A DNA stretch of 55,942 bases from an uncultured Anaerolineales bacterium. GTDB lineage: Bacteria > Chloroflexota > Anaerolineae > Anaerolineales > UBA11858. Within the stretch, counting starts at the first letter, position 1; every line of letters starts with the position of its first letter. The position numbers were made by a program, and so were the translations under genes. The stretch lies in the NCBI GenBank assembly GCA_964653835.1, contig CAZZFZ010000001.1, positions 19,746 through 75,687 of the forward strand. The letters are read 5' to 3'. A model generated the notes under the pieces. It was not told the origin of the DNA. It worked only from the letters and a program-made list of their open reading frames with translations, and made no database searches. Shown piece by piece: positions 1-55,942 of the stretch.

Positions 1-2
1 CC

Positions 3-221
3 TTGCGGGAATGGATCACGCCGCAGGAGAACGGCCTGCTCGCCGACCCTGACGACCCCGCAGCGATGGCGGAGGCCATCCTCGCGGCGTTGACCGACTC
101 TGATCTGCGGCGACGCGCCCGTGCGAAAAACGCCCACCTCATCGCCGAGCGCGCTGAGTACGGGGCTGTGATGGCGCAGGCGGATGCGTTTTATCAGCAG
201 TTGATTGCAAGCAAAGGTTGA
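3..221 (+). CDS. Glycosyltransferase (GT-B, family 4-like) C-terminal fragment; 5' part lies outside the window
   Basis: ORF is open to the left edge. The tail 'GLLADPDDPAAMAEAILAALTDSDLRRRARAKNAHLIAE' resembles the conserved C-terminal region of GT4 enzymes. Family call is by eye only. Confidence 0.5.
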   Translation: MREWITPQENGLLADPDDPAAMAEAILAALTDSDLRRRARAKNAHLIAERAEYGAVMAQADAFYQQLIASKG

Positions 222-269
222 TACAGGTGATTGGCCCCTGGCTATGGTCAGCGCTTGATGGGGGGGCGG

Positions 270-929
270 TTATTCCCGCTCTAATTGCTTCATCCACACC
301 GCCCAGCGAGAGGTGAAGTGCACCAGTGGGGTGGAGAGGATCAGTGGGGGAGTGACAGCTTGCTTCAGAGCTTCTTTGAGCGAAGTGGCGTCCTCGAAGG
401 GCGGCAGGAGCAGCGTGCCGCGGCCAACCTCGAAGGCGGCGTGGGCGTCTGAGCCACAGGTGCCGGGGATTCCGTGCGCCTGGGCGAAATCCGCTGCGCG
501 CCAGTTGTGCCACGGGAACATGCAGCGGGCGTTGAAGGTCTCGATGGCGTCTACGTGGGGGAGGATCGCCAGCAAGTCGGCGTCTTTCCAATGACCTTTG
601 CGATGCCGGTCGAAGGGGTGTGAAACGCTGATGAAGGCGTTTTGCGCGCGTAGGCGAGCGATCGCCTCCAGCGGCGGCAGCCCGGCGGGGACTTCCTCGC
701 GCACGAAGGCTGCCAGCAGTTCCCCCTGCGTGGTCATGATCTCCTCACCGACGATGACGCGTTCCGGATCGAGTTCTTTGCAGCGCAACGCTCCTTCGAT
801 GCGGTTGTGATCGGTGACGATCAGGCGGTCGATGCCGCGGCGTCGCGCCGTGGCCACCAGTTTTTCTGGTTGTGTCAGGCTGTCGGGGGAGTAGATTGTG
901 TGTGTGTGGAAGTCGGTTCGCCAGCGCAT
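270..929 (-). CDS. PHP-domain metal-dependent phosphoesterase
   Basis: 219 aa. N-terminal 'DFHTHTIYSPDS' (HxH), then 'IVTDHN', 'VSHPF' and 'GSDAH', which are typical PHP-family metal-ligand motifs. Confidence 0.85.
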   Translation of the reverse strand: MRWRTDFHTHTIYSPDSLTQPEKLVATARRRGIDRLIVTDHNRIEGALRCKELDPERVIVGEEIMTTQGELLAAFVREEVPAGLPPLEAIARLRAQNAFISVSHPFDRHRKGHWKDADLLAILPHVDAIETFNARCMFPWHNWRAADFAQAHGIPGTCGSDAHAAFEVGRGTLLLPPFEDATSLKEALKQAVTPPLILSTPLVHFTSRWAVWMKQLERE

Positions 930-1076
930 AGGGGGATTTTACCCCACTCGCAGAAGGTCTGGGGTGAAAGCTGGCTGTAGTATAATGATTCCACTTTAAC
1001 CGGGGTATGATAGTACGCCTCACTCGAGGCGTAACCAGGCCATTTGGCCGCGCTATGTGAAACATGGGGCGACTCC

Positions 1077-4000
1077 ATGGGCACTCAGAAAACCGAGAAG
1101 AAAAATGGGGGCCGGCTATCCACGTTCTCTCTGGCACTGATCGTAGCGGTTTTTTCGCTGGCGTTGTTTTATGCGTTGCTGCCAGTTGCTGAAGAGCCCC
1201 GGGATCTGCTTGTGGAGGAGGAACGTGCCTATCTTGCGCTGGGGCGCCATGGGGTGCGGATACTGGATATTTCCAACATGGCTGCTCCCCAGGAGATCGG
1301 TCGCCTGGATACGCCGGGGTATGCCTATCAACTGGCGTTGCGCACGGATTCGCTAGGGCGGCAAATTCTCTTTGTTGCAGATGGATGGTGGGGAGCGCTG
1401 GCGCTGGATGTCACGGATCCTGCCAAGATCAATGTGCTATGGCGCAGCAGTGGGGTGCGCCGCGCCCGCGGTATCGTCCTGGCTGGCGATGATCTGTTCG
1501 TCAGCGACCCTGGGGGCAAGCTGCATCGCTTTAAGGTTGATTCGCTTCCTGCTCCGCCAGAAGAGGTGTTGCACTGGGTTTGGGATAAAGCAACGGGGAT
1601 TGTTCGCGGCCTGGGGCCGCTGTGGGTGGATGGGAATCGCTTGTACAGTGTGCGAAATGGAAATCAATGGGTGTTTTTCGATATCTCCAACCGAGATCTA
1701 CCTCAGCCGGCAGCGGCGATCACCGCGCCCGCCGAGATCCTCGACCTGGCGATCGCTGACGGCAGGGTTTACCTGGCTTTGGGTACTTTGGGGGTGACCT
1801 GGGTGGCTCCGGCCAAGGGCGTTGAAACTTTTGGTGTCGAACCTGTGCCCATTGGCGATGTCCACAGCCTGGATGTGAAAGGTGGCTATCTGTACGCCGG
1901 CGTCAAGGGGCGCGGGGTAGTCGTGCATGATCTCAGCGGCGGCACCGCCTGGTCGCTGGTGGCAAGCGCGGAGACGCGGCAAACTCCAGGTCAGCTGGTA
2001 TACGATCGAGGGCGGATTATCCTGGCCGATGGGCGTCGGACGGTTTCCCTCCTGGGTATAACCGATTCGCTGAAGCAGACCGATTTGCAGCGCGTCTTGA
2101 GCGGTTACGTCGCCGATGTAGCCGTCCATCCTGGAGGCTATATCTATCTGGCCAATTGCGAGCAGGGCGTGCAGATTCTGACTCATCAGGGAGAGCGTCG
2201 AGGGGATGTGCATGATCTGCCGGGTTGCGTTCAGGCTGTCGTTGTAACACAGACGCATCTTTTCGCTGCCGTCCGCGATCGCGGGGTAAGGGTTTATAGC
2301 CTGACGGATGGACTGGAGACGCCGAAGTTGCTTAGCGAGATTGGCACGGGCGGAGCGGCGCGTGACCTCCTGGCCCAGGGCCAGTATGTCTACGTGGCTG
2401 ATGGGACGGCGGGGTTGAAGGTGGTGGATTGGGCGTTGCCGCTGAATCAGGTGATCGCCACGCTCTCTTTTGGGGAGGGGGCCGATTTGCAGCGGATTGC
2501 CCTTTCCGGTGATCGGCTTTATCTTGCCGCTGGCTCGCTGGGGTTGCAGGTTGTTTCGATTGAAAATCCAGCGCAGCCGCAATCGCTGGCTGCGGTGCAG
2601 GTTGGGGGCGAGGTTCGTTCGGTCGCTGTGCAGGCCATCACACAGGGGGATGGGGAAAACGCGGTGCATGCCTATTTGATTGGCAAGGGCAGTGACGGTC
2701 AACAGATTCTCTGGGTGGTTGACGTCAGTGATCCGGGTAAGGCGCGCGTCCTCAGTCAGGTTCGCCTCGCCGCTGAGCCGCGGGATGTCGCCGTGGACGG
2801 GCGACTGGTGTATGTGCTCGAAGCCGGGCGCGGCCTGCAGGTTTATGATGTCGCTGACCCGGCCGCTCCGCAGGATCGCTCCCCGGCCCCGCAAGAGGGA
2901 GATTTCAATCGCCTGACGGTTGCCGATCATCGCGTGTATGTCGCCCGCGCGACGCGGGGCGTTGCGGCTTATCGCGTGGTAAACCCAGAAGCACCCGAAA
3001 CCGTTTTTTCTCTGGATATGTTCGGTGTGCTGCGCGCCGGGGGCGTCCGTGACGGCTACCTGTACGCCGTGGATGGCTCCGGTGAGATGTGGGTCGCGAA
3101 TTTGCATGACCCAGGGCAGGCTTTCGTCGTCAGCCGCTACCGCACTCCCGGCGAGGCGCGCGGGCTGGATATCCGCGGCGACTACGCTTACATCGCCGAT
3201 GGCAGCCAGGGTTTGCGCATCCTGCAATTGGGGGATGGCGGCGCCTTGACGCCTGTGGGCGGGTTCGAAGCGATGGATAACGCCCGTGATGTGGTCGTCG
3301 GCGATGGGTACGCTTTTGTGGTCAATCGCGAGGCGCGCATTGAGGTCTTTGACGTGCGCAATCCGGGAAACCCTGAACCGCTTCTGGGTTTCAACACCCG
3401 GGGAACTGTCCTCGATCTGGACATACTCAACGGATATCTGTACGTCGCTGAGGGGGATCAGGGGATTGAAGTGTGGGATGTCCGTCAGCCCGGGCGCCCT
3501 CAGTATGTGGAATTTCCCCTGAGTGAGGATTGGGGGAGCGTAACCCGTCTGGAGGCCTCTCCTAGCGGAAGCGTGCTTTATGTGCTTTCTGCTCAGCAGG
3601 GGTTGCTTGCTCTGCGCGCGACCCGGCCGGGCGCGGCACGCCTGGTGGCGTGTTTTGCCTCGCAGGGAGAACCCCAGGACGTTCATCTGATCGGGCGTTA
3701 TGTGTTATTTGCGGATGGCGAGGCCGGGACGCGCGTTTTCCACCACCTGGCAAACGATGAGATTAATGAAGTCAGTGGGGGGCCAATTCCGGGATATGCT
3801 GCGAACGTATTGGGCATCAACCTGAATCCAGTTCAGGAGTTGGAGTTCCTGGTGGCTACCGTGGGGCAAAACGGGATGGTGCACCTGAAGCAGGTGAAGA
3901 ACGCGGTTTCGTTTTTCTCTGCAGGGCAATACTTCCTGCCTGGCCGCGGAGGGCTGGTCGGCCTCTTGCTTAATTCAGTGACGCTTCCCCAGGTGGAGAT

Positions 4001-5531
4001 GACAGCGGCGCAGGTGTTCCTGGGGATGCTGGTTTTCTGGCTCAGTTTGCGCCTGTTTCTAATTCTGGCCTCCGGACAGGTGCTGCCGTTGGCGGAGGGC
4101 TGGTTTAGCCGCACCGCCCTCCAGCGGTTAACCAGCTACATCTGGGGGATGCACGGGCCTGTGGTGTTCGTCCGCGATGGCAAAGGAGAACAGCGTCAGG
4201 GCGAGTTTGCGCCCACCGGTACCGGATTGGTGTTTATCGACGCGGTCAGCGCAGCGGTGTTGGAGCGGCGCGCTGGCCTGCCGGGGTTGCTAGGGCGCAT
4301 CAGGAATTTTCTTCGCCGCCGCCACCCGCGCGAGAATCTGGGCATGCGCCCGGTTGGGCCTGGGGTGAATCTGATTCGCCGTGGAGAGCGGCTGCGCGCT
4401 GTTGTGGATTTACGCCGTCAAATTCGCCTGCGGGTGGGCGTGACGGCCAAGACGGCCGATGGTATGGATGTTTCCTCGGTTGTGTTTTCTTTATTCTCCC
4501 TCGGCATGTCTGCCGACAGGCTGCTGGTTACTTATATCGGGGATGATGAAAAACCGGAGAATGTCCGCGAGGTACAGTTGCGCGAAGTCTCGCCTTCTAA
4601 AGATGATGAATTCACTCGTCAGATCGTTGCCCGGCTGGCAGACACATTTGATCCCTCCGACAAGCTTGAGGTTCACCGCTATATCGAGCGTTTTCGCAGT
4701 CGTCGGGTGGATGCCACGTGGCAGGCGCCGCCCGCGCCGCCGGATTGGCCTTTGTTCATTTATAACCCGGAGCGCGTGCGTGCGGCCGGCGTTTTGGGGC
4801 GGGCGTATAACCGGGAGAGTGAAACGTGGGAGGACTGGACGCGCATGCCGCTAGATATCGCCGTGGATATCTTTCGGGGTTTGTTGGAGCGCTATGCGTT
4901 TGACGATCTTTTTGTTCCAGACAGGCCGAATGGCACCCATTTGAGACAACTGGGCGATGATTTCCGCCAGAAGATGATCCACCAGGGGATTTTGGCTGTT
5001 CAGTTTGTCGAGCGTGCGGATGGCAAACCTATCCGTGAGGGAGATGACTGGCGTGAAGGGGCGCTTACTCGTTACCCGGTGTGGGAGTTGCCGCCAAACG
5101 GCAAGCCGCTGCGCGGGCGTGGCATTCGCATTTTGCATGCTGGTTTTGCCGGTTTGACGCCTACCCGGCCGGAGGTGATGCGAGATTACCGTTATGGATT
5201 CTGGCGCAGCTTGCAGCGTAAGCGTGTGTTGGAAACCAGCGGTGATTACCAGCGGCAGGCGTTGCGGATTATGAGTCAGGCGCGCGCCCAGGCGCAGCGT
5301 GAGATGGCAAATTCGTTGCTGCGCATCCTGCATACGCCGGGGCTCTCGAAATCCTCCCTGGCGCTGCGCGTTTTTCAGGCTTTGGAGGCCGCGGCGACCA
5401 ACCCGGCCGCGGGAAAGAAACTCTCCCGCGATGTGACCTATTTGCTTCACACCCTGGGCAATTTGTTGTTGCCCGGGCGCGATGAGCGACGCGGGGACGA
5501 CCTGACGCCGGATGACCCTCAGGCGGAGTGA
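1077..5531 (+). CDS. Giant membrane protein: N-terminal TM anchor, ~20 LVIVD-like beta-propeller blades, hydrophobic block, C-terminal SPFH/band-7-like domain
   Basis: ATG at 1077; the track ORF opens at TTG 1044. TM helix 'LSTFSLALIVAVFSLALFYALL'. Repeated blades such as 'VYVADGTAGLKVVDW', 'LYLAAGSLGLQVVSIENPAQPQ' and 'LYVAEGDQGIEVWDVRQPGRPQ' run up to about nt 3750. A hydrophobic segment spans nt ~3950-4075. The C-terminal core is 'GPGVNLIRRGERLRAVVDLRRQIRLRVGVTAKTADGMDV'. Confidence 0.85.
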   Translation: MGTQKTEKKNGGRLSTFSLALIVAVFSLALFYALLPVAEEPRDLLVEEERAYLALGRHGVRILDISNMAAPQEIGRLDTPGYAYQLALRTDSLGRQILFVADGWWGALALDVTDPAKINVLWRSSGVRRARGIVLAGDDLFVSDPGGKLHRFKVDSLPAPPEEVLHWVWDKATGIVRGLGPLWVDGNRLYSVRNGNQWVFFDISNRDLPQPAAAITAPAEILDLAIADGRVYLALGTLGVTWVAPAKGVETFGVEPVPIGDVHSLDVKGGYLYAGVKGRGVVVHDLSGGTAWSLVASAETRQTPGQLVYDRGRIILADGRRTVSLLGITDSLKQTDLQRVLSGYVADVAVHPGGYIYLANCEQGVQILTHQGERRGDVHDLPGCVQAVVVTQTHLFAAVRDRGVRVYSLTDGLETPKLLSEIGTGGAARDLLAQGQYVYVADGTAGLKVVDWALPLNQVIATLSFGEGADLQRIALSGDRLYLAAGSLGLQVVSIENPAQPQSLAAVQVGGEVRSVAVQAITQGDGENAVHAYLIGKGSDGQQILWVVDVSDPGKARVLSQVRLAAEPRDVAVDGRLVYVLEAGRGLQVYDVADPAAPQDRSPAPQEGDFNRLTVADHRVYVARATRGVAAYRVVNPEAPETVFSLDMFGVLRAGGVRDGYLYAVDGSGEMWVANLHDPGQAFVVSRYRTPGEARGLDIRGDYAYIADGSQGLRILQLGDGGALTPVGGFEAMDNARDVVVGDGYAFVVNREARIEVFDVRNPGNPEPLLGFNTRGTVLDLDILNGYLYVAEGDQGIEVWDVRQPGRPQYVEFPLSEDWGSVTRLEASPSGSVLYVLSAQQGLLALRATRPGAARLVACFASQGEPQDVHLIGRYVLFADGEAGTRVFHHLANDEINEVSGGPIPGYAANVLGINLNPVQELEFLVATVGQNGMVHLKQVKNAVSFFSAGQYFLPGRGGLVGLLLNSVTLPQVEMTAAQVFLGMLVFWLSLRLFLILASGQVLPLAEGWFSRTALQRLTSYIWGMHGPVVFVRDGKGEQRQGEFAPTGTGLVFIDAVSAAVLERRAGLPGLLGRIRNFLRRRHPRENLGMRPVGPGVNLIRRGERLRAVVDLRRQIRLRVGVTAKTADGMDVSSVVFSLFSLGMSADRLLVTYIGDDEKPENVREVQLREVSPSKDDEFTRQIVARLADTFDPSDKLEVHRYIERFRSRRVDATWQAPPAPPDWPLFIYNPERVRAAGVLGRAYNRESETWEDWTRMPLDIAVDIFRGLLERYAFDDLFVPDRPNGTHLRQLGDDFRQKMIHQGILAVQFVERADGKPIREGDDWREGALTRYPVWELPPNGKPLRGRGIRILHAGFAGLTPTRPEVMRDYRYGFWRSLQRKRVLETSGDYQRQALRIMSQARAQAQREMANSLLRILHTPGLSKSSLALRVFQALEAAATNPAAGKKLSRDVTYLLHTLGNLLLPGRDERRGDDLTPDDPQAE

Positions 5532-5537
5532 GGCACG

Positions 5538-6881
5538 ATGAGACGGATTTTCCGTGACTTTCGATCTCGAACCAATCCCTGGCTGGGCGGGCAACCGTGG
5601 GGGTGTGCGCGTTTCCTCATCCTGGGAGGGTTTGTCATCCTGCTGGGGGTGGTGGCCGGCGCGTTGAGCAGGACGATTGACGTCCCCTCGTTGCTGGTTT
5701 ACCTTCGCTCGCAACAATGGTCGATAGCTTTCGTCACGTTGTTCCAGCCGTACTCCTGGCTGGTGTTGCTGGCCTTTGGGTTGGGCATGGCAGTTTGTGC
5801 TCGCTATGTGCAGGATGTTTTCGCCATCCCTGCCCCGCGCGCTGCCTGGCACTATCTGGTTGCCCTGCTGTTCCGCGTGCGTCAGCCGCGGTTGAATGTG
5901 GAAGATGGGCGTTTCCGGGAGCTGGAGGAGGAGTTTCACCTTCTGCGTGACGTCGGCGGGCCGGGGTTCCTTGTGATTCAGCAGGGGAATCTGGTTTTGC
6001 TGGAGGGGATGGATGGGCGGCCGCGCGTGTGCGCCGCGGGGCCGAATTATGTCGCTCCGTTCGAGCGCGTGCGCGAAATCATCAGCCTGGATGACCAGAT
6101 CGTCCCGTTGTCGCCGGTTCGGGCGACCACGCGCGACGGCATCATAGTGGAAGTCCGTGAGGCGGAATTCGCTTTTCGACTGCGCACTGGCCGCGGTGAC
6201 AGCGATCTGGCCCGCCGCGAAGCGGATAGCCCCTATGTCTTCTCGTTGCAGGCCGCCCTGCGCAGTTATTACAATCGCTCTGTTGGTTCAGGTGGCGTGA
6301 CGCCCTGGCAGCAGGTGGTCGCTCGCGCGGTGACGAGCGCGATCACCGGCTATATTCAGCAGAATCGCCTCGAAGATCTCATTCCCCCGGAGGAGGCCCG
6401 CACTGTCGCCGCGGGCGAATCCCAACCCAATGCAGAATATGCGCCGCGGTTTGCCCGCGAGGTCATCACCCAGCGCCTGAATAACGACGCCACGCGCGCT
6501 CAGCTGGAAGACGTGGGCGCTGAGTTGGTTTGGGTGAATATGGGTCAATTCCGCATCGTGGATGACCGCGTCAACGCTCAGTTGATCGAAACCTGGGGCG
6601 CCCCCTGGAAGGGGCGCGCCGAGATCAACCTGGCCGCGGGCGAAGCACAGCGCTGGGCGCTCATTGAGTCCGGGCGCGCCGAAGCGCAGGCAGAGTTGCT
6701 CCAGGATATCCTCGAGATCTTCAACACCGCCGGGGCGCAAGAGGCTTCGCGGGAGGAGCTGGAAACCATGATCCTGGTGCGTACCACGCAGATCCTTGAG
6801 GCGCTTTCCCAGAGCGGGCTTCCGCCGGACGCCGAGAGTGGAAGCGAAGGAGACGACTTCGATCTGCCTCCGCCAGTATAA
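5538..6881 (+). CDS. SPFH/band-7-like membrane protein, paralogous to the C-terminal domain of the preceding gene
   Basis: 447 aa, starting 6 nt after the upstream stop. Two or three N-terminal hydrophobic helices. Core 'GPNYVAPFERVREIISLDDQIVPLSPVRATTRDGIIVEV', then 'GAELVWVNMGQFRIVDD', then an 'AAGEAQRWALIESGRAEAQAELL' coiled-coil-like tail. Acidic C-terminus. Confidence 0.8.
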   Translation: MRRIFRDFRSRTNPWLGGQPWGCARFLILGGFVILLGVVAGALSRTIDVPSLLVYLRSQQWSIAFVTLFQPYSWLVLLAFGLGMAVCARYVQDVFAIPAPRAAWHYLVALLFRVRQPRLNVEDGRFRELEEEFHLLRDVGGPGFLVIQQGNLVLLEGMDGRPRVCAAGPNYVAPFERVREIISLDDQIVPLSPVRATTRDGIIVEVREAEFAFRLRTGRGDSDLARREADSPYVFSLQAALRSYYNRSVGSGGVTPWQQVVARAVTSAITGYIQQNRLEDLIPPEEARTVAAGESQPNAEYAPRFAREVITQRLNNDATRAQLEDVGAELVWVNMGQFRIVDDRVNAQLIETWGAPWKGRAEINLAAGEAQRWALIESGRAEAQAELLQDILEIFNTAGAQEASREELETMILVRTTQILEALSQSGLPPDAESGSEGDDFDLPPPV

Positions 6882-6913
6882 ACGCCCATTATGGGTGGAT
6901 AAAGGAGGTGACC

Positions 6914-7111
6914 ATGACCAACCCTGCGACACAAAAAGATTCTAATGGCGCGCGCTGCGAGGTCATCCTCTTGATGGTGGAGCAAATTGAAAAGCTGCCT
7001 CCACGGTTGCGTGCCTGTCACGTGTTGACGTGGTATTATCATCCGCGTTTGGAATATCCCTGGGATGAGTTGCGCGCTGCTTTGCTCAGGGCGCTCCTCA
7101 AGCCCAACTGA
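6914..7111 (+). CDS. Small hypothetical protein (65 aa) with a sigma-70 region-4-like 'LPPRLR' segment
   Basis: Near-consensus SD AAGGAGG (6902-6908) lies 5 nt before ATG 6914. The stop at 7111 falls before the psuG start. 'IEKLPPRLRACHVLTWYY' resembles the start of the ECF sigma region 4 helix-turn-helix, but the protein is far too short for a sigma factor. Confidence 0.45.
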   Translation: MTNPATQKDSNGARCEVILLMVEQIEKLPPRLRACHVLTWYYHPRLEYPWDELRAALLRALLKPN

Positions 7112-7133
7112 TCGAAATTCGGAGTGTAACGTA

Positions 7134-8060
7134 GTGAATTTGAAGAGTGCGTATATTCTGGGGGATGAGGTTTCCCGCGCCCGTGAGATGGGTGTCCCGC
7201 TGGTCGCTTTGGAAACCACAGTGGTCACCCACGGTTTGCCTTCCCCTCGCAACCTGGAGCTGGCTGCGGATATGGAGACCGCGGTGCGGGAAGGTGGCGC
7301 CGCGCCGGCGACCATTGCTGTGCTGGATGGGAAAATCTGCGTGGGGATGACGGCGGAGGAACTGGAGCGTCTGGTGGCGGCGCGGCCCTTGCGAAAGATC
7401 AGCCGTCGCGATTTCGCCCCTGCATTGGCCCGCAAAGAGAGCGGAGGGACGACCGTCGCCGGGACGATGATCGCGGCCCACGCCGTGGGTATTCAGGTGT
7501 TTGCCACCGGCGGCATCGGTGGGGTGCATCGCTTTCCCCCTTACGATGTCTCCGCCGATCTGCCAGAGCTGGCGCGTACCCCGTTGATCGTGGTTTGCGC
7601 TGGGGCCAAGGCGATCCTCGACCTGCCCGCCACCCTGGAGATGTTGGAGACCTGGGGGGTGCCGGTGATCGGCTACCAGACGGACGAGTTCCCGGCATTT
7701 TACTCCCAGAGCAGCGGATTGCCGGTCAGCGCCCGCGCTGATTCGCCCGCGGAGGTGGCTGAGATTGCCCGCGCCCACTGGGGGCTGGGGTTGGAGAGCG
7801 CTGTGCTGGTGGCCGTGCCGCCACAGGCCTCGGCGCTGCCCGCCGAAGAGCTGGAAGCAGCGATTCAGCAGGCGTTGCGCGAGGCCGAAGCCCAGGGGAT
7901 ACGCGGCCAGGCCAGCACGCCCTTTTTGCTGGCGCGGGTGAGTGAACTCACCGGTCAGGCCAGCCTGCACGCCAACCTGGATTTATTGTTGAACAACGCC
8001 CGCGTTGCCGCTCAGATTGCCGTTGCTTTGGGAGGGAATAAGGCAAAGACGTTTGTGTAG
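7134..8060 (+). CDS. psuG: Pseudouridine-5'-phosphate glycosidase
   Basis: 'PLVALETTVVTHGLPSPRNLE', 'ATIAVLDGKICVGM', 'TTVAGTMIAAH..GI.VFATGGIGGVHR' and 'DVSADL.EL..TP..VVCAGAKAILD' match the PsuG (IndA) family. GTG 7134 is preceded by GGAG at 7121; the track ORF start at 7065 looks like an in-frame extension. Confidence 0.9.
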   Translation: MNLKSAYILGDEVSRAREMGVPLVALETTVVTHGLPSPRNLELAADMETAVREGGAAPATIAVLDGKICVGMTAEELERLVAARPLRKISRRDFAPALARKESGGTTVAGTMIAAHAVGIQVFATGGIGGVHRFPPYDVSADLPELARTPLIVVCAGAKAILDLPATLEMLETWGVPVIGYQTDEFPAFYSQSSGLPVSARADSPAEVAEIARAHWGLGLESAVLVAVPPQASALPAEELEAAIQQALREAEAQGIRGQASTPFLLARVSELTGQASLHANLDLLLNNARVAAQIAVALGGNKAKTFV

Positions 8061-8089
8061 CACCTGGGCATACAAAAGTAGAGGCACCT

Positions 8090-8295
8090 GAGTTCGGGAT
8101 AAGGCAAAACGCCATAGATGCGATCAACGCCCTTCGATACGCACTTCGCCAGCGCTCAGTGCTACTCAGGACGCTGATCTCTTCACTGAATAACGCATCC
8201 TGAGTAGCGCCCCGGGCTGAGTAGCAAAGCGTACCGAAGCCCAAGGCGCGTATCGAAGGGTGCGTTATTCATCAGGTAACACTTATCCCGAATTC
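8090..8295. repeat. Nested-hairpin MITE/REP-like intergenic repeat, full-length copy 1
   Basis: Outer 14-nt inverted repeat GAGTTCGGGATAAG (8090-8103) / CTTATCCCGAATTC (8282-8295). Inner perfect 13-bp pair CCCTTCGATACGC (8130-8142) / GCGTATCGAAGGG (8248-8260). Further CTACTCAGG / CCTGAGTAG pairing. Core 8123-8268 recurs at 54443-54590 and includes an identical 30-mer. Confidence 0.65.
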
Positions 8296-8300
8296 ACGTT

Positions 8301-8337
8301 AAAGGCGGCTGTCACCTGCGAAGTGGCAGCCGCCTTT
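8301..8337. terminator. Bidirectional intrinsic terminator between convergent psuG and the PT-rich gene
   Basis: AAAGGCGGCTGTCAC (8301-8315) pairs with GTGGCAGCCGCCTTT (8323-8337), 14 of 15 bp. An A-run and a T-run flank the stem on both strands. Confidence 0.6.
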
Positions 8338-8361
8338 GTGCCTGGCGTTTTAAAAGCTCAC

Positions 8362-9438
8362 CTACGGCGTGGCCGTGGGGTGGCGTGTGATGGTGGGGGT
8401 AGGCGTGGTTGGCGTTGCCGTTGGCCAGCGTGTGATGGTGGGGGAGAGCGTCGCCGTGGGGGTGATCGGGGTTGGCGTCAGCGTCTGGCTTGGCGTTAGA
8501 GTCAGCGAGGGGGTGTAGGTTGGCGACGACGTGGCCGTGGGGATGGTTGGCGTGATGGTTGGCGTGGGAGTGCGCGTTAGTGTCGGCCAGGGGGTGATGG
8601 TGGGGGTGATGGTCGGCGTATAGGTTGGCGTGTAGGTGCTGGTGGGCGTGGGCGTTGAGGTTGGGGGTTCGCCCTCGACGATGAAACTGCCGCCGACGAT
8701 CCAGTTCAGGCCGATGAAAATCTCCACCCGGTATTCCCCTGGGCGCCAGTCTTCGGCGTCCGGTTGCCAGTCGGAGAATCCAGCCCCTCCACTGCCCCAA
8801 TGCCAGGGACTGGTTTCAAAGTGAACCAGATTGCCCTCGTAATACCATAGCGCCGTCCACTGGGTATCGTCGGTCATGCCGTCGTAGGTGAAGTAGGCGT
8901 ACATGTGGCCGACCGGATTGGTAAAAACTTCGGCGGGTTTGATTGGGCGGTAGAGCGAATCCACGCCCTCGTTGGTGAATTGCAGGCGGCTGAAGACCAC
9001 ATCGGCAGGGGGGGTGAGGTTGCCCTCGAATTGCGCCTCGATGGCCAGGGGGATGTGGGGCGTAGGTGTGATCGTCGGTGTGTTGGAGACCTCTGGCGTG
9101 GGCGTGATGGTCGGCGAATGGGTGATCGTGGGGGTCTGCGAGATTGTGGGGGTCAGGCTGACGGTGGCGGTGAGCGTGGGGGTGACAGAGGGAGGGTAGA
9201 AACTGTAGGCCACCGGTTCGGCGTAACCGTTGACTGCATAGGCCAGACCTCCCAATACCACGAAGAGGAAAACGCGCCGCCAGCCCCGCACCATCCCCTC
9301 GCGGCGCATGCGGAAATAAGGGATCCGGCGCGCGCGGGAGATCGCCCGAATCCCGCTCCACAGGCTGAGCAGGGCCAGCAGGCTGAGAACGATGGTCGCG
9401 GTGAGTACGCCGGTGCGGACGTCCAGATTTACAGGCAT
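8362..9438 (-). CDS. Membrane protein with two Pro/Thr-rich low-complexity linkers flanking a globular domain
   Basis: 358 aa. Two N-terminal hydrophobic helices. 'TPTLTATVSLTPTISQTPTITHSPTITPTPEVSNTPTITPTP', then a ~150-aa Trp/Tyr-rich domain, then a ~110-aa C-terminal TPT/ITP tract. Confidence 0.8.
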   Translation of the reverse strand: MPVNLDVRTGVLTATIVLSLLALLSLWSGIRAISRARRIPYFRMRREGMVRGWRRVFLFVVLGGLAYAVNGYAEPVAYSFYPPSVTPTLTATVSLTPTISQTPTITHSPTITPTPEVSNTPTITPTPHIPLAIEAQFEGNLTPPADVVFSRLQFTNEGVDSLYRPIKPAEVFTNPVGHMYAYFTYDGMTDDTQWTALWYYEGNLVHFETSPWHWGSGGAGFSDWQPDAEDWRPGEYRVEIFIGLNWIVGGSFIVEGEPPTSTPTPTSTYTPTYTPTITPTITPWPTLTRTPTPTITPTIPTATSSPTYTPSLTLTPSQTLTPTPITPTATLSPTITRWPTATPTTPTPTITRHPTATP

Positions 9439-9455
9439 GAAGGTTAGCCTTGTGG

Positions 9456-10226
9456 TCAGGCGCGTTCTTCGGCGATGACCGGGTTGACCAGCTCGCCGAT
9501 TCCTTCGATGTGAACGCGCACTTCATCCCCGGGGTTGAGCGGGCTGACGCCGGCAGGCGTGCCGGTCAGGATCAGGTCGCCGGGTTCCAGGGTCATCACG
9601 GAAGAGATAAAAGCGATCAATTGCGGGATGGAGAAGACCATATCGCGGGTGGAGGCCATCTGGCGCATCTCGCCGTTGACGTGGCAGGTGACCAGTACAT
9701 CGGTTGGGTCGATGGCGGTTTCAATCCACGGCCCCAGCGGGCAGAAGGTATCGAAGCCTTTGCCGCGCGTCCACTGGCCGTCGCTCATTTGCAGGTCGCG
9801 TGCGGTGACATCGTTGGCGGCGGTGTAGCCCAGGATGTGGTTTTTGGCCTCTTCAGGGGCGATCCAGCGGCCGCGCTTGCTGATGACTACGGCCAGCTCG
9901 GCCTCGTGCTCCACCTGCTTGGATTGTGGCGGCAGCACGATGTCCTCGCCCGGCGCGATCACCGCCGAGGGGGGTTTGAGGAAGATCAGGGGGACCTTCG
10001 GCACCTCGGCCTGATGTTCGGCGGCGTGGGCGGCGTAGTTGCGGCCCACGCAGATGATTTTGCTTGGCTGCACCGGCGCGAGAAGACGAATCTCACTGAG
10101 AGGAAAGCGCAGTTCTCCTCGCTGATAAGCCCCGAAAATGTCGCCGTCAATCGGCCCGGCCTGATCTTCGAGCACCCAGCCGTAAGCGGCTTCGCCGTTG
10201 GAGGTTTGGTAACGAATGATGCGCAT
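9456..10226 (-). CDS. Fumarylacetoacetate hydrolase (FAH) family protein
   Basis: 'KIICVGRNYAAHAAE', 'PLIFLKP', 'EAELAVVI', 'GYT..NDVTARDLQ', 'KGFDTFCPLGPW', 'MVF....LIAFIS..MTL.PGDLILTGTP.GV'. Start chosen at 'MRIIRY' (ATG 10226); the track ORF extends to 10268. Confidence 0.9.
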   Translation of the reverse strand: MRIIRYQTSNGEAAYGWVLEDQAGPIDGDIFGAYQRGELRFPLSEIRLLAPVQPSKIICVGRNYAAHAAEHQAEVPKVPLIFLKPPSAVIAPGEDIVLPPQSKQVEHEAELAVVISKRGRWIAPEEAKNHILGYTAANDVTARDLQMSDGQWTRGKGFDTFCPLGPWIETAIDPTDVLVTCHVNGEMRQMASTRDMVFSIPQLIAFISSVMTLEPGDLILTGTPAGVSPLNPGDEVRVHIEGIGELVNPVIAEERA

Positions 10227-10331
10227 GGGTTTTGTACCTTTTTGGTGAATGCGTGTAAAGTCTATCACAAGATCGAAGAAGGGGGCAGATGTTCTCCGGA
10301 ATCTCTTCCGGTGCGTGGGCGCGGCGAGGCG

Positions 10332-11210
10332 TTAGGGGGCGAGCGGGAGGGTGACCAGCATGCCGGTCAGCGCGTCCAGGCCCGAGGAGTTTCCCCAGCC
10401 GAGGAGGTCATCCAGCGTCTTTTCTGTGGCGGTGCGTGTGCCCATCAAGGCGTCCAGCGCGTGGATCAGACGTTCGTCCGCCAGCCCGTCGCCGGCGCAG
10501 GCGATCAGCCCGGCGCTGATCGCCGTGGAGCGCGCCTGGATCATCTGGATTAGCTCTTCTTGGAGATTCTCCAGATCGCCTCTCAGGCCCAGGACATTGC
10601 CCCAGCGGTGGAGGGCGAGCATCAGCCCGAGGAGGAAATCGTCGCCCGATGGGGTGAGGCCCCCGCCGTAGCCGATTAACGGTACGGCCAGGGCAGGGAT
10701 TTGCTGCCAGCGTGCCTCGTGGAGGGCGGCGCGAATCGCCAGTACGGCTTCTTCCCGCGGATGCTGGCCTTTAGCCTGGCGTGAAAGTAAGGCGGGGATG
10801 ATGGGGGCAAACCCTCTCTCTGGTTTGCGGTGGTATGCCTGGATGGCAAAGCCAGGCCGAGGGGAGGGATGCGCCGCGAGAGGCGGTTCGGGGCACCAGA
10901 CCTGCGCCTGCCGCAGGTCAATTTGCAGCTTGACCTGTGAGAACAGGAGCCCCTCGGGTGCGCGTTCCCCTGCGGTTTCTGGAGTCAGGCGTGCGAGTTT
11001 GGGGGCGTCCTGGTGATCCAGGTTAAGCGTCAGCGGGCCGCGAAAACGTTCTGTCGAGAGGAAGACGATCTTCCGATTGGAGCATTGCAGGAACGCGCCG
11101 CGCGAAGTCGTCCCCACAACTTGAAGTGAGCGAGTCTGGTGCAGAATCTGCTGCGCTGCTGATCCGATGGAAGTGCACTGGAGTGAAGCGGTGGAGCTCG
11201 TTGGATTCAT
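10332..11210 (-). CDS. DUF2877 (E. coli YlbF-like) protein
   Basis: 292 aa. The motif 'LIGYGGGLTPSGDDFLLGLMLAL' and the overall size fit what I recall of DUF2877. It lies next to the FdrA and DUF1116 genes, its usual partners. Confidence 0.7.
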   Translation of the reverse strand: MNPTSSTASLQCTSIGSAAQQILHQTRSLQVVGTTSRGAFLQCSNRKIVFLSTERFRGPLTLNLDHQDAPKLARLTPETAGERAPEGLLFSQVKLQIDLRQAQVWCPEPPLAAHPSPRPGFAIQAYHRKPERGFAPIIPALLSRQAKGQHPREEAVLAIRAALHEARWQQIPALAVPLIGYGGGLTPSGDDFLLGLMLALHRWGNVLGLRGDLENLQEELIQMIQARSTAISAGLIACAGDGLADERLIHALDALMGTRTATEKTLDDLLGWGNSSGLDALTGMLVTLPLAP

Positions 11211-11221
11211 CCGTTCAGGTC

Positions 11222-11249
11222 TTGTGTAATTTTATGTGTGGATTATAAT
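11222..11249 (+). promoter_or_regulatory. Candidate sigma-A promoter in the divergent intergenic region
   Basis: TTGTGT (11222-11227), 16-nt spacer, TATAAT (11244-11249). A second TATAAT lies at 11268-11273. This would give a leader of about 130 nt to the CoA-transferase gene. Confidence 0.35.
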
Positions 11250-11385
11250 GGGGCGTGTGCATTGATGTATAATAACACCCCGAGGCGAAGCCTGACAGTC
11301 TGAGAACAGGCGGCGCCTCCCCCTAATTGACAATTGAGATGATGAGTCCCGTAAGCCGGATACTAGCGTTGGTGGAGGCGCGTTG

Positions 11386-12594
11386 ATGCAGGCATTGAGC
11401 GACATCCGGGTATTGGATCTGACCCGCGCCCTGGCGGGCCCGTTTTGTACGATGATGTTGGGGGATTTGGGCGCAGATGTGATCAAGGTGGAGCGCCCTG
11501 GCAAGGGGGACGAAAGTCGCGGCTGGGGGCCGCCGTTTGTGGGGGAATCTTATGAAGGCTATCCGGGCGAATCGGCGTATTTTCTGGCTATCAATCGCAA
11601 CAAGCGCAGTCTGACCGTAAACTTGAAATCTGCTGAAGGGCAGGAGATCATCCGCCGCCTGGTCAAAGAGGTGGATGTTTTTGTTGAGAACTTCCGCACC
11701 GGCGTGCTGGACGCCATGGGGCTGGGGTATGAGGACTTGCGCGCCGTCAACCCGCGCCTGGTGTATTGCTCGATCAGCGGCTATGGACGCACCGGCCCCT
11801 ATGCCAATCGCCCAGGGTATGACGCCATCTTGCAGGCCGAGGGCGGGCTGATGAGCATCACCGGCCCGGTGGAAGGGCCGCCTTCACGCGTGGGGATTCC
11901 CATCATTGATATCACCACAGGGATGTTCGCCGCCAGCGCCATTCTCGCCGCGCTGCGAGCGCGCGATCAGAGCGGCGAGGGGCAGCTTGTGGATATCTCG
12001 CTACTGGATACCAGTGTGGCGTTGCTGTCGAACGTGGCTTCGAATTACCTGGTGGGGGGGATTGAGCCGCCGCGGTTAGGCAACGCTCATCCCAATATCG
12101 CGCCCTATGGCGCCTTTCGGGCGCAGGATCGCTGGTTTGTGCTAGGCGCGGCCAATGAGCGGCAATGGGGGTTGTTGTGTGACGTACTTGGGCAGCCTGA
12201 GTTGAAGGATGACCCTCGCTTTGCCACAAATGGCGACCGCCTGGCCAACCGGGAGGCTCTGCACGATACGCTGAATCAGTTGTTTGCCACCCGCCCGGCG
12301 GAGGACTGGCTGGCGCAGCTGCGCCAGGGAGGTTTGCCATGCGGGCCGATCAACGCCATCCCGGATGTGTTTGCTCATCCACAGGCGGCAGCGCGCGACT
12401 TCGCTTTATCTGTTGAGCACCCCTCGGCTGGCGAGGTGAAGGTGGCGGGGTTCCCCTACAAGCTCTCCGAGACGCCAGCGACGATCCGACGCCCGCCGCC
12501 CAGGCTTGGCGAGCACACGGCCGAGGTGTTGGAGCAAATACTGGGCGTTGACTCTCAGAAACTGACACACTATCGCCAGCACGGCGTGGTGTGA
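11386..12594 (+). CDS. Family III CoA-transferase (CaiB/BaiF/Frc type)
   Basis: 'IRVLDLTRALAGPFCTMMLGDLGADVIKVERP..GD..R', 'N.NKRS...LK...G', 'DV.VENFR.GV...LG' and 'SISGYG..GP' are hallmark strings. GGAGG lies 8 nt before ATG 11386. Confidence 0.9.
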   Translation: MQALSDIRVLDLTRALAGPFCTMMLGDLGADVIKVERPGKGDESRGWGPPFVGESYEGYPGESAYFLAINRNKRSLTVNLKSAEGQEIIRRLVKEVDVFVENFRTGVLDAMGLGYEDLRAVNPRLVYCSISGYGRTGPYANRPGYDAILQAEGGLMSITGPVEGPPSRVGIPIIDITTGMFAASAILAALRARDQSGEGQLVDISLLDTSVALLSNVASNYLVGGIEPPRLGNAHPNIAPYGAFRAQDRWFVLGAANERQWGLLCDVLGQPELKDDPRFATNGDRLANREALHDTLNQLFATRPAEDWLAQLRQGGLPCGPINAIPDVFAHPQAAARDFALSVEHPSAGEVKVAGFPYKLSETPATIRRPPPRLGEHTAEVLEQILGVDSQKLTHYRQHGVV

Positions 12595-12628
12595 GCGCAT
12601 AAATCCATTCGTAAAAAAAGGAGCAGGC

Positions 12629-14350
12629 ATGGCTAAAATTGCTGTGGAGATTCGTTCGGGGGCGTATTACGATTCCGCTTTTTTGATGCAGTTGCAGGGA
12701 TTCCTGGCCGATCAGCCCGGGGTGTTGGACGTCGGCGTGGTGATGGGCACAGATGCGAACAAGGACGTGCTCGCTCAAAGCGGGTTGCTGGTGCACGAGG
12801 CGCAGGACGCCCTGGCGGACGACCTGGTGATCGTCATTAAGGGAGAGACGGAGGAAGCCGCTCAACTCGCCCTCAGTAAGGTGGATGAGTTAATCGCCTC
12901 GCGACGCAGCCGCGGCGGCGATGAAGATTACTTGCCCAAGACGGTTGCCTCGGCTGCAGCGATGCTCCCTGAAGCGCAGTGGGTGCTGGTTTCGGTGGCC
13001 GGGCGTTACGCCGCCGGCGTGGCGCGCCAGGCGTTGGCGCAGAATAAGCACGTTTTCCTTTATAGTGATAACGTCTCCGTGGAGGACGAGGTCGCCTTGA
13101 AACAGGAAGCCGCCAGCAAGGGGTTGCTGGTGATGGGGCCAGACTGCGGCACGGCGATCATTAACGGCATCGGTTTGGGGTTTGCCAACAAGGTGCGCGC
13201 CGGTTCTATTGGCATGGTGGCGGCTTCCGGGACCGGTTTGCAGCAGGTCTCGGTGCGTATCCATCAAATGGGCGGTGGGCTGACCCACGCCATCGGCACC
13301 GGCGGACGGGACGTCAAGGATGCTGTGGGGGCGATCACCGTGCGCCAGGGGTTGGATTTGCTCAGCCGAGACCCGGACACGAAAGTGATTGTGCTGGTCT
13401 CCAAGCCGCCTTCTAAGAAAGTCGCCGATGACCTGGTGCAGGCGGCGCGCAGGGCGGGCAAGCCGGTGGTGATTGACTTTATCGGCTATGCCACGGCGCT
13501 GCGTCAGGTGGAGAATATTTACTTCGCCACCACCTTTGACGAGGCTGCCCAGCTGGCGGTGGAACTATCTCAGGTAGATGCCGATTGGGGCGCGTCAGAT
13601 GTGTCGAAGTTTGCCCCGGAGCAAAAATACCTGCGTGGGCTGTTCTCGGGCGGCACACTGGCCTATGAGAGCCTGCTGATCCTGCATAATTATTTCCCCG
13701 GTGTGTATTCCAACATCCCCTTGAGTGAAGAGTATCGTCTGAAGGACTCGCTCGTCAGCCAGGAGCACACCCTGATTGACCTGGGCGAGGACGAGTTTAC
13801 CGTGGGGCGATTACACCCGATGATGGACAACGACCTGCGGGTGCGCCGCATCGCCAAAGAGGCCGCTGACCCTGAGACCGCGGTGATCCTGCTGGATGTG
13901 GTGCTGGGTTACGGCGCGCATGCAGACCCGGCCAGCGAACTGGCCCCGGCGATCGCCGCGGCCATCCAGACCGCCAAAGAAGCGGGGCGCCATCTGGAGG
14001 TTGTCGCCGTGGTTTCCGGTACGGATGAAGATCCGCAGGACATGGCTGCTCAAATTGAGGCGCTGGAGCAGGCTGGCGCGCGCGTTGAGACCAGCAACGA
14101 TCAGGCGGCCAATTATGTTGGACGATTGTTGAAGGCGTTGGAAGAGCGCGATGTCACGTCGGAAGAGTCCGCATCTGGCGTCGATCTGGCGACTCTCAAG
14201 CAACCGCTGGCGGCGATCAACGTCGGCCTCGAATCGTTCACTGAGAGCCTTGAGGCGCAGGGCGCACGAGTGGTTCATGTAGATTGGCGACCTCCGGCGC
14301 GCGGCAATGAAAAACTGGCGGGGATCCTGGAGCGCATGCGGAGCAAGTAA
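12629..14350 (+). CDS. fdrA: FdrA-like protein (succinyl-CoA-synthetase-like fold)
   Basis: 'GLLVMGPDCGTAIINGIGLGFANKV', 'GMVAASGTGLQQV', 'THAIGTGGRDV' and 'VLVSKPPS' parallel my recollection of E. coli FdrA. Good SD (AAGGAG) is present. Confidence 0.88.
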   Translation: MAKIAVEIRSGAYYDSAFLMQLQGFLADQPGVLDVGVVMGTDANKDVLAQSGLLVHEAQDALADDLVIVIKGETEEAAQLALSKVDELIASRRSRGGDEDYLPKTVASAAAMLPEAQWVLVSVAGRYAAGVARQALAQNKHVFLYSDNVSVEDEVALKQEAASKGLLVMGPDCGTAIINGIGLGFANKVRAGSIGMVAASGTGLQQVSVRIHQMGGGLTHAIGTGGRDVKDAVGAITVRQGLDLLSRDPDTKVIVLVSKPPSKKVADDLVQAARRAGKPVVIDFIGYATALRQVENIYFATTFDEAAQLAVELSQVDADWGASDVSKFAPEQKYLRGLFSGGTLAYESLLILHNYFPGVYSNIPLSEEYRLKDSLVSQEHTLIDLGEDEFTVGRLHPMMDNDLRVRRIAKEAADPETAVILLDVVLGYGAHADPASELAPAIAAAIQTAKEAGRHLEVVAVVSGTDEDPQDMAAQIEALEQAGARVETSNDQAANYVGRLLKALEERDVTSEESASGVDLATLKQPLAAINVGLESFTESLEAQGARVVHVDWRPPARGNEKLAGILERMRSK

Positions 14351-14374
14351 CACACAAAGTACGCGGAGGCGAAG

Positions 14375-15268
14375 ATGAAAGAATTTATTGGTGCATGTGT
14401 TCAAATTGCCATCACGCCGAACGATGTGAAAGCCAACGTGGAAAAGGGCGTTGCTTGGCTGGAGAAGGCCGCGCGCGAATACGAGGCCGAGCTGATCGCA
14501 TTCCCTGAGACGGTGACCACTGGCTATGACACCGGTTTGACCGCTGAAGGGTTATGGGATCTGGTGGATGAAGCCGGTGGCGAGATCAGCCGGGAGATCC
14601 AGAAAGCTGCTAAGTCCCTGGGGGTTCATGTGATCTGGCCTTCTTATCGCCGTGGCCCAAACCGCGGGGAGGTGTACAACTCCTCCATTTTGATCGGCCC
14701 GGACGGGGAGATCATCGGCATTTATGATAAGACACACCCCGCGCCATGGGAGCGCGTTCAGGGCGGCGGCTGGGCGACCATGGGGACCCGCGCCGACGTC
14801 TTTGAGACCGCGCTGGGGAATATCGGCATGATTATCTGTTACGATGGCGATTTCCCTGAACTTTCGCGCTTGCTGGCGATCCGGGGCGCGGAGGTGATTG
14901 TGCGTTCGGCAGCGCTGCAACGCAGTTACGATATCTGGTACATCACCAATTGCGCCCGCGCCTACGATAATCACGTCTACCTGATGGGGAGCAACCTGGT
15001 GGGGCCAGACGCAGCCGGGAATTATGGTTTTGGACACAGCATGATCGTCAACCCGATTGCCTGGCGGCTGGCGCAGGCGCGCGGCACGGAGGAGATCATC
15101 GCCGCCCGTCTCGACCCCGACCCGATGCGCTATATCACTTATGGCAGCAAAAGCCCGCAGACCTTCGATCATCTTGAAGATCGTAACCTGGAATTGTACG
15201 CAGAGATTCTCAAGGAGGCGCGCGCCCGCTTTGAACCGGGTAAACGTTTTCCTCAAGATAAAGCCTGA
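14375..15268 (+). CDS. Carbon-nitrogen hydrolase (nitrilase superfamily amidase)
   Basis: The Glu-Lys-Cys triad contexts are visible: 'LIAFPET', 'YDKTHP', 'MIICYDGDFPE'. 297 aa. Confidence 0.9.
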   Translation: MKEFIGACVQIAITPNDVKANVEKGVAWLEKAAREYEAELIAFPETVTTGYDTGLTAEGLWDLVDEAGGEISREIQKAAKSLGVHVIWPSYRRGPNRGEVYNSSILIGPDGEIIGIYDKTHPAPWERVQGGGWATMGTRADVFETALGNIGMIICYDGDFPELSRLLAIRGAEVIVRSAALQRSYDIWYITNCARAYDNHVYLMGSNLVGPDAAGNYGFGHSMIVNPIAWRLAQARGTEEIIAARLDPDPMRYITYGSKSPQTFDHLEDRNLELYAEILKEARARFEPGKRFPQDKA

Positions 15269-15294
15269 TGAATAAATAGAGAGGAAGGTTCCCG

Positions 15295-16536
15295 ATGGAT
15301 ATTGAAAAAGCCAATGCTGAAGCTGTAGGTCGCATGATGGAGGCGCGTCCTACGGTGGTGGGGATGGCGAAAGCCATTGATGTTGTCCCCGGGATGCGGG
15401 AAGACTTGCTGATGCACGCCGGCCCGCCGATCACCTGGGAGCGAGCTTCTGGCCCGATGAAGGGGGCGATTACCGGGGCGTTGATTTTTGAGGGCAAAGC
15501 CAAAAACATGGAAGAGGCCCAAAAGCTGGTCGAATCCGGCGAGATCAAGCTGGAGCCTTGCCATCACCATCAATCGGTGGGGCCGATGGCCGGAGTGACC
15601 TCTCCCCATATGTCGGTCTATATCCTCGAAAACAAAACGCATGGGAATTACACCTACTCCAACCTCAACGAGGGATATGGCAAGGTGCTGCGCTACGGGG
15701 CGTACAGCGAGGAAGTGATCGAAAAGCTGACGTGGATGGAAGAGGTCATGGCCCCTGTGCTGGGCAAAGCGATCGAATTGAGCGGTGGGATTGATATCCG
15801 ATCGCTGCTGGCTGAGGCTCTCCACATGGGTGACGAGGGGCACAACCGCAACAAGGCGGGTTCGGTGCTCTTCACCAAGGCGCTGGCACCTTATATCGTC
15901 AAGGCCACCGATGATCGCGAGGTCGCTTCCGAGATCATCAAGTTTATGGGCGACAACGCCCTGACGGTTCTCAATCCGGTGATGGCGGCCTGCAAGTCGA
16001 TGGTGGACGTGGCGCACAACGTGGAGGGCAGCACCATCGTCAGCGTGATGGCGCGCAACGGCACCGATTTTGGTATTCGCGTTTCGGGCCTCGGCGACCG
16101 CTGGTTCACCGCGCCGGTGGCTAAGCCTAAAGGGTTGTACTTCCCCGGCTTCACCGAGGACGACTCCAGTGGCGACATCGGCGACAGCACGATCACCGAG
16201 ACGGCGGGCATCGGCGGCTTCGCCATGGCGGCGGCCCCGGCGATCGTCACCTTCGTCAGCGGCACGCCCAAGGACGCCATCAATGCCACGCTGGAGATGT
16301 ATGAGATCACTTTCACCGAGCACAAGTTCTTCACCATCCCGCAGCTCGATTTCCGCGGTACGCCCACCGGCATTGATATCCGCAAGGTGGTTGAAACCGG
16401 CATAACGCCGCGCGTCAACACCGGCATCGCCCACAAAGACCCCGGCGTTGGCCAGGTCGGCGCGGGTCTGGTGCGCCCGCCGATGGAAATGTTCGAAGAG
16501 GCGTTGGTGGCCTTCGCGGAGAAGTATGGGTTTTAG
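15295..16536 (+). CDS. DUF1116 (E. coli YlbE-like) protein
   Basis: 'LLMHAGPPITWE...GPMKGA', 'PCHHHQSVGPMAGV', 'NLNEGYGKVLRYGAY', 'FGIRVSGLGDRWFTAP', 'ITETAGIGGFAM' and 'VETGITPRVNTGIAHK' closely parallel my recollection of YlbE. Confidence 0.88.
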   Translation: MDIEKANAEAVGRMMEARPTVVGMAKAIDVVPGMREDLLMHAGPPITWERASGPMKGAITGALIFEGKAKNMEEAQKLVESGEIKLEPCHHHQSVGPMAGVTSPHMSVYILENKTHGNYTYSNLNEGYGKVLRYGAYSEEVIEKLTWMEEVMAPVLGKAIELSGGIDIRSLLAEALHMGDEGHNRNKAGSVLFTKALAPYIVKATDDREVASEIIKFMGDNALTVLNPVMAACKSMVDVAHNVEGSTIVSVMARNGTDFGIRVSGLGDRWFTAPVAKPKGLYFPGFTEDDSSGDIGDSTITETAGIGGFAMAAAPAIVTFVSGTPKDAINATLEMYEITFTEHKFFTIPQLDFRGTPTGIDIRKVVETGITPRVNTGIAHKDPGVGQVGAGLVRPPMEMFEEALVAFAEKYGF

Positions 16537-16549
16537 CTAACAGGTAACA

Positions 16550-16631
16550 AGGTAACTGGGTGATTAGGGATTAGGTGAATTCCTGCATTCCTAGTTACCT
16601 AATACCTGGTTGCCTTTTTGCCCAGTTACCT
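16550..16631 (+). promoter_or_regulatory. Two-tier inverted-repeat element built from AGGTAAC / GTTACCT units
   Basis: AGGTAACTGGG (16550-16560) pairs with CCCAGTTACCT (16621-16631), a perfect 11 bp. ATTAGGT (16570-16576) pairs with ACCTAAT (16597-16603). Extra AGGTAAC at 16542 and GTTACCT at 16594. Located in the 109-nt gap before the tandem-cyclase gene. Confidence 0.35.
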
Positions 16632-16645
16632 GACTGGAGGAAGAG

Positions 16646-18316
16646 ATGGATCGTCAACAAGTTATCAAACTGCTTGAAACCGCCCGCTGGTACGACCTCA
16701 CCCAGGCGTTGAGCATTTTCACGCCGCCGTACCCGGGCGAGATGCCGTTGCAGGTGCACTTCTTCAAGCGGCTGACCGGCTCCTTCGGCGGCGGCCAGGG
16801 CGCTAATGGTCAGTTGATTGAGTGGAGCAACAACAATGGCACGCATCTGGTGGGGCCGCGCGCCTTTCACTCCGGCGAGCGCGCCATCGCCGATATCCCC
16901 CTCACCGATTTGTGCGGTGAGGGCGTGATTGTGGATATCTCCGACGCGGTGGAGGATTACGGCCTCTACACCCCGGAGATGATTACCGAACGCGCCGAGG
17001 TTAAGAAGGGCGATATTCTCATTATCAACACCGGCTATCACAAATACGGCTGGGATCAGCCCGACATCCCCAACCCGGAGTGCCAGGGCGGCATCGAAAA
17101 TAAGGAGTTTGGCTACTATCTGCGCCACCCCGGCCCCTCGCCGGAGTTCTTCCCGTGGGCGCTGGATATGGAGCTGAAGGTCATCGGCGTGGATTGCGGC
17201 TCCGCCGAACACCCGATGAACACCAACCTGCGCTACATGCACGCCCGCGAGTTTGAGAAGGCGGAGGCCAAGCTCAAGGCGAAATACGGCAAGAGCTGGG
17301 ATGAGATGTTCCCGCCGGAGTGGTATCACAAGCTGACGCATATCACCATGCCCAAGGCGGGGCTGCTGCTGGCCGAATCCCTCGGCGGGCAGATTGACGA
17401 GCTGAGCAACCAGCGCGCCTGGATCATGCTTCAGCCGATCCCCTTCATGGAAGTTGAATCGGCCTGGAGCCGGGTGGTCGCTTTGCAGGCCCCCGAGGGG
17501 ATGGATGATGCTGAGTTCTTCGAGGCCATGCGACAGGTGGAGATGCTCGATATGACCCTGCCCTTTAGCGTGCAGACCCCGCAGTGGGCTAACTACGAGC
17601 CGCTGAGCGTCAAATACACCAAGCGCGTCGGTGGGCAGTATTTTGGCCTGGGGCGCAACAACGCCCATTGCCGCGCCAGCTTCCACTTGGCAACGCACAT
17701 GGATGGCGAGAAACACTTCCACGCTGGTGGGCGCACCATTGGCGAGATGCCCTTTGAGGCCTGGTTCGGCCCTGGGGCGGTGGCCGATATCTCCGAGTTC
17801 GTCAGTGATACCAGCGTGTATACCCCGGAGATGATCGAAAAGGTGGTCGAGGTGCGCGAGGGAGATATCCTGGTCATCAAGACTGGTTATCACAAATACG
17901 GCTGGAACAGCCCGGACTCAGATGAGTTCCGCTACATGATCCGGCATCCTGGCCCCTCACCTGATTTCGCTGACTGGTGCATCGAAAAGAAGATCAAGTG
18001 GTTGGCGGTGGATTGTGTGGCGATGGAGCACCCCATGAATACCATCCAGCGCATCTGGCACCCCAAGACCTTTGAGGAAGCCAACCAGAAGCTGATTGAA
18101 CAATACGGCGCGGACTGGGATACCGTCTATCCTCTGGATAAGTACTACCAGGATATGCACCTGAATCTGTTCCCCAAGGGCATCATCCACGCCGAGAACC
18201 TGGGTACTGATCTGGCGCGCATGGAGAGCGGCCGTTACTTCATCGGTTGCTTCGTGCAGAAGGGCATGGAGCTGGCCTCCTGCTGGGCGCGCTTTGTGGC
18301 TTTCAAAGAAAGCTGA
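16646..18316 (+). CDS. Tandem-domain cyclase-family protein (two kynurenine-formamidase-like domains fused)
   Basis: 556 aa. Both halves share 'GDIL.I.TGYHKYGW', 'RHPGPSP.F..W' and 'GVDC/AVDC...EHPMNT'. The second half keeps 'HLATHMDGEKH'; the first half has 'NNGTHLVGPRAFH'. SD GGAGG lies upstream. Confidence 0.85.
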   Translation: MDRQQVIKLLETARWYDLTQALSIFTPPYPGEMPLQVHFFKRLTGSFGGGQGANGQLIEWSNNNGTHLVGPRAFHSGERAIADIPLTDLCGEGVIVDISDAVEDYGLYTPEMITERAEVKKGDILIINTGYHKYGWDQPDIPNPECQGGIENKEFGYYLRHPGPSPEFFPWALDMELKVIGVDCGSAEHPMNTNLRYMHAREFEKAEAKLKAKYGKSWDEMFPPEWYHKLTHITMPKAGLLLAESLGGQIDELSNQRAWIMLQPIPFMEVESAWSRVVALQAPEGMDDAEFFEAMRQVEMLDMTLPFSVQTPQWANYEPLSVKYTKRVGGQYFGLGRNNAHCRASFHLATHMDGEKHFHAGGRTIGEMPFEAWFGPGAVADISEFVSDTSVYTPEMIEKVVEVREGDILVIKTGYHKYGWNSPDSDEFRYMIRHPGPSPDFADWCIEKKIKWLAVDCVAMEHPMNTIQRIWHPKTFEEANQKLIEQYGADWDTVYPLDKYYQDMHLNLFPKGIIHAENLGTDLARMESGRYFIGCFVQKGMELASCWARFVAFKES

Positions 18317-18324
18317 TCTCGCCA

Positions 18325-18368
18325 CGGCCTGACGGGTTTTGCTGACCTGTCAGGCCGTTTTGTCTCTT
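18325..18368 (+). terminator. Terminator-like hairpin abutting the next start codon
   Basis: CGGCCTGAC (18325-18333) pairs with GTCAGGCCG (18349-18357). It is followed by TTTTGTCTCTT and then ATG 18369. Confidence 0.45.
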
Positions 18369-19238
18369 ATGATCCTTGTCACGGGCGCAGCAGGCAAAAC
18401 CGGGCGGGCGGTGATCCAGGCTCTGGCGACGGTGGGAGCCTCGGTGCGGGCTTTTGTCCACCGCCAGGAACAACGAGCCACCGTCGAAGCGCTCGGCGCG
18501 CGGGAAGTGTTCTGTGGTGATCTGCGCGACCCTCAGGCGCTGGCGCAGGCGGCGCAGGGCGTGCGGGCTGTGTATCACATCTGCCCCAACGTCCACCCCG
18601 ATGAGTTTGCTATTGGCAGCGAGGTGATCGCCGCGGCCGCCGCTGCGGATGTGAAGCACTTTGTCTTTCATTCGGTGCTGCATCCCCAAACCGAGGCCAT
18701 GCCGCACCACTGGCACAAACTCCGCGTGGAAGAGCGTTTGTTTGAGTCCGGTTTGCCTTTCACCATTTTGCAGCCTACGGCTTATATGCAAAACATCCTG
18801 GCCTATTGGCCGCAAATCGCTGAAGAGGGTGTCTATCCCGTCCCCTACAATGTGGACGCCCAGACCTGCCTGGTGGATCTGGTCGATGTGGCTGAGGTTG
18901 CCGCGCAGGTGTTGACGCGTCCCGGACACGTCGGCGCGACCTATGAACTGGTTGGCACGGATGCGCTCACTCCAAGGGCGATCGCCGGAGAACTCGGCGC
19001 CCATCTGGGTCAACCCGTCGCCGCCCATCAGACTCCGGTTGAGGATTGGCGACGTCAGGCCGCCGACAAGTTGAGTGGATATGCCCTCGATGCCCTGACT
19101 CGTATGTTTGTCTATTATGACCGTTATGGGTTGCGCGGCAACTCGAAAGTGTTGACTTGCCTGTTGGGTCGCGCGCCGACCTCACTGAAGCAGTTTCTGC
19201 GGCGCGAACGCCCGCAACCCAACGAAACTCTGGCGTGA
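18369..19238 (+). CDS. NmrA-like / atypical SDR NAD(P)-binding protein
   Basis: N-terminal Rossmann motif 'MILVTGAAGKTGRAV'. Start chosen at ATG 18369; the track ORF opens at TTG 18339. Confidence 0.85.
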   Translation: MILVTGAAGKTGRAVIQALATVGASVRAFVHRQEQRATVEALGAREVFCGDLRDPQALAQAAQGVRAVYHICPNVHPDEFAIGSEVIAAAAAADVKHFVFHSVLHPQTEAMPHHWHKLRVEERLFESGLPFTILQPTAYMQNILAYWPQIAEEGVYPVPYNVDAQTCLVDLVDVAEVAAQVLTRPGHVGATYELVGTDALTPRAIAGELGAHLGQPVAAHQTPVEDWRRQAADKLSGYALDALTRMFVYYDRYGLRGNSKVLTCLLGRAPTSLKQFLRRERPQPNETLA

Positions 19239-19239
19239 T

Positions 19240-19268
19240 TTGATTTCTGACATGTGATTTGTTATAAC
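19240..19268 (+). promoter_or_regulatory. Candidate sigma-A promoter for the Mo-hydroxylase genes
   Basis: TTGATT (19240-19245), 17-nt spacer, TATAAC (19263-19268). The -10 sits inside the perfect palindrome GTTATAAC. Confidence 0.35.
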
Positions 19269-19300
19269 GTCATGTGTGAGGAGCAAAGGAGAAGAACCCT

Positions 19301-20194
19301 ATGAAGCCACCCCCATTCGAGTATTATGCTCCTGCTTCGCTGGAAGAGGCTCTGGCGTTGATGGCCGAACACGGCTGGGACGCCAAGCCGCTGGCCGGTG
19401 GGCAAAGCCTGATCCCAATGATGAACTTCCGCCTTGCCCAACCGGAGGTGCTGGTGGACCTGAACGGCATCGCGGAGCTGGGGTATATCCGCGCAGCGGA
19501 TGACGGCGGCGTGTTGATCGGCGCGATGGCGCGCCACAAGACGGTTCAGCATGATGCCCTGATCGCCGAGCGCGCCCCGCTGGTGCACGAAACCATGCCC
19601 AAAATCGCCACCCAGCAGATCCGCAACCGCGGCACCTTTGGCGGCAGCCTGGCGCACGCCGACCCTGCCGCCGAGCTGGTCTCCGTCAGCATGGTGTTGG
19701 ATGGGCGCATGCGTTTGCAGAGCGCGCAGGGAGAGCGCTGGGTGTCAGCGAGCGAGTTTTTCATCAGCCTGTTCACGACCGCGCTGGAGCCGGAAGAATT
19801 ACTGGTTGAAGTACACCTGCCGCCGCTGCCGGAGCGCGCTGGATGGTCGCTACAAGAGGTCGCCCGCCGTCCGCATGATTTTGCTTTGATGGGCGTCGCC
19901 GCGGTGGTCAGCCTGGACGAGGATGGGAAGTGTAACTTCGCCCGGCTGAGTTACCTCAGCGCTGGCGATGGCCCGATGGAAGGGCGGCAGGCTGCCGCGG
20001 TGTTGGTGGGCGAGAAGCCTTCCGCCGAGGCGATCCGGGCCGCGGCTGAAGCGGGCGCCTCGCTGGACATCGAACCAAGCGATGACATTCACGCCACGGC
20101 GGAGTTCCGCCGCCACCTGGCGAACGTGCTTACCCGTAGGGCGTTGGAAGAAGCCTTTGCGCTGGCTAGCGGGCAGCGAAGGAGCGAACCATGA
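19301..20194 (+). CDS. Molybdenum hydroxylase FAD-binding (medium, CoxM/XdhB-like) subunit
   Basis: 'LAGGQSLIPMMNFRLA', 'IRNRGT.GGSLAHADP' and 'ATAEFRRHL' are typical of the CO-dehydrogenase flavoprotein family. The stop overlaps the next start (ATGA). Confidence 0.9.
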   Translation: MKPPPFEYYAPASLEEALALMAEHGWDAKPLAGGQSLIPMMNFRLAQPEVLVDLNGIAELGYIRAADDGGVLIGAMARHKTVQHDALIAERAPLVHETMPKIATQQIRNRGTFGGSLAHADPAAELVSVSMVLDGRMRLQSAQGERWVSASEFFISLFTTALEPEELLVEVHLPPLPERAGWSLQEVARRPHDFALMGVAAVVSLDEDGKCNFARLSYLSAGDGPMEGRQAAAVLVGEKPSAEAIRAAAEAGASLDIEPSDDIHATAEFRRHLANVLTRRALEEAFALASGQRRSEP

Positions 20195-20667
20195 GCGAGT
20201 TATTCAAATTGAAAGTAACCGTTAACGGCGAAGTGTATGAGCGCGAGGTGGAACCGCGCCTGTTGTTGAGCGATTTCCTGCGCCACGAGCTGGGGCTGAC
20301 CGGCACGCACGTTGGTTGTGAACATGGCGTCTGTGGTGCCTGTACCGTACTGCTGGATGGCGAAGCGGTGCGTTCGTGTTTGATGTTTGCCCCCCAGGCT
20401 CACGGACGCGAGATCGTCACCGTGGAGGGGCTGGGGACCATTGATGAGATGCATCCGCTGCAGCAAGCGTTTCAGGAGGCCCACGGCCTGCAATGCGGCT
20501 TCTGCACCCCGGGTTTCCTCACCTCGTTGATTCCTTTCCTGGAGGAGAACCCCAACCCCAGCGAAGAAGAGATCCGCGAAGCGATTTCAGGTAACCTGTG
20601 CCGTTGCACGGGGTATGTGCACATTGTGGAAGCGGTTAAGCTGGCAGCCGAGAAGATGAACGCCTGA
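20191..20667 (+). CDS. Molybdenum hydroxylase [2Fe-2S] (small, CoxS-like) subunit
   Basis: Cys motifs 'CEHGVCGACTV', 'CGFCTPG' and 'CRCTGY'. 158 aa. Confidence 0.92.
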   Translation: MSELFKLKVTVNGEVYEREVEPRLLLSDFLRHELGLTGTHVGCEHGVCGACTVLLDGEAVRSCLMFAPQAHGREIVTVEGLGTIDEMHPLQQAFQEAHGLQCGFCTPGFLTSLIPFLEENPNPSEEEIREAISGNLCRCTGYVHIVEAVKLAAEKMNA

Positions 20668-20717
20668 CGCGTTCGGGCGCACCCCCCGCGCCCAGACGGT
20701 GTTATAAGGAGAGTACC

Positions 20718-23060
20718 GTGACAAAGAAATTTGTTGGCCAACGCGTTAAACGCAACGAGGACCCTCGTTTGCTAACCGGGCAGGCGTTGTTCGTGGATGA
20801 TGTAGACATCCCCGGCATGCTGCATGCGGCTTTCTTGCGCAGCGATTACGCTCATGCCCGCATCGTGCGAATTGATACCACGCGCGCCCGTCAACGCCCC
20901 GGCGTGGTGGCGGTTTACACCGCCGAGGATATGGGCGCGGATTGGCAACCCGGCCCACCGCTGGTTTCGCCGCCCCCCACCGTGGAAGATGTGACGTTCT
21001 ACTCCCGGCGGCAACCCCCTTTGGTGAAAGAGAAAGTCCGTCACGCGGGCGAGGCGATTGCCGTGGTCATCGCCGAGAGCCGCTACATCGCCGAGGACGC
21101 AGTGGATGACATCGAGATTGAGTACGAGCCGCTGCCCGCGGTGGTGGATATGGAAGCCGCCCTGGAGCCAGGCAGCGCCCTGGTGCACGATGATCTCGAA
21201 TCCAACCTGGCGGCGCATCTATATCAGCAGAAAGGGGATTACGAAGCGGCGCGCCAGGAGGCCGATCTTGTCATCCGTCGTCGCATTGTGATTGACCGCG
21301 GCGCGGCAGCAGCGATGGAAAACCGCGGCATCGTCGCCTGGTGGGATGAGCGCAGCCAGCAGTTGACCATCTGGGATACCACGCAGGCGCCGATCCCCAT
21401 TCGCAACGGCACGGCCGCCCGGTTGGGGCTTTCTGAGAATCAGGTGCGGGTGATCGCTCCCTTTGTCGGCGGTGGGTTCGGCCCCAAGATCATGATGTTC
21501 TACCCCGAGGAGATGCTCATCCCCTGGGTCTCCATGCAGTTGGGCCGTCCCGTCAAGTGGATTGAGGACCGCCGCGAGAACTTCTACGCTACCACGCAGG
21601 AACGCGGCCAGATTCACGATGTGGAGATCGCTCTTTCGAAGGATGGGCGCATCCTGGGGCTGAAGGATGATTTTCTGCACGACACTGGCGCTTATGACCC
21701 CTATGGCCTGACCATCCCGCTGAACACGCAGAGCCACGTCATGGGGGGGTACGATATTCAGAACTTCTCTTCGGAGTTCAAGGTCGTTTTCACCAATAAG
21801 ACCATCGTCACGCCGGTGCGCGGCGCGGGACGTCCGCAGGGGATCTTCGTCATCGAGCGCATGCTGGATATCGCCGCCCGCGAGCTGGGCATGGATCCGA
21901 TTGAGCTGCGCATGAAGAACTTCATCCCGCCGGATAAATTCCCTTACCACCATCAGATCATCGATCAGGCCTTTGCCGAGTTGATCTTCGACAGCGGCAA
22001 CTACAAGCCGGTGATGGAGAAGGCGCTGGAGTTGATCGGCTACGAAAAATTCATCAAAGAAGAGCAGCCGCGCCTGCGTAAAGAAGGTCGCTACGCCGGC
22101 ATCGCTGTCGCCCCGTTTGTCGAGACTTCGGGCGTTGGGCCATACGAGGGCGCGCGCATTCAAATTGAACCCAGCGGACGCGTCAACCTGGCGACCGGTA
22201 TCGGCACGCAGGGGCAGGGGCATTTCACCTCCTTTGCCCAGATCGTCGCCGAGCAACTCGGCGTGGACGTTACCGATGTGCGTGTAGTCACGGGCGACAC
22301 CGCTGAGTTTCACTGGGGCACCGGGACGTTCGCCAGTCGCGGCGCGGTAGTCGCTGGCAACGCGGTGTTGGCGGCGGCGACCAACGTCCGCAAGAAGGTG
22401 CTCAAGCTGGCCAGTAAGGTGTTGGAGGCGCCGGAGGACGAGCTGGAAATTGAGGACGGCGTGGTGCGCGTGGCGGATGTGCCCCGCATTTCGATCTCGC
22501 TGGGTGAGCTGGCTGCGCTGGCCAACCCCTTGCGTGGCGCGGTTGAACCTGGCACAGAGCCGGGCTTGGAATCCACCGATTACTTCGGGCCACAGTATGG
22601 CGCGGCGGCTTTCGGTGTCCACGCCATGATCCTGGAAGTGGACCCGGAAACCATGATGGTGGAGATTAAGCGTTACGTGGTGGTCGAGGACTGCGGTGTG
22701 ATGCTCAACCCGACCATCGTGGAAGGGCAAATCCACGGTGGTGTCTCCATGGGTGTCGGGCAGGCGTTTTACGAGAAACTGCACTACGATGATAACGGCC
22801 AGTTACTCAACGCCTCGCTGATGGATTATCTGATCCCCACGGCGCATGAAATGCCGCGCGAGTTCAAAGTTGGACACCTGGAGACGCGCTCGCCGTTGAA
22901 CACGTTGGGGAGCAAAGGCGTGGGCGAGGCTGGCGCCATCCCCGTGCCGGCGTTATTCGCCCAGGCGCTGGAGAACGCCTTCCAGGATCGCAAGTTGGAG
23001 ATCCTGGAGACTCCGCTCAGCCCCAACCGCTTGTTTGAGTTGTTGCACGAGGAGAGTTGA
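20718..23060 (+). CDS. Molybdenum hydroxylase molybdopterin-binding (large, CoxL/XdhA-family) subunit; not a bona fide CO dehydrogenase
   Basis: 780 aa. 'VGQRVKRNEDPRLLTGQALFVDD' N-terminus. The active-site loop reads 'TPVRGAGRPQG' rather than the form-I CODH 'AYxCSFR'. 'GSKGVGEAG' lies near the C-terminus. GTG start with AAGGAG upstream. Confidence 0.92.
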   Translation: MTKKFVGQRVKRNEDPRLLTGQALFVDDVDIPGMLHAAFLRSDYAHARIVRIDTTRARQRPGVVAVYTAEDMGADWQPGPPLVSPPPTVEDVTFYSRRQPPLVKEKVRHAGEAIAVVIAESRYIAEDAVDDIEIEYEPLPAVVDMEAALEPGSALVHDDLESNLAAHLYQQKGDYEAARQEADLVIRRRIVIDRGAAAAMENRGIVAWWDERSQQLTIWDTTQAPIPIRNGTAARLGLSENQVRVIAPFVGGGFGPKIMMFYPEEMLIPWVSMQLGRPVKWIEDRRENFYATTQERGQIHDVEIALSKDGRILGLKDDFLHDTGAYDPYGLTIPLNTQSHVMGGYDIQNFSSEFKVVFTNKTIVTPVRGAGRPQGIFVIERMLDIAARELGMDPIELRMKNFIPPDKFPYHHQIIDQAFAELIFDSGNYKPVMEKALELIGYEKFIKEEQPRLRKEGRYAGIAVAPFVETSGVGPYEGARIQIEPSGRVNLATGIGTQGQGHFTSFAQIVAEQLGVDVTDVRVVTGDTAEFHWGTGTFASRGAVVAGNAVLAAATNVRKKVLKLASKVLEAPEDELEIEDGVVRVADVPRISISLGELAALANPLRGAVEPGTEPGLESTDYFGPQYGAAAFGVHAMILEVDPETMMVEIKRYVVVEDCGVMLNPTIVEGQIHGGVSMGVGQAFYEKLHYDDNGQLLNASLMDYLIPTAHEMPREFKVGHLETRSPLNTLGSKGVGEAGAIPVPALFAQALENAFQDRKLEILETPLSPNRLFELLHEES

Positions 23061-23100
23061 ATCGTTTCGCGAATTACATTTATGAGGAGAGGAAGCTGAC

Positions 23101-23553
23101 ATGAAGATATCTGGCGAATATGTTTTTGACGGCCAGCGTGATGTGCTCTGGCAGGCCCTCCGTGACCCGGAGGTGCTTGCCAACGCCATGCCGGGGACAC
23201 AGCGCCTTGAGAAAATCAGTGATACAGAGTATCAGGGGGAAATGAAAGTCCGCATCGGTCCCGTTGGGGGGAGCTTCAGCGGGAAGATCACGGTATCGGA
23301 CGAAGTGCCACCAGAACGTTACACCATGACGGTGGAAGGCCAGGGCAAAACCGGCTTTCTCAAGGGAGTGGGGCGGATCGAGCTGGAAGACCTGGGAGAT
23401 GGCACAACGCGCATGGTTTACACGGGGGAGGTGCAGATCGGCGGCAAAGTTGCCAGCGTGGGACAACGTCTGTTTGACACCGTGAGCAAGAACATCATCC
23501 GTCAAGGACTGGATAAGATCAACGAATCTTTGAAAGCCCGCCCCTCAACATAG
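23101..23553 (+). CDS. CoxG-like SRPBCC protein
   Basis: 150 aa. 'MKISGEY.F......W..L.DPEVL...MPG' and '..G.....G.V.IGG..ASVGQRL' fit the carbon monoxide dehydrogenase subunit G family. Confidence 0.85.
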   Translation: MKISGEYVFDGQRDVLWQALRDPEVLANAMPGTQRLEKISDTEYQGEMKVRIGPVGGSFSGKITVSDEVPPERYTMTVEGQGKTGFLKGVGRIELEDLGDGTTRMVYTGEVQIGGKVASVGQRLFDTVSKNIIRQGLDKINESLKARPST

Positions 23554-23567
23554 AAAGGATCAACGCA

Positions 23568-23720
23568 GTGACAGACGTCAAGCCGAGCAACGCAGAGGAA
23601 AAGAAAGCCGGGAAAGGGACGATGTCCGGTGGCGTGCTCTCTCCGGTGCAGTTTACCCTGGTTTTCCTCTCCATCATGGTAGTTATCCTTCTCGTGGCGT
23701 ACGTTGCCAATATGGGATAA
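23568..23720 (+). CDS. Small (50 aa) single-pass membrane peptide
   Basis: Not in the track because it is under 60 aa. GTG 23568 has AAAGGA 8 nt upstream. Translation is 'VTDVKPSNAEEKKAGKGTMSGGVLSPVQFTLVFLSIMVVILLVAYVANMG'. The stop is followed immediately by a terminator. Confidence 0.45.
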   Translation: MTDVKPSNAEEKKAGKGTMSGGVLSPVQFTLVFLSIMVVILLVAYVANMG

Positions 23721-23748
23721 AGCGGCTGTAATTTAGGCCGCTTTTTTA
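23721..23748 (+). terminator. Rho-independent terminator ending the Mo-hydroxylase operon
   Basis: AGCGGC, 10-nt loop, GCCGCT, followed by TTTTTTATTT. Confidence 0.7.
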
Positions 23749-23874
23749 TTTCCCTCAAATCGGAAAGGAGGTGATGCCCGGAGATGATTGTTGCAGCCTG
23801 GTCAGCCGGGGGCTGCTCCTCAAATACCTGGTTGAGTTGGATCGTTTTTCGATAGACCAAAAGGAGAATGAAAC

Positions 23875-25227
23875 ATGGCTATTGCGGAACGCAAAATTGC
23901 AGGGTATCTCCCCAATGAGGCTCCGCCGTTCGGGCGCATGGTTGTGCTAGGGTTCCAGCACGTGTTGACCATGTTCCCCGCCACGGTTTTCTGTGCGCTC
24001 TTCACAGGCTTCCACGTCTCAACTGTGTTGTTTGTCGCCGGGCTGGCGACGGTTGTGGCGTTGATCCTCTCGAAGCTGGGCATCGGCAAGTTTATCCCCT
24101 TGTTCTATGGTTCGAGCTTTAGCTACCTGGCCGCCTACCTGGCGATCACCAACGCCGAATGGGGTGTTCCCGCTTCCGACGAGTTAATCAGCACCATGCA
24201 GGCGGGCATCCTGGTCACCGGCGTGTTCAACATCATTGTCGGCCTGATCATCAAAGCCGTTGGCAAAGAAGCCATTGATAAGGTCCTGCCGCCGGTGGTC
24301 ACCGGCTCGGTGGCAGCGATCATCGGCTTTGGCCTGGGTTTTGCCGCCCTTGATATGGCTTCGGTCAACTGGACTGTTGCTTTCATCACCCTGATAACCA
24401 CGATCCTGCTCTCGGCGTATTTGCAGGGGAGGGGCTTCATTGGCATGATCCCCATCCTTCTAGGCGCTATTGTTGGTTATGTTGTTTCGATCCCCCTGGG
24501 CTTGGTGGATTTTTCCGGCGTGGCCGCGGCGAACTGGCTGGTGGTGCCGCACTTCACCTTCCCCACGTTTAGCGGCCCCATGGTGGTGACGGCCATCTTC
24601 AGCATCAGTGTGATGGCGCTGGCCACCATTCCGGAGTCCACCGCTCACCTTTATCAGATCAGTCTGTATGTTGACCGCTTCGCCGAGCAGATTGGCGAGG
24701 AGCCTTATCACCTGGATGAGTACATCGGCTTCAACCTGATCCTGGATGGCCTGGGCGACATGATTAACGGCCTCTTCGGTTCGACGGCCGGGACAAACTA
24801 CGGTGAGAACAACTCGCTGATGGCGATCACGCTGAACTACTCCGGTCCGGTGTTGATCGCTGCTGGTGTGATCTCCATGTTGCTGGGCTTCATCGGCAAA
24901 CTGGAGGCGTTGGTGGCCTCCGTTCCGATTGCCGTCAGCGGTGGTCTGGCGATCTACCTCTTCGGCGTGATCGGCATGCAGGGCATCGCCCTGATGGTGG
25001 AGAACAACGTCAGCCTGTTCAACGCCCGGACGCTGGCCGTTGGCGCGGTAATTATGGTCATCGGCATCGGCGGCAACATCGGTTATCCGGGCGGCTTCCT
25101 GCCGATCCCTATCATGCAGGGGATATTCCCGCAAGGCCTGCCTGCCATCGCCACCGCGGCGGTTGTCGGCATCCTGTTGAACGCGGTTTTCCTGATCTTC
25201 AAACCACCCGAAACCAACTACGGGTGA
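23875..25227 (+). CDS. NCS2/NAT-family nucleobase permease, UraA (uracil)-like
   Basis: 450 aa polytopic protein. 'LGFQHVLTMFPATV' N-terminus. The NAT signature reads 'GENNSLMAIT', Glu-Asn as in UraA 'GENIGVMAIT' rather than Gln-Asn as in xanthine/urate carriers. Confidence 0.88.
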   Translation: MAIAERKIAGYLPNEAPPFGRMVVLGFQHVLTMFPATVFCALFTGFHVSTVLFVAGLATVVALILSKLGIGKFIPLFYGSSFSYLAAYLAITNAEWGVPASDELISTMQAGILVTGVFNIIVGLIIKAVGKEAIDKVLPPVVTGSVAAIIGFGLGFAALDMASVNWTVAFITLITTILLSAYLQGRGFIGMIPILLGAIVGYVVSIPLGLVDFSGVAAANWLVVPHFTFPTFSGPMVVTAIFSISVMALATIPESTAHLYQISLYVDRFAEQIGEEPYHLDEYIGFNLILDGLGDMINGLFGSTAGTNYGENNSLMAITLNYSGPVLIAAGVISMLLGFIGKLEALVASVPIAVSGGLAIYLFGVIGMQGIALMVENNVSLFNARTLAVGAVIMVIGIGGNIGYPGGFLPIPIMQGIFPQGLPAIATAAVVGILLNAVFLIFKPPETNYG

Positions 25228-25257
25228 TCCCTTACCACGTTTCGTGTAGTGCGCTTG

Positions 25258-25283
25258 CAGGCGCCTGGGCAACCGGGCGCCTG
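25258..25283 (+). terminator. Hairpin downstream of the permease gene (weak terminator)
   Basis: CAGGCGCC, 10-nt loop, GGCGCCTG. No immediate T-run. Confidence 0.4.
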
Positions 25284-25321
25284 TAATGGTTGATGTTTTG
25301 GCGGCGATTGGTGAAATGAAT

Positions 25322-25350
25322 TTGACACCAGCAGAGCATTTATGTAAAAT
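25322..25350 (+). promoter_or_regulatory. Near-consensus sigma-A promoter for BMP-ABC importer 1
   Basis: TTGACA (25322-25327), 17-nt spacer, TAAAAT (25345-25350). It leaves a leader of about 150 nt before ATG 25507. Confidence 0.55.
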
Positions 25351-25506
25351 GATGAGGCTGCAGGGGGTTTTCATTGACGAGGACGCGGCCCGTGGGCTGC
25401 TTATACGACGAATGGCGAACGTAAGAACAGGAGGTTGTATCGACACAAACGGATAACGCACATTCACTCTAACGGTTCTATCCCTATCCGTTCGAAGGAG
25501 GAAGAA

Positions 25507-26796
25507 ATGAAGCGTAAGTCGTTTTATCTGATCCTGGCTGCATTATTTGCGGCAACTCTGTTGCTGGCGGCCTGTAAGCCGGCAGCGCCCGAGGAAGCGC
25601 CCGCCGCCGAAGGGGAAAAGGCGGAAGAGGCGGCTCCGGCTGAAGAAGCGGCACCCGCTGCGGAGGAGTTGACCCTGGCCATTGAGCACTTCAGCATCAT
25701 CGAGGGCACAACTTGGTCGGGCGCTCATAACCGCGCTGGCGAGCGCATCGCCGAAAAATACCCCAATGTGAACTACGTTTATCGTGAAGAGGTCGGCCCC
25801 GATCTTTCGGTTCCCTTTGCTGAGGAATTGATCGCCAATGGCGCCGACATCGTTGTAGGTAACGCGGAGTTCATGGGCATGCCACTGGTCGAAATCGCCG
25901 ATAAATACCCCGATGTGAACTTTGTTTCCATCATCGCCAGCGACCTGACCACCAAGGACAACTTCCTGCGCATCTTCCCGCGCCAGTATCAGGCCCTCTA
26001 CCTCGAGGGGTTGATCGCCGGCGCGCTGACCGAAACGGGCAACATCGGTATTGTCTCGGCGTTCCCCTCGGTGCAGGTGATCCGCCGCACGGCTGGCTTC
26101 TACCTCGGTGTGATGGACGCTGCTGAACTGCTCGGCAAGGACATCACCGTGTATGTCAAATACGCGGGCGACTGGTACCTGCCGCAAGAAGAGCGCGATA
26201 TCGCCACCACGCTGGTGGATCAGTACAACGTGGATGTGATTACCCATCAGACCGACTCCGGGTCGCCGCTGGACGTGGCCGTGGAGAAGGGCATCTGGTT
26301 CGTGGGTAAGGACATGGACATCGTTGGCTTCTATGGCTGGGCCGACACCAATACGGTGGCGGTTTCCTTCGACACCCGCTGGGAAGTGCTGTATGATCAG
26401 ATCATTCAGGCTATGATGGCGGGAGAGCAGCCCGAGCAGATCCTCTACCTGGGTATGGAATCGACCATGACCCTGGCGGATGGCACCGAAGAGGCCACCG
26501 TGGATATCATGAATGACAACAAAGTCGGCATCGACGCCATCAGCCCTGCTGCACTGGATAAGATCCCGCAGGAGATCATCGACCTGGTCAAGCAGCGCCG
26601 CGAGCAGATGATGGCGGGCGAGTGGGATCCCTTCACCGAGCACGCCTTTGTCAGCAACGGCACCGGCCTGGAGCTGGAAGGGCTGCCCATCCCGGCGGCG
26701 GGCACCGAAGTGAAACCCGCTGGCGAGGAACCCACGGTTGAGTGGCTGCTCTCGCAGTTCAACTTCGACCTGGAAGGGATGAAGATCCTGGAGTAA
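25507..26796 (+). CDS. BMP-family (basic membrane protein / PnrA-like) ABC substrate-binding lipoprotein, copy 1
   Basis: Lipobox 'LLLAAC', then an Ala/Glu/Pro-rich linker. 'GNIGIVSAFP..QVIR...GF..G' is typical of BMP/Med binding proteins. SD GAAGGAGG before ATG 25507; the track start at 25435 is an in-frame extension. Confidence 0.9.
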   Translation: MKRKSFYLILAALFAATLLLAACKPAAPEEAPAAEGEKAEEAAPAEEAAPAAEELTLAIEHFSIIEGTTWSGAHNRAGERIAEKYPNVNYVYREEVGPDLSVPFAEELIANGADIVVGNAEFMGMPLVEIADKYPDVNFVSIIASDLTTKDNFLRIFPRQYQALYLEGLIAGALTETGNIGIVSAFPSVQVIRRTAGFYLGVMDAAELLGKDITVYVKYAGDWYLPQEERDIATTLVDQYNVDVITHQTDSGSPLDVAVEKGIWFVGKDMDIVGFYGWADTNTVAVSFDTRWEVLYDQIIQAMMAGEQPEQILYLGMESTMTLADGTEEATVDIMNDNKVGIDAISPAALDKIPQEIIDLVKQRREQMMAGEWDPFTEHAFVSNGTGLELEGLPIPAAGTEVKPAGEEPTVEWLLSQFNFDLEGMKILE

Positions 26797-26847
26797 GCTC
26801 AACGCTGAAATAACCACGCCGATCTTGACTTGACGTTACACGAAGAT

Positions 26848-26891
26848 GAGGCTCCCAGTCTTTGGGGGGTCCCCCCCAGGATGGGAGCCTC
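26848..26891 (+). other. Strong intercistronic stem-loop after the binding-protein gene
   Basis: GAGGCTCCCA (26848-26857) pairs with TGGGAGCCTC (26882-26891). There is an inner GGGGGG/CCCCCC stem. No T-run follows. Confidence 0.5.
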
Positions 26892-26944
26892 ACCTGTAGG
26901 TCTTATATCGTTCAATTTGTCAGGACAACATTGAGAAAAATCCT

Positions 26945-28492
26945 ATGCCGCCAGAAAAACCTGAGGTAAACAACACCGTCCTCTCCGCCCGCGGGATTAC
27001 CAAGCGCTTCCCTGGTGTGGTGGCAAACGACGGTATTGATTTCGACATCAAGGCGGGAGAAATTCACGCTATTTTGGGGGAAAACGGGGCTGGTAAAACC
27101 ACGCTGATGAACATCCTTTTTGGACTTTACCAGCCAGATGAAGGCGAGTTGTATGTTCATGGGAAGCGAGTTGAATTCAAGTCGCCGCTTGATGCCATTG
27201 AGTTGGGGATTGGCATGGTGCATCAGCATCGCAAGCTGGTGCCTGCTCACACCGTTTTGGAGAACATCGTTTTGGGGCACCCGCACGCCGGGAAGATTTT
27301 GAACCTGCGCCGCGCCGAGCGGGAATTGCGCCAGTTGTGCGATAAATATGGCTTCAAGATTGATTTTCGCGCCAAGGTGTGGCAGCTCTCGGAAGGGGAG
27401 AAGCAACTTGTGGAAATCCTCAAGGCGCTGTATCGCGGCGCGGAAATCTTGATCCTCGACGAACCCACTTCGGCGCTGACCCCGGTGGAGACCGAGATCT
27501 TGCTCGATTCGATCCAGGCTATGGCCGAACACGACCTGGCGATCGTCCCCTTCATCACCCACAAGCTGCCGATTGTGCTTTCGATCAGCGACCAGGTGAC
27601 CGTACTGCGTCGCGGCAAGGTCGTCAGCCGGATTGAGACGGCCAAGGCGACGGAGAAAAGCCTGGCGAAGGAGATGGTTGGCCGCGAGGTGCTTTTCCAC
27701 ATCAAGCGGGAGCGGGTTGAACCTGGCAAGCCGGTGCTGCAGGTGGAAAATCTCTCCGCGTTGAGCGATAAAGGCGTCACCGCGCTGGACAGCGTCTCGT
27801 TCACCATCCGGGAAGGGGAGATTTTCGGCGTCGCTGGCGTTTCCGGGAATGGTCAGCAAGAGCTGGTTGAGACGCTCGCCGGGCTGCGCGAACCCCAGGG
27901 TGGGCACATTTTCCTCGATGGGGTGGAGATCACCCACGCCAGCAGCCTGGAGCGCTGGAAACGGGGGCTGGGTTATATCCCGGCGGATCGCATCGGCATG
28001 GGCTCGATTGGTGAGTTCACCCTGGTGGAGAATGTCTTGCTCAACAACTTCTTCGATGAAGAGTTCTGCCGCTATGGTGTGCTGGATTACAAAAAGGCAC
28101 GTCAAGTGACTGAGGCGATGATTAAGGAATATGATGTCGCCGCGCCGGGGCCGGACGTGCTTGCGCGCAAACTCTCCGGCGGCAACCTGCAAAAGATTAT
28201 CCTGGCGCGCGTGCTCAACCGCAGGCCGCGCCTGGTGATCGCCGATCTCCCCTCGCAGGGGTTGGATGTCGGCGCTACGGAGTTCGTGCGCAACAAACTT
28301 GTGGACGCCAAGGTGGGCAAGGCTGCCGTGCTGCTGATCTCCGAAGACCTGGATGAAATTCTGGCGATCAGCGATTGGGTGGCGCCGATATACGAAGGCC
28401 GCTTCATGGGTATTTTGCCCGCGGATGAGGCGGCGCGGGATAAGATTGGTGAGATGATGGCTGGTTTGGCTGCGGAAGGTGAAGGACAATGA
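26945..28492 (+). CDS. ABC transporter ATP-binding protein with duplicated ATPase domains
   Basis: Walker A 'GENGAGKTT', signature 'LSEGEKQ', Walker B 'ILILDEPT'. The second half has 'GVSGNGQQEL' and 'LSGGNLQK'. Confidence 0.93.
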   Translation: MPPEKPEVNNTVLSARGITKRFPGVVANDGIDFDIKAGEIHAILGENGAGKTTLMNILFGLYQPDEGELYVHGKRVEFKSPLDAIELGIGMVHQHRKLVPAHTVLENIVLGHPHAGKILNLRRAERELRQLCDKYGFKIDFRAKVWQLSEGEKQLVEILKALYRGAEILILDEPTSALTPVETEILLDSIQAMAEHDLAIVPFITHKLPIVLSISDQVTVLRRGKVVSRIETAKATEKSLAKEMVGREVLFHIKRERVEPGKPVLQVENLSALSDKGVTALDSVSFTIREGEIFGVAGVSGNGQQELVETLAGLREPQGGHIFLDGVEITHASSLERWKRGLGYIPADRIGMGSIGEFTLVENVLLNNFFDEEFCRYGVLDYKKARQVTEAMIKEYDVAAPGPDVLARKLSGGNLQKIILARVLNRRPRLVIADLPSQGLDVGATEFVRNKLVDAKVGKAAVLLISEDLDEILAISDWVAPIYEGRFMGILPADEAARDKIGEMMAGLAAEGEGQ

Positions 28493-29610
28493 GAATTGGC
28501 AACTATCACTTTAAGCTCGAAAAGCGGGTGTCGCTGACCGGCTGGCAGGCGACCTCGATTTCGATCTTCGCCGTTGTCGTCGCCTTGCTGCTCTTTAGTT
28601 TGATCTTTGTGCAGGCGGGTGTCTCGCCCCTTGAGGCGTATGGCGAGATTTTCGACTATGCGTTTGCCAACCCTTATGGCTTGCCGTTGACGTTGAATCG
28701 TTTTATCTTTCTCTTGTTTTGTACGTATGCCTTTATTTTGCCCCTGCGGGCCGGACTGTGGAATATCGGCATGACCGGTCAGCTCTACGCCGGTTCTTTA
28801 AGCGTCTTCGCGGTGCTGTACGCCTTTGGGGCGCAGAGTTCGCGTTCGCTGGAGCTTGCGCCGGGACTGGTGATCCCCCTGATGGTGCTGGCGGCGCTCA
28901 TCGGCGGGATGGTGCCTGGGGCGATCGCTGGGTTTCTCAAAGGGCGCTACAACACCAATGAGATCGTCGTGACGATGATGCTGAATTTTATCTTCTTCTG
29001 GCTGGTTTCGTTCATGATTAAAGAGGGGGGCTTGTTCATGAATCCCGGCGGTCGCGGCGAAAGTTTTGAGCTGCCCCCTTCGGTGTATGCGCCGCTGTAT
29101 AAGGGTGTGCCCTTCACCGGCGCGCTGGTGCTGGGGATTGGTCTCTTGCTGGCGTTCCTCTTCGCACGCACGCGCCTGGGGTATGAGATCAAGGCGTATG
29201 GCAAAAGCCCCAACGCGGCGCGCTACGCTGGGATCAGTGCCTATCGAATTCCGTTGATCGTTTTCCTCCTCGGTGGGGCGATCGCCGGGCTGGCGGGATA
29301 TCACTATTTCGCTGCCGTGCCGGGGGTTTACAAGATCGCGCGTAATTACGTGCAATTTGGTGATCTTGCCTTCTACGGCATTATCTGCGGCCTGATCTCC
29401 CAGGGCAACCCGCTGTCGGCCATCCCTGTGGCGTTATTGTTCGGCGGATTGTCGATTGGCGGCCGTTTTGTGCAGGGAAAGATGCACATGGCCTTTGGTG
29501 TGGATTACGCCCTGTTGGGTGTCTTGATGATTACCCTGGTGGCTTTTCAGTTTTTCTATCGGTACAAGATCGTACGCCTGCGAATCATGGAGGAAGTCGC
29601 CGATGCTTGA
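28489..29610 (+). CDS. ABC transporter permease (BMP-type system)
   Basis: 373 aa polytopic protein. Its start overlaps the ATPase stop (ATGA). Confidence 0.9.
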   Translation: MRIGNYHFKLEKRVSLTGWQATSISIFAVVVALLLFSLIFVQAGVSPLEAYGEIFDYAFANPYGLPLTLNRFIFLLFCTYAFILPLRAGLWNIGMTGQLYAGSLSVFAVLYAFGAQSSRSLELAPGLVIPLMVLAALIGGMVPGAIAGFLKGRYNTNEIVVTMMLNFIFFWLVSFMIKEGGLFMNPGGRGESFELPPSVYAPLYKGVPFTGALVLGIGLLLAFLFARTRLGYEIKAYGKSPNAARYAGISAYRIPLIVFLLGGAIAGLAGYHYFAAVPGVYKIARNYVQFGDLAFYGIICGLISQGNPLSAIPVALLFGGLSIGGRFVQGKMHMAFGVDYALLGVLMITLVAFQFFYRYKIVRLRIMEEVADA

Positions 29611-30478
29611 GTTCATCGCCCGAAGCCTGGATGCTTCGACTATTTTCACGATCGCCGCGCTGGGCGAACTGGTTGGCCAGCGATCAGGTATTCTGAACGT
29701 CGGCGTGGAAGGGGTGATGTTGTTTGGGGCCACGCTGGGCTTTATCGTCGCGCAGACCACCGGGAGTTTCCTGCTGGGCTTTCTGGTGGGCGTCGCGGTT
29801 GGTGGCCTGCTTGGGTTGCTGCATGGGTTTTTCTCCATCACTCTGGGGGGCGACCAGGTCGTCAGCGGCATGGGGATCTGGATCCTCGGGTTTGGGTTGA
29901 CCACCTATATCGGCAGCCCCTATACCGGCCCGCTGGGCATGGATCGCATCCCCACGCTGTTTGGGCTTTCCCCGTTTTTCTATGTCGGCATCGCCTCCGT
30001 GGCGCTGGTGTGGTTTGTGCTGCACAAGACCAGCCTGGGATTGGCGATCCGCTCGGTGGGTGAGAACCCCTCTGTGGCGGAAGTTTCGGGGATCAACGTA
30101 TCGCGCATTCGCTATTTGTGCGTTGTGGTCGCGGGGATGTTCATGGGACTGGCCGGCGCGGTGTATTCGCTGAACTATAACCCGGTGTGGAACTACAACT
30201 TCCTGATGGGGTGGGGGTTCGTCGCCCTGGCGTTGGTCTTCTTCTCGATGTGGAATCCCTGGTTCTTGCTCGGCGGCTCCCTGCTCTTTGGCACGATGTG
30301 GCAACTTTCGCTCAACCCGGAGATGGTGCTCCCTGGCGTGTTGTCGCGCTACATCTGGCGTACCATCCCCTTTGTGATTACCGTGGTCGTGTTGCTGATT
30401 ATGTCCACGCGCTGGTTCCGCACCCGCTGGGGGGCGGCCAAGCCCGAGGCGCTGGGGTTGCCATATGTTAAAGAATAG
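29603..30478 (+). CDS. ABC transporter permease (BMP-type system)
   Basis: 291 aa polytopic protein. 'GE.V.QRSGILNVGVEG.M' is a typical N-terminal motif. 8-nt overlap with the preceding gene. Confidence 0.9.
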   Translation: MLEFIARSLDASTIFTIAALGELVGQRSGILNVGVEGVMLFGATLGFIVAQTTGSFLLGFLVGVAVGGLLGLLHGFFSITLGGDQVVSGMGIWILGFGLTTYIGSPYTGPLGMDRIPTLFGLSPFFYVGIASVALVWFVLHKTSLGLAIRSVGENPSVAEVSGINVSRIRYLCVVVAGMFMGLAGAVYSLNYNPVWNYNFLMGWGFVALALVFFSMWNPWFLLGGSLLFGTMWQLSLNPEMVLPGVLSRYIWRTIPFVITVVVLLIMSTRWFRTRWGAAKPEALGLPYVKE

Positions 30479-30531
30479 GGGGCATGGTTCATCTGTGCAG
30501 ATCGTGTGGCGTTATGGTGACATTTGTTAGA

Positions 30532-30561
30532 TTGACAGAGATTGACACCGATGCGTAAAAT
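30532..30561 (+). promoter_or_regulatory. Sigma-A-like promoter for the decarboxylase operon
   Basis: TTGACA (30532-30537), 18-nt spacer, TAAAAT (30556-30561). A second TTGACACC lies at 30542. It shares 'TTGACACC' and 'GTAAAATGA' with the promoter at 25322. Confidence 0.5.
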
Positions 30562-30593
30562 GAAATCGCTTTATAGCGAGAAGTCAGGCTAGC

Positions 30594-30632
30594 GGCCAGG
30601 GGGTGGAGAGTGGACTTCTCCACCCTTTGGCC
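30594..30632 (+). promoter_or_regulatory. Terminator-like hairpin inside the decarboxylase leader (candidate attenuator)
   Basis: GGTGGAGA (30602-30609) pairs with TCTCCACC (30617-30624). The stem is extended by GGCCAGGG / CCCTTTGGCC and followed by the U-rich CTTTGGCCTTTGG. Confidence 0.4.
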
Positions 30633-30681
30633 TTTGGCTAAATATTCAGTTCGCGTCATTCGATGATACGGAGGAGCCATT

Positions 30682-32232
30682 TTGGATCATCAAGCACTGA
30701 TCGCTGAGTTGAAAGAAAAACGGAAGAGCATTGCTCAAGGGGGTGGTGAAAAACGCATCGAAGCGCAACACGCCAAAGGGAAATTAACCGCCCGCGAACG
30801 CATCAACCTGCTTCTGGATGAAGGTAGCTTTCAAGAGGTTGACGCCTATTGGACGCATCGCCATTCTGATTTCGGCATGGATCAGAAGCGCTACCCCGGT
30901 GATAGCGTGGTGGTCGGGTTTGGCAAAATTGATGGCCGCATGGTCGCCGTCTATTCCCAGGATTTCACCGTGCTGGGCGGTTCGTTCTCAGAAGTTCAAG
31001 GGCAGAAAATTGCCAAGGTGTTCGATCTGGCCTTGGATGCAGGCGTTCCGGTCATCGGCATCATGGATTCGGTCGGCGCGCGCATCCAGGAAGGGGTCTA
31101 TAGCCTGGCGGCGTATTCGGAATTGTTCTGGCGTAACACTCAGGCCAGCGGAGTGGTGCCGCAGATCAGCGTGATGGTTGGTCCCTGCGCCGGTGGCTCG
31201 GTTTATTCGCCCGGCCTGACGGATTTCGTCATCATGACCGAGGGCGTCAGTCAGATGTTCATCACTGGCCCCAAGGTGATCGAAACGGTGACGCGCGAGA
31301 AAGTGGATATGGAGACCCTGGGCGGTGCGGCGGTGCACAGCGCCAAGAGCGGTGTGGCGCATTTCGTCGCCCCCGATGAGCCTGCCGCGTTTCAACTCAC
31401 GCGCAAGCTGTTTAGCTACCTGCCTTCCAACAACGCCGAAGCTCCGCCCTCGACTCCGCCGCAAGACGATCCCTGGCGGCAAGACGAAGCGCTCAACACC
31501 CTGGTGCCTACCGATCCGTCTGAGGCCTATGATATGCGCGAAGTGATCGAGCGCATTTTTGACCTGGGCAGTTTTATGCCGGTGCACGAACGCTTCGCCA
31601 CCAGCGCTATCGTAGGTTTTGCCCGTTTGCATGGGCAGCCGGTAGGCGTGATCGCCAATCAGCCCAGTGTGCTGGCGGGCGTGCTGGACATCGATACCTC
31701 AGACAAGATCGCCCGCTTCATCCGTTTTTGTGATGCCTTCAATATCCCCTTGATCTCTCTGATCGACACGCCAGGGTTCATGCCCGGCGTGATGCAGGAG
31801 CACAGTGGCGTCATCCGTCATGGGGCCAAGATCGTCTACGCTTATTCCGAAGCCACGGTGCCGAAACTGGCGGTCATTGTGCGCAAGGCGTATGGCGGCG
31901 CGTACATCGTTATGAGCAGCAAGTATATTCGCACCGATCTGGTCTACGCCTGGCCGACGGCGGAGATCGCCGTAATGGGCGCGGATGGGGCGGTCAACAT
32001 TCTTTACGCCAAAGATCTGAAGAGCGCGGAGAACCCCGAGGAAGTAAGGCAGCAGTTCGTCGCCGAGTTCAAGGAGAAGTTTTCCAAGCCCTATACCGCC
32101 GCCGCCAGTGGCCATGTGGATGACGTGCTCATTCCCTCCGAGACGCGCCCACGGCTGATCGCCGCCCTGGAATTGCTCAAAGACAAGCGCACGCAGACGC
32201 GCCCGAAAAAGCATGGCAATATCCCGCTTTAA
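30682..32232 (+). CDS. Acyl-CoA carboxyltransferase subunit (MmdA / PccB-like alpha subunit of a biotin decarboxylase)
   Basis: 516 aa. 'KGKLTARERI..LLD.GSF.E', 'GDSVV.G.G.I.GR.V.V.SQDFTV.GGS' and 'AYGGAYIVM' are typical of methylmalonyl-CoA decarboxylase alpha / propionyl-CoA carboxylase beta. TTG start with GGAGG 7 nt upstream. Confidence 0.92.
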   Translation: MDHQALIAELKEKRKSIAQGGGEKRIEAQHAKGKLTARERINLLLDEGSFQEVDAYWTHRHSDFGMDQKRYPGDSVVVGFGKIDGRMVAVYSQDFTVLGGSFSEVQGQKIAKVFDLALDAGVPVIGIMDSVGARIQEGVYSLAAYSELFWRNTQASGVVPQISVMVGPCAGGSVYSPGLTDFVIMTEGVSQMFITGPKVIETVTREKVDMETLGGAAVHSAKSGVAHFVAPDEPAAFQLTRKLFSYLPSNNAEAPPSTPPQDDPWRQDEALNTLVPTDPSEAYDMREVIERIFDLGSFMPVHERFATSAIVGFARLHGQPVGVIANQPSVLAGVLDIDTSDKIARFIRFCDAFNIPLISLIDTPGFMPGVMQEHSGVIRHGAKIVYAYSEATVPKLAVIVRKAYGGAYIVMSSKYIRTDLVYAWPTAEIAVMGADGAVNILYAKDLKSAENPEEVRQQFVAEFKEKFSKPYTAAASGHVDDVLIPSETRPRLIAALELLKDKRTQTRPKKHGNIPL

Positions 32233-32252
32233 CAGGAAGCAGAGGTGTTCAC

Positions 32253-32570
32253 GTGAGTAGTTTGGGTCAGGGTTTAAGTATCAGCGTGATGGGGATTTTG
32301 ATCACCTTTGCCTCACTGGGGATTTTGATCCTGGTGATGATCGCCCTGCGGGAGTGGTTTGCGCCGCGCACCTCGAAGGAGGCCCCTCGGCCTGATGGCA
32401 GTGAGGATGGCGCACCGCAGACGGAAAGCGACGCCGCGGCGGTGGCTGCGGCCACGGCTGTGGCTTTTCTGAAGGCCCGGCAACGTCAACGTGCGGCGCT
32501 TGGCAAAGTCCTCGAAGCGCCGCAGGGGCGCTGGTGGCTCATGAATGCACTGTGGAGGCACGATGGCTGA
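32253..32570 (+). CDS. OadG-like small membrane subunit of the Na+-translocating decarboxylase
   Basis: The N-terminal helix 'LGQGLSISVMGILITFASLGILILVMIAL' matches the OadG family pattern. GTG start. Confidence 0.68.
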   Translation: MSSLGQGLSISVMGILITFASLGILILVMIALREWFAPRTSKEAPRPDGSEDGAPQTESDAAAVAAATAVAFLKARQRQRAALGKVLEAPQGRWWLMNALWRHDG

Positions 32571-33012
32571 CAACACCCACAAAATCCTTGTGCGAATCGA
32601 TGGCCAGGAATTTCAGGTTGAGGTTGAAAATTTAAACGCTTCGCCCGTGGTCGCGCGCGTGAACGGACGCGCTTATCAGGTCTTCCTGGAGGAAAGCAGC
32701 GGCAGTAGTACTGTTGCGTCGGTGCCGAGAGTGGTCGCCGTGCCCGCGACTACTGCTCAACCGGCTGCCGCGGTGGCGCCGCCTGCAACGGAGGCCGCCA
32801 CGGACGTGGTCACTGCCCCCATGCCGGGTGACATCGTCGAAGTGAAAGTCCTTCCCGGACAGGAAGTCCAGGCCGGGGATCCGATTTGTGTCCTCGACGC
32901 CATGAAGATGAAGAACATGATTTATTCGCCGCAGGCTGGCCGGGTGGCCAGCGTCGACGTCGCGCCGGGGCAATCGGTGGACTACGGCACGGTGCTGGTG
33001 CGCTTCGAGTAG
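32563..33012 (+). CDS. Biotin carboxyl carrier subunit
   Basis: C-terminal biotinyl domain with the 'VLDAMKMKN' (AMKM) attachment motif. An Ala/Pro-rich linker is present. ATG 32563 is preceded by GGAGG and overlaps the upstream stop. Confidence 0.85.
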   Translation: MADNTHKILVRIDGQEFQVEVENLNASPVVARVNGRAYQVFLEESSGSSTVASVPRVVAVPATTAQPAAAVAPPATEAATDVVTAPMPGDIVEVKVLPGQEVQAGDPICVLDAMKMKNMIYSPQAGRVASVDVAPGQSVDYGTVLVRFE

Positions 33013-33022
33013 GGAGTATTTT

Positions 33023-34147
33023 ATGGATATCGTCAGGCTGTTGTTGCAGGCTCCCTTATCGCTGACGTGGCAAAGCGCGGTGATGATCGCTGTAGGCGGG
33101 GTGTTGATTTACCTGGCCGTGGCTAAAGATTATGAGCCGGTGCTGCTTTTGCCAATCGGGTTTGGCGCCATCCTCACCAACCTGCCGCTGACCGGCATTG
33201 CCGACGCCAGTCAGCATGGGTTGCTGGGGATTCTCTACGAGGCGGGGATCACTACTGAGTTGTTCCCGCTGCTGATTTTCATTGGGATCGGCGCAATGAC
33301 CGATTTTGGCCCCCTGCTGGAAAACCCCAAGATGGCGTTGCTGGGCGCGGCTGGGCAGTTTGGGATTTTTGGCACCCTGATGTTGGCGCTCAGCCTGGGG
33401 TTCAATTTGAACGAGGCGGCCTCGATCGGCATCATCGGCGCGATTGATGGGCCAACGGCGATTTACGTCTCAAGCCGCCTGGCTCCAGAGCTGCTGGGGC
33501 CGATCGCCGTGGCGGCTTACAGCTATATGTCGCTTGTGCCGATCATTCAACCGCCGGTGATGCGATTGTTGACCACCAACGCGGAGCGCACCGTGCGCAT
33601 GCCTTACACACAGCGCGAGATCTCCAAAACCGCGCGTGTGCTTTTCCCCATCGTGGTGACCATCATTGTGTCGCTGATCTCCCCGAAAGCCTCGCCATTG
33701 ATCGCCACGCTGATGTTTGGTAATCTGATGCGTGAATCCGGCGTTGTGGAGCGCCTCTCGAAAGCGGCGCAAAACGAGATTGCCAATGTCACCACCATCT
33801 TCCTGGGCCTGACGATTGGCAGCACGATGACCGGGGCGAGCTTTATCCGTCCGGAGACGGCGTTGATCCTGGCGATGGGGCTGCTGGCCTTTGTGCTGGA
33901 CACGGTGGGTGGCGTGTTGTTTGGCAAGCTGCTTTACCTGCTTTCTGGCAAGAAGTTCAACCCGCTGATCGGCGCGGCGGGCATCAGCGCCTTTCCAATG
34001 TCAGCGCGCATAGTGCAGCGTGTGGGGCAGGAGTATGATCGAGGTAACTTTTTACTGATGCACGCCATGGGCGCCAACACCGCCGGGCAATTGGGCAGCG
34101 TGGTGGCTGGCGGCGTCGTGCTGGCGCTGCTCTCTGGTGCGTTTTGA
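33023..34147 (+). CDS. Na+-translocating decarboxylase beta (membrane pump) subunit (OadB/MmdB/GcdB family)
   Basis: 374 aa polytopic protein. 'EP.LLLPIGFG.IL.N.P', 'GA.GQ.GIF', 'GAIDGPT.I', 'GAAGISAFPMSAR' and 'LMHAMG.N..G' are characteristic. Confidence 0.92.
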   Translation: MDIVRLLLQAPLSLTWQSAVMIAVGGVLIYLAVAKDYEPVLLLPIGFGAILTNLPLTGIADASQHGLLGILYEAGITTELFPLLIFIGIGAMTDFGPLLENPKMALLGAAGQFGIFGTLMLALSLGFNLNEAASIGIIGAIDGPTAIYVSSRLAPELLGPIAVAAYSYMSLVPIIQPPVMRLLTTNAERTVRMPYTQREISKTARVLFPIVVTIIVSLISPKASPLIATLMFGNLMRESGVVERLSKAAQNEIANVTTIFLGLTIGSTMTGASFIRPETALILAMGLLAFVLDTVGGVLFGKLLYLLSGKKFNPLIGAAGISAFPMSARIVQRVGQEYDRGNFLLMHAMGANTAGQLGSVVAGGVVLALLSGAF

Positions 34148-34186
34148 GTTTTGTGTATTCCTGATATAGAAGTAAGGAGCATTTTT

Positions 34187-35068
34187 ATGAAGCTGATTGA
34201 TCTCACCATTCCTCTGGGGGTGGGCACACCCCCGTGGCCGACCTATGAACCCTTACAGGTCAAGTATTTCAAGCGCCTGGCGCCCAATGGTGCAAACGGT
34301 CAGTTGTTGACCCATTCCAACCATCTGGGGACGCACCTGGATGGCGAAATCCACTTTTATACGCCTGGCAAGGATATGGCCGAGCTGGATATGGATTTCC
34401 TCGTCCACGAAGGGGTGATCGTGGACTTGAGCGACGTCGCCGGCGATTACGATATCTACACCAGCCAGATGGTGGAAGAGCGGGTGGAGGTCAAAGAGGG
34501 CGATATCCTCATCATCCACACCGGCTACCATCACTTTGGCTGGGATCACGACACCGCCGATGAGATTCGCTACATGGTCAAGCACCCTGGGCCAGACCGC
34601 GAGTTTGCCGAGTGGGCCAAGGCCAAGAAACTGCGCTGGATTGGCGTAGATTGTGGCAGCGCCGATCACCCGATGAACACCATCATCCGCAACTGGATGC
34701 CGCGGCAGGCGAAAGAGGCTGAAAAGGTCTTCCAAAAGAAGTTTGGCAAAACAGTCGCCGAGGTCTTTGACGACAGCAAATACCAGTTGATGCACATTGA
34801 GATGTTCCCACATGGCATCATCCACGCGGAGTGCCTGGGCGGCGACATTGACCTGCTGCTCAATCAGCGCGTGACCATCGGCTTCTTCCCCTGGCGCTTT
34901 GTCGATGGCGAAGCCAGCATCGGGCGTTGTGTGGCCTTTGTAGAAGATGATCGCTACGAAGAGCTGATGGCCAGGAAGGTGCAGATGCCCAAAACGCGCT
35001 TCGGCGACGCCGTTGACCCCGCGCATGTGGAGCGCCTCAACAAACTCAGCGTGGCGAACCTGGCTTAG
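34187..35068 (+). CDS. Cyclase-family (kynurenine-formamidase-like) hydrolase, single domain
   Basis: Intact metal motif 'HLGTHLDGEIH'. 'GDILIIHTGYHHFGW', 'KHPGP' and 'GVDCGSADHPMNT' are paralogous to both halves of 16646-18316. AAGGAG precedes ATG 34187. Confidence 0.88.
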   Translation: MKLIDLTIPLGVGTPPWPTYEPLQVKYFKRLAPNGANGQLLTHSNHLGTHLDGEIHFYTPGKDMAELDMDFLVHEGVIVDLSDVAGDYDIYTSQMVEERVEVKEGDILIIHTGYHHFGWDHDTADEIRYMVKHPGPDREFAEWAKAKKLRWIGVDCGSADHPMNTIIRNWMPRQAKEAEKVFQKKFGKTVAEVFDDSKYQLMHIEMFPHGIIHAECLGGDIDLLLNQRVTIGFFPWRFVDGEASIGRCVAFVEDDRYEELMARKVQMPKTRFGDAVDPAHVERLNKLSVANLA

Positions 35069-35075
35069 CAACATG

Positions 35076-35113
35076 CACCCTTGGCGGGGCTTTCCCGTTG
35101 AGGGTGTTTTTGT
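35076..35113 (+). terminator. Rho-independent terminator
   Basis: CACCCT...(CGGG/CCCG inner stem)...AGGGTG followed by TTTTTGTTG. Confidence 0.7.
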
Positions 35114-35156
35114 TGAAATTTATTAATCCAACCGATCTACCAAAAGGAGAAAGAAC

Positions 35157-35882
35157 ATGCGTCTCGAAACACCCTGTGATGTCACTCGTCCTCAGATCAC
35201 CTTTGACGTCGAAGAAATTGAACCCATCCTTCAGGCTCCGCCGATGGATTTGAAGCCCTGGCCTGGGGCGATGATCGAACTGAAAGATGGCCGCACGCTC
35301 TACATCCGCGAAGCGCGCCTCGAAGAGGCCCCCATGATGATGGAGTATGTCATGAAGGTCATGCAGACCAAGCACGACTTTTATGACGTGGTCGGCGCGC
35401 GCGTGTATGCCGAGCTGGCTGGCTGGTATCGCAAGCGCTTGAAGGATCCCTACACCCTGGTGGGAATCGTGGATGGGGTATGGGCCGGTTTCGCCAATGG
35501 TCGCCTGATGAACAAGGATATCAACATCAGCCTGCACACGATGGCGCTGCTGCGCGGCCTACGCGTTGGCGCGATCATGTACTACGCCAAGGCCTACTAC
35601 GGCTTTGAGATCCTTGGCAACAAGGAATGGTGGGCGACCTATGAGAGTTACAATGGCTGGAAGCGCTGGGGCGTTGGCATGGCTCAGCCGAGCTATCCCT
35701 GGCCGGAGTACCAGCATGAACTCGGCGGCGCGCGCGTTTATTACGTCACCAAGGAATACTGGGATGCCGCGGTGAAGGATTACGTCCGCCAGATGGTTGG
35801 CGCAGACCTGAACTTTGACGTGCCCGATGAGATCGTCAAGGCTAATGAGACCATGCGTCTCCCAGACGACGTGACCGTATAA
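35157..35882 (+). CDS. Hypothetical protein (241 aa), possibly GNAT-fold
   Basis: Good SD (AAAGGAG). Coding-like composition. 'IELKDGRTLYIREARLEEAPMMMEY' and 'LLRGLRVGAIMYY' loosely recall the acetyltransferase N-terminus and motif A. No firm family recognised. Confidence 0.7.
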   Translation: MRLETPCDVTRPQITFDVEEIEPILQAPPMDLKPWPGAMIELKDGRTLYIREARLEEAPMMMEYVMKVMQTKHDFYDVVGARVYAELAGWYRKRLKDPYTLVGIVDGVWAGFANGRLMNKDINISLHTMALLRGLRVGAIMYYAKAYYGFEILGNKEWWATYESYNGWKRWGVGMAQPSYPWPEYQHELGGARVYYVTKEYWDAAVKDYVRQMVGADLNFDVPDEIVKANETMRLPDDVTV

Positions 35883-35895
35883 AGTTTTGAAAGAT

Positions 35896-35926
35896 GGGGC
35901 AGGTCGATGACTGGTCGGCCTGCCCC
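35896..35926 (+). terminator. Hairpin after the hypothetical gene (weak terminator)
   Basis: GGGGCAGG (35896-35903) pairs with CCTGCCCC (35919-35926). The U-tract is poor. Confidence 0.4.
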
Positions 35927-36078
35927 AAATTCCATGAGTCGAGTGCCCTGTTAGTAAGCGCGGCTCATACTGAACGGCGTTTTATTACTGTATCCTGAGT
36001 TCAGTTTGAAAGGAGGTGGTTCGGAGCAAATACTTTCGATTGTGATTCCATTCGTTTCTATAAAGACAGGAGGAAAAG

Positions 36079-37101
36079 ATGTCTATCAAACGGTTCCCCA
36101 TTTTCCTGGTTGTGGCTGTGCTGCTGGTGTTGGTGGCAGCCTGTGCTCCGAAACAGGCCGCAGAACCGGCTGGAGGAGAGGCTGGCGTGCCCTTCTTCTA
36201 CGCCGCATTTGCCACCCCGATTGAAGAACCCTGGGACGGTGTGATCCACGAAGCACTGCAAAAAGCCGCCGATGAGGGCAAGATCACCTACGAGTACACC
36301 GACGATATCGGCTACTCTGGCGATATGGAGCGCGTGCTGCGCGAGGTCGCCGAGCAAAAGAAGCCGGACGCCATCTTTGGCGATGCCTTTGGCAACGAAG
36401 AAGCTGTGCGGCGCGTGGCGGCGGATTACCCGGAGATCGCCTTTGTGTTTGGTTCGGGCTTTGGCCCGGCAGGGGATAACTTCGCCGTCTTCGATAACTG
36501 GATTCACGAACCGGCTTATCTGAGCGGGTTGATCGCTGGCGGTGTGACCGAGAGCAACGTGATCGGCGTCGTCGGTGGGCATCCTGTCCCCGAGGTGAAC
36601 CGCATCATCAACGCCTTCATCCAGGGCGTCAAGGAAGTCAACCCGGATGCCACCGTGCTGGTCACCTTTATCAACAGCTGGTTTGATCCCGCGGCAGCTA
36701 AGGAAGCTGCGCTCTCGCAGATTGACGCTGGGGCGGACGTGCTCTTCGCTGAGCGCTTTGGCGTGATCGAGGCCGCGGTGGAGAACGATCTGTATGCTTT
36801 TGGCAACATGAGCGATCAGTATGACCTCGGCCCCGACCACGTACTCACCGGCCCGGTGTGGAACATGACCCCCACGGTGGAGTACGTCATCGAACAGGTC
36901 AAGGGTGGCACCTTTACCTCGCAAGACCTGAAAGACTTCAGCATGATGGGCAAGGGCGGCGCTTCGCTGGCCCCCTACCACGGCATGGATGAGAAGATCC
37001 CGCAGGAGATCATCGATCTGGTGCAGCAGCGCCAGGATGAGATTTTGCAAGGTCTCTTCCGCGTGGACATCGATGAAGCCGCGCCGGCTGGTTCGAACTA
37101 G
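36079..37101 (+). CDS. BMP-family ABC substrate-binding lipoprotein, copy 2
   Basis: Lipobox 'LVAAC'. 'NVIGVVGGHPVPEVNRIINAFIQG' is typical of BMP proteins. SD AGGAGG. Confidence 0.9.
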   Translation: MSIKRFPIFLVVAVLLVLVAACAPKQAAEPAGGEAGVPFFYAAFATPIEEPWDGVIHEALQKAADEGKITYEYTDDIGYSGDMERVLREVAEQKKPDAIFGDAFGNEEAVRRVAADYPEIAFVFGSGFGPAGDNFAVFDNWIHEPAYLSGLIAGGVTESNVIGVVGGHPVPEVNRIINAFIQGVKEVNPDATVLVTFINSWFDPAAAKEAALSQIDAGADVLFAERFGVIEAAVENDLYAFGNMSDQYDLGPDHVLTGPVWNMTPTVEYVIEQVKGGTFTSQDLKDFSMMGKGGASLAPYHGMDEKIPQEIIDLVQQRQDEILQGLFRVDIDEAAPAGSN

Positions 37102-37110
37102 CGGGCTTTT

Positions 37111-37151
37111 GGGCATGACCCAAAAAGGGGTCATGCCCTCTTTTTCTTTTT
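37111..37151 (+). terminator. Rho-independent terminator/attenuating stem-loop after binding-protein gene 2
   Basis: GGGCATGACCC, 6-nt loop, GGGTCATGCCC (a perfect 11 bp), followed by TCTTTTTCTTTTT. Confidence 0.75.
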
Positions 37152-37161
37152 GGGAGAACGT

Positions 37162-38679
37162 ATGCATATCGTCGAAATGAAGGCGATCACCAAGCAGTTT
37201 GGGGAGGTGATCGCCAATCGTCAGGTGGATTTTGACCTGCGGCGAGGTGAGATTCACGCCCTGCTGGGCGAGAACGGCGCTGGAAAAACCACCCTGATGC
37301 GCATCCTCTATGGCCTCTACCGCGCCGATAGCGGTGAAATCTGGATGGAAGGCCAGCCGGTGCAGATACACTCGCCGCGCGATGCCATTGCGTTGGGGAT
37401 CGGCATGGTGACGCAGCACTTCGCCCTGGTGCCCCCATTCAGCGTGGCAGAGAATGTGATTATGGGGTATCGCGAGAGCGTCAACCTGGATATGGCCGCC
37501 GTTGAGGCCGAGGTCGCCGCCGCCGCTGAACGCTTCGGTATCGCCATTGACCCGCGGGCGCGGGTGCGCCATCTCTCGGTGGGGCAGCGTCAGCGGGTGG
37601 AGATCCTCAAAGCGCTGTTTCGCCAGGCGCGCGTGCTGATCCTCGATGAGCCGACCGCGGTGCTCATTCCCCAGGAAGTTGAAGCGTTGTTTGAGACGTT
37701 GCGCAGGCTGCGTCAGCAGGGCATCTCGGTTGTCTTTATCTCACACAAGCTGAACGAGGTCATGGCGATCAGCGACCGGGTGACGGTGCTGCGGGATGGC
37801 CAGGCAATCGCCACGATGGACACCGCCGCGACCACACCTGCCAAGCTGGCCCGCATGATGGTGGGGCGCGAGACATTTGGCGTTGTCCGTCAGGGAGGGC
37901 ATGCACACAGCGCTGAACCGGTGTTGCAGGTGAGCGGGCTGTGCGCCACCGATGACCGTGGCCTGCCCGCCCTGAAGAACATCTCCCTCTCCGTGTATGG
38001 CGGCGAGGTGTTGGGCATCGCCGGCGTTGGCGGGAACGGCCAGAAGGAGCTGGCGGAGACCCTGTGCGGCATCCGTCAACCCACCGCGGGGAGCCTGCGC
38101 GTCAACGGACGGGAAATGCGCGGGGCAACGCCAGCGGAGATGTCCGCCGCGGGGGTGGGACGCATCCCCGAGGACCGACACGCTGGCGTGGTAGGGGAGC
38201 TTTCGGTGGCTGACAATCTGGTGATGGAGGTCTTGCCGCGTTTTACCAGCTACGGCGTGCTGGATCGCAAAGCCATTGGGCAGTATGCTCAGGAATTGAT
38301 CGATCAATTTCAAATTAAGGCCCGCCCCGAGGATAAGGCGCGCACGCTCTCGGGGGGCAATTTGCAAAAGGTGCTGCTGGCGCGCGTGCTGGCCAATCAG
38401 CCGGATCTAATTATCGCCCCACAGCCGACGCGCGGCCTGGACGTGGGTGCCACCGAATACGTCCACCAGCAATTGCTGGCGCAGCGCGAACGCGGCGCGG
38501 CGGTGCTGTTGATTTCGGAAGACCTGGATGAAATTCTGGCCCTCTCCGATCGGATCGCGGTCATCTATGAAGGCGAGATCGTCGGAGTGGTGTCGGTGGA
38601 GGAAGCGGATATTGAGCGCCTCGGCTTGTGGATGTCGGGCGCGGTCAAGGAAGAGAATCATGCCCCTGCCGAAGTTTAG
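37162..38679 (+). CDS. ABC transporter ATP-binding protein with duplicated ATPase domains, copy 2
   Basis: 'GENGAGKTT', 'LSVGQRQR', 'VLILDEPT'. The second half has 'GVGGNGQKEL' and 'LSGGNLQK'. ATG 37162 chosen over TTG 37150. Confidence 0.93.
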   Translation: MHIVEMKAITKQFGEVIANRQVDFDLRRGEIHALLGENGAGKTTLMRILYGLYRADSGEIWMEGQPVQIHSPRDAIALGIGMVTQHFALVPPFSVAENVIMGYRESVNLDMAAVEAEVAAAAERFGIAIDPRARVRHLSVGQRQRVEILKALFRQARVLILDEPTAVLIPQEVEALFETLRRLRQQGISVVFISHKLNEVMAISDRVTVLRDGQAIATMDTAATTPAKLARMMVGRETFGVVRQGGHAHSAEPVLQVSGLCATDDRGLPALKNISLSVYGGEVLGIAGVGGNGQKELAETLCGIRQPTAGSLRVNGREMRGATPAEMSAAGVGRIPEDRHAGVVGELSVADNLVMEVLPRFTSYGVLDRKAIGQYAQELIDQFQIKARPEDKARTLSGGNLQKVLLARVLANQPDLIIAPQPTRGLDVGATEYVHQQLLAQRERGAAVLLISEDLDEILALSDRIAVIYEGEIVGVVSVEEADIERLGLWMSGAVKEENHAPAEV

Positions 38680-39721
38680 ATTGGAAAAAACAGGCGCGCC
38701 GTTGTGGTTCCGTTCGATGATCCCGGTGATCACCCTGGCGATCACCTTTGTGCTGACCTCGGGTTTGATCCTCTGGGGGCGCGCCAACCCCTTTGAGGCT
38801 TATTACTATTTTTTAATCGAGCCGCTTTCCAGCCGGGTGAGCTTTTTGGAAGTGCTGGTCAAATCCACGCCGTTGATCCTCACCGGAATTTCCGTCACCG
38901 TGGCGTTTGTGAGCGGCTATTACAACATCGGTGCGGAGGGACAGCTTTATGCCGGCGCGCTGGCTGCGGCCTGGTTGGGGACGAAGCTGGCAGGCGTGCC
39001 TGTGTTCCTCGCCATCCTCCTCATGCTGTCCGGTGGTTTCTTCGCTGGTCTGCTTTGGGCGTTGATCCCGGCGCTACTGCGGGTGTATTGGAAGGTAGAT
39101 GAGGTCGTCACCACCCTGCTGACCAACTCGATTATCCTGTTCATTGTGAGCGCCATCCTGAACGGCCCGTGGCGCGATCCTCAATCGGGATGGCCCCAGT
39201 CGCCGGAGATTGCCGAAGCCGCCCGTTTGCCGCAACTGGTCGCCCGGTCGCGGCTGCACGTTGGTTTCCTCATCGCTTTGCTGGTGGCGGCGCTCATCTG
39301 GTTTATCCTGGCGCGCACGGCGTTTGGGTTGCGGTTGCGCGCTGTTGGCCTGGGGAAGGAAGGCGCCCGTTTCGCCGGTATTTCTGTGGAACGTAGCATG
39401 TTGGTCGCTGCTTTGATCAGCGGTGGCATCGCCGGAATCGCCGGGTATGTTGAGGTCGCCGGGATTCAGTATCACCTGATCGGCGAGTTGTCGCCGGGGT
39501 ATGGCTATACCGGCATCATCCTGGCCACCATGGGTGGATTGAACGCCATCGGTGTGACCGCTTCGGCGTTGTTCTTCGGGCTGGTGGAAACCGGCGCGCA
39601 GACGGTCAGCCGTGCCCTGGGCGTGCCGGTGTACCTGGGCGAGGTTACCCAGGCCACCATGCTGCTGGTGATCCTGGGGATGTTCCTGTTGCAGAATTAC
39701 CGCATCCGGAGGGTGTCATGA
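38660..39721 (+). CDS. ABC transporter permease, copy 2
   Basis: Hydrophobic sequence starts at 'MPLPKFRLEKTGAPLWFRSMIPVITLAITFV' (ATG 38660). The track ORF from 38528 overlaps the ATPase in another frame and is Arg/Ser-rich there. Confidence 0.88.
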   Translation: MPLPKFRLEKTGAPLWFRSMIPVITLAITFVLTSGLILWGRANPFEAYYYFLIEPLSSRVSFLEVLVKSTPLILTGISVTVAFVSGYYNIGAEGQLYAGALAAAWLGTKLAGVPVFLAILLMLSGGFFAGLLWALIPALLRVYWKVDEVVTTLLTNSIILFIVSAILNGPWRDPQSGWPQSPEIAEAARLPQLVARSRLHVGFLIALLVAALIWFILARTAFGLRLRAVGLGKEGARFAGISVERSMLVAALISGGIAGIAGYVEVAGIQYHLIGELSPGYGYTGIILATMGGLNAIGVTASALFFGLVETGAQTVSRALGVPVYLGEVTQATMLLVILGMFLLQNYRIRRVS

Positions 39722-40644
39722 TCGTCGCTATGTTTATCGCCACGCTGACGGCGGCCACGCTTCGGGTCGCCACGCCGATTCTGCTGGCCGCCATCGGCGA
39801 GACGTTCGCCGAGCGCGCCGGTGTGCTCAACCTGGGTATTGAAGGGACGATGTTTCTGGGGGCGTTTGTGGGGTTTTACCTCGCCGATCTGATCGGTTCG
39901 TTGGAGACCGGTTTGCTGGCCGCCATGGTGATCGGGGTGTTGATGGGATTGTTGATGGCCTTCCTCTCCGTGACGCTGGGCGTCAATCAACACGTCTCCG
40001 GCCTGGGGATCACCTTGCTGGCGGGCGGCCTGGCGTTGTATGCCTTCCGCCTGAACTACGGCGGCAGCTCCACCCCGCCTTCGATTGAGCCGTTTGGGAA
40101 ATTCTCTCCCCTGGCAGGTGTGCCCGTGTTGGGGACCATCCTGGATCAATATGCGCTCACTTACATCGCCTTTCTGGTAGTGGTGCCGCTGGCCTGGTGG
40201 CTGCTCTATCGCACCAGCCTGGGGTTGAAAATCCGCGCCGTGGGCGAGAACCCCGAAGCGGCGGACGCCGCGGGAATCAACGTTTTTCGCGTTCGCTACC
40301 TCGCCCTGGGAATCGCGGGCGGTCTGATGGGCCTGGGCGGGGCGTTCCTCTCGCTGGCGCAGTTGGGCGCGTTTACCCACGGCATCATCGCCGGGCGCGG
40401 CTGGGTGGCTATCGCCCTGGTCATCTTCGGGAACTGGAATCCCGTCAAGGTGATGTGGGGCTCGCTGATCTTTGGGGGCACCTACGCGCTGCAATTGCGC
40501 CTCCAGGCTATGGGGCTGGAATTACCCATCCCCTATGAAACATTCCTGGCGCTCCCTTACATCGTCACCATTGTCGCACTGGTCATCGCCGGGCGGCAGG
40601 CTTCCTATCCGGCGGCGTTGTTGAAGCCTTATCGGCGGGAGTGA
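39718..40644 (+). CDS. ABC transporter permease, copy 2
   Basis: 308 aa polytopic protein. 'GE.FAERAGVLNLGIEG.M'. ATGA overlap with the previous gene. Confidence 0.9.
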   Translation: MIVAMFIATLTAATLRVATPILLAAIGETFAERAGVLNLGIEGTMFLGAFVGFYLADLIGSLETGLLAAMVIGVLMGLLMAFLSVTLGVNQHVSGLGITLLAGGLALYAFRLNYGGSSTPPSIEPFGKFSPLAGVPVLGTILDQYALTYIAFLVVVPLAWWLLYRTSLGLKIRAVGENPEAADAAGINVFRVRYLALGIAGGLMGLGGAFLSLAQLGAFTHGIIAGRGWVAIALVIFGNWNPVKVMWGSLIFGGTYALQLRLQAMGLELPIPYETFLALPYIVTIVALVIAGRQASYPAALLKPYRRE

Positions 40645-40694
40645 AATCGCCTCCCGTTCTTTGAGATCGTCATGGAGACAGAAAGGATGCTGCA

Positions 40695-41939
40695 ATGGCA
40701 AATCAATTTGATCTTCTGGTAAAAAATGGTCGGCTTCGCGGGCAGCCCGAAAAGCGCGTCGATATCGGCATCGCCGAGGGGCGCATCGCGGTGATGGAGG
40801 AGAACCTGAGCGGGGAGGCGGCGGTGGTGCTGGATGCCGGTGGCAACCTGGTCACCGAGTCGTTTGTCAACACCCACCTGCACCTGTGCAAGGTTTACAC
40901 CCTGCCGATGATGGACGAACTCGCCCTCAAGGACTACCACGGCGCGGACATGGGCAAGGCGATGACCGCCATCGAGCTGGCGGCGCGGGTTAAGGAGAAT
41001 TACGACGAAGTCTGGATCATCAAGAACGTGCGCAAGGCCATCGCCCTCTCGGCGATCTACGGCGGCACGCACGTGCGCGCCTTCGCCGATGTGGATAGCA
41101 AAGCCAAGCTGGAAGGCGTCAAGGCGCTGTTGCGCGCCCGCGACGAATTCAAGGGGATCGTGGATATTCAGGTGGTGGCATTTGCCCAGGACGGGATCGT
41201 GCGAGAGCCGGGCGCGGAGGAATTGATGCGCCAGGCCATGGAGTTGGGCGCCGATGTGGTGGGCGGCATCCCCTGGATCGAATACACCGACGCCGACATC
41301 GCCGAGCACGTGCGCGTGTGCTTCGACCTCGCCGAGGAGTACGACAAGCCGGTTTCCATGCTGGTGGATGACGCCGGCGACTCTGGCCTGCGTTCGCTGG
41401 AGGTCATGGCGTTGGAGACGATCCAGCGCGGCTGGCAGGGGCGCTCGCTGGCGCACCATGCCCGCGCTATGGCGCTGTATCCCAAGCCGTATTTACAAAA
41501 ACTGGCCGCGCTGCTGAAGAAGGCTGAAATGGGCGTGGTCAGCGATCCGCACACCGGCCCGTTGCACGCCCGCGTGCGAGAGCTGCTGGAGGAGGGCGTG
41601 CTGGTCTGCCTGGGGATGGATGATATTTCCGATGCGTACTATCCCTATGGGCGCAACAACATGCTGGAGGTCGCTTTCCTGGTTTCGCACCTCTTGTGGA
41701 TGACCACCCGGCAGGATATGGAGACGCTGTACGATATGGTGACCACGAAGGCGGCGCAGTGCATCGGCCTGACTGATTTTGGCCTGCGGGTGGGCGCGCC
41801 TGCCAACCTGGTGGTGCTCGATCAGCCCGACGTTCTCGAGGCGCTGCGTTACCACGACGCGCCGAAGTATGTCATCAGCCACGGCAGGCTGGTGGATCAG
41901 GAGAAGATGCGTTCTCTAGTTAATACGCGTGAGTGGTAG
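40695..41939 (+). CDS. Amidohydrolase-superfamily deaminase/ring hydrolase (CodA / AtzC-like)
   Basis: 414 aa. 'DLLVKNGRL......VDIGI.EGRI' then the metal motif 'FVNTHLHL'. The ~410-aa length and layout match bacterial cytosine deaminase relatives. Confidence 0.85.
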   Translation: MANQFDLLVKNGRLRGQPEKRVDIGIAEGRIAVMEENLSGEAAVVLDAGGNLVTESFVNTHLHLCKVYTLPMMDELALKDYHGADMGKAMTAIELAARVKENYDEVWIIKNVRKAIALSAIYGGTHVRAFADVDSKAKLEGVKALLRARDEFKGIVDIQVVAFAQDGIVREPGAEELMRQAMELGADVVGGIPWIEYTDADIAEHVRVCFDLAEEYDKPVSMLVDDAGDSGLRSLEVMALETIQRGWQGRSLAHHARAMALYPKPYLQKLAALLKKAEMGVVSDPHTGPLHARVRELLEEGVLVCLGMDDISDAYYPYGRNNMLEVAFLVSHLLWMTTRQDMETLYDMVTTKAAQCIGLTDFGLRVGAPANLVVLDQPDVLEALRYHDAPKYVISHGRLVDQEKMRSLVNTREW

Positions 41940-41962
41940 TCCGCCAGGCGGTTTATTTAACC

Positions 41963-42030
41963 CACGAAGGGCACGAAGGTGCACGAAGTTTTTTTATGAT
42001 TTTCTTGGTGTGGTTTGGTGTCCTTCGTGC
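41963..42030 (+). promoter_or_regulatory. Triple direct CACGAAG repeat plus inverted copy upstream of the Mop-like gene
   Basis: CACGAAGG-GCACGAAGG-TGCACGAAG (41963-41988), then TTTTTTT. CCTTCGTGC (42022-42030) can pair with any of the three upstream copies. Confidence 0.3.
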
Positions 42031-42046
42031 TCTTTGTGGTGAATAA

Positions 42047-44833
42047 ATGGGAGCGTTTATAGTGGAGAAAATACAGGTTTCTTTAACGGTAAACGGCCAG
42101 CCGGTTAAGGCGGAAGTGCCCCCGAAGATGAACCTGATGAAGTTCTTGCGGCGCTACTTGGGGTTGACGGGCACGAAGAACGGTTGTGATAGCGGACATT
42201 GCGGCGCCTGCACGGTGATCGTCGATGGCAAGGCGCGCCGCGCCTGCCTGGTGCGCATGGAGAAGGCGGACGGCAGTCAGGTGGAGACCATCGAAGGGCT
42301 GGCCGCCAACGGGCGTTTGCACCCCCTGCAATACACCTTTGTGGAACACGACGCGGTGCAATGCGGCTATTGCACGCCAGGGATGATTATGGCCTCTAAA
42401 GCGCTGCTGGAGACCAACCCCGCGCCTACAGAGGAAGAGATCAAAACGTTTCTTAAACAGAACAATAATCTCTGCCGTTGCACCGGCTATTTGCAGATCT
42501 TTGACGCCGTGCGCTCTGCCGGGGAGATACTCGCCCGCGGGGAGACGCCACCCCCGATCGAGCCGGAGGGCTATCAGGCGCGCGCCAGTCGTTTGCGGCG
42601 CGATGCCCTTGGCCTGGTCACCGGCTCCACGCTGTTCAGCGACGACCTCAACCTGGAGGAAATGCTGTATGGGAAAATCCTCTGGGCGGCCTATCCCCAC
42701 GCCGAGATCGTCCGTATGGATACCTCGGCGGCGGAGGCGCTGCCCGGTGTGGTGCGCGTCATCACCGCCGACGACATCCCCGGCAAGAATCAGACGGGCA
42801 TCGTCGAGCGCGATCAGCCTGCTCTGGCGGCGGACAAAGTCCGCTATATCGGCGACCCGGTGGCGGTGGTCTTCGCCGAAAGCGAGGAGATCGCCGAGCA
42901 GGCGATCGGCCTGATCGAAGTGGATTACCGCGTGCTGCCTGGCGTGTTTACCCCCGAGGATGCCGCTCGCTCCGACGCGCCCAAGATTCACGAGAAGGGC
43001 AACCTGGCGCACCATGCCGAGATCATCCGCGGAGACGTTGACGCTGCCTTTGCGCAGTGCGCCGTGGTGGTGGAAGGCGATTTCACCACCCCCTTCATCG
43101 AGCACGCTTTCCTGGAGCCGGAATCCGGCGTCGCCTATCCCACCGATGACGGCGGCATCGTACTCAAGATGGGTACGCAGAGCGCCTTTGATGTGCGCAG
43201 CCAGCTGGCCGACATCCTGGCGATGCCCGAAGAGAAGATCCGCGTGGTGCAAATGCCCATGGGTGGGGCCTTCGGCGGCAAGGAGGACCCGATCATCGAG
43301 CAGCACCTGGCGCTGGGCGCGCTGCTCACCGGTCGCCCGGTGAAAATCACCCTGACGCGCCCGGAATCCCTGCGGGTGCACGCCAAACGTCACCCGGCGT
43401 GGATGCACTTCAAAACCGGCGCCGATGCCGAAGGGCGCTTGCTGGCGATTGAGGCAAAAATCACCCTGGATGCCGGTGCGTATATGTCCCTGAGTTTCGA
43501 CGTTCTGGAAAACACCCTGGTCTTCGCCGCCGGGCCGTATTTCGTCCCCAACCTGCGGCTGGAGGGCTGGGCCTGGCACACCAACAACGTGCTGGCAGGG
43601 GCGATGCGCGGCTTCGGCGTCAACCAGGTGGCCGTCGCCCTGGAACAGCAAATTGACGAGATCGCCCGCAGGCTGGGCATGGATCCTTTTGACATCCGTT
43701 TGCTCAACGGGCTGGATGTCGGCCTGCCCACCGCTGCCGATCACGTGCTCACTGAAGGCGTGGTCTCCATCAAAGAGACGGTTGAGGCCGCCCGTCAAGC
43801 GTTCCAGCAACTTGACCTGCCCGCGGTCAACGGGACGAAGAAGCTCGGCATCGGCGTGGCCTCGGCGGTCAAGAACATTGGCTTTGGGCACGGCCTGCCC
43901 GAAAAGGCGGGGGCCATCGCCGAACTGGCCAGCGACGGCAGCGTCACCCTGCGGCACAGCCAGCATGAATACGGCCAGGGGGCGCAGGTGGGCATCGCTC
44001 AACTGGTCTCGATGGAGCTGGGCGTGCCGATCGCTGATATCGAGGTCATCGGGCCGGACACCGCCCGCACACCGCCGACCGGACCGACCACCGCCTCGCG
44101 GCAGACCTTTATGACCGGCAACGCGGTGGTGATGGCTTGTCGCGCCCTCAAGGAAGAGGTGTTCAGCCGCGCCGCGGAACTGCTCGATCAGGAGCCAAGC
44201 CGCCTGCGCCTGGAGGGGAGCAGAGTGATCGACTCGGAGAGCGGGCGTTCGATCGAGCTGGCAGAGATCGGCGATCGCTTCGTTGTTGAGCGCGTTTACG
44301 AACCGTCGAAGTCGGCCCCATTGCTCGAAGGGGAACCCAGCCATTACGGTCAGCCAGATTTCGAATCCCGCCCGACGCACTGGTGCTATGCCTACAACAC
44401 CCAGGTGGCCGTGGTGACGGTGGACACGCGCACCGGTCAGGTGGACGTGCTCAAGGTGATCTCCGCCAACGACCTGGGCAACGTCATCAATCGGGCTGCG
44501 GTGCTGGGGCAAATCCACGGTGGGGTGATGATGGGGTTGGGTTACGCCCTTTCGGAGAAGTTCGTCGTCGAGCAAGGGTACAACCTCACCGATACGCTGC
44601 GCAAGTGTGGCGTGCCTGGCCCGGATATGGCCCCGGAGATCATCCCCGCGCTGGTGGAGGTGCCGCACCCTGAGGGGCCGCGCGGCGCTAAAGGCTTTGC
44701 CGAAGCGCCCTCGCTGGCGACCGCGCCGGCGATCCTCAACGCCATCTACGACGCCGTCGGCGTGCGCATTCGCGATCTGCCAGCCGAGAAAAAACGCGTG
44801 CTCGCCGCCTTGAAGGCTGCTGAATCGTCCTGA
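42047..44833 (+). CDS. Fused [2Fe-2S] + molybdopterin aldehyde-oxidoreductase-type Mo hydroxylase (Mop-like, no FAD domain)
   Basis: 928 aa. N-terminal 'CDSGHCGACTV', 'CGYCTPGM' and 'CRCTGY', then an XDH-family body with 'GAMRGFGVNQ' and 'AKGFAEAP'. The start could instead be GTG 42062. Confidence 0.92.
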   Translation: MGAFIVEKIQVSLTVNGQPVKAEVPPKMNLMKFLRRYLGLTGTKNGCDSGHCGACTVIVDGKARRACLVRMEKADGSQVETIEGLAANGRLHPLQYTFVEHDAVQCGYCTPGMIMASKALLETNPAPTEEEIKTFLKQNNNLCRCTGYLQIFDAVRSAGEILARGETPPPIEPEGYQARASRLRRDALGLVTGSTLFSDDLNLEEMLYGKILWAAYPHAEIVRMDTSAAEALPGVVRVITADDIPGKNQTGIVERDQPALAADKVRYIGDPVAVVFAESEEIAEQAIGLIEVDYRVLPGVFTPEDAARSDAPKIHEKGNLAHHAEIIRGDVDAAFAQCAVVVEGDFTTPFIEHAFLEPESGVAYPTDDGGIVLKMGTQSAFDVRSQLADILAMPEEKIRVVQMPMGGAFGGKEDPIIEQHLALGALLTGRPVKITLTRPESLRVHAKRHPAWMHFKTGADAEGRLLAIEAKITLDAGAYMSLSFDVLENTLVFAAGPYFVPNLRLEGWAWHTNNVLAGAMRGFGVNQVAVALEQQIDEIARRLGMDPFDIRLLNGLDVGLPTAADHVLTEGVVSIKETVEAARQAFQQLDLPAVNGTKKLGIGVASAVKNIGFGHGLPEKAGAIAELASDGSVTLRHSQHEYGQGAQVGIAQLVSMELGVPIADIEVIGPDTARTPPTGPTTASRQTFMTGNAVVMACRALKEEVFSRAAELLDQEPSRLRLEGSRVIDSESGRSIELAEIGDRFVVERVYEPSKSAPLLEGEPSHYGQPDFESRPTHWCYAYNTQVAVVTVDTRTGQVDVLKVISANDLGNVINRAAVLGQIHGGVMMGLGYALSEKFVVEQGYNLTDTLRKCGVPGPDMAPEIIPALVEVPHPEGPRGAKGFAEAPSLATAPAILNAIYDAVGVRIRDLPAEKKRVLAALKAAESS

Positions 44834-44885
44834 GCCACATGGTAAAATGGCGCAATTCAATCCATTTTGCCCTCAGGAGGTTCTC

Positions 44886-45320
44886 ATGGATAAGTTTATG
44901 CAGGCAGCCATTGAGGAGGCGCGCAAAGGTCAGCGCGCCGGCGGTATCCCCATTGGTTCGGTGCTGGTCAAGGATGATCAAATCGTCGGGCGGGGGCACA
45001 ACCGCCGCGTGCAGGATGGCGATCCGATCATGCATGCCGAGATCCATTGCCTGCAAAACGCTGGGCGCGTGGGTAGTTATGCGGGTACCACGCTGTACTC
45101 CACCCTGATGCCGTGCTACCTGTGCGCTGGCGCGGTGGTGCAGTTCGGCATCAAGAAAGTGATCGTTGGGGAGGGGGAGACCTTTGATGGCGCGGAGGAG
45201 TTCATGCGCGCCCACGGCGTGGAGGTCATCAACCTCGATCTGGATGAATGCAAGCAGATGATGTACGCTTTTATTGAAAACAATCCCAAACTGTGGTCCG
45301 AAGACATCGGCGAGCTATAA
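44886..45320 (+). CDS. CDA-fold zinc deaminase (yeast Fcy1-type cytosine deaminase / guanine deaminase-like)
   Basis: 'HAEIHCLQNAG' (HAE) and 'PCYLCAGAV' (PCxxC) zinc motifs. 'TLYSTLMPC' and 'IKKVIVGE' parallel Fcy1. AGGAGG precedes ATG 44886. Confidence 0.9.
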   Translation: MDKFMQAAIEEARKGQRAGGIPIGSVLVKDDQIVGRGHNRRVQDGDPIMHAEIHCLQNAGRVGSYAGTTLYSTLMPCYLCAGAVVQFGIKKVIVGEGETFDGAEEFMRAHGVEVINLDLDECKQMMYAFIENNPKLWSEDIGEL

Positions 45321-45323
45321 TCT

Positions 45324-46358
45324 ATGCGTGACATACTGCCGCAGATCCGTGAGTGGCTGGCGCGCGGCGAGCGCGTCGCCCTGGCGACGGTGATCCGTAC
45401 CTGGGGGTCGTCGCCGCGCCCGGTGGGGGCGCACATGGCGATCAACGCCGCGGGCGAGATCGCCGGTTCGGTCAGTGGCGGGTGTGTGGAAGGGGCAGTC
45501 GCCGAGGCGGGGCTGGAAGCGCTGCAAAGCGGTCGGCCACGTCTGTTGCATTTCGGCGTGGCGGATGAGACCGCCTGGTCGGTGGGGCTTTCCTGCGGCG
45601 GCCAGATTGATGTTTTTGTGTGTGAATTGTTGGGGGAGCAGGTGGATGGATGGGAGGCGCGGTTGCGCTCCGGGGATCGTTTCGCCGTCGCCACGCTGAT
45701 CCGCGGCCCGCAGGAATGGCTGGGGTACAGTTTCTTCCTGGATGGGGAGGGGATACCCTCTTCCGACCTTCCCGCGTTCCTGCAACCCTGGGATGATGCT
45801 GTTCCCGAGGGGAGGTTATCCCCGCATGGCGCGCAAGAGATTGATGTGCGGGGAGCGACGCTTTTCGTCAACTGGCAGGAGCCGCCGTTGAAGTTGATCG
45901 TCGTGGGCGGCGTACACATCGCCATCCCCCTGGTGACGCTGGCAAAAACGCTGGGCTACCATACCGTGGTGGTGGATCCGCGGCGTATGTTCGGCAGCGC
46001 GGCGCGCTTTCCCCGTGTGGATGAGTTAATCACGGCGTGGCCGCAGGACGCGCTGGAGCAGACAGGCATCACGGCGGGAACGGCGGTAGCCATGCTCACT
46101 CACGATCCCAAGATTGATGATCCGGCTTTGGTAGTCGCCTTGCGCAGCCCGGCGTTCTACGTCGGCGCGCTGGGTAGCCGGAAGACTCACCAGAAGCGGC
46201 GGGCGCGGCTGCTCAAGGCGGGGTTGACCACCGCCGAGCTCGACCGCCTGCACGCGCCCATCGGACTCGACCTGGGCGGGCGCGCCCCTGAGGAGATCGC
46301 CCTAGCCGTGATGGCCGAGATCGTCCAGGCGCGTTATCGAGGCGACGGCAGACGGTAG
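45324..46358 (+). CDS. xdhC: XdhC/CoxI-family molybdenum cofactor insertion chaperone
   Basis: 'ALATVIRTWGSSPRPVGAHMAI...G...GSVSGGCVE' at the N-terminus. C-terminal Rossmann-like 'LIVVGGVHIA' and 'AFYVGALGSR'. Confidence 0.9.
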   Translation: MRDILPQIREWLARGERVALATVIRTWGSSPRPVGAHMAINAAGEIAGSVSGGCVEGAVAEAGLEALQSGRPRLLHFGVADETAWSVGLSCGGQIDVFVCELLGEQVDGWEARLRSGDRFAVATLIRGPQEWLGYSFFLDGEGIPSSDLPAFLQPWDDAVPEGRLSPHGAQEIDVRGATLFVNWQEPPLKLIVVGGVHIAIPLVTLAKTLGYHTVVVDPRRMFGSAARFPRVDELITAWPQDALEQTGITAGTAVAMLTHDPKIDDPALVVALRSPAFYVGALGSRKTHQKRRARLLKAGLTTAELDRLHAPIGLDLGGRAPEEIALAVMAEIVQARYRGDGRR

Positions 46359-46388
46359 ACCGCGGACGGCTGTCTGTTGTCCGTGGTC
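46358..46388. terminator. Hairpin between convergent xdhC and the acyl-CoA synthetase gene
   Basis: GACCGCGGAC (46358-46367) pairs with GTCCGTGGTC (46379-46388), 10 bp including one G-U pair. Confidence 0.55.
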
Positions 46389-46411
46389 TATCATCCGTCG
46401 TTGGCGATCAT

Positions 46412-48370
46412 TTACCTCGCCCGTTTGATTTCCTCCACCGCCTCCGGGTTGACCAGCGAGGATGTGTCGCCCAGATCCAGCCCTAAATAAGCAGCTCGCA
46501 CCATGCGGCGCATCACCTTGGCGTTGCGCGTCATCGGCAGCGCGCCGACGAAGAGCACTTCTTTGGGGGCGAAGGATTTACCCATCGCTTTGGCAACCAG
46601 TTGGCGTAACTCGGCGCGCAGCGCGTCATCTGGCTCTGCTTCGGGGTGCAGCACGCAGAAGGCGACGATGGCGTTGCCCTTGAGTTCGTCGGGGACGCCC
46701 ACGGCGGCGGCTTCTACCACCTGGGGGTGCCCCACCAGCACCGATTCCACCTCCGCCGGGCCGAGGCGCTTTCCGGCTACTTTAATGGTGTCATCGGAGC
46801 GACCCAACACGTACCACTGCCCGTCAGGGTCGCGGCGTGCCCAATCGCCGTGCACCCACACGTCCGGCCAGCGCGACCAGTAGGTCTGGATGTAGCGTTC
46901 GGGGTCTTTCCAGAAGCCGCGCGTCATCCCGATCCAGGGGGTTTTGATCACCAGTTCGCCCACTTCGCCGACGATGGATTGGCCGTACTCGTCGAGCACG
47001 TCGGCGGCCACGCCGGGGCAGGGGCCGGGGAAGCTGCACGGCTTGATCGGCAGCAGCGGGTTGCCCATCAGGATGCCGCCGGAAAGCTCGGTGCCCCCCG
47101 TGTAGTTGATGATGGGGATCTTCCCCTCGCCGACCTCCTCAAAGAGCCACAGCCAGGGGTCGTCGTTCCACGGTTCGCCAGTGGAGCCGACCATGCGAAG
47201 GCTGGAGAGATCATGGGCTTTGACCAGCGCCTCGCCGTGCGGCATCAGGGCGCGGATCAGCGAAGGGGAAAGCCCCAGCTTGTTGATGCGGTGTCGCTCA
47301 ATCAGCGCCCAGAGTCGATCCGGGGCGGGGTAGTCCAGCGCGCCGTCGTACAGGAAGCCGGTGGATTGCAGCAACAATGGGCCAAAGATCATCCACGGGC
47401 CGAGCATCCAGCCCATATCGGTGATCCAGTAGATGACCTCCTCGGGGTGCAGATCCATGCCAAAGGCCACGTCCTGGGTCGCCTTGACCGGGAATCCGCA
47501 ATGGGTGTGGACGGCCCCTTTGGGGCGACCTGTGGTCCCCGAGGTATAAATCACCATAATCACGTCTTCGGCGGAGGTTTGCTCGGTGGGGGCTTCCTCA
47601 GCCTGAGCGGGGATCAAGTCGTGCCACCAGTGGTCGCGGCCGGGCGTCATGGGGGCCTGTCCGTCCAGCCGTTGCAGGACGATCATGTGTTCCAGGTGAG
47701 GGAGCTGTTTGGCAGCCTCATCGGCCACGGCTTTGATGTGGATTGTTTTGCCGCGGCGGTAGAATCCGTCGGCGGTGAACAGCGCTTTGGCCTCGGTGTC
47801 GGCCAGGCGGGTGACCACCGGGTTGACGCCAAAGCCGGAGAAGAGCGGGACGATGATCGCGCCGATCTTGGCGATCGCCAACAGCGCGGCGGCGATCTCA
47901 GGTGTCATCGGCATGAAGATGCCTACCGCGTCGCCCTTGCCGACTCCCAGGGAGCGCAGCGCGTTGGCGGCCTGGTTGGTCAGGCGGTAAAGTTCGCCGT
48001 AGGTGATGTTGCGGGTTACCTCCTCCTCGCCCTCCCAGATGAAGGCGATCTTCTCCTCCGTGGGGGTGCCGATGTATTTATCCAGGCAGTTGTGGACGAT
48101 GTTCATTTTCCCGTCCACGCACCAGCGGGGCCATTGGATGCCTTTGGAGAGATCAACCACCTGCGTGTAGGGCTGGTAAAAGCGGATGTCGAGGAATTTA
48201 AGCAGCGCGTCGGTGTACCAGGCCACATCCTCGGTGGAGCGGCGCATCAGCTCGTCGAAATCGGCGATGCCGTGTTGTCGCATGAAGCGCGTCAGGTTGG
48301 CCTGCTGGACGTGCTCCGGGGTGGGCTGCCAGGCGAAATCGCCGCGGTCAACAGGAACAAGAGTTGTCAT
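46412..48370 (-). CDS. AMP-forming acyl-CoA synthetase (acetyl-CoA synthetase-like, 652 aa)
   Basis: AMP-binding signature 'VIYTSGTTGRPKGAVHTH', 'TGD.A..D.DG......GR.DD.IK..G.R', and the C-terminal 'LP.TR..K..RR'. Confidence 0.92.
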   Translation of the reverse strand: MTTLVPVDRGDFAWQPTPEHVQQANLTRFMRQHGIADFDELMRRSTEDVAWYTDALLKFLDIRFYQPYTQVVDLSKGIQWPRWCVDGKMNIVHNCLDKYIGTPTEEKIAFIWEGEEEVTRNITYGELYRLTNQAANALRSLGVGKGDAVGIFMPMTPEIAAALLAIAKIGAIIVPLFSGFGVNPVVTRLADTEAKALFTADGFYRRGKTIHIKAVADEAAKQLPHLEHMIVLQRLDGQAPMTPGRDHWWHDLIPAQAEEAPTEQTSAEDVIMVIYTSGTTGRPKGAVHTHCGFPVKATQDVAFGMDLHPEEVIYWITDMGWMLGPWMIFGPLLLQSTGFLYDGALDYPAPDRLWALIERHRINKLGLSPSLIRALMPHGEALVKAHDLSSLRMVGSTGEPWNDDPWLWLFEEVGEGKIPIINYTGGTELSGGILMGNPLLPIKPCSFPGPCPGVAADVLDEYGQSIVGEVGELVIKTPWIGMTRGFWKDPERYIQTYWSRWPDVWVHGDWARRDPDGQWYVLGRSDDTIKVAGKRLGPAEVESVLVGHPQVVEAAAVGVPDELKGNAIVAFCVLHPEAEPDDALRAELRQLVAKAMGKSFAPKEVLFVGALPMTRNAKVMRRMVRAAYLGLDLGDTSSLVNPEAVEEIKRAR

Positions 48371-48400
48371 GGCATCCTCCTTTGGTATAAGCCGGGTGGA

Positions 48401-49498
48401 TTAAGGTTTTTCTGCCTGCAAAGCGTATACGCTGCCTTCTACGTCGCTGAGGAGGACCCAGGCCCCCTGAATGCTCAGGGTGTCGGGAGCGATGATGCCT
48501 GTGGCAAAACGCCCGACGGCCTGGCCGGTTTGGACGTCGATGGCGAGCAGCTCTCCATCGGCGGTGAGGGCGAAAAGCTGATCCCGGCGCAGGAGCGGGG
48601 GTGCGTGAAGGTTGGAGAGGGGGAAGTTCCATTGCTGCTGACCGTCGTCGGCAACCCAGGCGTTGATCTCGCCCTCGCCCCAGGTGATGACAATTTCGCC
48701 TGCCCCGATGACGCCTTTCGTCCCCTCGGGGGGAGTGTTCTCCCAAAGGGTTTCTCCGGCGGCGAGGTCGAAGGCGCGCAGCGCCTCCGTTGTCAGCGTC
48801 AGGACGGCGGCGCGGGTGGCGACCAGTGTGGTAGGGGGTTGCTTCAGGGCGACGCGCCAGCGCAGGACACCGTCCGCCGCGCCGAGTGCGTAGAGCCAGT
48901 GAGAATTGCCCTGCGCCGCGCTGAAGAGCACCAGATCGCTGGCGCGAACCGGCGTGTCAATCGCCGCGCCGGGGAGGTCGAAGCGCCACAGGGTTTCTCC
49001 GTTGGCGGCGTTGAGGGCGTAGAGCACGCCCCCGACGTTGGGGGGCGCGGCGTTGGCGGCGGCGAAGATCACGTAGCGATCCACCAGTGGGGCGCGCTGC
49101 ACTTCGCCCTCAAGGGCGATTTCCCATTCCGTGACCCCGCGGCGCGTTCCCAGCGCCAGCAAGCGACCCTGTGCCCCGGCGAGCAGGACCGAATCCAGGG
49201 TGGTGGTCAGGCTTTCACGCCATAAATGCGCCGGGGTTTCCAGCTGCCAGCGCTCCTCGCCGGTTTGCAGGTCAAAGGCCTGGAGCGCGCCGGTTTGCGG
49301 CAGGACGACCACGATGTTCTTGAGGATTTGCGGTGGGCGGCTGAGCGCGGCGGCGTTGGTTTGCGTCCATGCCGCGGATAGGGCATTGATGTTAATCCCC
49401 TGCGCGTTTTGTGCGGGCGTGCATGCGGCGAGGAGGGGGAGGAGCAGGATAAGCAGCCAGCGGATGAGCGTGGCTAGCGGGAGGGTCACTTCTCCCAT
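48401..49498 (-). CDS. PQQ-like (BamB-type) beta-propeller repeat lipoprotein
   Basis: Signal/lipobox 'LLPLLAAC'. Repeated 'G...W.......' blades such as 'LQTGEERWQ', 'ANGETLWRF', 'ADGVLRWR' and 'AAGETLWEN'. Confidence 0.8.
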
Positions 49499-50454
49499 TG
49501 ACTGACCTCATCAAGACGGCTTTTTTCCTCGGGGGTCAGGGCGACGCGAATCGCCCCGAGGTTGTCTTCCAGTTGAGCGAGTGTGCGCGGGCCGATGATC
49601 GGGCTGGTGATGAGCGGGTCGGCCAGCAGCCAGGCCAGGGCGACCTGCGAGGGGCTGGCCTCGTGCGCTTTTGCGATCTCCTCGATTGCTGCCAGGATCT
49701 TCCAGCCGTGCTCGTTGAAGTAGCGCCGCTTGATCCCGTCGGCGCGCACGCTTTCGGGTATGGGATCTTCGGGGCGGTATTTACCGGTCAGGAAGCCGCC
49801 GCCCAGCGGGGAGTAGGGCAGCACGCCGATGCCGTAGACGCGACAGACCTCGGCCAGCTCGCGCTCGAAATCGGCGCGGTGCGCCAGGTTGTAGTGCGGT
49901 TGCAGCGAGTCGTAGCGCGCCAGGTTGAGTCGTTCAGAAGTCCATAGCGCCTGCATCAGCCGCCAGGCGGGATAGTTGGACGCGCCGATATAACGCACTT
50001 TCCCCTGACGCACCAGGTCATCCAGGGCGCGCAGCGTCTCTTCAATGGGGGTTTGTTCATCGTACCAGTGGGTTTGATACAGGTCAATGTAATCCGTCCC
50101 CAGGCGACGCAGCGAGGCCTCCACGGCGTGCAGGATGTGGTGGCGGGAAAGCCCTTCGGCGTTGGGGTCTGACCCCATGCGCCCACGTACTTTTGTGGCG
50201 ATGATGACCTGGTCGCGCGGCACGTTGAAGCGGCGCAGCCACTTTCCGATAATATCTTCGGCCACGCCGCCGGGGTTGCCCTCCACCCAGTGGGAGTAAA
50301 TATCGGCGGTGTCAATGAAGTTGATCCCCGCGGCGTAAGCGGCGTTGAGGATTTCAAACGAAAGGGCTTCGTCCGCCGTCCAGCCAAACTGCATCGTCCC
50401 CAGGCAGATTTCGGAGACTTTCAGGCCGGTGCGTCCGAGGTTGCGATAATTCAT
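49486..50454 (-). CDS. Aldo/keto reductase
   Basis: '[18 protein letters not shown]', '[11 protein letters not shown]', 'ATK', 'DYIDLYQ.H' and '[10 protein letters not shown]' are classic AKR motifs. Confidence 0.92.
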
Positions 50455-50472
50455 CTTGCCTCCTGTGGTTGT

Positions 50473-51822
50473 TTATTCCATTCTACCATTTTCAGCGGTT
50501 CGCAAGTCCGCCATCACGCCTCGGCTGCGCCACCACAACCAGGCGGTTTGCACCCCCATGCCCAGCGTGTAGGCCAGCATGGCGACGTACAACCCGGTGA
50601 AAGCGCCCCAGGCCACGCCAATGACCAGGGCTGCTCCGGTGGCGATCAGGAAGATAACCACGGCCTCGGTGATGGCGCGCGTTTCGCGGCTGTTCAGGAT
50701 TGCTCCCTGATACCAGCTTTGCAAAGCGGCGAAGCCGGGGAGCAGCAGCCCGAACCACAGGCCCTGGTGCGCCAGCGCGCTCAACGGCTCGGAGAGCGCC
50801 GTCACCCGGCGCAGCCAGAAGTCGGCCAGCGGGGTGGCGACTAGGATGAACTGCAGGCCGACGACGAGTGCTGTCAGCCAGCCGGTGAAGCGTCGCAGGC
50901 GGGCGTAGGCGTTAGGGCGTTCGAGCAGGGCGACGACCACCTCGTTGTAGGCCACGCCTGTGCTGCGGAATACGAAGCTCAGGCCGATGACCACCGGCCA
51001 CACGGCCAGCGATTCGAGCGCCTGGGGCATGCGGCTGATCGCCGCGCTGCCCATCGGTTGGATGAACAGTGCCAGCAGGGAAGTGGTTGCTAGAGGAATG
51101 TAAAACTGCAGGAACATCGAGCGGGTGAGGGGCGGCTCTACAGGCGGAGCGGTGCGCAGTGGCCCTTTGACCACCGGGCGGGCGGCCAGCCCGGCGAAGT
51201 TCGCCTCGCTGACCACGCCGGTCGCCACCGCCCCTGTGGCGACCACGATGCCGGGGATGTTCTTGAGGTAGAGGCCCAGCGTGAGCACGCTGACATCCGC
51301 CGTCAGGCGGATCGCCGTCCCCACGGTCACTGCCCAGGACTGGTTGAAGCGGATCATCACGCCTTGTTTGAAGCGCCGGTAAGCGATTGCCCACGTCCAG
51401 GGTAGCATGATGCGCAGGCCGACGCGGGCAGGTTCGACGATCTCGGCAGGCGCACCGATGATGCTTTCCACCACAAAATAGTAGAGCGGGGTGAAGGCGA
51501 TCAGAGCATGGAGGGTGGTCAGCGCGGCGCCGCCGAAGATCATATAGCGCCGCAATCTGTCATAGGAAGCCTGATCTTTGCTCAGCGCCGTGGAGGCCGC
51601 CAGCAGCATGATGATCGGCGATTCGATGATGAGCGCCAGGGGAAAGACCACGCCGCCGTAGGCCGCCAGGTGAATCTCCGGGTTCGCCAGGCGGGCGACG
51701 AAAATGCTCAGGGCGGGCAGCTCGGCGGCCATCAGCAGCCAGCTCCCGGCCAGGGGCAGCCAGGTGGTCAGAATCTCTCTAAAGGTGGGAGTGCTTTGAT
51801 TGGGATGTGTGGAGGTGGTCAT
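50473..51822 (-). CDS. Polytopic membrane protein, MATE/MOP-superfamily-like
   Basis: 449 aa with about 12 hydrophobic segments. The N-terminal layout resembles MATE exporters; this is an unverified family call. ATGA overlap with the upstream MFS gene. Confidence 0.65.
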   Translation of the reverse strand: MTTSTHPNQSTPTFREILTTWLPLAGSWLLMAAELPALSIFVARLANPEIHLAAYGGVVFPLALIIESPIIMLLAASTALSKDQASYDRLRRYMIFGGAALTTLHALIAFTPLYYFVVESIIGAPAEIVEPARVGLRIMLPWTWAIAYRRFKQGVMIRFNQSWAVTVGTAIRLTADVSVLTLGLYLKNIPGIVVATGAVATGVVSEANFAGLAARPVVKGPLRTAPPVEPPLTRSMFLQFYIPLATTSLLALFIQPMGSAAISRMPQALESLAVWPVVIGLSFVFRSTGVAYNEVVVALLERPNAYARLRRFTGWLTALVVGLQFILVATPLADFWLRRVTALSEPLSALAHQGLWFGLLLPGFAALQSWYQGAILNSRETRAITEAVVIFLIATGAALVIGVAWGAFTGLYVAMLAYTLGMGVQTAWLWWRSRGVMADLRTAENGRME

Positions 51823-53015
51823 GCGTCACTCGGAGTGTCTGAGGTTTTGGGAAGCGTAAGGATCGCCGGGATGCTCAGCAGGGCGATCGCTGCGCTGCCG
51901 TAGAAGGTCGCTCGCAGCCCCCAGGCGTCGCCAGCCGCGCCGATGAGGGGCAGCGCCAGGGCGCTCACCAGGAAGCTCATCGAGAGGAAAAGCCCGTTGC
52001 CCATCGCCCGGTTATCCGGCACGTGATCCTGCACCAGGGCGAGGAAAACCGGCTGGGTGGCGATGCTGAAAAAGCCCAGCAGCAGGAGCAGGGGAATCTG
52101 CAGCCAGCCTTCCACCTGGAGGAAAACCACGGTCAGGGTTGAAGCGCCCAGCATGGCGATAATCAGTGTGGCGCGGCGGCCGATGTGGTCGCTGATCGTG
52201 CCGCTGAGCAACGCGCCCAGGATGCCTGCCAGTTCGAGGATGGCGAGCGAAGCCCCGGCGAACGCCAGCGAAGCGCCCTCGGAGGTCAGGAACGTGGGCA
52301 GGTAGGTGGTCAGGCTGGCGTTGAGGAAGGAGCGCGGCAGGATGATGAACAGGAGCGGAAGGAAGACGGTTGTCAGTTTGGGGAGCAGGCTGCGGACGCT
52401 GGCGGGGCGCGGCGGCGTGCTTTTTACCGCGGCGCGCCGGAAGCGCCACAGCATAATCAGCGAGGCCCCCCAGCCAATGAACAGCAGGCGATACAGCCCC
52501 TCCAGCCCCCACAGGCCGACGGCGGTCACGGCTACAATCGGCCCCAAGGTCCGCCCCAGTTCGCCGCCGGCCATGAACAGGCTCATGCCCAGCCCGACGC
52601 GCTTGCCTGCGCTGGAGGCGACCATCGCCGGCGCGGGCGCGTGGAAGAGCGCAGTGCTGATGCCCACCAGGAACAGCACGGCCGCCAGCGCGGGGTAGTT
52701 CGGTGCCAGGCCCATGAGCAGAATCAGCGAGGCGGAAACCGCGGGGGCGAAGATGACGAAGAATCGCAGGCTGATTTTGTCGGCCAGGTAGCCGATGAAC
52801 GGGTTGAGGATAGCCGGCAGGCGCATGAAGGAGACCAGCGAACCGGCCATGGTCAGCGAAATGGAGAGCTGCTGGATGATGATGGGCAGCAGGGGCGCCA
52901 CGAAGGCGGTGTGCGTATCGTGTACGAAGTGGCCGAAGACGATGGTAAGGATCTTATCCGTCTGAAACGCCTGTTCGCGTTCGCGCCCTGATGTGTTGGT
53001 GTTTTTTGAGGTCAT
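51819..53015 (-). CDS. MFS transporter
   Basis: 398 aa with about 12 TM segments. 'G.L.D..GRR' -like loop 'GTISDHIGRR'. Confidence 0.85.
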   Translation of the reverse strand: MTSKNTNTSGREREQAFQTDKILTIVFGHFVHDTHTAFVAPLLPIIIQQLSISLTMAGSLVSFMRLPAILNPFIGYLADKISLRFFVIFAPAVSASLILLMGLAPNYPALAAVLFLVGISTALFHAPAPAMVASSAGKRVGLGMSLFMAGGELGRTLGPIVAVTAVGLWGLEGLYRLLFIGWGASLIMLWRFRRAAVKSTPPRPASVRSLLPKLTTVFLPLLFIILPRSFLNASLTTYLPTFLTSEGASLAFAGASLAILELAGILGALLSGTISDHIGRRATLIIAMLGASTLTVVFLQVEGWLQIPLLLLLGFFSIATQPVFLALVQDHVPDNRAMGNGLFLSMSFLVSALALPLIGAAGDAWGLRATFYGSAAIALLSIPAILTLPKTSDTPSDA

Positions 53016-53073
53016 TTACCCTCCAGAAGTTAAAGCGGGGGCGATGCCCCGCTTACGGATTTGAGACAAGGAA

Positions 53074-53102
53074 CAGCCCTGCGAGCGAATATCGCAGGGC
53101 TG
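53074..53102 (-). terminator. Terminator hairpin after the upstream MFS gene
   Basis: CAGCCCTGCGA, 7-nt loop, TCGCAGGGCTG (a perfect 11 bp). It is T-rich downstream on the minus strand. A second hairpin lies at 53033-53054. Confidence 0.55.
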
Positions 53103-53127
53103 AGGTGGAAGCTTTGTTGAATGCTTC

Positions 53128-54423
53128 TCATGCAGCCTGTTCGGCGCGCTGGCGCATCTGCTGCCGCAGGGTTTCGATGTCGCCTTCGATGAAGAACAGC
53201 GCGCCGAGGTAGAAGAAGAAGCACAGCAGCCAGGCGGTCACGCTGATGGAGAGGATGGAGGTCTCCAGGCTGGTGGCGTCGGCGATGATTCCTGCCAGCA
53301 GCGGCGCGAAGGCCGCCCCAAAGTTCTCGATGAAGTACTCGACGGCCTGGGCGGTGCTGCGCACCTCGGGAACAGTGATATCGTAAACCGTGGAGATCAC
53401 ATTGGGGGAGGAGAGTGGCATGAAGATGGCAGTCAACAGCATGAAAATCAGGAAAGTCGTCCTTTCAGCGACCGGCGTCTTAATCGCCAGGAAGAGGAAG
53501 ATCGCCCCCATGAGCACGCCCAGGCTGGAGACCAGGATGCGCCCTTTGCGGGTGTGCTTGAAGGCCGCGTCGCCCACCCAGCCGCCGACGAAGTAGCCGA
53601 AGGCCAGCACCAGGATGACTGGCGCCATGGTGAACAGGATGGCGTCTCCATCATAGCCGCGCTCTTTCTCCAGATAGTCGAAGAAAAAGTAGGTGATCAC
53701 GTTCCAGGGGAAGACGCCGGCAAAACCCTGCAGGAAGACGAACCACATCGTCCGTTTTTTGAAGACCTCGCGCGCCTCTCCCCAGGAGAAGCGGAACTGG
53801 GGCATCTCTTCGAGGCCGGCTTCGGCGAACTCCGGCTCGGCTTTGCCGCGGGGCATCTCTTTGACGAAGAAGAAGATCAGGATCGCCAGCAAAATCCCCA
53901 GCCCGCCGGTGATGTAGAAGATGTTGCGCCAGCCCAGGCCAGGGGCGACCATCAGGGCCAGCACCATGCCGAGCAGGTAGCCGAGCGGCTGCGCCAGTTG
54001 CAGCAGGCCGTAGACCTTGCCGCGCAGCGTCGGACCGAAGTAGTCGGCGATCAGGGTGTACAGGCCGGGATAGGATGAGTCGTCAATCCCGGTGGAAGCG
54101 CGCGTGGCGACGAAGGCGGGGTAGGTGGGGGCGATGGCGCTTAGCCAGGTGGTCGCTCCCCAGATGAAGGAGGCCAGCGCCAGCAGTTTGGCGCGGGCGT
54201 AGCGGTCGTAGAGGTAGCCCCAGATCGGGTATAGAACCGTGCCGACGATCAGCGCACCGGTGATCACCAGGCCAAACTGGGTGTTGGTGATGCCGAAATC
54301 AGCGCTGATAGGGGATTTCAGTGGTCCGATGAGCAGCTTATCCGTCTGGTGCAGGAGCATGAAGAAGAAGAAAATCAGGACGACCGGCCAGCGGCGGGGG
54401 GAAGCGTTTTTGGGTTTCATCAT
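53128..54423 (-). CDS. MFS transporter (Spinster-like)
   Basis: 431 aa with 12 TM segments. 'G.L.DR..R' loop 'GYLYDRYARAK'. Confidence 0.88.
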   Translation of the reverse strand: MMKPKNASPRRWPVVLIFFFFMLLHQTDKLLIGPLKSPISADFGITNTQFGLVITGALIVGTVLYPIWGYLYDRYARAKLLALASFIWGATTWLSAIAPTYPAFVATRASTGIDDSSYPGLYTLIADYFGPTLRGKVYGLLQLAQPLGYLLGMVLALMVAPGLGWRNIFYITGGLGILLAILIFFFVKEMPRGKAEPEFAEAGLEEMPQFRFSWGEAREVFKKRTMWFVFLQGFAGVFPWNVITYFFFDYLEKERGYDGDAILFTMAPVILVLAFGYFVGGWVGDAAFKHTRKGRILVSSLGVLMGAIFLFLAIKTPVAERTTFLIFMLLTAIFMPLSSPNVISTVYDITVPEVRSTAQAVEYFIENFGAAFAPLLAGIIADATSLETSILSISVTAWLLCFFFYLGALFFIEGDIETLRQQMRQRAEQAA

Positions 54424-54442
54424 GCCTCCGAAGAAAGAATAA

Positions 54443-54615
54443 ATCAGCGCCCTTCGATACGCACTTCGCCAGCGCTCCGTGCTACTCAGGGCGCTGATCT
54501 TTTTATTGAAAAAAACGCAACCTGAGTAACGCCATTTAGGCTGAGTAGCGAAGTGTACCGAAGCCTAAGGCGCGTATCGAAGGGGCGTTACTAAGGGATC
54601 GCTTGTCCCAAATTC
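54443..54615. repeat. MITE/REP-like repeat, copy 2 (left end missing or diverged)
   Basis: Shares with copy 1 the identical 30-mer CGCCCTTCGATACGCACTTCGCCAGCGCTC. It also shares GTGCTACTCAGG, CGCTGATCT, GCTGAGTAGC..GTACCGAAGCC.AAGGCGCGTATCGAAGGG and a diverged right terminal repeat CTTGTCCCAAATTC (54602-54615). Confidence 0.65.
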
Positions 54616-54618
54616 GCG

Positions 54619-55725
54619 CTATTTTAACACATTGTGCGCACGCCGATATTGCTCTCGAAGTTCGTCAATGGGGTGAAGTTCGCCGTCAGTGGCTTCAAAG
54701 TGCCAGTGTTGCCAGCCGTTGCAGGGGCTTCCGTTCAGTAGGTGTTTGCCGCATTGATGGATAGAGCCTTCAAAGCCGTCTTGTAAGCGCAGATTTCCAT
54801 CTGGCTTGATGTGGGCGAAGGCTGCTTTGTCGCCGCGGAAATAAACTTTTTGTCCTGGTTGCAGGTAGCCCGAGGCGAGTAGCTCGCTGAAAGCCACCCT
54901 GGGTGACAGCCGCTTGCGATCGCGCACATCCAATACCTCGCTGCTGGCTGGCTCTGGCGTGATGGCGTCAATGCGGGCCTGCGCGATCTCAATGTACGTT
55001 TTCTCTCGCTCAATGCCGATCCAGCGGCGGTGTAGTTTCTTCGCCACCGCGCCGGTGGTGCCGCTGCCGAAAAACGGATCCAGCACAACGTCTCCGGGGT
55101 TGCTGGCGGCCAGGATGACGCGGTAGAGCAGCGCTTCCGGTTTTTGGGTGGAGTGGGCTTTTTTGCCGTTGATTCTGATGCGCTCTTTGCCGGAGCAAAT
55201 CGGCAGCACCCAATCGCTGCGCATCTGCTTTCCCCCATTGAGCGCTTTCATGGCGTGGTGGTTGAAGGTGTATTTTGCGCCTTTGAATTTGCTCGCCCAC
55301 AGCAACGTCTCATGGGCGTTGGTAAAGCGCACCCCGCGGAAGTTGGGCATCGGGTTGGTTTTGATCCAGACCACGTCGTTGAGGAACCAGTACTCCAGAT
55401 CCTGCATGATGGCGCCGATGCGGTATATGTTGTGGTAGGAGCCGATCACCCAGATCGTGCCGGTATCTTTCAGCACCCGGCGGCAGGCCTGCAGCCATTG
55501 GCGGCTGAACTCGTCGTAGGCTTGCAAGTCGTCGAACTTGTCCCAATGGTCGTCCACGCCGTCCACGCGGGTCATGTTGGGCCGCCAGAGCTCCTGTTGC
55601 AACTGGAGGTTGTAGGGCGGGTCGGCGAAGATCAGGTCAACCGATTTTTCCGGCAGTGCGTTGAGTATTTCAACGCAGTCGCCGTGCAAAATCCGGTCGA
55701 GGAAGGGTTCGTCAGGAGGGGGCAT
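54619..55725 (-). CDS. ccrM: CcrM-type beta-class N6-adenine DNA methyltransferase with C-terminal DNA-binding extension
   Basis: 'LPEKSVDLIFADPPYNLQL', 'VDDHWDKF', 'RVLKDTGTIWVIGSYHNI', 'NDVVWIKTNPMPNFRG.RF.NAHETL.WA', 'KAHSTQKPEALLYRVILA', 'DPFFGSGTTG' and C-terminal 'GSIHQ.G......CNGW.HWHF' track Caulobacter CcrM almost motif for motif. Start at ATG 55725, or 55773 per the track. Confidence 0.9.
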   Translation of the reverse strand: MPPPDEPFLDRILHGDCVEILNALPEKSVDLIFADPPYNLQLQQELWRPNMTRVDGVDDHWDKFDDLQAYDEFSRQWLQACRRVLKDTGTIWVIGSYHNIYRIGAIMQDLEYWFLNDVVWIKTNPMPNFRGVRFTNAHETLLWASKFKGAKYTFNHHAMKALNGGKQMRSDWVLPICSGKERIRINGKKAHSTQKPEALLYRVILAASNPGDVVLDPFFGSGTTGAVAKKLHRRWIGIEREKTYIEIAQARIDAITPEPASSEVLDVRDRKRLSPRVAFSELLASGYLQPGQKVYFRGDKAAFAHIKPDGNLRLQDGFEGSIHQCGKHLLNGSPCNGWQHWHFEATDGELHPIDELREQYRRAHNVLK

Positions 55726-55821
55726 AACGATTGGAAGGATACAAGGGGGTCTTGCTTCTTCTGTCCCTTGCATCTGTGTTTATCTGTGGTGAATTTCCTT
55801 GTCTTTTCCGCGCTGGAGTGT

Positions 55822-55830
55822 ATTGTAGCA
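55822..55830 (-). promoter_or_regulatory. Extended -10 (TGcTACAAT) candidate promoter for the methyltransferase gene
   Basis: The minus strand reads TGCTACAAT. No convincing -35 is present. Confidence 0.3.
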
Positions 55831-55843
55831 TAGCCCGAGACGT

Positions 55844-55942
55844 TTACTCTTTGATGAGGTTGTACACCTGCTCCATCTCGTGGCGGAACTGAGATGTGTA
55901 CAGCCGGTAGTAGTGGCCGCGCTGGCGTAGCAATTCGGCGTG
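55844..55942 (-). CDS. ABC exporter (MsbA/multidrug type) C-terminal tail; the rest lies outside the window
   Basis: The minus-strand translation 'HAELLRQRGHYYRLYTSQFRHEMEQVYNLIKE*' has the 'G.Y..LY..QF' ending typical of ABC exporter ATPase domains. The ORF is open to the right edge. Confidence 0.55.
   Translation of the reverse strand, partial: HAELLRQRGHYYRLYTSQFRHEMEQVYNLIKE

Follow-up and report, generated by a model that had tools for sequence, protein, structure and literature searches.

A conserved pair of divergent SPFH-like proteins in Anaerolineae, one of which carries a predicted extracytoplasmic LVIVD beta-propeller array

SPFH proteins serve universally to organise membrane microdomains, and the cages that they form on one membrane face have recently been seen by cryo-EM for HflK/C, flotillin, stomatin, prohibitin and erlin. 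The SPFH domains of HflK/C are periplasmic, lie behind a single TM helix and cage FtsH, while flotillin1/2, prohibitin1/2 and erlin1/2 are paralog pairs that alternate within one cage, and archaeal stomatin partners with a Ser-Lys protease. The 2009 SPFH survey of Hinderhofer et al. reportedly used a genome set that predates the sequenced Anaerolineae. It describes SPFH11a/b as a small prokaryotic subgroup, listed in Chloroflexi genomes, in which the a and b members are always adjacent in one operon; SPFH11b is said to be without a coiled coil and a propeller is unmentioned (Hinderhofer et al., 2009, PMC2636767). The HflK/C and SPFH11a/b operons offer precedents for heteromers built from adjacent or paralogous SPFH proteins (PMC2636767), and flotillin1 and flotillin2 are known to co-assemble (PMC11260169). 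LVIVD repeats, the second element of the locus considered here, are known from cell-surface proteins of archaea and bacteria (PMC2447325).

The window is a stretch of 55,942 nucleotides from an uncultured Anaerolineales bacterium (assembly GCA_964653835.1, contig CAZZFZ010000001.1). We consider it rather probable that two of its genes, here called A and B, constitute an operon for a divergent SPFH pair in which A bears an external LVIVD loop and co-assembles with B. In sequence searches, this pair is seen almost only in Anaerolineae and other Chloroflexota. A close described counterpart is HflK/HflC of E. coli (SPFH3a/b), where, as proposed for A/B, two adjacent paralogous SPFH genes share one operon and encode products built from an N-terminal membrane anchor followed by an SPFH core and a long CC1 helix. 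In contrast to HflK/C, however, the SPFH domains of A and B are placed by prediction in the cytoplasm, behind two TM helices, A has a predicted extracytoplasmic propeller array, and no ftsH (Peptidase_M41) gene was found among the Pfam-scanned neighbours, which cover the window and recurrent neighbour clusters. A cytoplasmic SPFH ring with an N-terminal hydrophobic anchor, as predicted for A/B, is also the arrangement of stomatin/QmcA-YbbJ (SPFH1 plus NfeD), and the predicted side of the membrane is that of flotillin. Stomatin and QmcA are homo-oligomers with an NfeD partner, whereas A/B is a paralog pair whose members have two TM helices, with a large insert on the predicted outer side of A, and no NfeD was found among the Pfam-scanned neighbours. 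The flotillin1/2, prohibitin1/2 and erlin1/2 pairs are eukaryotic, are anchored by a hairpin, by acylation or by a single TM helix, and have no far-side domain. SPFH11a/b, compared by description only, differs in that both A and B have a coiled coil. Finally, the array of A resembles LVIVD/choice-of-anchor B surface proteins in its tandem blades of ~42 aa, but those proteins are secreted or wall-anchored, whereas TM1 and TM2 of an SPFH scaffold subunit would hold the array of A between them. The genes, their junction and their membrane segments are placed as follows:

1077..5531, + strand: gene A, a 1484-aa predicted membrane protein with TM1, LVIVD propeller array, TM2, putative divergent SPFH domain and coiled-coil tail
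1131..1187, + strand: TM1 or signal anchor of A, aa 19-37, Kyte-Doolittle peak 2.58
1200..3743, + strand: LVIVD beta-propeller array of A, aa 42-889, predicted extracytoplasmic (PF08309 and its own repeat HMM)
4002..4085, + strand: TM2 of A by hydropathy, aa ~976-1003, one long hydrophobic segment directly before the SPFH-like domain
5525..5537, + strand: A/B junction, with GGAG at 5525-5528, TGA stop at 5529-5531, a 6-nt spacer and then the B ATG at 5538
5538..6881, + strand: gene B, a 447-aa paralog with two predicted N-terminal TM helices, SPFH-like core and coiled-coil tail
5613..5810, + strand: membrane anchor of B by hydropathy, TM1 at aa 26-44 and TM2 within aa 63-91

The preliminary description of this DNA had named two open reading frames, 1077-5531 and 5538-6881, separated by 6 nt, and both are present on the + strand with exactly that gap between the stop of A and the start of B. 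The layout of the junction makes translational coupling likely, as far as can be read from the sequence. The frame of A runs from 1044 or 1077 to 5531, and its 1484-aa product from the ATG at 1077 is identical to protein P0011, which was called on a 75,687-bp contig of an NCBI assembly. The array matches the Pfam LVIVD family (PF08309) at E 1e-37, with 127.6 bits against a cut-off of 20.2, and six stretches of A each pass that cut-off singly; a partial match to TIGR04312 (choice-of-anchor B) was also found. An iterated repeat HMM made from A itself delineates 17 units of ~40 aa each across residues 42-889, with unit-free gaps at residues 127-222 and 303-346 that offer space for ~3 degenerate blades, so the earlier count of about 20 blades following an N-terminal TM helix is a fair one. 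These blades probably amount to three 7-bladed propellers. A C-terminal domain of about 480 aa had also been proposed, and 481 aa do follow TM2. The hydrophobic block reported behind the array is likewise present, although the position given for it, nt ~3950-4075, falls slightly upstream of the segment located by hydropathy.

The orientation of these proteins can be predicted from the charges around their membrane segments. TM1 of A is preceded by 4 K/R against 1 D/E and followed by 2 K/R against 6 D/E, and A-type proteins average 3.9 K/R over the 15 aa that precede TM1. This positive-inside bias, together with the literature on LVIVD surface proteins, suggests that the N-terminus of A is cytoplasmic, and the propellers would therefore lie outside the membrane. 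Two TM helices are found in 27 of the 32 A-type homologs and in 36 of the 43 B-type homologs, with three hydrophobic segments in some of the latter, and the AF2 model of B has anchor helices at residues 22-45 and 61-94. Relative to the SPFH domain, TM2 of A lies just where the propeller-less homologs have theirs. Because of the K/R-rich N-terminus, the two TM helices and the LVIVD loop, the SPFH domains of both proteins are predicted to be cytoplasmic; for B, the charge bias points weakly in this direction.

Four further features, all taken from predicted structures or family matches, describe the putative SPFH domains and their tails:

4161..5162, + strand: SPFH-like alpha/beta core of A, aa ~1029-1362 (AF2 model m800060094c52, strands/helices 105-438 of the construct)
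5169..5330, + strand: long CC1-type helix of A, aa ~1365-1418, 54 residues, with shorter helices then to aa ~1464
5889..6557, + strand: SPFH-like core of B, aa ~118-340 (Pfam Band_7 stretch 146-331, AF2 strands/helices)
6570..6728, + strand: long CC1-type helix of B, aa 345-397, 53 residues (DSSP on model m29ee0d61e38b), with shorter helices then

The AF2 models of the A C-terminal domain and of B come from shallow alignments of 11-13 rows and have a mean pLDDT of ~70. Most 10-residue blocks of the core lie at 70-92, with local dips to ~45-60 in the A core, and the coiled-coil helices reach only 54-77. DSSP places the tail helices of A at H441-494 and H501-540 in construct numbering, and the long predicted helices of A and B are near-equal in length (54 vs 53 residues). 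Compared with the PDB by Foldseek, the B model gave a best E of 9.5e-9 and the A C-terminal model one of 2.6e-5, and the 50 listed matches of the two models are all SPFH proteins (prohibitin, HflK/C, stomatin, erlin, flotillin, QmcA) or the structurally related major vault protein. The probability of these listed matches is 1.00 bar about six, and at least 0.91 throughout, down to E ~0.01. HflK/C chains 7vhq, 9cz2 and 9paw are among the top matches, those to stomatin/QmcA are strong (9oh9, 9z7u, 8z5g, 4fvj), and flotillin1/2, prohibitin1/2 and erlin1/2 are all among those listed. Core-only crystal structures in this list have target-normalised TM-scores of 0.6-0.76; the B model reaches 0.73-0.76 against the mouse stomatin SPFH domain (4fvj/4fvg) and the A model up to 0.70 against core-only stomatin structures.

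At the sequence level, B of the window scores 16.1 bits (E 0.012) against Pfam Band_7 (PF01145), whose gathering score is 23.6, and the Pfam scan of A gave no Band_7 match. Profile/HMM searches of A and B against PDB sequences gave no match, and hhalign against the single E. coli HflK found no significant similarity. Among the homologs, Band_7 is matched by 22 of 43 B-type (best E 8.9e-7) and 9 of 42 A-type members (best E 9.5e-5), no other Pfam family recurs in these two sets, and P0002 and P0005 already carry PF01145 in their precomputed annotation. The earlier proposal that both proteins belong to the SPFH group is therefore supported by the listed Foldseek matches and by the Band_7 matches of the homologs, and we take the A C-terminal domain and B to be very divergent SPFH domains, whose own sequence link in the window is weak. 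A reader could instead see in them a generic alpha/beta domain with long helices from an unrelated membrane family, pointing to the sub-threshold Band_7 scores, the empty PDB sequence searches and the shallow alignments. We judge this highly improbable, however, since the uniformly SPFH/vault Foldseek list includes core-only structures that have no long helices, and Band_7 is the sole recurrent Pfam match, present in 31 of 85 family members.

Profile-profile comparison identifies the A C-terminal domain and B as paralogs, with an hhalign probability of 98.7% and E 4.3e-16 over 327 aligned columns between the A domain and the B family. The two are only ~18-20% identical, and hhalign reveals an insert of ~100 aa in the A core that is missing from B. 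Two alignments previously made by eye were also recovered by BLASTP, namely GPGVNLIRRGERLRAVVDLRRQI.. of A with AGPNYVAPFERVREIISLDDQI.. of B (E 0.005) and the QRQAL..ARAQAQ and QRWAL..GRAEAQ helices (E 0.10).

A and B recur as a conserved cassette with tight spacing at 44 genome loci, of which nearly all are labelled Anaerolineae/Chloroflexota and which include those of the cultured species Levilinea saccharolytica and Ornatilinea apprima. Whether the two genes travel together had been raised as a check in the preliminary description, and in related loci B lies directly downstream of A in 48 cases out of 50; of the remaining two, one is explained by the end of a contig and the other by an ORF that was called too long. 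The modal spacing over the 48 pairs is a 4-nt overlap. Most A proteins measure ~530-630 aa and have a TM1-TM2 loop of ~26 aa, and it is in the position of this loop that the long forms hold 300-1060 aa of LVIVD sequence. The LVIVD loop, with ~1 or ~3 propellers, is found in one A sub-clade that includes the window, and propeller-bearing forms group together in an NJ tree. Long forms include L007 and L008 (1518 aa each), L037 (1651 aa), L041 (1975 aa), P0012 (1549 aa) and P0013 (1587 aa), and shorter one-propeller forms are found in L001, L016 and L018. Comparison of these sequences indicates that the array is an expansion of the short external TM1-TM2 loop of an ancestral A of ~570 aa and not an N-terminal fusion.

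The same comparison bears on the concern, voiced at the outset, that the long frame might owe its length to an assembly or frameshift error joining separate genes, here one for a secreted LVIVD protein and one for an SPFH-like protein. At least eight independent assemblies (L007, L008, L037, L041, L001, L016/L018, P0012, P0013) share the order TM1, propeller, TM2 and SPFH, so the 1484-aa frame is not an artefact. Nothing was found in favour of such an error apart from the general worry over chimeric MAG contigs, and its likelihood is negligible in view of the unbroken order of TM1, LVIVD, TM2, SPFH and then B in independent assemblies, the position of the insert, precisely where the ancestral protein has its TM1-TM2 loop, and an independent JGI contig that repeats the end of A, the B gene (99% identical) and PsuG.

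In the window, the pair is flanked by genes for a PHP-domain protein and PsuG, and the gene order around the A-B locus is conserved and of the housekeeping kind (PsuK/PsuG, RNase Y), unlike that of variable islands. Most relatives have a conserved third gene for a TPR protein, in some loci with a Ser-Lys S24 peptidase domain, and this may parallel the pairing of archaeal stomatin with its protease. The third gene is absent from the window, and for this reason the protease link may not apply at the window locus. In L001, a TIR-domain gene is located ~5.7 kb downstream of B.

The cassette could also be imagined as an anti-phage or conflict system, with a membrane SPFH sensor and a protease or TIR effector, for which the S24 peptidase of some third genes and the TIR-domain gene near B in L001 could be cited. 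This seems very unlikely to us, as PADLOC returned no match for A, B and three C-type proteins, the synteny is of the housekeeping type rather than that of variable islands, and conservation is vertical across many Anaerolineae genomes.

If A and B do form an SPFH pair as we favour, it is plausible, by analogy with HflK/C, PHB1/2, flotillin1/2 and erlin1/2, that they co-assemble on the inner membrane face, alternating in a ring or cage. Each A subunit would extend ~95 kDa of propeller through the membrane, creating an external crown above the enclosed membrane patch, and this crown would link the microdomain to a ligand in the envelope or outside the cell, which could either anchor the assembly or be sensed. 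In most relatives, the pair would work with the TPR protein of the third gene, with its S24 domain in some loci, which would fit the recurrent pairing of SPFH proteins with proteases. Alternatively, the paralogs may form separate homo-oligomers, like the tandem SPFH1a.1/1a.2, in which case the propeller protein would be an independent surface protein and the SPFH ring merely its anchor. Tandem SPFH duplications with no demonstrated heteromer do exist (PMC2636767), and the low A/B identity and the A-specific core insert sit well with separate rings. Against this, adjacency is strict, spacing is overlapping or minimal, the pairing is kept across deep divergence and the predicted CC1 helix lengths match; moreover, every structurally solved paralogous SPFH pair among the listed Foldseek matches (HflK/C, PHB1/2, flotillin1/2, erlin1/2) is a heteromer. 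We consider separate homo-oligomers unlikely and retain the co-assembled A/B pair as the preferred reading.

A bolder extension of the co-assembled pair, possible but doubtful at this stage, is a two-sided machine in which a cytoplasmic cage is coupled mechanically or allosterically to an external crown with three propellers per A. One role for such a machine could be to rivet a microdomain to the envelope, or to the sheath, of filamentous Anaerolineae; another could be to pass ligand binding on to a client inside the cage, for instance the TPR-S24 peptidase of the relatives. If true, this would make A/B the first SPFH scaffold known to have its own extracellular receptor. The way in which SPFH proteins choose clients and place their cages is a question on which A/B would bear, as an SPFH subunit with this much propeller on the opposite face would show cages wired directly to the cell exterior, and the propellers of A would provide a natural handle for finding the signal that the cage answers. 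Experimental study of the family is open through its two cultured species, Levilinea saccharolytica and Ornatilinea apprima. The comparison also exposes a sizeable SPFH family that is mostly missed by current annotation; 1969 cluster representatives were matched by a profile search at E<=1e-3, and the Pfam annotation of long A proteins covers only their LVIVD part.

The locus encodes two paralogous, membrane-anchored SPFH proteins, A and B, with CC1 helices of equal length and a strict operon co-occurrence, and A carries an LVIVD array in the loop between its two transmembrane helices, TM1 and TM2. The feature is real, and its reading in the preliminary description is correct. The two genes and their flanks are as follows:

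270-929, minus strand, PHP-domain protein, flanking gene (Pfam scan)
1044 (TTG) or 1077 (ATG) to 5531, plus strand, A (ORF scan)
5538-6881, plus strand, B (ORF scan)
7065-8060, pseudouridine-5'-phosphate glycosidase, PsuG, Indigoidine_A family (Pfam E 7e-119)

The product of A from the ATG at 1077 (1484 aa) is identical to the protein called in the NCBI assembly, and the 447-aa product of B is called on the same contig. Since the flanks are a PHP-domain gene on the minus strand and PsuG, A and B make a two-gene unit in the window. A GGAG at 5525-5528, the TGA stop of A at 5529-5531 and the ATG of B at 5538 form a junction whose layout is typical of translational coupling. A promoter/terminator scan of the window gave counts not above those of shuffled sequence. 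The window glycosidase ORF (331 aa) is ~20 aa longer than its counterparts in relatives, so its true start probably lies downstream of 7065.

For the window's own proteins, the evidence of SPFH membership is weak in sequence and clear in structure. The Pfam Band_7 model scored 16.1 bits on B against a cut-off of 23.6 and did not match A, NCBIfam gave no match for the SPFH parts of either protein, and sequence searches of the PDB with single proteins, 5-sequence profiles and 42-43-sequence profiles returned no SPFH chain. Alignment of the family profiles to a single E. coli HflK by hhalign was insignificant; the short aligned segments fell on the expected SPFH motifs and carry no statistical weight. 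Band_7 is nonetheless the sole recurring Pfam model in the family (22/43 B-type proteins, best E 8.9e-7; 9/42 A-type proteins, best E 9.5e-5), and PF01145 was already present in the precomputed annotation of two B homologs. AlphaFold2 models had a mean pLDDT of 70.1 for A residues 925-1484 and 71.1 for B, with core blocks mostly at 70-92, from shallow input alignments of only 11-13 rows, because the merged A+B profile homolog search (word index) yielded only five proteins. In Foldseek searches of the PDB, for both models, each of the 50 matches listed was either an SPFH chain or the major vault protein, which is related. These include prohibitin (8rrh), HflK/C (7vhq, 9cz2, 9paw), stomatin (9oh9, 9z7u), erlin (9vvj), flotillin (9bq2), QmcA (8z5g) and vault, with a probability of 1.00 in all but ~6 of the matches listed and best E-values of 2.6e-5 (A) and 9.5e-9 (B). 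Crystal structures of the core alone, lacking the long helices, were also matched, at target-normalised TM-scores of up to 0.76 (B) and 0.70 (A). After the core, each model continues with a single 53-54-residue helix and then shorter ones, an arrangement that, as modelled, corresponds to CC1/CC2 of the SPFH proteins that form cages. [quoted passage not shown]

The C-terminal domain of A and B had also been aligned by eye as paralogs, and both of those alignments were recovered by BLASTP (E 0.005 and 0.10). Word-index homolog searches returned few close relatives of either protein. Comparison of the two family profiles (five sequences each) by hhalign establishes the paralogy with a probability of 98.7% and E 4.3e-16 over 327 columns; the aligned region begins immediately behind the TM helix, takes in the core and reaches the C-terminal helices. 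The A core holds an insert of ~100 aa that is missing from B. In the homolog P0007 (L003:8001-10298, 765 aa), this A-specific insert is enlarged at residues ~270-470 into several 'H.F(I/V)D.L.P.D' helix-motif repeats; this motif, conserved as 'LDP.D..E.H', is found once in window A.

The propeller array of A is recognized directly by Pfam (LVIVD, PF08309; 127.6 bits, E 1e-37), and the NCBIfam 'choice-of-anchor B' surface-protein domain gives a partial match. A repeat HMM iterated on A itself found 17 units of ~40 aa across residues 42-889, leaving residues 127-222 and 303-346 uncovered, with space for ~3 degenerate blades; this brings the total to the ~20 blades originally counted, which would most simply form three seven-bladed propellers. 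Hydropathy places TM1 at aa 19-37 of A and one long hydrophobic segment at aa ~976-1003. Four K/R and one D/E precede TM1, two K/R and six D/E occupy the 18 residues after it, and 27 propeller-less A homologs have a mean of 3.9 K/R in the 15 residues before TM1. LVIVD repeats have been described in cell-surface proteins (PMC2447325). On this basis and by the positive-inside rule, the N-terminus of A is predicted to be cytoplasmic, the propellers outside and the 481-aa C-terminal domain cytoplasmic. B has two hydrophobic segments (aa 26-44 and 63-91); an in-out-in topology agrees with the two long N-terminal helices of its model, but is only tentatively assigned because B shows little charge bias and three hydrophobic peaks occur in a few of its homologs.

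Most A proteins are only 530-630 aa long, with a ~26-aa loop between TM1 and TM2. In the forms that bear propellers, the same two helices are separated by 300-1060 aa, and the protein lengths are as follows:

Window A: 1484 aa
A of L007 and L008 (related loci): 1518 aa each
P0012 (homolog): 1549 aa
P0013 (homolog): 1587 aa
A of L037: 1651 aa
A of L041: 1975 aa
A' of L001, L016 and L018 (second-copy forms): 836-851 aa, LVIVD loop of ~300-430 aa, roughly one propeller

Shared TM helices and a lengthened loop argue that the array is an external-loop expansion of an ancestral two-TM SPFH subunit and not an end-to-end gene fusion. The 'fusion' of the preliminary description thus stands as a one-protein layout, with the array inserted between TM1 and TM2 instead of joined end to end. 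An NJ tree without support values, built from the SPFH part, mostly places the propeller forms together. An assembly or frameshift artefact is ruled out by the recurrence of the layout in at least eight independent assemblies; a separate JGI contig also repeats the end of A, B (99% identity) and PsuG.

A pattern scan with one genome per species identified 44 loci, nearly all labelled Anaerolineae, Anaerolineales or Chloroflexota and including two cultured species, Ornatilinea apprima P3M-1 and Levilinea saccharolytica KIBI-1, whose cassettes are propeller-less. By family HMMs, 48 of 50 A genes have a co-directional B gene immediately 3', and the remaining two are explained by a contig end and by an ORF call that extends too far, so that A and B are indeed co-conserved in related genomes; A and B most often overlap by 4 nt. 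An exhaustive B-family profile search returned 1969 cluster representatives at E<=1e-3 (389 at E<=1e-30), so the family is of considerable size in metagenomes, yet almost unannotated. For the long proteins, precomputed Pfam annotation records only LVIVD, further propeller families and uncharacterised ones, with no Band_7, which makes the architecture invisible in domain databases. One A-B locus, L048, sits on a 5.2-kb contig (JAEZCA010000037.1) of a MAG labelled Bacillota, probably through a binning error, with horizontal transfer being possible. A further A'-B' pair, more diverged than the first, lies within a few kb in some genomes (L001:4838-8853, L016:3714-7864, L018:12087-16294 and L040:2600-5865, minus strand); in L001, B' is apparently split into two ORFs (7470-7955 and 7933-8853).

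A single ring or cage at the cytoplasmic side of the membrane, with A and B in alternation, is the probable assembly; to our knowledge, every solved paralogous SPFH pair alternates in this way (HflK/C, PHB1/2, flotillin1/2 and erlin1/2, all among the Foldseek matches). The flotillin pair has been described as alternating in one cage (PMC11260169). That A and B each build separate homo-oligomers is a live possibility, and the only rival that we grade as such. In an alternating A-B cage, each A subunit would place three propellers outside the membrane, so that the cage would be mirrored by an external crown, and this crown could bind an envelope or extracellular partner and so fix in place or regulate the enclosed microdomain. 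The pair resembles HflK/C as an operonic paralog pair, but HflK/C proper has a periplasmic orientation and a link to FtsH, neither of which applies to A-B as predicted. The predicted cytoplasmic orientation is instead that of stomatin, QmcA and flotillin, whereas the gene that defines the stomatin-NfeD operon is missing from the A-B operon. No FtsH or NfeD gene was associated among the Pfam-scanned window neighbours and recurrent neighbour clusters. An operonic SPFH11a/b pair has been listed in Chloroflexi (Hinderhofer et al.; PMC2636767) and is comparable to A-B in gene arrangement. A full-text literature search found no description of an SPFH protein with LVIVD, nor of SPFH in Anaerolineae, and none of the papers retrieved on SPFH, beta-propellers and bacteria describes the A-type arrangement, going by their titles and abstracts.

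A third gene, C, encoding a TPR protein, follows B in ~27/44 related loci. In four of them this protein has Peptidase_S24 at its C-terminus (E 3.5e-17 to 3.9e-10):

L003:11750-13081, third gene (TPR-S24)
L008:10790-11989, third gene (TPR-S24)
L044:11431-12963, third gene (TPR-S24)
L053:6374-7648, third gene (TPR-S24)

The GNSM and KRF motifs (Ser-Lys dyad) were seen in the L003 gene. In relatives, the TPR-S24 protein may serve the SPFH pair as a protease partner or be its client, a parallel to the HflK/C-FtsH and stomatin-STOPP pairings. We infer an ancestral order of A-B-C-PsuK-PsuG. The C gene is missing from the window and from L007, where it was lost without remnant; no TPR/S24 remnant was found between B and PsuG, nor among window ORFs of at least 80 aa. 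A defence-system reading of the cassette was set aside because PADLOC gave no match for A, B or three C-type proteins.

Pseudouridine kinase (PfkB) and glycosidase (Indigoidine_A) genes lie 3' of the cassette in many lineages (L001:10273-11205, L003:13078-14993, L053:7652-9561), and the window retains the glycosidase only. In one MAG (GCA_964644835.1), the second A'-B' pair is separated from PsuG by a TIR-domain gene (L001:9425-10276). In L003 (5674-7919), A is directly preceded on its own strand by genes for a MoxR-type AAA+ ATPase and a DUF58 protein; the DUF58 cluster is found again, with this neighbour pattern, in L044 and L046. Convergent to A-B-C in ~17-20 loci is a ~900-aa protein with two AAA modules (AAA and AAA_lid_6; for example L020:13014-15707, minus strand), accompanied by an unannotated ~470-aa protein and a radical-SAM/Fer4_12 protein (clusters c3 and c5). 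These AAA and radical-SAM neighbours could reflect plain synteny or a functional link. Further along the window, at 10332-18316, are genes for AllH-like and AllG-like (oxamate carbamoyltransferase subunit), CoA-transferase III, CoA-ligase-type, CN hydrolase and putative cyclase proteins, which together look like a nitrogen-compound or ureide catabolism locus.

Follow-up and report, generated by a model that had tools for sequence, protein, structure and literature searches.

A 55,942-nucleotide stretch of DNA from an uncultured Anaerolineales (Chloroflexota) bacterium, here called the window, carries some 32 genes in a 37-kb block that recurs across many related genomes. Genes were assigned by Pfam, NCBIfam and PDB sequence searches, which recovered every gene type that the earlier note had listed, each where it had been placed:

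9456-10268, minus: FAH-family hydrolase/decarboxylase, Rv2993c/HpaG-like (Pfam FAA_hydrolase, E 1e-75)
10332-11210, minus: AllH (DUF2877) subunit of an AllFGH-type carbamoyltransferase (Pfam PF11392, 71.6 bits)
11383-12594, plus: family III CoA-transferase for a dicarboxylate, proposed to convert malonate/methylmalonate to the CoA ester (Pfam CoA_transf_3, E 2.5e-145)
12629-14350, plus: AllF (FdrA) subunit (NCBIfam FdrA, 556.5 bits, cut-off 433)
14375-15268, plus: C-N hydrolase, nitrilase superfamily amidase (Pfam CN_hydrolase, E 2.6e-44)
15295-16536, plus: AllG (DUF1116) subunit (Pfam PF06545, E 4.7e-96)
16646-18316, plus: two-domain cyclase-family (PF04199) metallohydrolase, 556 aa (Pfam Cyclase, two stretches)
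18339-19238, plus: NmrA-like NAD(P)-binding protein (Pfam NmrA, E 4e-34)
19301-20194, plus: Mo hydroxylase 1, FAD subunit (Pfam)
20191-20667, plus: Mo hydroxylase 1, 2Fe-2S subunit (Pfam)
20718-23060, plus: Mo hydroxylase 1, Mo subunit (Pfam)
23101-23553, plus: CoxG-like accessory protein of Mo hydroxylase 1 (Pfam COXG, E 1e-24)
23875-25227, plus: NCS2 nucleobase permease of the uracil (UraA) type (NCBIfam uracil permease, 218 bits)
25435-30478, plus: BMP ABC importer 1, comprising binding protein, fused double ATPase and two permeases (Pfam Bmp, ABC_tran x2, BPD_transp_2 x2)
30682-32232, plus: decarboxylase alpha subunit (Pfam, NCBIfam)
32253-32570, plus: decarboxylase delta subunit (Pfam, NCBIfam)
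32545-33012, plus: biotin carrier (Pfam, NCBIfam)
33023-34147, plus: decarboxylase beta subunit (Pfam, NCBIfam)
34151-35068, plus: single-domain cyclase-family metallohydrolase (Pfam Cyclase, E 1.3e-30)
35157-35882, plus: GNAT-fold acyltransferase-like protein hyp241, 241 aa (AF2 model, Foldseek)
36079-40644, plus: BMP ABC importer 2 (Pfam)
40695-41939, plus: CodA/AtzC-family amidohydrolase (Pfam Amidohydro_3)
42047-44833, plus: Mo hydroxylase 2, fused 2Fe-2S and molybdopterin enzyme (Pfam)
44847-45320, plus: Fcy1-type (CDA-fold) cytosine deaminase (PDB match to the yeast enzyme)
45324-46358, plus: XdhC-family Mo-cofactor insertion chaperone (Pfam XdhC_CoxI and XdhC_C)
46412-48370, minus: convergent acetyl-CoA-synthetase-like AMP ligase (Pfam)

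The block was earlier called co-directional, but FAH and AllH at its start are encoded on the minus strand, facing away from the CoA-transferase gene at 11383, so the description holds only in part. In agreement with the earlier note, the searches revealed within the block no gene for AtzD/barbiturase, carbamate kinase, urease or a DNA-binding regulator. An Rfam search gave no match, and full-text literature searches turned up no account of such a gene combination. Several promoter-like sites were observed inside the block. Judged from linkage, the FAH gene is peripheral to the cluster, being close to the anchor gene defined below in only 1 of 83 related loci; FAH genes adjoining allFGHK have been reported from nitrifier MAGs (PMC12625717).

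Relatives of the two-domain cyclase-family protein (the double cyclase) were found in 467 species genomes. The best 80 of their loci, almost all from Chloroflexota, were retrieved as neighbourhoods, and linkage was counted over 45 loci of at least 15 kb, a gene being scored when it lay within 10 kb of the double cyclase, which served as the anchor. AllG was linked in 42 of the 45, the CoxL/Qor-like large subunit of Mo hydroxylase 1 in 38 (its FeS and FAD subunits in 31 and 30), AllF in 36, CoxG in 23, the NmrA-like gene also in 23 (usually flanked by the double cyclase and the Mo enzyme), the CoA-transferase in 16 and the C-N hydrolase in 13, and in many relatives the cluster is flanked by a divergent AllH gene on the opposite strand. 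One locus (L084) is syntenic with the window over 25-49 kb. The decarboxylase, CDA, CodA, XdhD-like and ABC genes are joined to the core in other orders elsewhere (L019, L012, L079, L135, L158, L166 and L167), and the XdhC and GNAT-like genes too rejoin it in several different gene orders. Directly upstream of the single-domain cyclase gene, 51 metagenome loci showed an AllG paralogue (20), decarboxylase beta (13) or a second Mo large subunit (11).

These neighbourhoods bear on the concern, raised earlier, that the sub-clusters are adjacent by chance. On that reading they would be independent operons with no common pathway: a nucleobase salvage and transport set, a housekeeping methylmalonyl-CoA decarboxylase of propionate fermentation and a Mo-enzyme operon. 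The sub-blocks are indeed modular: Promineifilaceae-type clusters lack both the decarboxylase and a second hydroxylase within 10 kb, a few genomes (L070, L075) carry the double cyclase without the rest, and the internal promoter-like sites suggest separate transcription units. Such a juxtaposition is nevertheless highly improbable and largely refuted, as dozens of loci bring these sub-blocks together again in many different arrangements, core genes stand on both sides of the decarboxylase operon, whose beta gene stops 3 bp before the single cyclase, and in L019 this operon sits upstream of the CoA-transferase instead. The gene set co-occurs and its clustering is far beyond chance. Gene linkage thus supports the block as one functionally linked catabolic unit, not a chance neighbourhood, because the set is conserved and its sub-blocks repeatedly re-associate in different orders.

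Three cyclase-family domains had been counted in the block; all are present, but the metal-binding motif is intact in only two of them. The C-terminal domain of the double cyclase retains HLATHMDGEKH and the single cyclase retains HLGTHLDGEIH, whereas the N-terminal domain of the double cyclase carries NNGTHLVGPRAFH in place of the motif and is degenerate. The double cyclase, with its C-terminal domain as the presumed catalytic one, is a candidate ring-opening amidohydrolase; PF04199 members include isatin hydrolase, a cyclic amidohydrolase (PMC6117287). Of 917 homologues of the double cyclase (E <= 1e-10), the best 120 are 79-88% identical, and in Promineifilaceae-type clusters the single cyclase adjoins it. 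A conserved partner of the single cyclase, hyp241, is encoded by the next gene downstream in 23 of 64 loci; it has no match in Pfam or NCBIfam and 1271 homologues, the best 120 at least 75% identical. Its AF2 model (pLDDT 65, pTM 0.72) matched GNAT-type acyltransferases or putative ones in all 50 Foldseek matches listed against the PDB (best E 2e-5), and the protein is accordingly modelled as a divergent GNAT acyltransferase fold.

The AllFGH set is complete in the block according to Pfam and NCBIfam. The purified E. coli enzyme interconverts oxalurate plus Pi with oxamate plus carbamoyl phosphate, and oxalurate is its only demonstrated substrate, characterisation having been confined to oxalurate/oxamate (PMC11326118). 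The C-N hydrolase, encoded between AllF and AllG, keeps its Glu-Lys-Cys triad; in 12 loci it is replaced by an amidase-signature enzyme (PF01425) encoded upstream of AllF, so that two non-homologous amidases alternate beside AllF across loci. Taken together, AllFGH and the alternating amidases suggest the handling of an acylurea and an amide. The demonstrated substrate speaks for purine (xanthine/urate) catabolism, in which Mo enzymes would convert hypoxanthine/xanthine to urate, cyclase-type hydrolases would open the rings to yield oxalurate, AllFGH would yield oxamate and carbamoyl phosphate, an amidase would release oxalate and the family III CoA-transferase would activate it. BMP importers and allFGHK also occur together in clusters read as purine-derived (PMC12625717). 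Against this, the Pfam/NCBIfam gene calls contain no uricase, HIU hydrolase, OHCU decarboxylase, allantoinase, allantoate or ureidoglycolate enzyme and no oxalyl-CoA decarboxylase.

The best PDB match of the CoA-transferase is human succinate-hydroxymethylglutarate CoA-transferase (397 bits), and its family also includes the formyl-CoA:oxalate and YfdE enzymes (299 and 279 bits), as a purine route would want. Five loci (L001, L021, L036, L062 and L082) lack the gene and have a ligase in its place; among NCBIfam models this ligase scores best against malonyl-CoA synthase (528.7 bits, under the cut-off of 558), which argues against a purine route. The embedded biotin (methyl)malonyl-CoA decarboxylase would likewise have no use for oxalyl-CoA. 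By family membership, genes 30682-34147 encode a Na+-translocating biotin-dependent (methyl)malonyl-CoA decarboxylase: the beta subunit scores 465 bits against TIGR01109 (cut-off 191) and the biotin carrier keeps the AMKM biotinylation motif. The alpha subunit matches PCC-beta 1VRG (665 bits) and S. tokodaii MmdA (638 bits) far above GcdA (116), with Ile at the PccB Asp422 specificity position, and the carboxyltransferase is thus predicted to be of the (methyl)malonyl-CoA type, PCC-beta/MmdA-like and not glutaconyl-type. The replacement ligase and this carboxyltransferase together suggest malonate.

The Fcy1-like deaminase aligns from end to end with yeast cytosine deaminase (128 bits, versus 75 for TadA and 46 for guanine deaminase) and keeps the HAE and PCxxC motifs and the C-terminal lid WSEDIGE. 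The permease matches UraA (3QE7, 154 bits) rather than UapA (32 bits), and its Glu, His and Glu align with the uracil ligands of UraA, E241/H245/E290. Both comparisons count against a purine substrate, which we regard as distinctly unlikely overall. The CodA/AtzC-like protein, found also in the clusters of relatives (L079, L084, L135, L158 and L167), scores 260 bits against the NCBIfam cytosine deaminase subfamily, under the cut-off of 438, and 195 bits against AtzC versus 156-161 against CodA; it is a candidate for deaminating a ring of the amino-pyrimidine or amino-triazine type. The Fcy1-like deaminase, UraA-type permease and CodA/AtzC family suggest a pyrimidine substrate. BMP ABC importer 1 follows CoxG in 7-10 related loci, and also in L164; importer 2 adjoins the cyclase/GNAT pair in L167 and L141, and the Fcy1-like gene and double cyclase in L012. 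The usual cargo of BMP importers is nucleosides, with which the absence of a nucleosidase or phosphorylase from the block sits badly, a point against a pyrimidine route.

From their residues and matches, the substrates of the two Mo enzymes are not readable. The large subunit of hydroxylase 1 is closest in the PDB to CoxL (8UEM, 514 bits) and quinoline 2-oxidoreductase (1T3Q, 512 bits), and its active-site loop VRGAGR lacks the cysteine of CODH. Hydroxylase 2, with orthologues in L084 (73%) and L167, has no FAD domain in Pfam and is closest to the NCBIfam model of Se-dependent XDH (727 bits, under the cut-off of 830), with 458 bits against D. gigas MOP in the PDB. It keeps the equivalents of XDH Gln767, Glu802 and Glu1261, of which Glu802 favours a purine, but has Asn at Arg880, which does not. 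The XdhC protein scores 198 bits against XdhC_rel_AOR. Another N-heterocycle, with an AllFGH homologue performing chemistry other than acylurea phosphorolysis, might also account for such a set: a pyridine carboxylate (nicotinate), hydantoin/parabanate, pterin/lumazine, or a substituted or xenobiotic pyrimidine/triazine. Hydroxylase 1 is equally close to quinoline 2-oxidoreductase, 6-hydroxypseudooxynicotine dehydrogenase and CoxL, two hydroxylases and two hydrolases fit a two-ring substrate or two hydroxylations, the nearest match of the CodA-like protein is AtzC, an enzyme of triazine breakdown, and the NmrA-like, GNAT-like and thiolase/DUF35 genes are not explained by a uracil route. We consider this alternative unlikely: AllFGH would receive no ureide from a single-nitrogen ring, a carboxyltransferase that is not glutaconyl-type argues against a C5 product of a pyridine ring, no AtzD/TrzD gene was found in the block, and the conserved ligand residues of the Fcy1-like and UraA-like proteins suggest cytosine/uracil-sized pyrimidines.

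We therefore favour, with a probability of about 0.5, a multi-operon cluster for the oxygen-independent degradation of an N-heterocycle of the oxo-pyrimidine type; cytosine and uracil are the likeliest substrates, and thymine is a possible one. All chemical steps are inferred from family membership and gene linkage, and we give the following sequence even odds: cytosine to uracil, barbiturate, ureidomalonate, malonamate plus carbamoyl phosphate, malonate, malonyl-CoA, and acetyl-CoA plus CO2 with Na+ export. Uptake would fall to the UraA-type permease together with both BMP ABC importers; the Fcy1-like enzyme would deaminate cytosine and the CodA/AtzC-like enzyme a related aminopyrimidine. A Mo hydroxylase would hydroxylate uracil or thymine at C6 with water, giving (5-methyl)barbiturate. 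In place of the missing AtzD-type barbiturase, the cyclase-family metallohydrolases may open the cyclic imide of this product by hydrolysis, yielding ureido(methyl)malonate. AllFGH would then phosphorolyse the N-acylurea to (methyl)malonamate and carbamoyl phosphate, the C-N hydrolase would hydrolyse malonamate to malonate and NH3, the CoA-transferase would activate the acid, and the membrane biotin decarboxylase would couple (methyl)malonyl-CoA decarboxylation to Na+ export. If true, this would be an undescribed oxygen-independent, energy-saving breakdown of cytosine/uracil to acetyl-CoA.

The logic from pyrimidine through barbiturate and malonate to (methyl)malonyl-CoA, already proposed in the earlier note, was strengthened by the Fcy1 and UraA matches, the replacement ligase and amidase and the MmdA-like carboxyltransferase; it fits less well with a surplus Mo enzyme and ring hydrolase, genes without a role and the lack of a kinase. 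One hydroxylase and one ring hydrolase would suffice, yet two Mo enzymes and two apparently catalytic cyclase domains are conserved, and the NmrA-like, FAH and GNAT-like proteins, like the thiolase/DUF35 pair of relatives, have no assigned place in the route. It makes carbamoyl phosphate, against which counts the absence of a carbamate kinase from the block; within 10 kb in related loci there was no recurring unannotated family of about 300 aa as a kinase candidate. The malonyl-CoA-synthase-like ligase, MmdA-like subunit and CodA-like protein score below curated NCBIfam cut-offs, which also weighs against the proposed route. The convergent AMP ligase scores 607 bits against NCBIfam acetate-CoA ligase, under the cut-off of 657; in L084 and L085 an AMP ligase of 74-76% identity likewise follows XdhC, and the gene is possibly associated with the cluster.

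The family assignment of ORFs that an earlier note on this DNA had proposed as a check was run by calling ORFs across the entire window and searching every plausible gene against Pfam and most also against NCBIfam, and the gene inventory given there for the block at 9456-46358 proved correct. The claim that the block is entirely co-directional did not hold, since the FAH and AllH genes lie on the minus strand, divergent from the CoA-transferase gene.

Genes of the block, in order
5' part, 9456-10268, minus strand: FAH-family protein
10332-11210, minus strand: AllH (DUF2877)
then: family III CoA-transferase, FdrA/AllF, C-N hydrolase, AllG (DUF1116)
Centre, 16646-18316: double cyclase, 556 aa, two PF04199 domains
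then: NmrA-like protein
19301-23060: three-subunit Mo hydroxylase (hydroxylase 1)
then: CoxG, UraA-type permease, BMP-type ABC importer
Later part, 30682-34147: four-gene Na+-pumping biotin decarboxylase
34151-35068: single cyclase, 305 aa
35157-35882: 241-aa GNAT-like protein
then: second BMP-type ABC importer
3' end: CodA/AtzC-like amidohydrolase
42047-44833: fused 2Fe-2S/Mo enzyme (hydroxylase 2)
then: small CDA-fold deaminase, XdhC

The Pfam and NCBIfam searches agreed with the earlier remark that a recognised barbiturase, carbamate kinase, urease or regulator is missing from the block, and a search of Rfam found no riboswitch or other RNA element. G+C content is about 60% across the whole window, and the edges of the block show no compositional break.

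Relatives of the double cyclase were present in 467 genomes in a scan of one genome per species, and the protein is strongly conserved (79-88% identity among the 120 homologues listed). Its closest relative (97% identity) belongs to the MAG GCA_015485245.1 ('Anaerolineales bacterium S139_47', WFTY01). For the 241-aa protein, counterparts of 98% identity lie on a different S139_47 contig and on an ENA metagenome scaffold syntenic with the window, and these matches place the window in an uncultured member of the Anaerolineales (Chloroflexota). The best 80 loci from those 467 genomes, nearly all from Chloroflexota, were fetched with at most 10 kb of flank per side and compared by tblastn with all window proteins, and genes were counted in the 45 loci of at least 15 kb. 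Near the double cyclase were found AllG (42 of 45 loci), the CoxL-like Mo subunit (38), AllF (36), the 2Fe-2S subunit (31), the FAD subunit (30), the NmrA-like protein and CoxG (23 each), the CoA-transferase (16) and the C-N hydrolase (13). The commonest order is that of the window: CoA-transferase, AllF, C-N hydrolase, AllG, double cyclase, NmrA, FAD, FeS and Mo subunits, CoxG, followed by UraA or a BMP importer.

Because the decarboxylase lies 12 kb from the double cyclase, past the flank limit, the single cyclase was taken as a second anchor in metagenome contigs. Among 51 loci with enough upstream sequence, its immediate upstream neighbour was an AllG paralogue 20 times, the beta subunit of the decarboxylase 13 times (with a CodA-like gene between in two more) and a second Mo hydroxylase's large subunit 11 times; in the window, 3 bp separate the end of the decarboxylase beta gene from the single cyclase. 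One locus (L084) is syntenic with the window at 25-49 kb, with identities of 84% for CodA, 73% for the fused Mo enzyme, 72% for the small deaminase and 76% for the convergent AMP ligase, and it also has XdhC. Elsewhere the decarboxylase lies upstream of the CoA-transferase (L019), ABC permeases, small deaminase and double cyclase are consecutive (L012), as are Mo subunit, CodA and UraA (L079), a second Mo hydroxylase, decarboxylase, single cyclase and 241-aa gene are bracketed by AllH (L166), and the fused Mo enzyme and CodA stand with the second ABC importer, single cyclase and 241-aa gene (L167). The sub-blocks are modular yet repeatedly re-associated, as would be expected of a single pathway and contrary to the independent distribution that the earlier note had named as refuting its reading. 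We are highly confident that the cluster is a conserved one, and chance adjacency of its sub-blocks, which the comparative data rule against, is essentially excluded.

Among the hydrolases of the block, the single cyclase and the C-domain of the double cyclase carry an HxGTHxDxPxH-type metal motif that is intact save for conservative changes, and the N-domain has lost it, so that the His/His/Asp/His metal-binding set is kept in two of three cyclase domains. The PF04199 family includes one cyclic amidohydrolase, isatin hydrolase (PMC6117287). The 241-aa protein had no family matches and has 1271 homologues, some of them named N-acetyltransferase by PGAP; the PDB matches listed for its AlphaFold model, which is of moderate confidence (pLDDT 65, pTM 0.72), are all GNAT-type acyltransferases.

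Hydroxylase 1 is equally near to CoxL and to quinoline 2-oxidoreductase, and scores 901 bits against the NCBIfam model for CODH group 5, below its cut-off of 950. Its active-site loop reads VRGAGR where 8UEM has ACSFR (CoxL VAYRCSFR), and the copper-binding cysteine is missing; this loop rules out a true CO dehydrogenase and argues for an enzyme of N-heterocycle type. As a three-subunit Mo hydroxylase it would suit, in architecture, a Mo/FAD/FeS uracil-thymine dehydrogenase. Hydroxylase 2 has the domain layout of the D. gigas aldehyde oxidoreductase and is devoid of an FAD domain. In bovine XDH numbering it keeps the equivalents of Gln767, Glu802 and Glu1261, and an Asn aligns with Arg880; it departs from canonical xanthine dehydrogenase in this replacement and in the absent FAD domain. 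With XDH-type residues kept and Arg880 replaced, it is neither a typical aldehyde oxidoreductase nor a canonical XDH.

The small deaminase aligns along its whole length with yeast cytosine deaminase Fcy1 (128 bits, residues 16-156; 75 bits to TadA), and the HAE motif, the PCxxC Zn motif (PCYLC) and the C-terminal lid WSEDIGE are all present. By full-length similarity, Zn motifs and lid it is a putative Fcy1-type cytosine deaminase; guanine deaminase was ruled out at 46 bits versus 128 bits for Fcy1. The large amidohydrolase is nearest to AtzC (195 bits), then to CodA (156-161 bits). The permease is nearest to E. coli UraA (3QE7 154 bits versus 32 bits for UapA) and scores 218 bits against the NCBIfam uracil permease equivalog, below the cut-off of 477; its Glu, His and Glu align with what we take to be the uracil-coordinating residues in the UraA structure.

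All three AllFGH subunit families are represented in the block. AllF matches PF00549/PF02629 and NCBIfam FdrA (556 bits, cut-off 433), AllG matches PF06545 (321 bits) and AllH matches PF11392 (72 bits), and judged by these scores the block encodes a bona fide AllFGH-family enzyme outside the known allantoin/carbamate kinase context. No AA_kinase or allantoin-pathway family occurred among the window ORFs scanned or recurrently in related loci. The purified E. coli AllFGH acts on oxalurate by phosphorolysis (PMC11326118). Oxalurate being the only known AllFGH substrate, the block might serve purine/oxalurate catabolism; every intermediate enzyme is missing for this, the decarboxylase would be left without a task, and the Fcy1-like deaminase and UraA-like permease are at odds with it, which makes a purine substrate quite improbable.

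The CoA-transferase is nearest to the human succinate-hydroxymethylglutarate (dicarboxylate) enzyme. The decarboxylase alpha subunit scores 620 bits with PF01039, 665 bits with PCC-beta 1VRG, 638 bits with S. tokodaii MmdA and 116 bits with GcdA, and 766 bits against TIGR01117, below the subfamily cut-off of 999. It has Ile at the position of PccB Asp422, presumably the residue of carboxyltransferases that also accept acetyl- and malonyl-CoA. The beta subunit (TIGR01109, 465 bits, cut-off 191), a small delta/gamma anchor (PF04277, 31 bits, cut-off 27) and a biotin carrier (PF00364, AMKM lysine motif at residue 119) accompany it, and on these matches the decarboxylase is a complete enzyme of Mmd type. 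A glutaconyl-CoA route from a pyridine ring, prompted by the SUGCT-like CoA-transferase, was ruled out, the carboxyltransferase being PCC-beta/MmdA-like with 116 bits to GcdA. Degradation of a pyridine or another heterocycle, which the Qor-like hydroxylase would fit, is more generally unlikely: it yields no ureide, and its C5 product is at odds with the non-glutaconyl carboxyltransferase.

Family membership and gene linkage are what we observed, and from them we infer each substrate of a mechanism leading from pyrimidines to malonyl-CoA, to which we assign a probability of about one half. This most economical reading draws on the deaminases, one Mo hydroxylase, one cyclase hydrolase, AllFGH, an amidase, an enzyme that activates the acid, and the (methyl)malonyl-CoA decarboxylase. 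Cytosine would be deaminated to uracil, and uracil (or thymine) hydroxylated by a Mo hydroxylase to (5-methyl)barbiturate, whose ring a cyclase hydrolase would open to ureido(methyl)malonate. By analogy with the E. coli enzyme on oxalurate (PMC11326118), AllFGH may split this ureide by phosphorolysis into (methyl)malonamate and carbamoyl phosphate. The amidase would then hydrolyze the amide, the acid-activating enzyme would attach CoA to the resulting acid, and decarboxylation of (methyl)malonyl-CoA would be coupled to Na+. The second hydroxylase and the second catalytic cyclase might divide duty between thymine and uracil, or form a heteromer. The route leaves the NmrA-like protein, the FAH and the GNAT-like protein without a role and gives carbamoyl phosphate no onward step. 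In a speculative variant, the GNAT-like partner of the single cyclase would move the malonyl group of an acylurea directly to CoA, feeding the adjacent decarboxylase.

A fuller version of the pyrimidine route combines five parts, and their conjunction we regard as doubtful: that this is a fully oxygen-independent pyrimidine fermentation, conserving energy twice and widespread in sediment and sludge Anaerolineae; that the cyclase-family metallohydrolases would form a new, non-AtzD class of barbiturase; that AllFGH would act as a ureidomalonate phosphorylase whose carbamoyl phosphate gives substrate-level ATP; that a Na+ gradient would be built from the decarboxylation of malonyl- or methylmalonyl-CoA by the membrane biotin decarboxylase; and that the conserved GNAT-fold protein partnering the single cyclase might open a second branch, in which the malonyl group of the acylurea passes directly to CoA.

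ORFs in all related loci without a counterpart among the window proteins were grouped into clusters, and no recurrent unknown family of carbamate kinase size was found among them. In the Promineifilaceae/Ardenticatenaceae version of the cluster, 12 loci have a PF01425 amidase instead of the C-N hydrolase. An AMP ligase (best NCBIfam model malonyl-CoA synthase, 528.7 bits, cut-off 558) directly follows the Mo subunit in five loci that have no CoA-transferase. In 45 loci there is another Mo hydroxylase of three subunits, XdhA/4-HBCR-like, and two gene groups are also frequent, namely a paralogous AllF/AllG pair and a triad of GNAT-like protein, thiolase and DUF35 protein. The pair lies directly upstream of the single cyclase (L085, L086, L093, L094, L096, L115, L121, L128, L140, L141 and others) with 45-57% identity to that of the window (AllF about 45%, AllG about 56%); some genomes may therefore run two parallel AllFGH-type reactions. 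The triad, found in about 20 related loci and absent from the window, comes immediately behind the single cyclase and consists, in this order, of a paralogue of the 241-aa GNAT-like protein (34-43% identity), an archaeal-type thiolase (NCBIfam PRK06064, 422 bits) and a DUF35 Zn-ribbon/OB protein (L140 8489-10724; L088, L089, L113, L128, L141, L153 and others). Small genes annotated as '23S rRNA-intervening-sequence protein' (13 loci) and PDDEXK_3 (6 loci) stand between cluster genes in Promineifilaceae-type loci (e.g., L001 8010-8477 and 11718-11939; ORF clusters C7 and C17) and have the appearance of selfish or mobile elements inserted into the operon.

The double cyclase stands alone in two loci (L070 and L075), whose neighbourhoods gave no functional hint. 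In L075 (7263-14376, an Ardenticatenaceae MAG) ThiD-ThiE, a ThiO-like oxidase and ThiC adjoin it on the opposite strand, and an NMT1/THI5-type ABC importer lies beside the cluster in L003 and L065; together these give a weak hint of a link to thiamine-pyrimidine metabolism. The thiamine pyrimidine as substrate, prompted by the transporter in L003 and the thi genes in L075, was dropped because a 2-methylpyrimidine cannot yield an acylurea.

The nearest known system is the oxidative pyrimidine pathway, which reportedly goes back to Hayaishi and Kornberg in 1952, with Rhodococcus erythropolis enzymes said to be the work of Soong et al. As in that pathway, a Mo/FAD/FeS enzyme would here hydroxylate uracil to barbiturate, the ring would be opened by hydrolysis to ureidomalonate, and a malonate unit would be set free; the subunits of hydroxylase 1 (about 85, 32 and 17 kDa) presumably match in size those of purified uracil-thymine dehydrogenase. 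The oxidative route names uracil/thymine dehydrogenase, barbiturase and ureidomalonase in turn (PMC4051656, PMC3758960). No Pfam or NCBIfam match to an AtzD/TrzD-family barbiturase was found in the window. A ureidomalonase releasing urea and malonate is missing as well, the window having neither an amidase-signature gene nor a urease (some relatives have the PF01425 amidase); the cluster should therefore not be filed as a member of the oxidative pathway. The ureide is here predicted to be split by phosphorolysis through AllFGH, whereas there it is hydrolyzed to urea. Nothing in the known pathway corresponds to the steps of amide hydrolysis, CoA activation and Na+-pumping decarboxylation, and the setting here is anaerobic.

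With E. coli AllFGH (oxamic transcarbamylase of anaerobic allantoin degradation, PMC11326118) the block shares all three subunit families and, as proposed, an N-acylurea substrate cleaved by phosphorolysis to carbamoyl phosphate. An amidase gene lies between allF and allG here, whereas oxamate is a dead end in E. coli (PMC11326118), and the window has no adjacent allK carbamate kinase or allB/C/D/E. Furthermore, the proposed substrate, ureidomalonate, is one carbon longer, and many cluster relatives hold the paralogous AllF/AllG pair. Na+-translocating methylmalonyl-CoA decarboxylase MmdABCDE is known from Veillonella and Propionigenium, and malonate fermentation via malonyl-CoA from Malonomonas and Sporomusa. 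The carboxyltransferase, small membrane anchor, biotin carrier and Na+-pumping beta subunit of the former are all present here, and as in the latter a CoA-transferase would activate a free dicarboxylate whose CoA ester is then decarboxylated. Unlike MmdABCDE, the decarboxylase here lies within an N-heterocycle catabolic cluster, nearly contiguous with a cyclase-family hydrolase gene, and its alpha subunit falls below the TIGR01117 cut-off.

Two further systems share only single components with the block. The reductive uric acid pathway (XdhD-YgfM, YgfK, SsnA, HyuA, YgeW, YgeY, YgeX), whose cluster has variants in Chloroflexota, likewise has, in a nucleobase cluster that works without oxygen, an XDH-family enzyme and hydrolytic cleavage of ring and ureide (PMC12507026); it was ruled out by the absence of its marker genes, with SsnA, HyuA, YgeW/UacY, YgeY, YgeX, YgfK/UacX and an F420 luciferase-like reductase all missing from the window. 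The allFGHK/biuH/FAH/bmpA-nupABC clusters of nitrifier MAGs also join AllFGH to a BMP-type ABC importer and an FAH-family gene, but they hold biuret and triuret hydrolases and carbamate kinase, and Mo hydroxylases, cyclase-family hydrolases and a biotin decarboxylase are not reported there (PMC12625717).

No prior description of the gene combination was found in the full-text literature searched, whose coverage leaves out most subscription journals. To our knowledge, the described pyrimidine routes are the reductive Pyd, oxidative barbiturate, Rut and URC pathways, none of which couples ring degradation to formation of an ion gradient, and barbiturase and ureidomalonase, both from an aerobe, are the only genes known for the oxidative route. 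The pyrimidine reading, if true, would for the first time give an anaerobic form of the oxidative pyrimidine pathway a genetic basis and assign new functions to AllFGH outside allantoin metabolism, to PF04199 'cyclases' and to CoxL-like 'form II' Mo enzymes. It would also suggest how abundant, hard-to-culture Anaerolineae use the remains of nucleic acids in sediments and sludge as a source of carbon, nitrogen and energy. Compact and conserved, the cluster lends itself to direct testing by heterologous expression.

Several features lie outside the block.

1044-5531, plus strand: LVIVD-repeat beta-propeller protein, 1495 aa
5538-6881, plus strand: 447-aa protein without family match
7065-8060, plus strand: PsuG-like pseudouridine-5'-phosphate glycosidase (Indigoidine_A, E 7e-119)
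8362-9438, minus strand: Thr/Pro-repeat membrane protein, 358 aa, without Pfam/NCBIfam match
54619-55773, minus strand: N6/N4 DNA methyltransferase fused to a RAMA (restriction enzyme adenine methylase associated) domain

PsuG releases uracil; the PsuG-like gene lies 1.4 kb upstream of the block and had no counterpart near the cluster in any of 83 related loci. A PsuK-like kinase sought at 8060-9450 was absent, this region holding only the Thr/Pro-repeat membrane protein, which has an N-terminal membrane anchor and long repeats at both ends and is unrelated to the block. No restriction partner of the methyltransferase is visible before the window ends.

Within the block, the longest ORF for the first permease of the second ABC importer overlaps the ATPase gene by 152 nt (38528-38679), and its true start codon is probably further downstream. 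A 32-codon ORF (23622-23720, plus strand) between CoxG and the permease gene, with a hairpin and T-run on its 3' side, encodes the hydrophobic peptide MSGGVLSPVQFTLVFLSIMVVILLVAYVANMG, which may be a small membrane subunit or a leader peptide. The 12-mer AATACCTGGTTG occurs in exactly two copies, one upstream of the double-cyclase gene (16601-16612) and the other ahead of the gene for the UraA-type permease (23823-23834; expected by chance 0.12; two matches reached in 1 of 100 shuffles). The first copy lies inside a 109-bp spacer rich in GGTAAC/GTTACC inverted repeats, and the 12-mer could be a candidate operator for a regulator encoded elsewhere.

Follow-up and report, generated by a model that had tools for sequence, protein, structure and literature searches.

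A gene cluster for probable anaerobic uracil breakdown, with AllFGH-like proteins, in an uncultured Anaerolineales bacterium

The oxidative pyrimidine pathway of aerobic actinomycetes uses uracil/thymine dehydrogenase (EC 1.17.99.4), barbiturase (EC 3.5.2.1) and ureidomalonase (EC 3.5.1.95); barbiturase and ureidomalonase are mentioned in the AtzD-family literature. Na+-translocating decarboxylases include the Veillonella-type methylmalonyl-CoA decarboxylase and the Malonomonas-type malonate decarboxylase. FdrA, the AllF protein of Escherichia coli, has long been annotated as a succinyl-CoA-synthetase-like acyl-CoA synthetase.

E. coli AllFGH interconverts oxamate plus carbamoyl phosphate and oxalurate plus Pi – a transcarbamylase activity that requires all three subunits and was assayed in the synthetic direction only, with a Km of 37 mM for oxamate (PMC11326118). 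In the YgeW/YqeA steps of the reductive uric acid pathway, phosphate cleavage of a ureido group yields carbamoyl phosphate, from which carbamate kinase makes ATP (PMC12507026). Here we describe a locus with AllFGH-like genes on a 55,942-nucleotide stretch of DNA (the window) from an uncultured Anaerolineales bacterium. Judging from its gene families and their neighbors, the cluster most likely serves anaerobic uracil breakdown.

A gene block around allF, allG and allH

The initial annotation of the window singled out five genes: a divergent allH, a CoA-transferase gene before fdrA (allF), and an amidase gene between fdrA and allG. Their positions, families and arrangement were all borne out by the open reading frame list and profile matches, including the DUF2877-like motif of the AllH-like protein (GGGLTPSGDD at residue 182). 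We found that 172 nt separate allH from the CoA-transferase gene, that the four plus-strand genes lie 24–34 nt from their neighbors, and that an FAH-family gene comes next after allH on the same strand. The annotated coordinates were correct, yet they take in no more than the first part of a far longer same-strand block of ~25 kb. After allG, this block continues with a double cyclase-family hydrolase, an NmrA-like protein, a CoxMSL-type Mo hydroxylase, CoxG, a UraA/RutG-like permease and a nucleoside-type ABC importer, followed by a Na+-pumping methylmalonyl/malonyl-CoA-type decarboxylase, a second cyclase and a GNAT-fold protein. Within the window, the genes of the proposed pathway would start at 10.3 kb and extend to ~35.9 kb.

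Table 1. Features of the window, with predicted functions and the matches behind them.
Feature	Coordinates	Strand	Basis
AllH/DUF2877-like subunit	10332..11210	-	PF11392, E 1e-19
Family III CoA-transferase; predicted malonate (dicarboxylate) CoA-transferase	11383..12594	+	PF02515 CoA_transf_3, E 2.5e-145
FdrA/AllF-like subunit	12629..14350	+	NCBIfam PRK06091 'acyl-CoA synthetase FdrA', 556 bits vs cut-off 433
C-N hydrolase; predicted malonamate amidase	14375..15268	+	PF00795 CN_hydrolase, E 2.6e-44
AllG/DUF1116-like subunit	15295..16536	+	PF06545, E 4.7e-96
Two-domain cyclase-family metal hydrolase; predicted ring-opening amidohydrolase (barbiturase analogue)	16646..18316	+	PF04199, two stretches
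NmrA-like NAD(P)-binding protein	18339..19238	+	PF05368; found in 29 related loci
Three-subunit Mo hydroxylase; predicted uracil/thymine dehydrogenase	19301..23060	+	Pfam
Mo hydroxylase, FAD subunit	19301-20194	+	
Mo hydroxylase, 2Fe-2S subunit	20191-20667	+	
Mo hydroxylase, Mo subunit	20718-23060	+	
CoxG/SRPBCC protein	23101..23553	+	PF06240; found in 33 related loci
NCS2 nucleobase permease, pyrimidine type	23875..25227	+	NCBIfam + BLAST
Bmp/PnrA-type ABC importer (binding protein, ATPase, two permeases)	25435..30478	+	Pfam
Na+-translocating biotin decarboxylase; predicted malonyl/methylmalonyl-CoA decarboxylase	30682..34147	+	
Decarboxylase carboxyltransferase	30682-32232	+	TIGR01117 mmdA, 766 bits, below cut-off 999
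Decarboxylase small membrane subunit	32253-32570	+	Small hydrophobic ORF
Decarboxylase biotin carrier	32545-33012	+	
Decarboxylase beta pump	33023-34147	+	TIGR01109, 465 bits > 191
Single-domain cyclase-family hydrolase	34151..35068	+	PF04199 with HLGTHLD
Conserved protein, GNAT fold	35157..35882	+	AlphaFold model + Foldseek
CodA-family amidohydrolase	40695..41939	+	NCBIfam PRK07572 (cytosine deaminase subfamily), 260 bits, under cut-off

The three subunits belong to the same families as E. coli AllFGH (PF00549/PRK06091, PF06545 and PF11392). Compared with their K-12 counterparts, AllF and AllG are 40% (FdrA) and 47% (YlbE) identical over their full length, and AllH is 32% identical to YlbF over the C-terminal 108 residues. 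The genes co-occur across genomes, a further likeness to AllFGH: in the Chloroflexota sample, 69 genomes encode both AllH and AllG, 8 AllG only, 1 AllH only and 323 neither. Unlike in E. coli, the genes are non-contiguous, with allH divergent and the CoA-transferase and amidase genes interleaved; the cluster in the window has no allK and the genome no allantoin genes; and the setting is one of a Mo hydroxylase, cyclase hydrolases, a pyrimidine-type permease and a malonyl-CoA-type decarboxylase.

Family searches of the window's open reading frames found no carbamate kinase, allantoin or ureidoglycolate genes, in agreement with the initial annotation. For allA, allC, allD, allE, glxK and allW the absence extends to the whole MAG (93% complete), and RutA and RutB were not found in the genome. 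The lack of a carbamate kinase holds for the window but not for the genome, where a search recovered a single, unlinked arcC on contig C116 (TIGR00746, 386 bits against a cut-off of 358); its product is YqeA-like (52% identity) and the gene adjoins those of YgeW-like transcarbamylases. Nor does it hold for some other lineages, in which arcC lies inside the homologous cluster (L152, L070 and L161).

The best NCBIfam match of the CoA-transferase is succinate--glutarate CoA-transferase (421 bits, under cut-off), and its nearest solved structure is SUGCT (9br7, 397 bits); matches to CoA:oxalate and formyl-CoA transferases reach 280–300 bits. The C-N hydrolase carries Glu45, Lys119 and Cys155 in the expected motifs. 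Its nearest solved relatives are formamidase and the Nit3 and Nit2 omega-amidases, at only ~80 bits. An affinity of the amidase to small-amide and omega-amidases, and of the CoA-transferase to succinyl-CoA:dicarboxylate transferases, is in line with the earlier proposal that the inserted amidase hydrolyzes an amide product whose acid is then CoA-activated; comparative support comes from these enzyme types and from malonate genes. Alternatively, the C-N hydrolase might remove carbamoyl groups by hydrolysis, as do N-carbamoylputrescine amidase and beta-ureidopropionase, to which it is weakly related; a phosphorolytic step would then be redundant.

In the two-domain cyclase, the HxxTHxD motif is intact in the second half only. 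Orthologues of the single-domain cyclase (82–86% identity) follow the ABC transporter in relatives, where they adjoin AllH. A search of 18 cluster genomes, run without a positive control, gave no match to the AtzD/barbiturase family. The Mo subunit of the hydroxylase has the active-site loop PVRGAGRPQG and is nearest to CoxL (8uem), quinoline 2-oxidoreductase (1t3q) and 6-hydroxypseudooxynicotine dehydrogenase (7dqx); uracil or thymine is its predicted substrate. Sequence alone cannot supply the substrate of a Mo hydroxylase, a point against the assignment.

The NCS2 permease scores higher against the NCBIfam uracil permease model (218 bits) than against RutG (173) or xanthine permease (144), all under cut-off, and BLAST against E. 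coli gave the same trend (UraA 176 bits, RutG 170, UacT 101, XanQ 61). The ABC importer is kept after CoxG in the closest relatives. Like the Veillonella- and Malonomonas-type systems, the decarboxylase comprises a carboxyltransferase, a small membrane subunit, a biotin carrier and a beta pump. Unlike them it sits within a nucleobase catabolic block, and compared with the Veillonella type its alpha subunit falls under the mmdA cut-off. In close relatives a thiolase-like gene occupies the decarboxylase slot.

The protein encoded at 35157..35882 has no Pfam match but has homologues in 21 AllFG loci (alignment A2). Its AlphaFold model (pLDDT 84.4) matched only GNAT acetyltransferases in Foldseek (prob 1.0, TM ~0.5); an acyl-CoA-handling step is a possible role. 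Orthologues of the CodA-family amidohydrolase (60–67% identity) lie inside the AllFG clusters L048, L100 and L106, and this enzyme may feed the pathway by converting cytosine to uracil. An XDH-like fused Mo enzyme, a CDA-type deaminase and XdhC are encoded at 42–46 kb of the window.

AllG phylogeny and gene neighborhoods

We placed the window AllG in a tree and surveyed 120 related loci, 80 drawn from many phyla and 40 from Chloroflexota. The protein falls in a 13-row clade of loci with cyclase and C-N hydrolase neighbors (SH-aLRT 98), nested in a 100-row clade with cyclase and Mo-hydroxylase neighbors (SH-aLRT 98). E. coli and the loci with arcC only branch outside the larger clade, with several supported nodes between window and E. 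coli. The window AllG is phylogenetically separate from that of E. coli, in agreement with the different substrate suggested by the initial annotation.

The gene immediately after allG encodes a cyclase in 51 of the 80 multi-phylum loci and 17 of the 40 Chloroflexota loci, and Mo-hydroxylase subunits are found within 10 kb of allG in ~50 and ~20, respectively. In several loci, including L047, L049 and L105, allF, allG and the cyclase gene stand between coxS and coxL. None of the 120 loci has allC or allE, and the only allD-like gene is one weak 28% match (L075). These patterns suggest a conserved AllFG–cyclase–Mo-hydroxylase module distinct from the allantoin context.

The interleaved genes recur as well. 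CoA-transferase orthologues (44–72% identity) are present in 28 related loci. Those of the C-N hydrolase (53% identity or more) separate allF from allG in 18 Anaerolineales-type loci and take other cluster positions in L132, L134, L141 and L148. Many AllFG–cyclase clusters have neither enzyme.

Other clusters extend toward malonate metabolism or uracil uptake. In L147, from a Bacillota MAG, a UraA-like permease, PucR, AllH, AllF, AllG, a cyclase and an M42 peptidase lead directly into a bona fide malonate decarboxylase operon, with a Na+-pump beta subunit, MdcA (890 bits against a TIGR01110 cut-off of 789), the acyl carrier protein (91 against 84) and Mdc gamma (268 against 237); MdcA, acyl carrier protein, Mdc gamma and beta pump are shared with the Malonomonas-type enzyme. 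A methylmalonyl-CoA epimerase gene (125 > 115) sits between those of the CoA-transferase and AllF in the Lutispora locus L141, and the last gene of the Clostridium rhizosphaerae operon (L163) encodes a uracil permease at equivalog level (639 > 477). With a looser filter, L132, L134 and L147 are the AllFG clusters with linked decarboxylase-type subunits; under the stricter filter of the census, CT/OADb occur in only 2 of 80 loci. This rarity, like the thiolase-like gene in the same slot of close relatives, counts against the uracil route proposed below.

A carbamate kinase gene was found in 23 of the 25 genomes that bear a cluster. Within the Chloroflexota sample, 54 of the 77 genomes with AllG carry arcC, as do 62 of the 324 without (raw counts, kinship ignored); the absence of arcC from the remaining 23 AllG-encoding genomes counts against the uracil route.

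A proposed uracil route and its alternatives

Comparative evidence – the AllG clade, the lack of an oxalurate source, the enzyme types and the malonate genes downstream – supports the initial suggestion that AllF-AllG-AllH act on a ureido acid other than oxalurate, with ureidomalonate as one candidate. On the best explanation, the five genes encode the core of a pyrimidine pathway that is 'oxidative' but independent of oxygen. Uracil, and perhaps thymine, would enter through the UraA/RutG-like permease or the Bmp-type importer. The Mo hydroxylase would hydroxylate C6 to give barbiturate, and a cyclase-family metal hydrolase would open the ring to ureidomalonate (N-carbamoylmalonamate). AllF-AllG-AllH would then cleave this acyl-urea with phosphate to carbamoyl phosphate and malonamate, as AllFGH does with oxalurate. 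The unlinked carbamate kinase would convert carbamoyl phosphate and ADP to ATP, NH3 and CO2, while the C-N hydrolase would release NH3 from malonamate to leave malonate, the CoA-transferase would form malonyl-CoA, and the Mmd-type decarboxylase would yield acetyl-CoA and CO2 with Na+ pumping.

We consider this sequence, from uracil to acetyl-CoA, somewhat more probable than all else taken together. Barbiturate, ureidomalonate and malonamate, like every reaction, are inferred from gene families, and the scheme would leave NmrA, CoxG, the GNAT-fold protein, the FAH gene and the second cyclase without a step. That AllFGH was assayed in the synthetic direction only, with its 37 mM Km for oxamate, also counts against the scheme. 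A pyrimidine substrate is indicated by the L163 uracil permease, by the 22 of 25 NCS2 permeases at AllG loci that are nearest E. coli UraA or RutG, and by the recurring CodA-family deaminases. A malonate product is indicated by the L147 operon, the L141 epimerase and the mmdA-like alpha subunit in the window. Carbamoyl phosphate is indicated by arcC within clusters, its enrichment in genomes with AllG, and AllFGH chemistry. The missing allantoin genes, RutA/RutB and AtzD/barbiturase matches (the last from the uncontrolled search) leave no alternative source or route.

It is unlikely that the module breaks down another N-heterocycle (a xanthine- or urate-type purine, hydantoin or a triazine-type ring), the AllFGH-like enzyme decarbamoylating a different ureide and malonate handling being coincidental or confined to some lineages. 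Bacillota clusters do carry PucR-family ('purine catabolism') regulators, and 3 of the 25 linked permeases are urate/xanthine-like, nearest the urate permease UacT; together these suggest that some variants may act on other nucleobases. The Mo-hydroxylase subfamily also varies by lineage (Bacillota, Caldisericota and Thermotogota enzymes are 30–35% identical to either window enzyme), the genes at 42–46 kb would fit, and AllFGHK adjoins biuret/triuret genes in nitrifiers (PMC12625717). Against this stand the remaining permeases, with L163 at UraA equivalog level, and a cluster without enzymes that handle an imidazole ring. Mdc, the epimerase and the Mmd-type decarboxylase fit a C3 dicarboxylate skeleton, a product of pyrimidines and not purines, and reductive uricolytic homologues lie elsewhere in the genome (XdhD/SsnA-like on C13, HyuA-like on C14, YgeW/YqeA-like on C116).

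We regard as improbable that AllF-AllG form an ADP-forming, succinyl-CoA-synthetase-like acyl-CoA synthetase, working with the CoA-transferase on a dicarboxyl-CoA and gaining ATP through substrate-level phosphorylation, with the C-N hydrolase removing the ureido group by hydrolysis. FdrA has CoA_binding and Ligase_CoA domains and a weak match to succinate--CoA ligase alpha; the CoA-transferase is directly upstream, recurring in those 28 loci; and N-carbamoyl amidases belong to the C-N hydrolase superfamily. However, the sole biochemistry of the family is the three-subunit transcarbamylase (PMC11326118), AllH and AllG co-occur almost perfectly, and many AllFG–cyclase clusters lack both partner enzymes. 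The presence of arcC in several homologous clusters and its enrichment make sense only if carbamoyl phosphate is made.

An ordinary oxalurate enzyme, with the amidase converting oxamate to oxalate and the CoA-transferase forming oxalyl-CoA, would suit the full-length identity to AllF and AllG and the CoA:oxalate/formyl-CoA transferase matches, but is very improbable: enzymes for allantoin, allantoate, ureidoglycine or ureidoglycolate that could supply oxalurate are missing from the genome, the CoA-transferase is nearer succinyl-CoA:dicarboxylate transferases, supported nodes separate the window from E. coli, and the cluster has no linked oxalyl-CoA decarboxylase. Those decarboxylases that are linked belong to the biotin or malonate types, which by their established mechanism act on a carboxyl beta to the thioester (or its vinylogue), a group that oxalyl-CoA does not have.

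The uracil route, which a full-text literature search did not find described, would share its intermediates with the actinomycete pathway (uracil, barbiturate, ureidomalonate, malonate) and begin with a multi-subunit Mo/FAD/Fe-S dehydrogenase as well. It would differ in opening the ring with a PF04199 cyclase-family hydrolase, in requiring an additional malonamate amidase step, in tying malonate to CoA activation and Na+-pumping decarboxylation, and in releasing the ureido group as ATP-yielding carbamoyl phosphate and not urea. Its predicted substrate is one CH2 longer than the oxalurate of AllFGH, and the predicted chemistry is alike: an N-carbamoyl amide undergoes phosphorolysis, giving an amide and carbamoyl phosphate, the latter feeding carbamate kinase. 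The energy logic would be that of the YgeW/YqeA steps, though YgeW is an OTC/ATC-fold transcarbamylase acting on an N-alkyl ureide and the AllFGH-type enzyme has an unrelated fold, its substrate being an N-acyl ureide. By such a route, the bacterium would save the ureido group in the form of carbamoyl phosphate, from which ATP could be made.

A predicted AllFGH-type carbamoyltransferase within a long gene block

Profile searches identified the families of all three subunits of an AllFGH-type carbamoyltransferase in the window – FdrA (AllF), DUF1116 (AllG), and DUF2877 (AllH). Together with an open reading frame map, these searches recovered every gene named in the initial annotation at its assigned position, and the proposed DUF2877-like gene proved to be a PF11392 match. 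The proposed resemblance of FdrA and DUF1116 to their Escherichia coli counterparts also held, with full-length identities to the K-12 proteins of 40% and 47%, respectively. AllH is 32% identical to the K-12 protein over its C-terminal 108 residues and carries a GGGLTPSGDD motif at residue 182.

The E. coli enzyme catalyzes the reversible reaction oxalurate + Pi <-> oxamate + carbamoyl phosphate (Kim & Kim 2024, PMC11326118). Its genes form a contiguous allFGH operon with allK, adjoining allECD, whereas the window's allH points away from the CoA-transferase gene, 172 nt distant, and allF and allG alternate with genes for a CoA-transferase and a C-N hydrolase; gaps of 24–34 nt separate the four plus-strand genes. 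Glu45, Lys119, and Cys155 of the C-N hydrolase sit in the expected motifs. The nearest relatives of the CoA-transferase are succinyl-CoA:dicarboxylate transferases and those of the C-N hydrolase are formamidase and omega-amidases – enzymes whose substrates are small amides and monoamides of dicarboxylates. The wider genomic context argues for an acyl-urea other than oxalurate as the substrate of the window's enzyme.

Features of the AllFGH block and its surroundings
Feature	Coordinates	Strand	Match or position
Pseudouridine-5'-phosphate glycosidase-like gene	7065-8060	+	PF04227; upstream
FAH-family gene	9456-10268	-	PF01557 and Rv2993c-like N-terminal domain
AllH/DUF2877	10332-11210	-	PF11392, E 1e-19
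Family III CoA-transferase	11383-12594	+	PF02515, E 2.5e-145
FdrA/AllF	12629-14350	+	NCBIfam PRK06091, 556 bits (cut-off 433)
C-N hydrolase	14375-15268	+	PF00795, E 2.6e-44
AllG/DUF1116	15295-16536	+	PF06545, E 4.7e-96
Two-domain cyclase-family hydrolase	16646-18316	+	Directly after AllG
Hairpin, 15 pairs	18324-18358	+	Between cyclase and NmrA genes
NmrA-like protein			Between two-domain cyclase and Mo hydroxylase
Three-subunit molybdenum hydroxylase	19301-23060	+	Followed by CoxG gene
Hairpin, 9 pairs and T-run	23719-23744	+	After CoxG
NCS2 permease			After CoxG
Bmp-type ABC importer			After NCS2 permease
Na+-translocating biotin decarboxylase, four subunits	30682-34147	+	Alpha subunit mmdA-like
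105-aa ORF	32253-32570	+	Between carboxyltransferase and biotin carrier
Second cyclase			After Na+ decarboxylase
241-aa protein	35157-35882	+	No Pfam match; last gene of block, after second cyclase
Second nucleobase block	36079-46358	+

The five named genes are the front end of a long same-strand block. The cyclase-family hydrolase that follows is an internal duplication. The HxxTHxD metal motif survives in its C-terminal half alone, as HLATHMD at residue 347; the N-terminal counterpart is NNNGTHLVG. The cyclase's matches to solved structures are weak (kynurenine formamidases, ~25 bits) and uninformative as to its substrate.

Form I CO dehydrogenases are marked by a Cu-binding VAYRCSFR-type loop in CoxL and by coxDEF maturation genes. 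Automated annotation would likely assign 19301-23553 to this aerobic enzyme, an assignment we rejected: the active-site loop of the large subunit is PVRGAGRPQG rather than of the VAYRCSFR type, the NCBIfam TIGR02416 score is 541 against a cut-off of 991, and coxDEF genes were not found in the window. Among solved structures, the nearest to the large subunit are CoxL 8uem, quinoline 2-oxidoreductase, and 6-hydroxypseudooxynicotine dehydrogenase. These nearest structures and the loop therefore point to an N-heterocycle-type hydroxylase, one of a quinoline/nicotine-hydroxylase-like branch that is conserved with the module.

Among E. coli transporters, the NCS2 permease scores highest against UraA (176 bits) and RutG (170), followed by UacT (101) and XanQ (61). 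The decarboxylase alpha subunit is mmdA-like at 766 bits, and for the beta subunit the score is 465 bits (cut-off 191). The 105-aa open reading frame within the decarboxylase genes has a hydrophobic N-terminus, overlaps the called start of the biotin carrier by 26 nt, and is probably a small membrane-anchor subunit. The hairpin after CoxG could mark the end of a transcript begun at the CoA-transferase gene; promoter and terminator scans across 9.3–25.5 kb gave counts no higher than in shuffled sequence.

The 241-aa protein belongs to a conserved family with ~25 invariant residues (e.g., D74, Y76, D77, R82, H127, T128, and E188-G191), homologs of which occur in 21 AllFG-cyclase loci, often adjoining a thiolase/DUF35 pair. 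Its AlphaFold model (pLDDT 84.4) matches only GNAT acyltransferases (probability 1.0, TM about 0.5), which makes a role in handling a CoA ester plausible. That it might be a malonyl-CoA decarboxylase is no more than a guess, as the fold search yielded only generic N-acetyltransferases.

Three neighboring features were also recorded. The FAH-family gene follows allH on the minus strand at a distance of 63 nt; we left it out of the pathway because no homolog turned up in any of the 120 related AllG loci, which marks it as lineage-specific or unrelated. The glycosidase-like gene, whose product would be uracil, has no kinase partner in view and does not accompany the cluster in relatives. The second nucleobase block opens with a Bmp binding protein, an ABC ATPase, two permeases, and a CodA-family deaminase, and continues with a fused 2Fe-2S/Mo XDH-like enzyme, a CDA-fold deaminase, and XdhC; the fused enzyme scores 727 bits, below cut-off, against a Se-dependent-XDH model and has no adjacent FAD subunit.

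Conservation of the module across phyla

AllG is encoded by 77 and AllH by 70 of 401 sampled Chloroflexota genomes: 69 encode both, 8 only AllG, 1 only AllH, and 323 neither. AllF adjoins AllG in 109 of the 120 related loci, and genomes with an unlinked allH still keep the whole trio. Such co-occurrence across genomes is the pattern expected of an obligate three-subunit enzyme.

A search with the AllG protein found best matches 85–94% identical in Anaerolineales and other Chloroflexota MAGs; as all returned relatives were at least 83% identical, it was of little use for distant context. In the closest relatives, which include the complete genome CP070764.1, the window's order is kept – CoA-transferase, AllF, C-N hydrolase, AllG, cyclase, NmrA, CoxM, CoxS, CoxL, CoxG, and Bmp importer – and the transporter is followed by the second cyclase, a thiolase-like gene, and allH. 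The thiolase-like protein (PF00108/PF22691) occurs in close relatives and several Bacillota (L164:3941-5131, L168:2360-3544, and L163:5813-7353, L-numbers denoting loci in other genomes). Its gene fills the gap between second cyclase and allH in L164 and lies directly upstream of allH in L163, where a DUF35/ChsH2-type OB-fold partner follows it. The thiolase/DUF35 pair has no ortholog in the window's genome, where the Mmd-type decarboxylase fills that slot, a swap that suggests alternative routes for disposing of a CoA ester.

For a neighborhood census, we collected 80 loci with an AllG profile and scored them by tblastn using the window's proteins. These loci span Chloroflexota, Bacillota, Acidobacteriota, Gemmatimonadota, Planctomycetota, Myxococcota, Caldisericota, Thermotogota, and Armatimonadota as well as the archaeal groups Hadarchaeota and Bathyarchaeia. 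A cyclase lies directly downstream of AllG in 51/80, and Mo-hydroxylase subunits lie within 10 kb in about 50/80; in several loci allF-allG-cyclase is flanked by coxS and coxL. Less frequent are the NCS2 permease (21/80), NmrA (20/80), the 241-aa protein (19/80), and the two genes whose insertion the initial annotation had singled out, the C-N hydrolase (18/80) and the CoA-transferase (16/80). Decarboxylase linkage is confined to a few loci, and allC, allD, or allE was found in 0/80. The cyclase/Mo context differs from the E. coli allantoin region and is far more widespread.

Rooting a maximum-likelihood tree of AllG on E. coli places arcC-only (carbamate kinase) and context-free loci on the earliest branches, and the loci with the cyclase/Mo context form a 100-row clade (SH-aLRT 98). 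The window's AllG falls in a nested 13-row clade with cyclase and C-N hydrolase (SH-aLRT 98). It does not cluster tightly with the oxalurate enzyme, a placement that would have counted against the earlier proposal of a different ureido acid.

Clues to substrate and products

Four Bacillota loci (L147, L163, L141, and L152) are the most informative on the module's substrate. In L147, a UraA-like permease, PucR, AllH, AllF, AllG, cyclase, M42 peptidase, and Na+-pump beta subunit run directly into a malonate decarboxylase operon: MdcA (890 bits, cut-off 789), malonate decarboxylase acyl carrier protein (91, cut-off 84), and Mdc gamma (268, cut-off 237). L163, from cultured Clostridium rhizosphaerae YIM B02515, encodes a 241-aa homolog, thiolase, DUF35, AllH, AllF, AllG, cyclase, CoxM, CoxS, CoxL, and a uracil permease that exceeds its equivalog cut-off (639 vs 477). 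L141 (Lutispora) holds an ortholog 58% identical to the window's C-N hydrolase and, between CoA-transferase and AllF, a methylmalonyl-CoA epimerase (125 vs 115). L152 runs in one direction through CoxL, CoxM, CoxS, PucR, AllH, AllF, AllG, cyclase, CoA-transferase, and carbamate kinase. The L147 operon, the L141 epimerase, and the window's mmdA-like decarboxylase are indirect hints of malonate (or methylmalonate), the carbon end product expected of an oxidative pyrimidine pathway; MdcA and methylmalonyl-CoA epimerase were not found in the window's genome.

E. coli UraA or RutG is the nearest match for 22 of 25 NCS2 permeases at AllG loci and UacT for the other 3, and CodA-family deaminase orthologs recur in the clusters. 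Carbamate kinase also adjoins AllG-AllF in L070 and L161 (Thermomicrobium sp.). Carbamoyl phosphate as a product is supported by the presence of arcC in 23/25 cluster-bearing genomes and by its enrichment in the sampled Chloroflexota genomes with AllG (54/77 vs 62/324 without, uncorrected for phylogeny).

The trio had been described as lacking a carbamate kinase, which is true of the window but not of the genome, a 2.97-Mb MAG that is 93% complete. Unlike the E. coli allK arrangement, its single arcC (TIGR00746, 386 bits vs 358) is on a separate contig, C116, in a stretch (C116:333-8930) that also encodes two transcarbamylases of OTC/ATC fold and an ABC importer of the Bmp type. The kinase shares 52% identity with E. 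coli YqeA, and one of the neighboring transcarbamylases shares 35% with YgeW; XdhD/SsnA-like genes lie on contig C13 and an HyuA-like gene on C14. The kinase therefore resembles one of the reductive uric acid pathway (PMC12507026), and judged by homology these genes look like a dispersed version of it. Homologs of allA, allC, allD, allE, glxK, and allW were not found across the MAG, leaving no visible source of oxalurate, nor were homologs of RutA or RutB.

A proposed pyrimidine fermentation

We propose that uracil would be imported and C6-hydroxylated to barbiturate by the Mo enzyme, and that the cyclase-family hydrolase would open the ring to give ureidomalonate. With phosphate, AllF-AllG-AllH would convert this acyl-urea to carbamoyl phosphate and malonamate – a one-carbon-longer analog of the E. 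coli oxalurate reaction (PMC11326118). Carbamate kinase would then yield ATP, the inserted C-N hydrolase would produce malonate (though this protein might instead be a hydrolytic decarbamoylase), the CoA-transferase would make malonyl-CoA, and the Mmd-type decarboxylase would form acetyl-CoA and a Na+ gradient. From the gene content, we lean slightly towards this full route from uracil to acetyl-CoA. None of its steps falls to NmrA, CoxG, the second cyclase, the 241-aa protein, or the FAH-family gene. The comparative evidence supports and extends the initial interpretation of a non-oxalurate ureido acid, an amidase, and CoA activation.

The route departs from the oxidative pyrimidine pathway in its ring opening and in the release of the ureido group. 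That pathway has an AtzD/TrzD-family barbiturase, for which the cyclase-family hydrolase is our proposed substitute; the family (PF09663) was found in 0/18 cluster-bearing genomes, including the window's own, in a search whose sensitivity is unproven, as control genomes also gave no match. Its ureidomalonase releases urea, whereas AllFGH and the C-N hydrolase would act here.

Among rivals, another heterocycle in place of uracil is the most likely: urate-type permeases, PucR regulators, and other Mo-hydroxylase subfamilies occur in some lineages, and the module may therefore be adapted to several heterocycles. Next comes the reading of the trio as an SCS-like CoA ligase. Plain oxalurate, the E. 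coli substrate, is least likely given the context.

More broadly, and just short of thinking it probable, we suggest that the block exemplifies a widespread, undescribed, oxygen-independent, energy-conserving pyrimidine fermentation in Chloroflexota, Bacillota, Acidobacteriota, Gemmatimonadota, Caldisericota, Thermotogota, and some archaea. Here, 'form II CoxL' Mo hydroxylases would be the sequence-orphan uracil/thymine dehydrogenase, the cyclase-fold enzyme a non-homologous barbiturase, and AllFGH-type enzymes ureidomalonate (acyl-urea) phosphorylases that yield one ATP via carbamate kinase, with malonate decarboxylation adding a Na+ gradient.

Established routes of pyrimidine degradation include the reductive (Pyd), Rut, URC, and aerobic oxidative pathways. 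To our knowledge, the first enzyme of the oxidative route, a Mo/FAD/Fe-S uracil/thymine dehydrogenase (EC 1.17.99.4) that makes barbiturate, has neither an assigned gene nor a reference sequence. Full-text literature searches found no description of the cluster or pathway, although overlap is possible with the xanthinase-pathway genes that Tong et al. reportedly identified in 2023. The closest reports concern E. coli AllFGH (Kim & Kim 2024, PMC11326118), the reductive uric acid pathway (PMC12507026), and, from metagenomes, allFGHK adjoining biuret genes in nitrifiers (PMC12625717).

Because the module occurs in cultured strains of Clostridium rhizosphaerae and Thermomicrobium, the proposed pathway lends itself to direct testing. 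If correct, it would link uracil/thymine dehydrogenase to genes, add a second barbiturase unrelated to the first, extend the newly discovered AllFGH family to a second substrate, and correct the routine labels 'CO dehydrogenase', 'acyl-CoA synthetase FdrA', and 'DUF1116'. Nucleobases are abundant in sediments, digesters, and guts, and the pathway would illustrate how strict anaerobes can derive both ATP and a sodium gradient from them.
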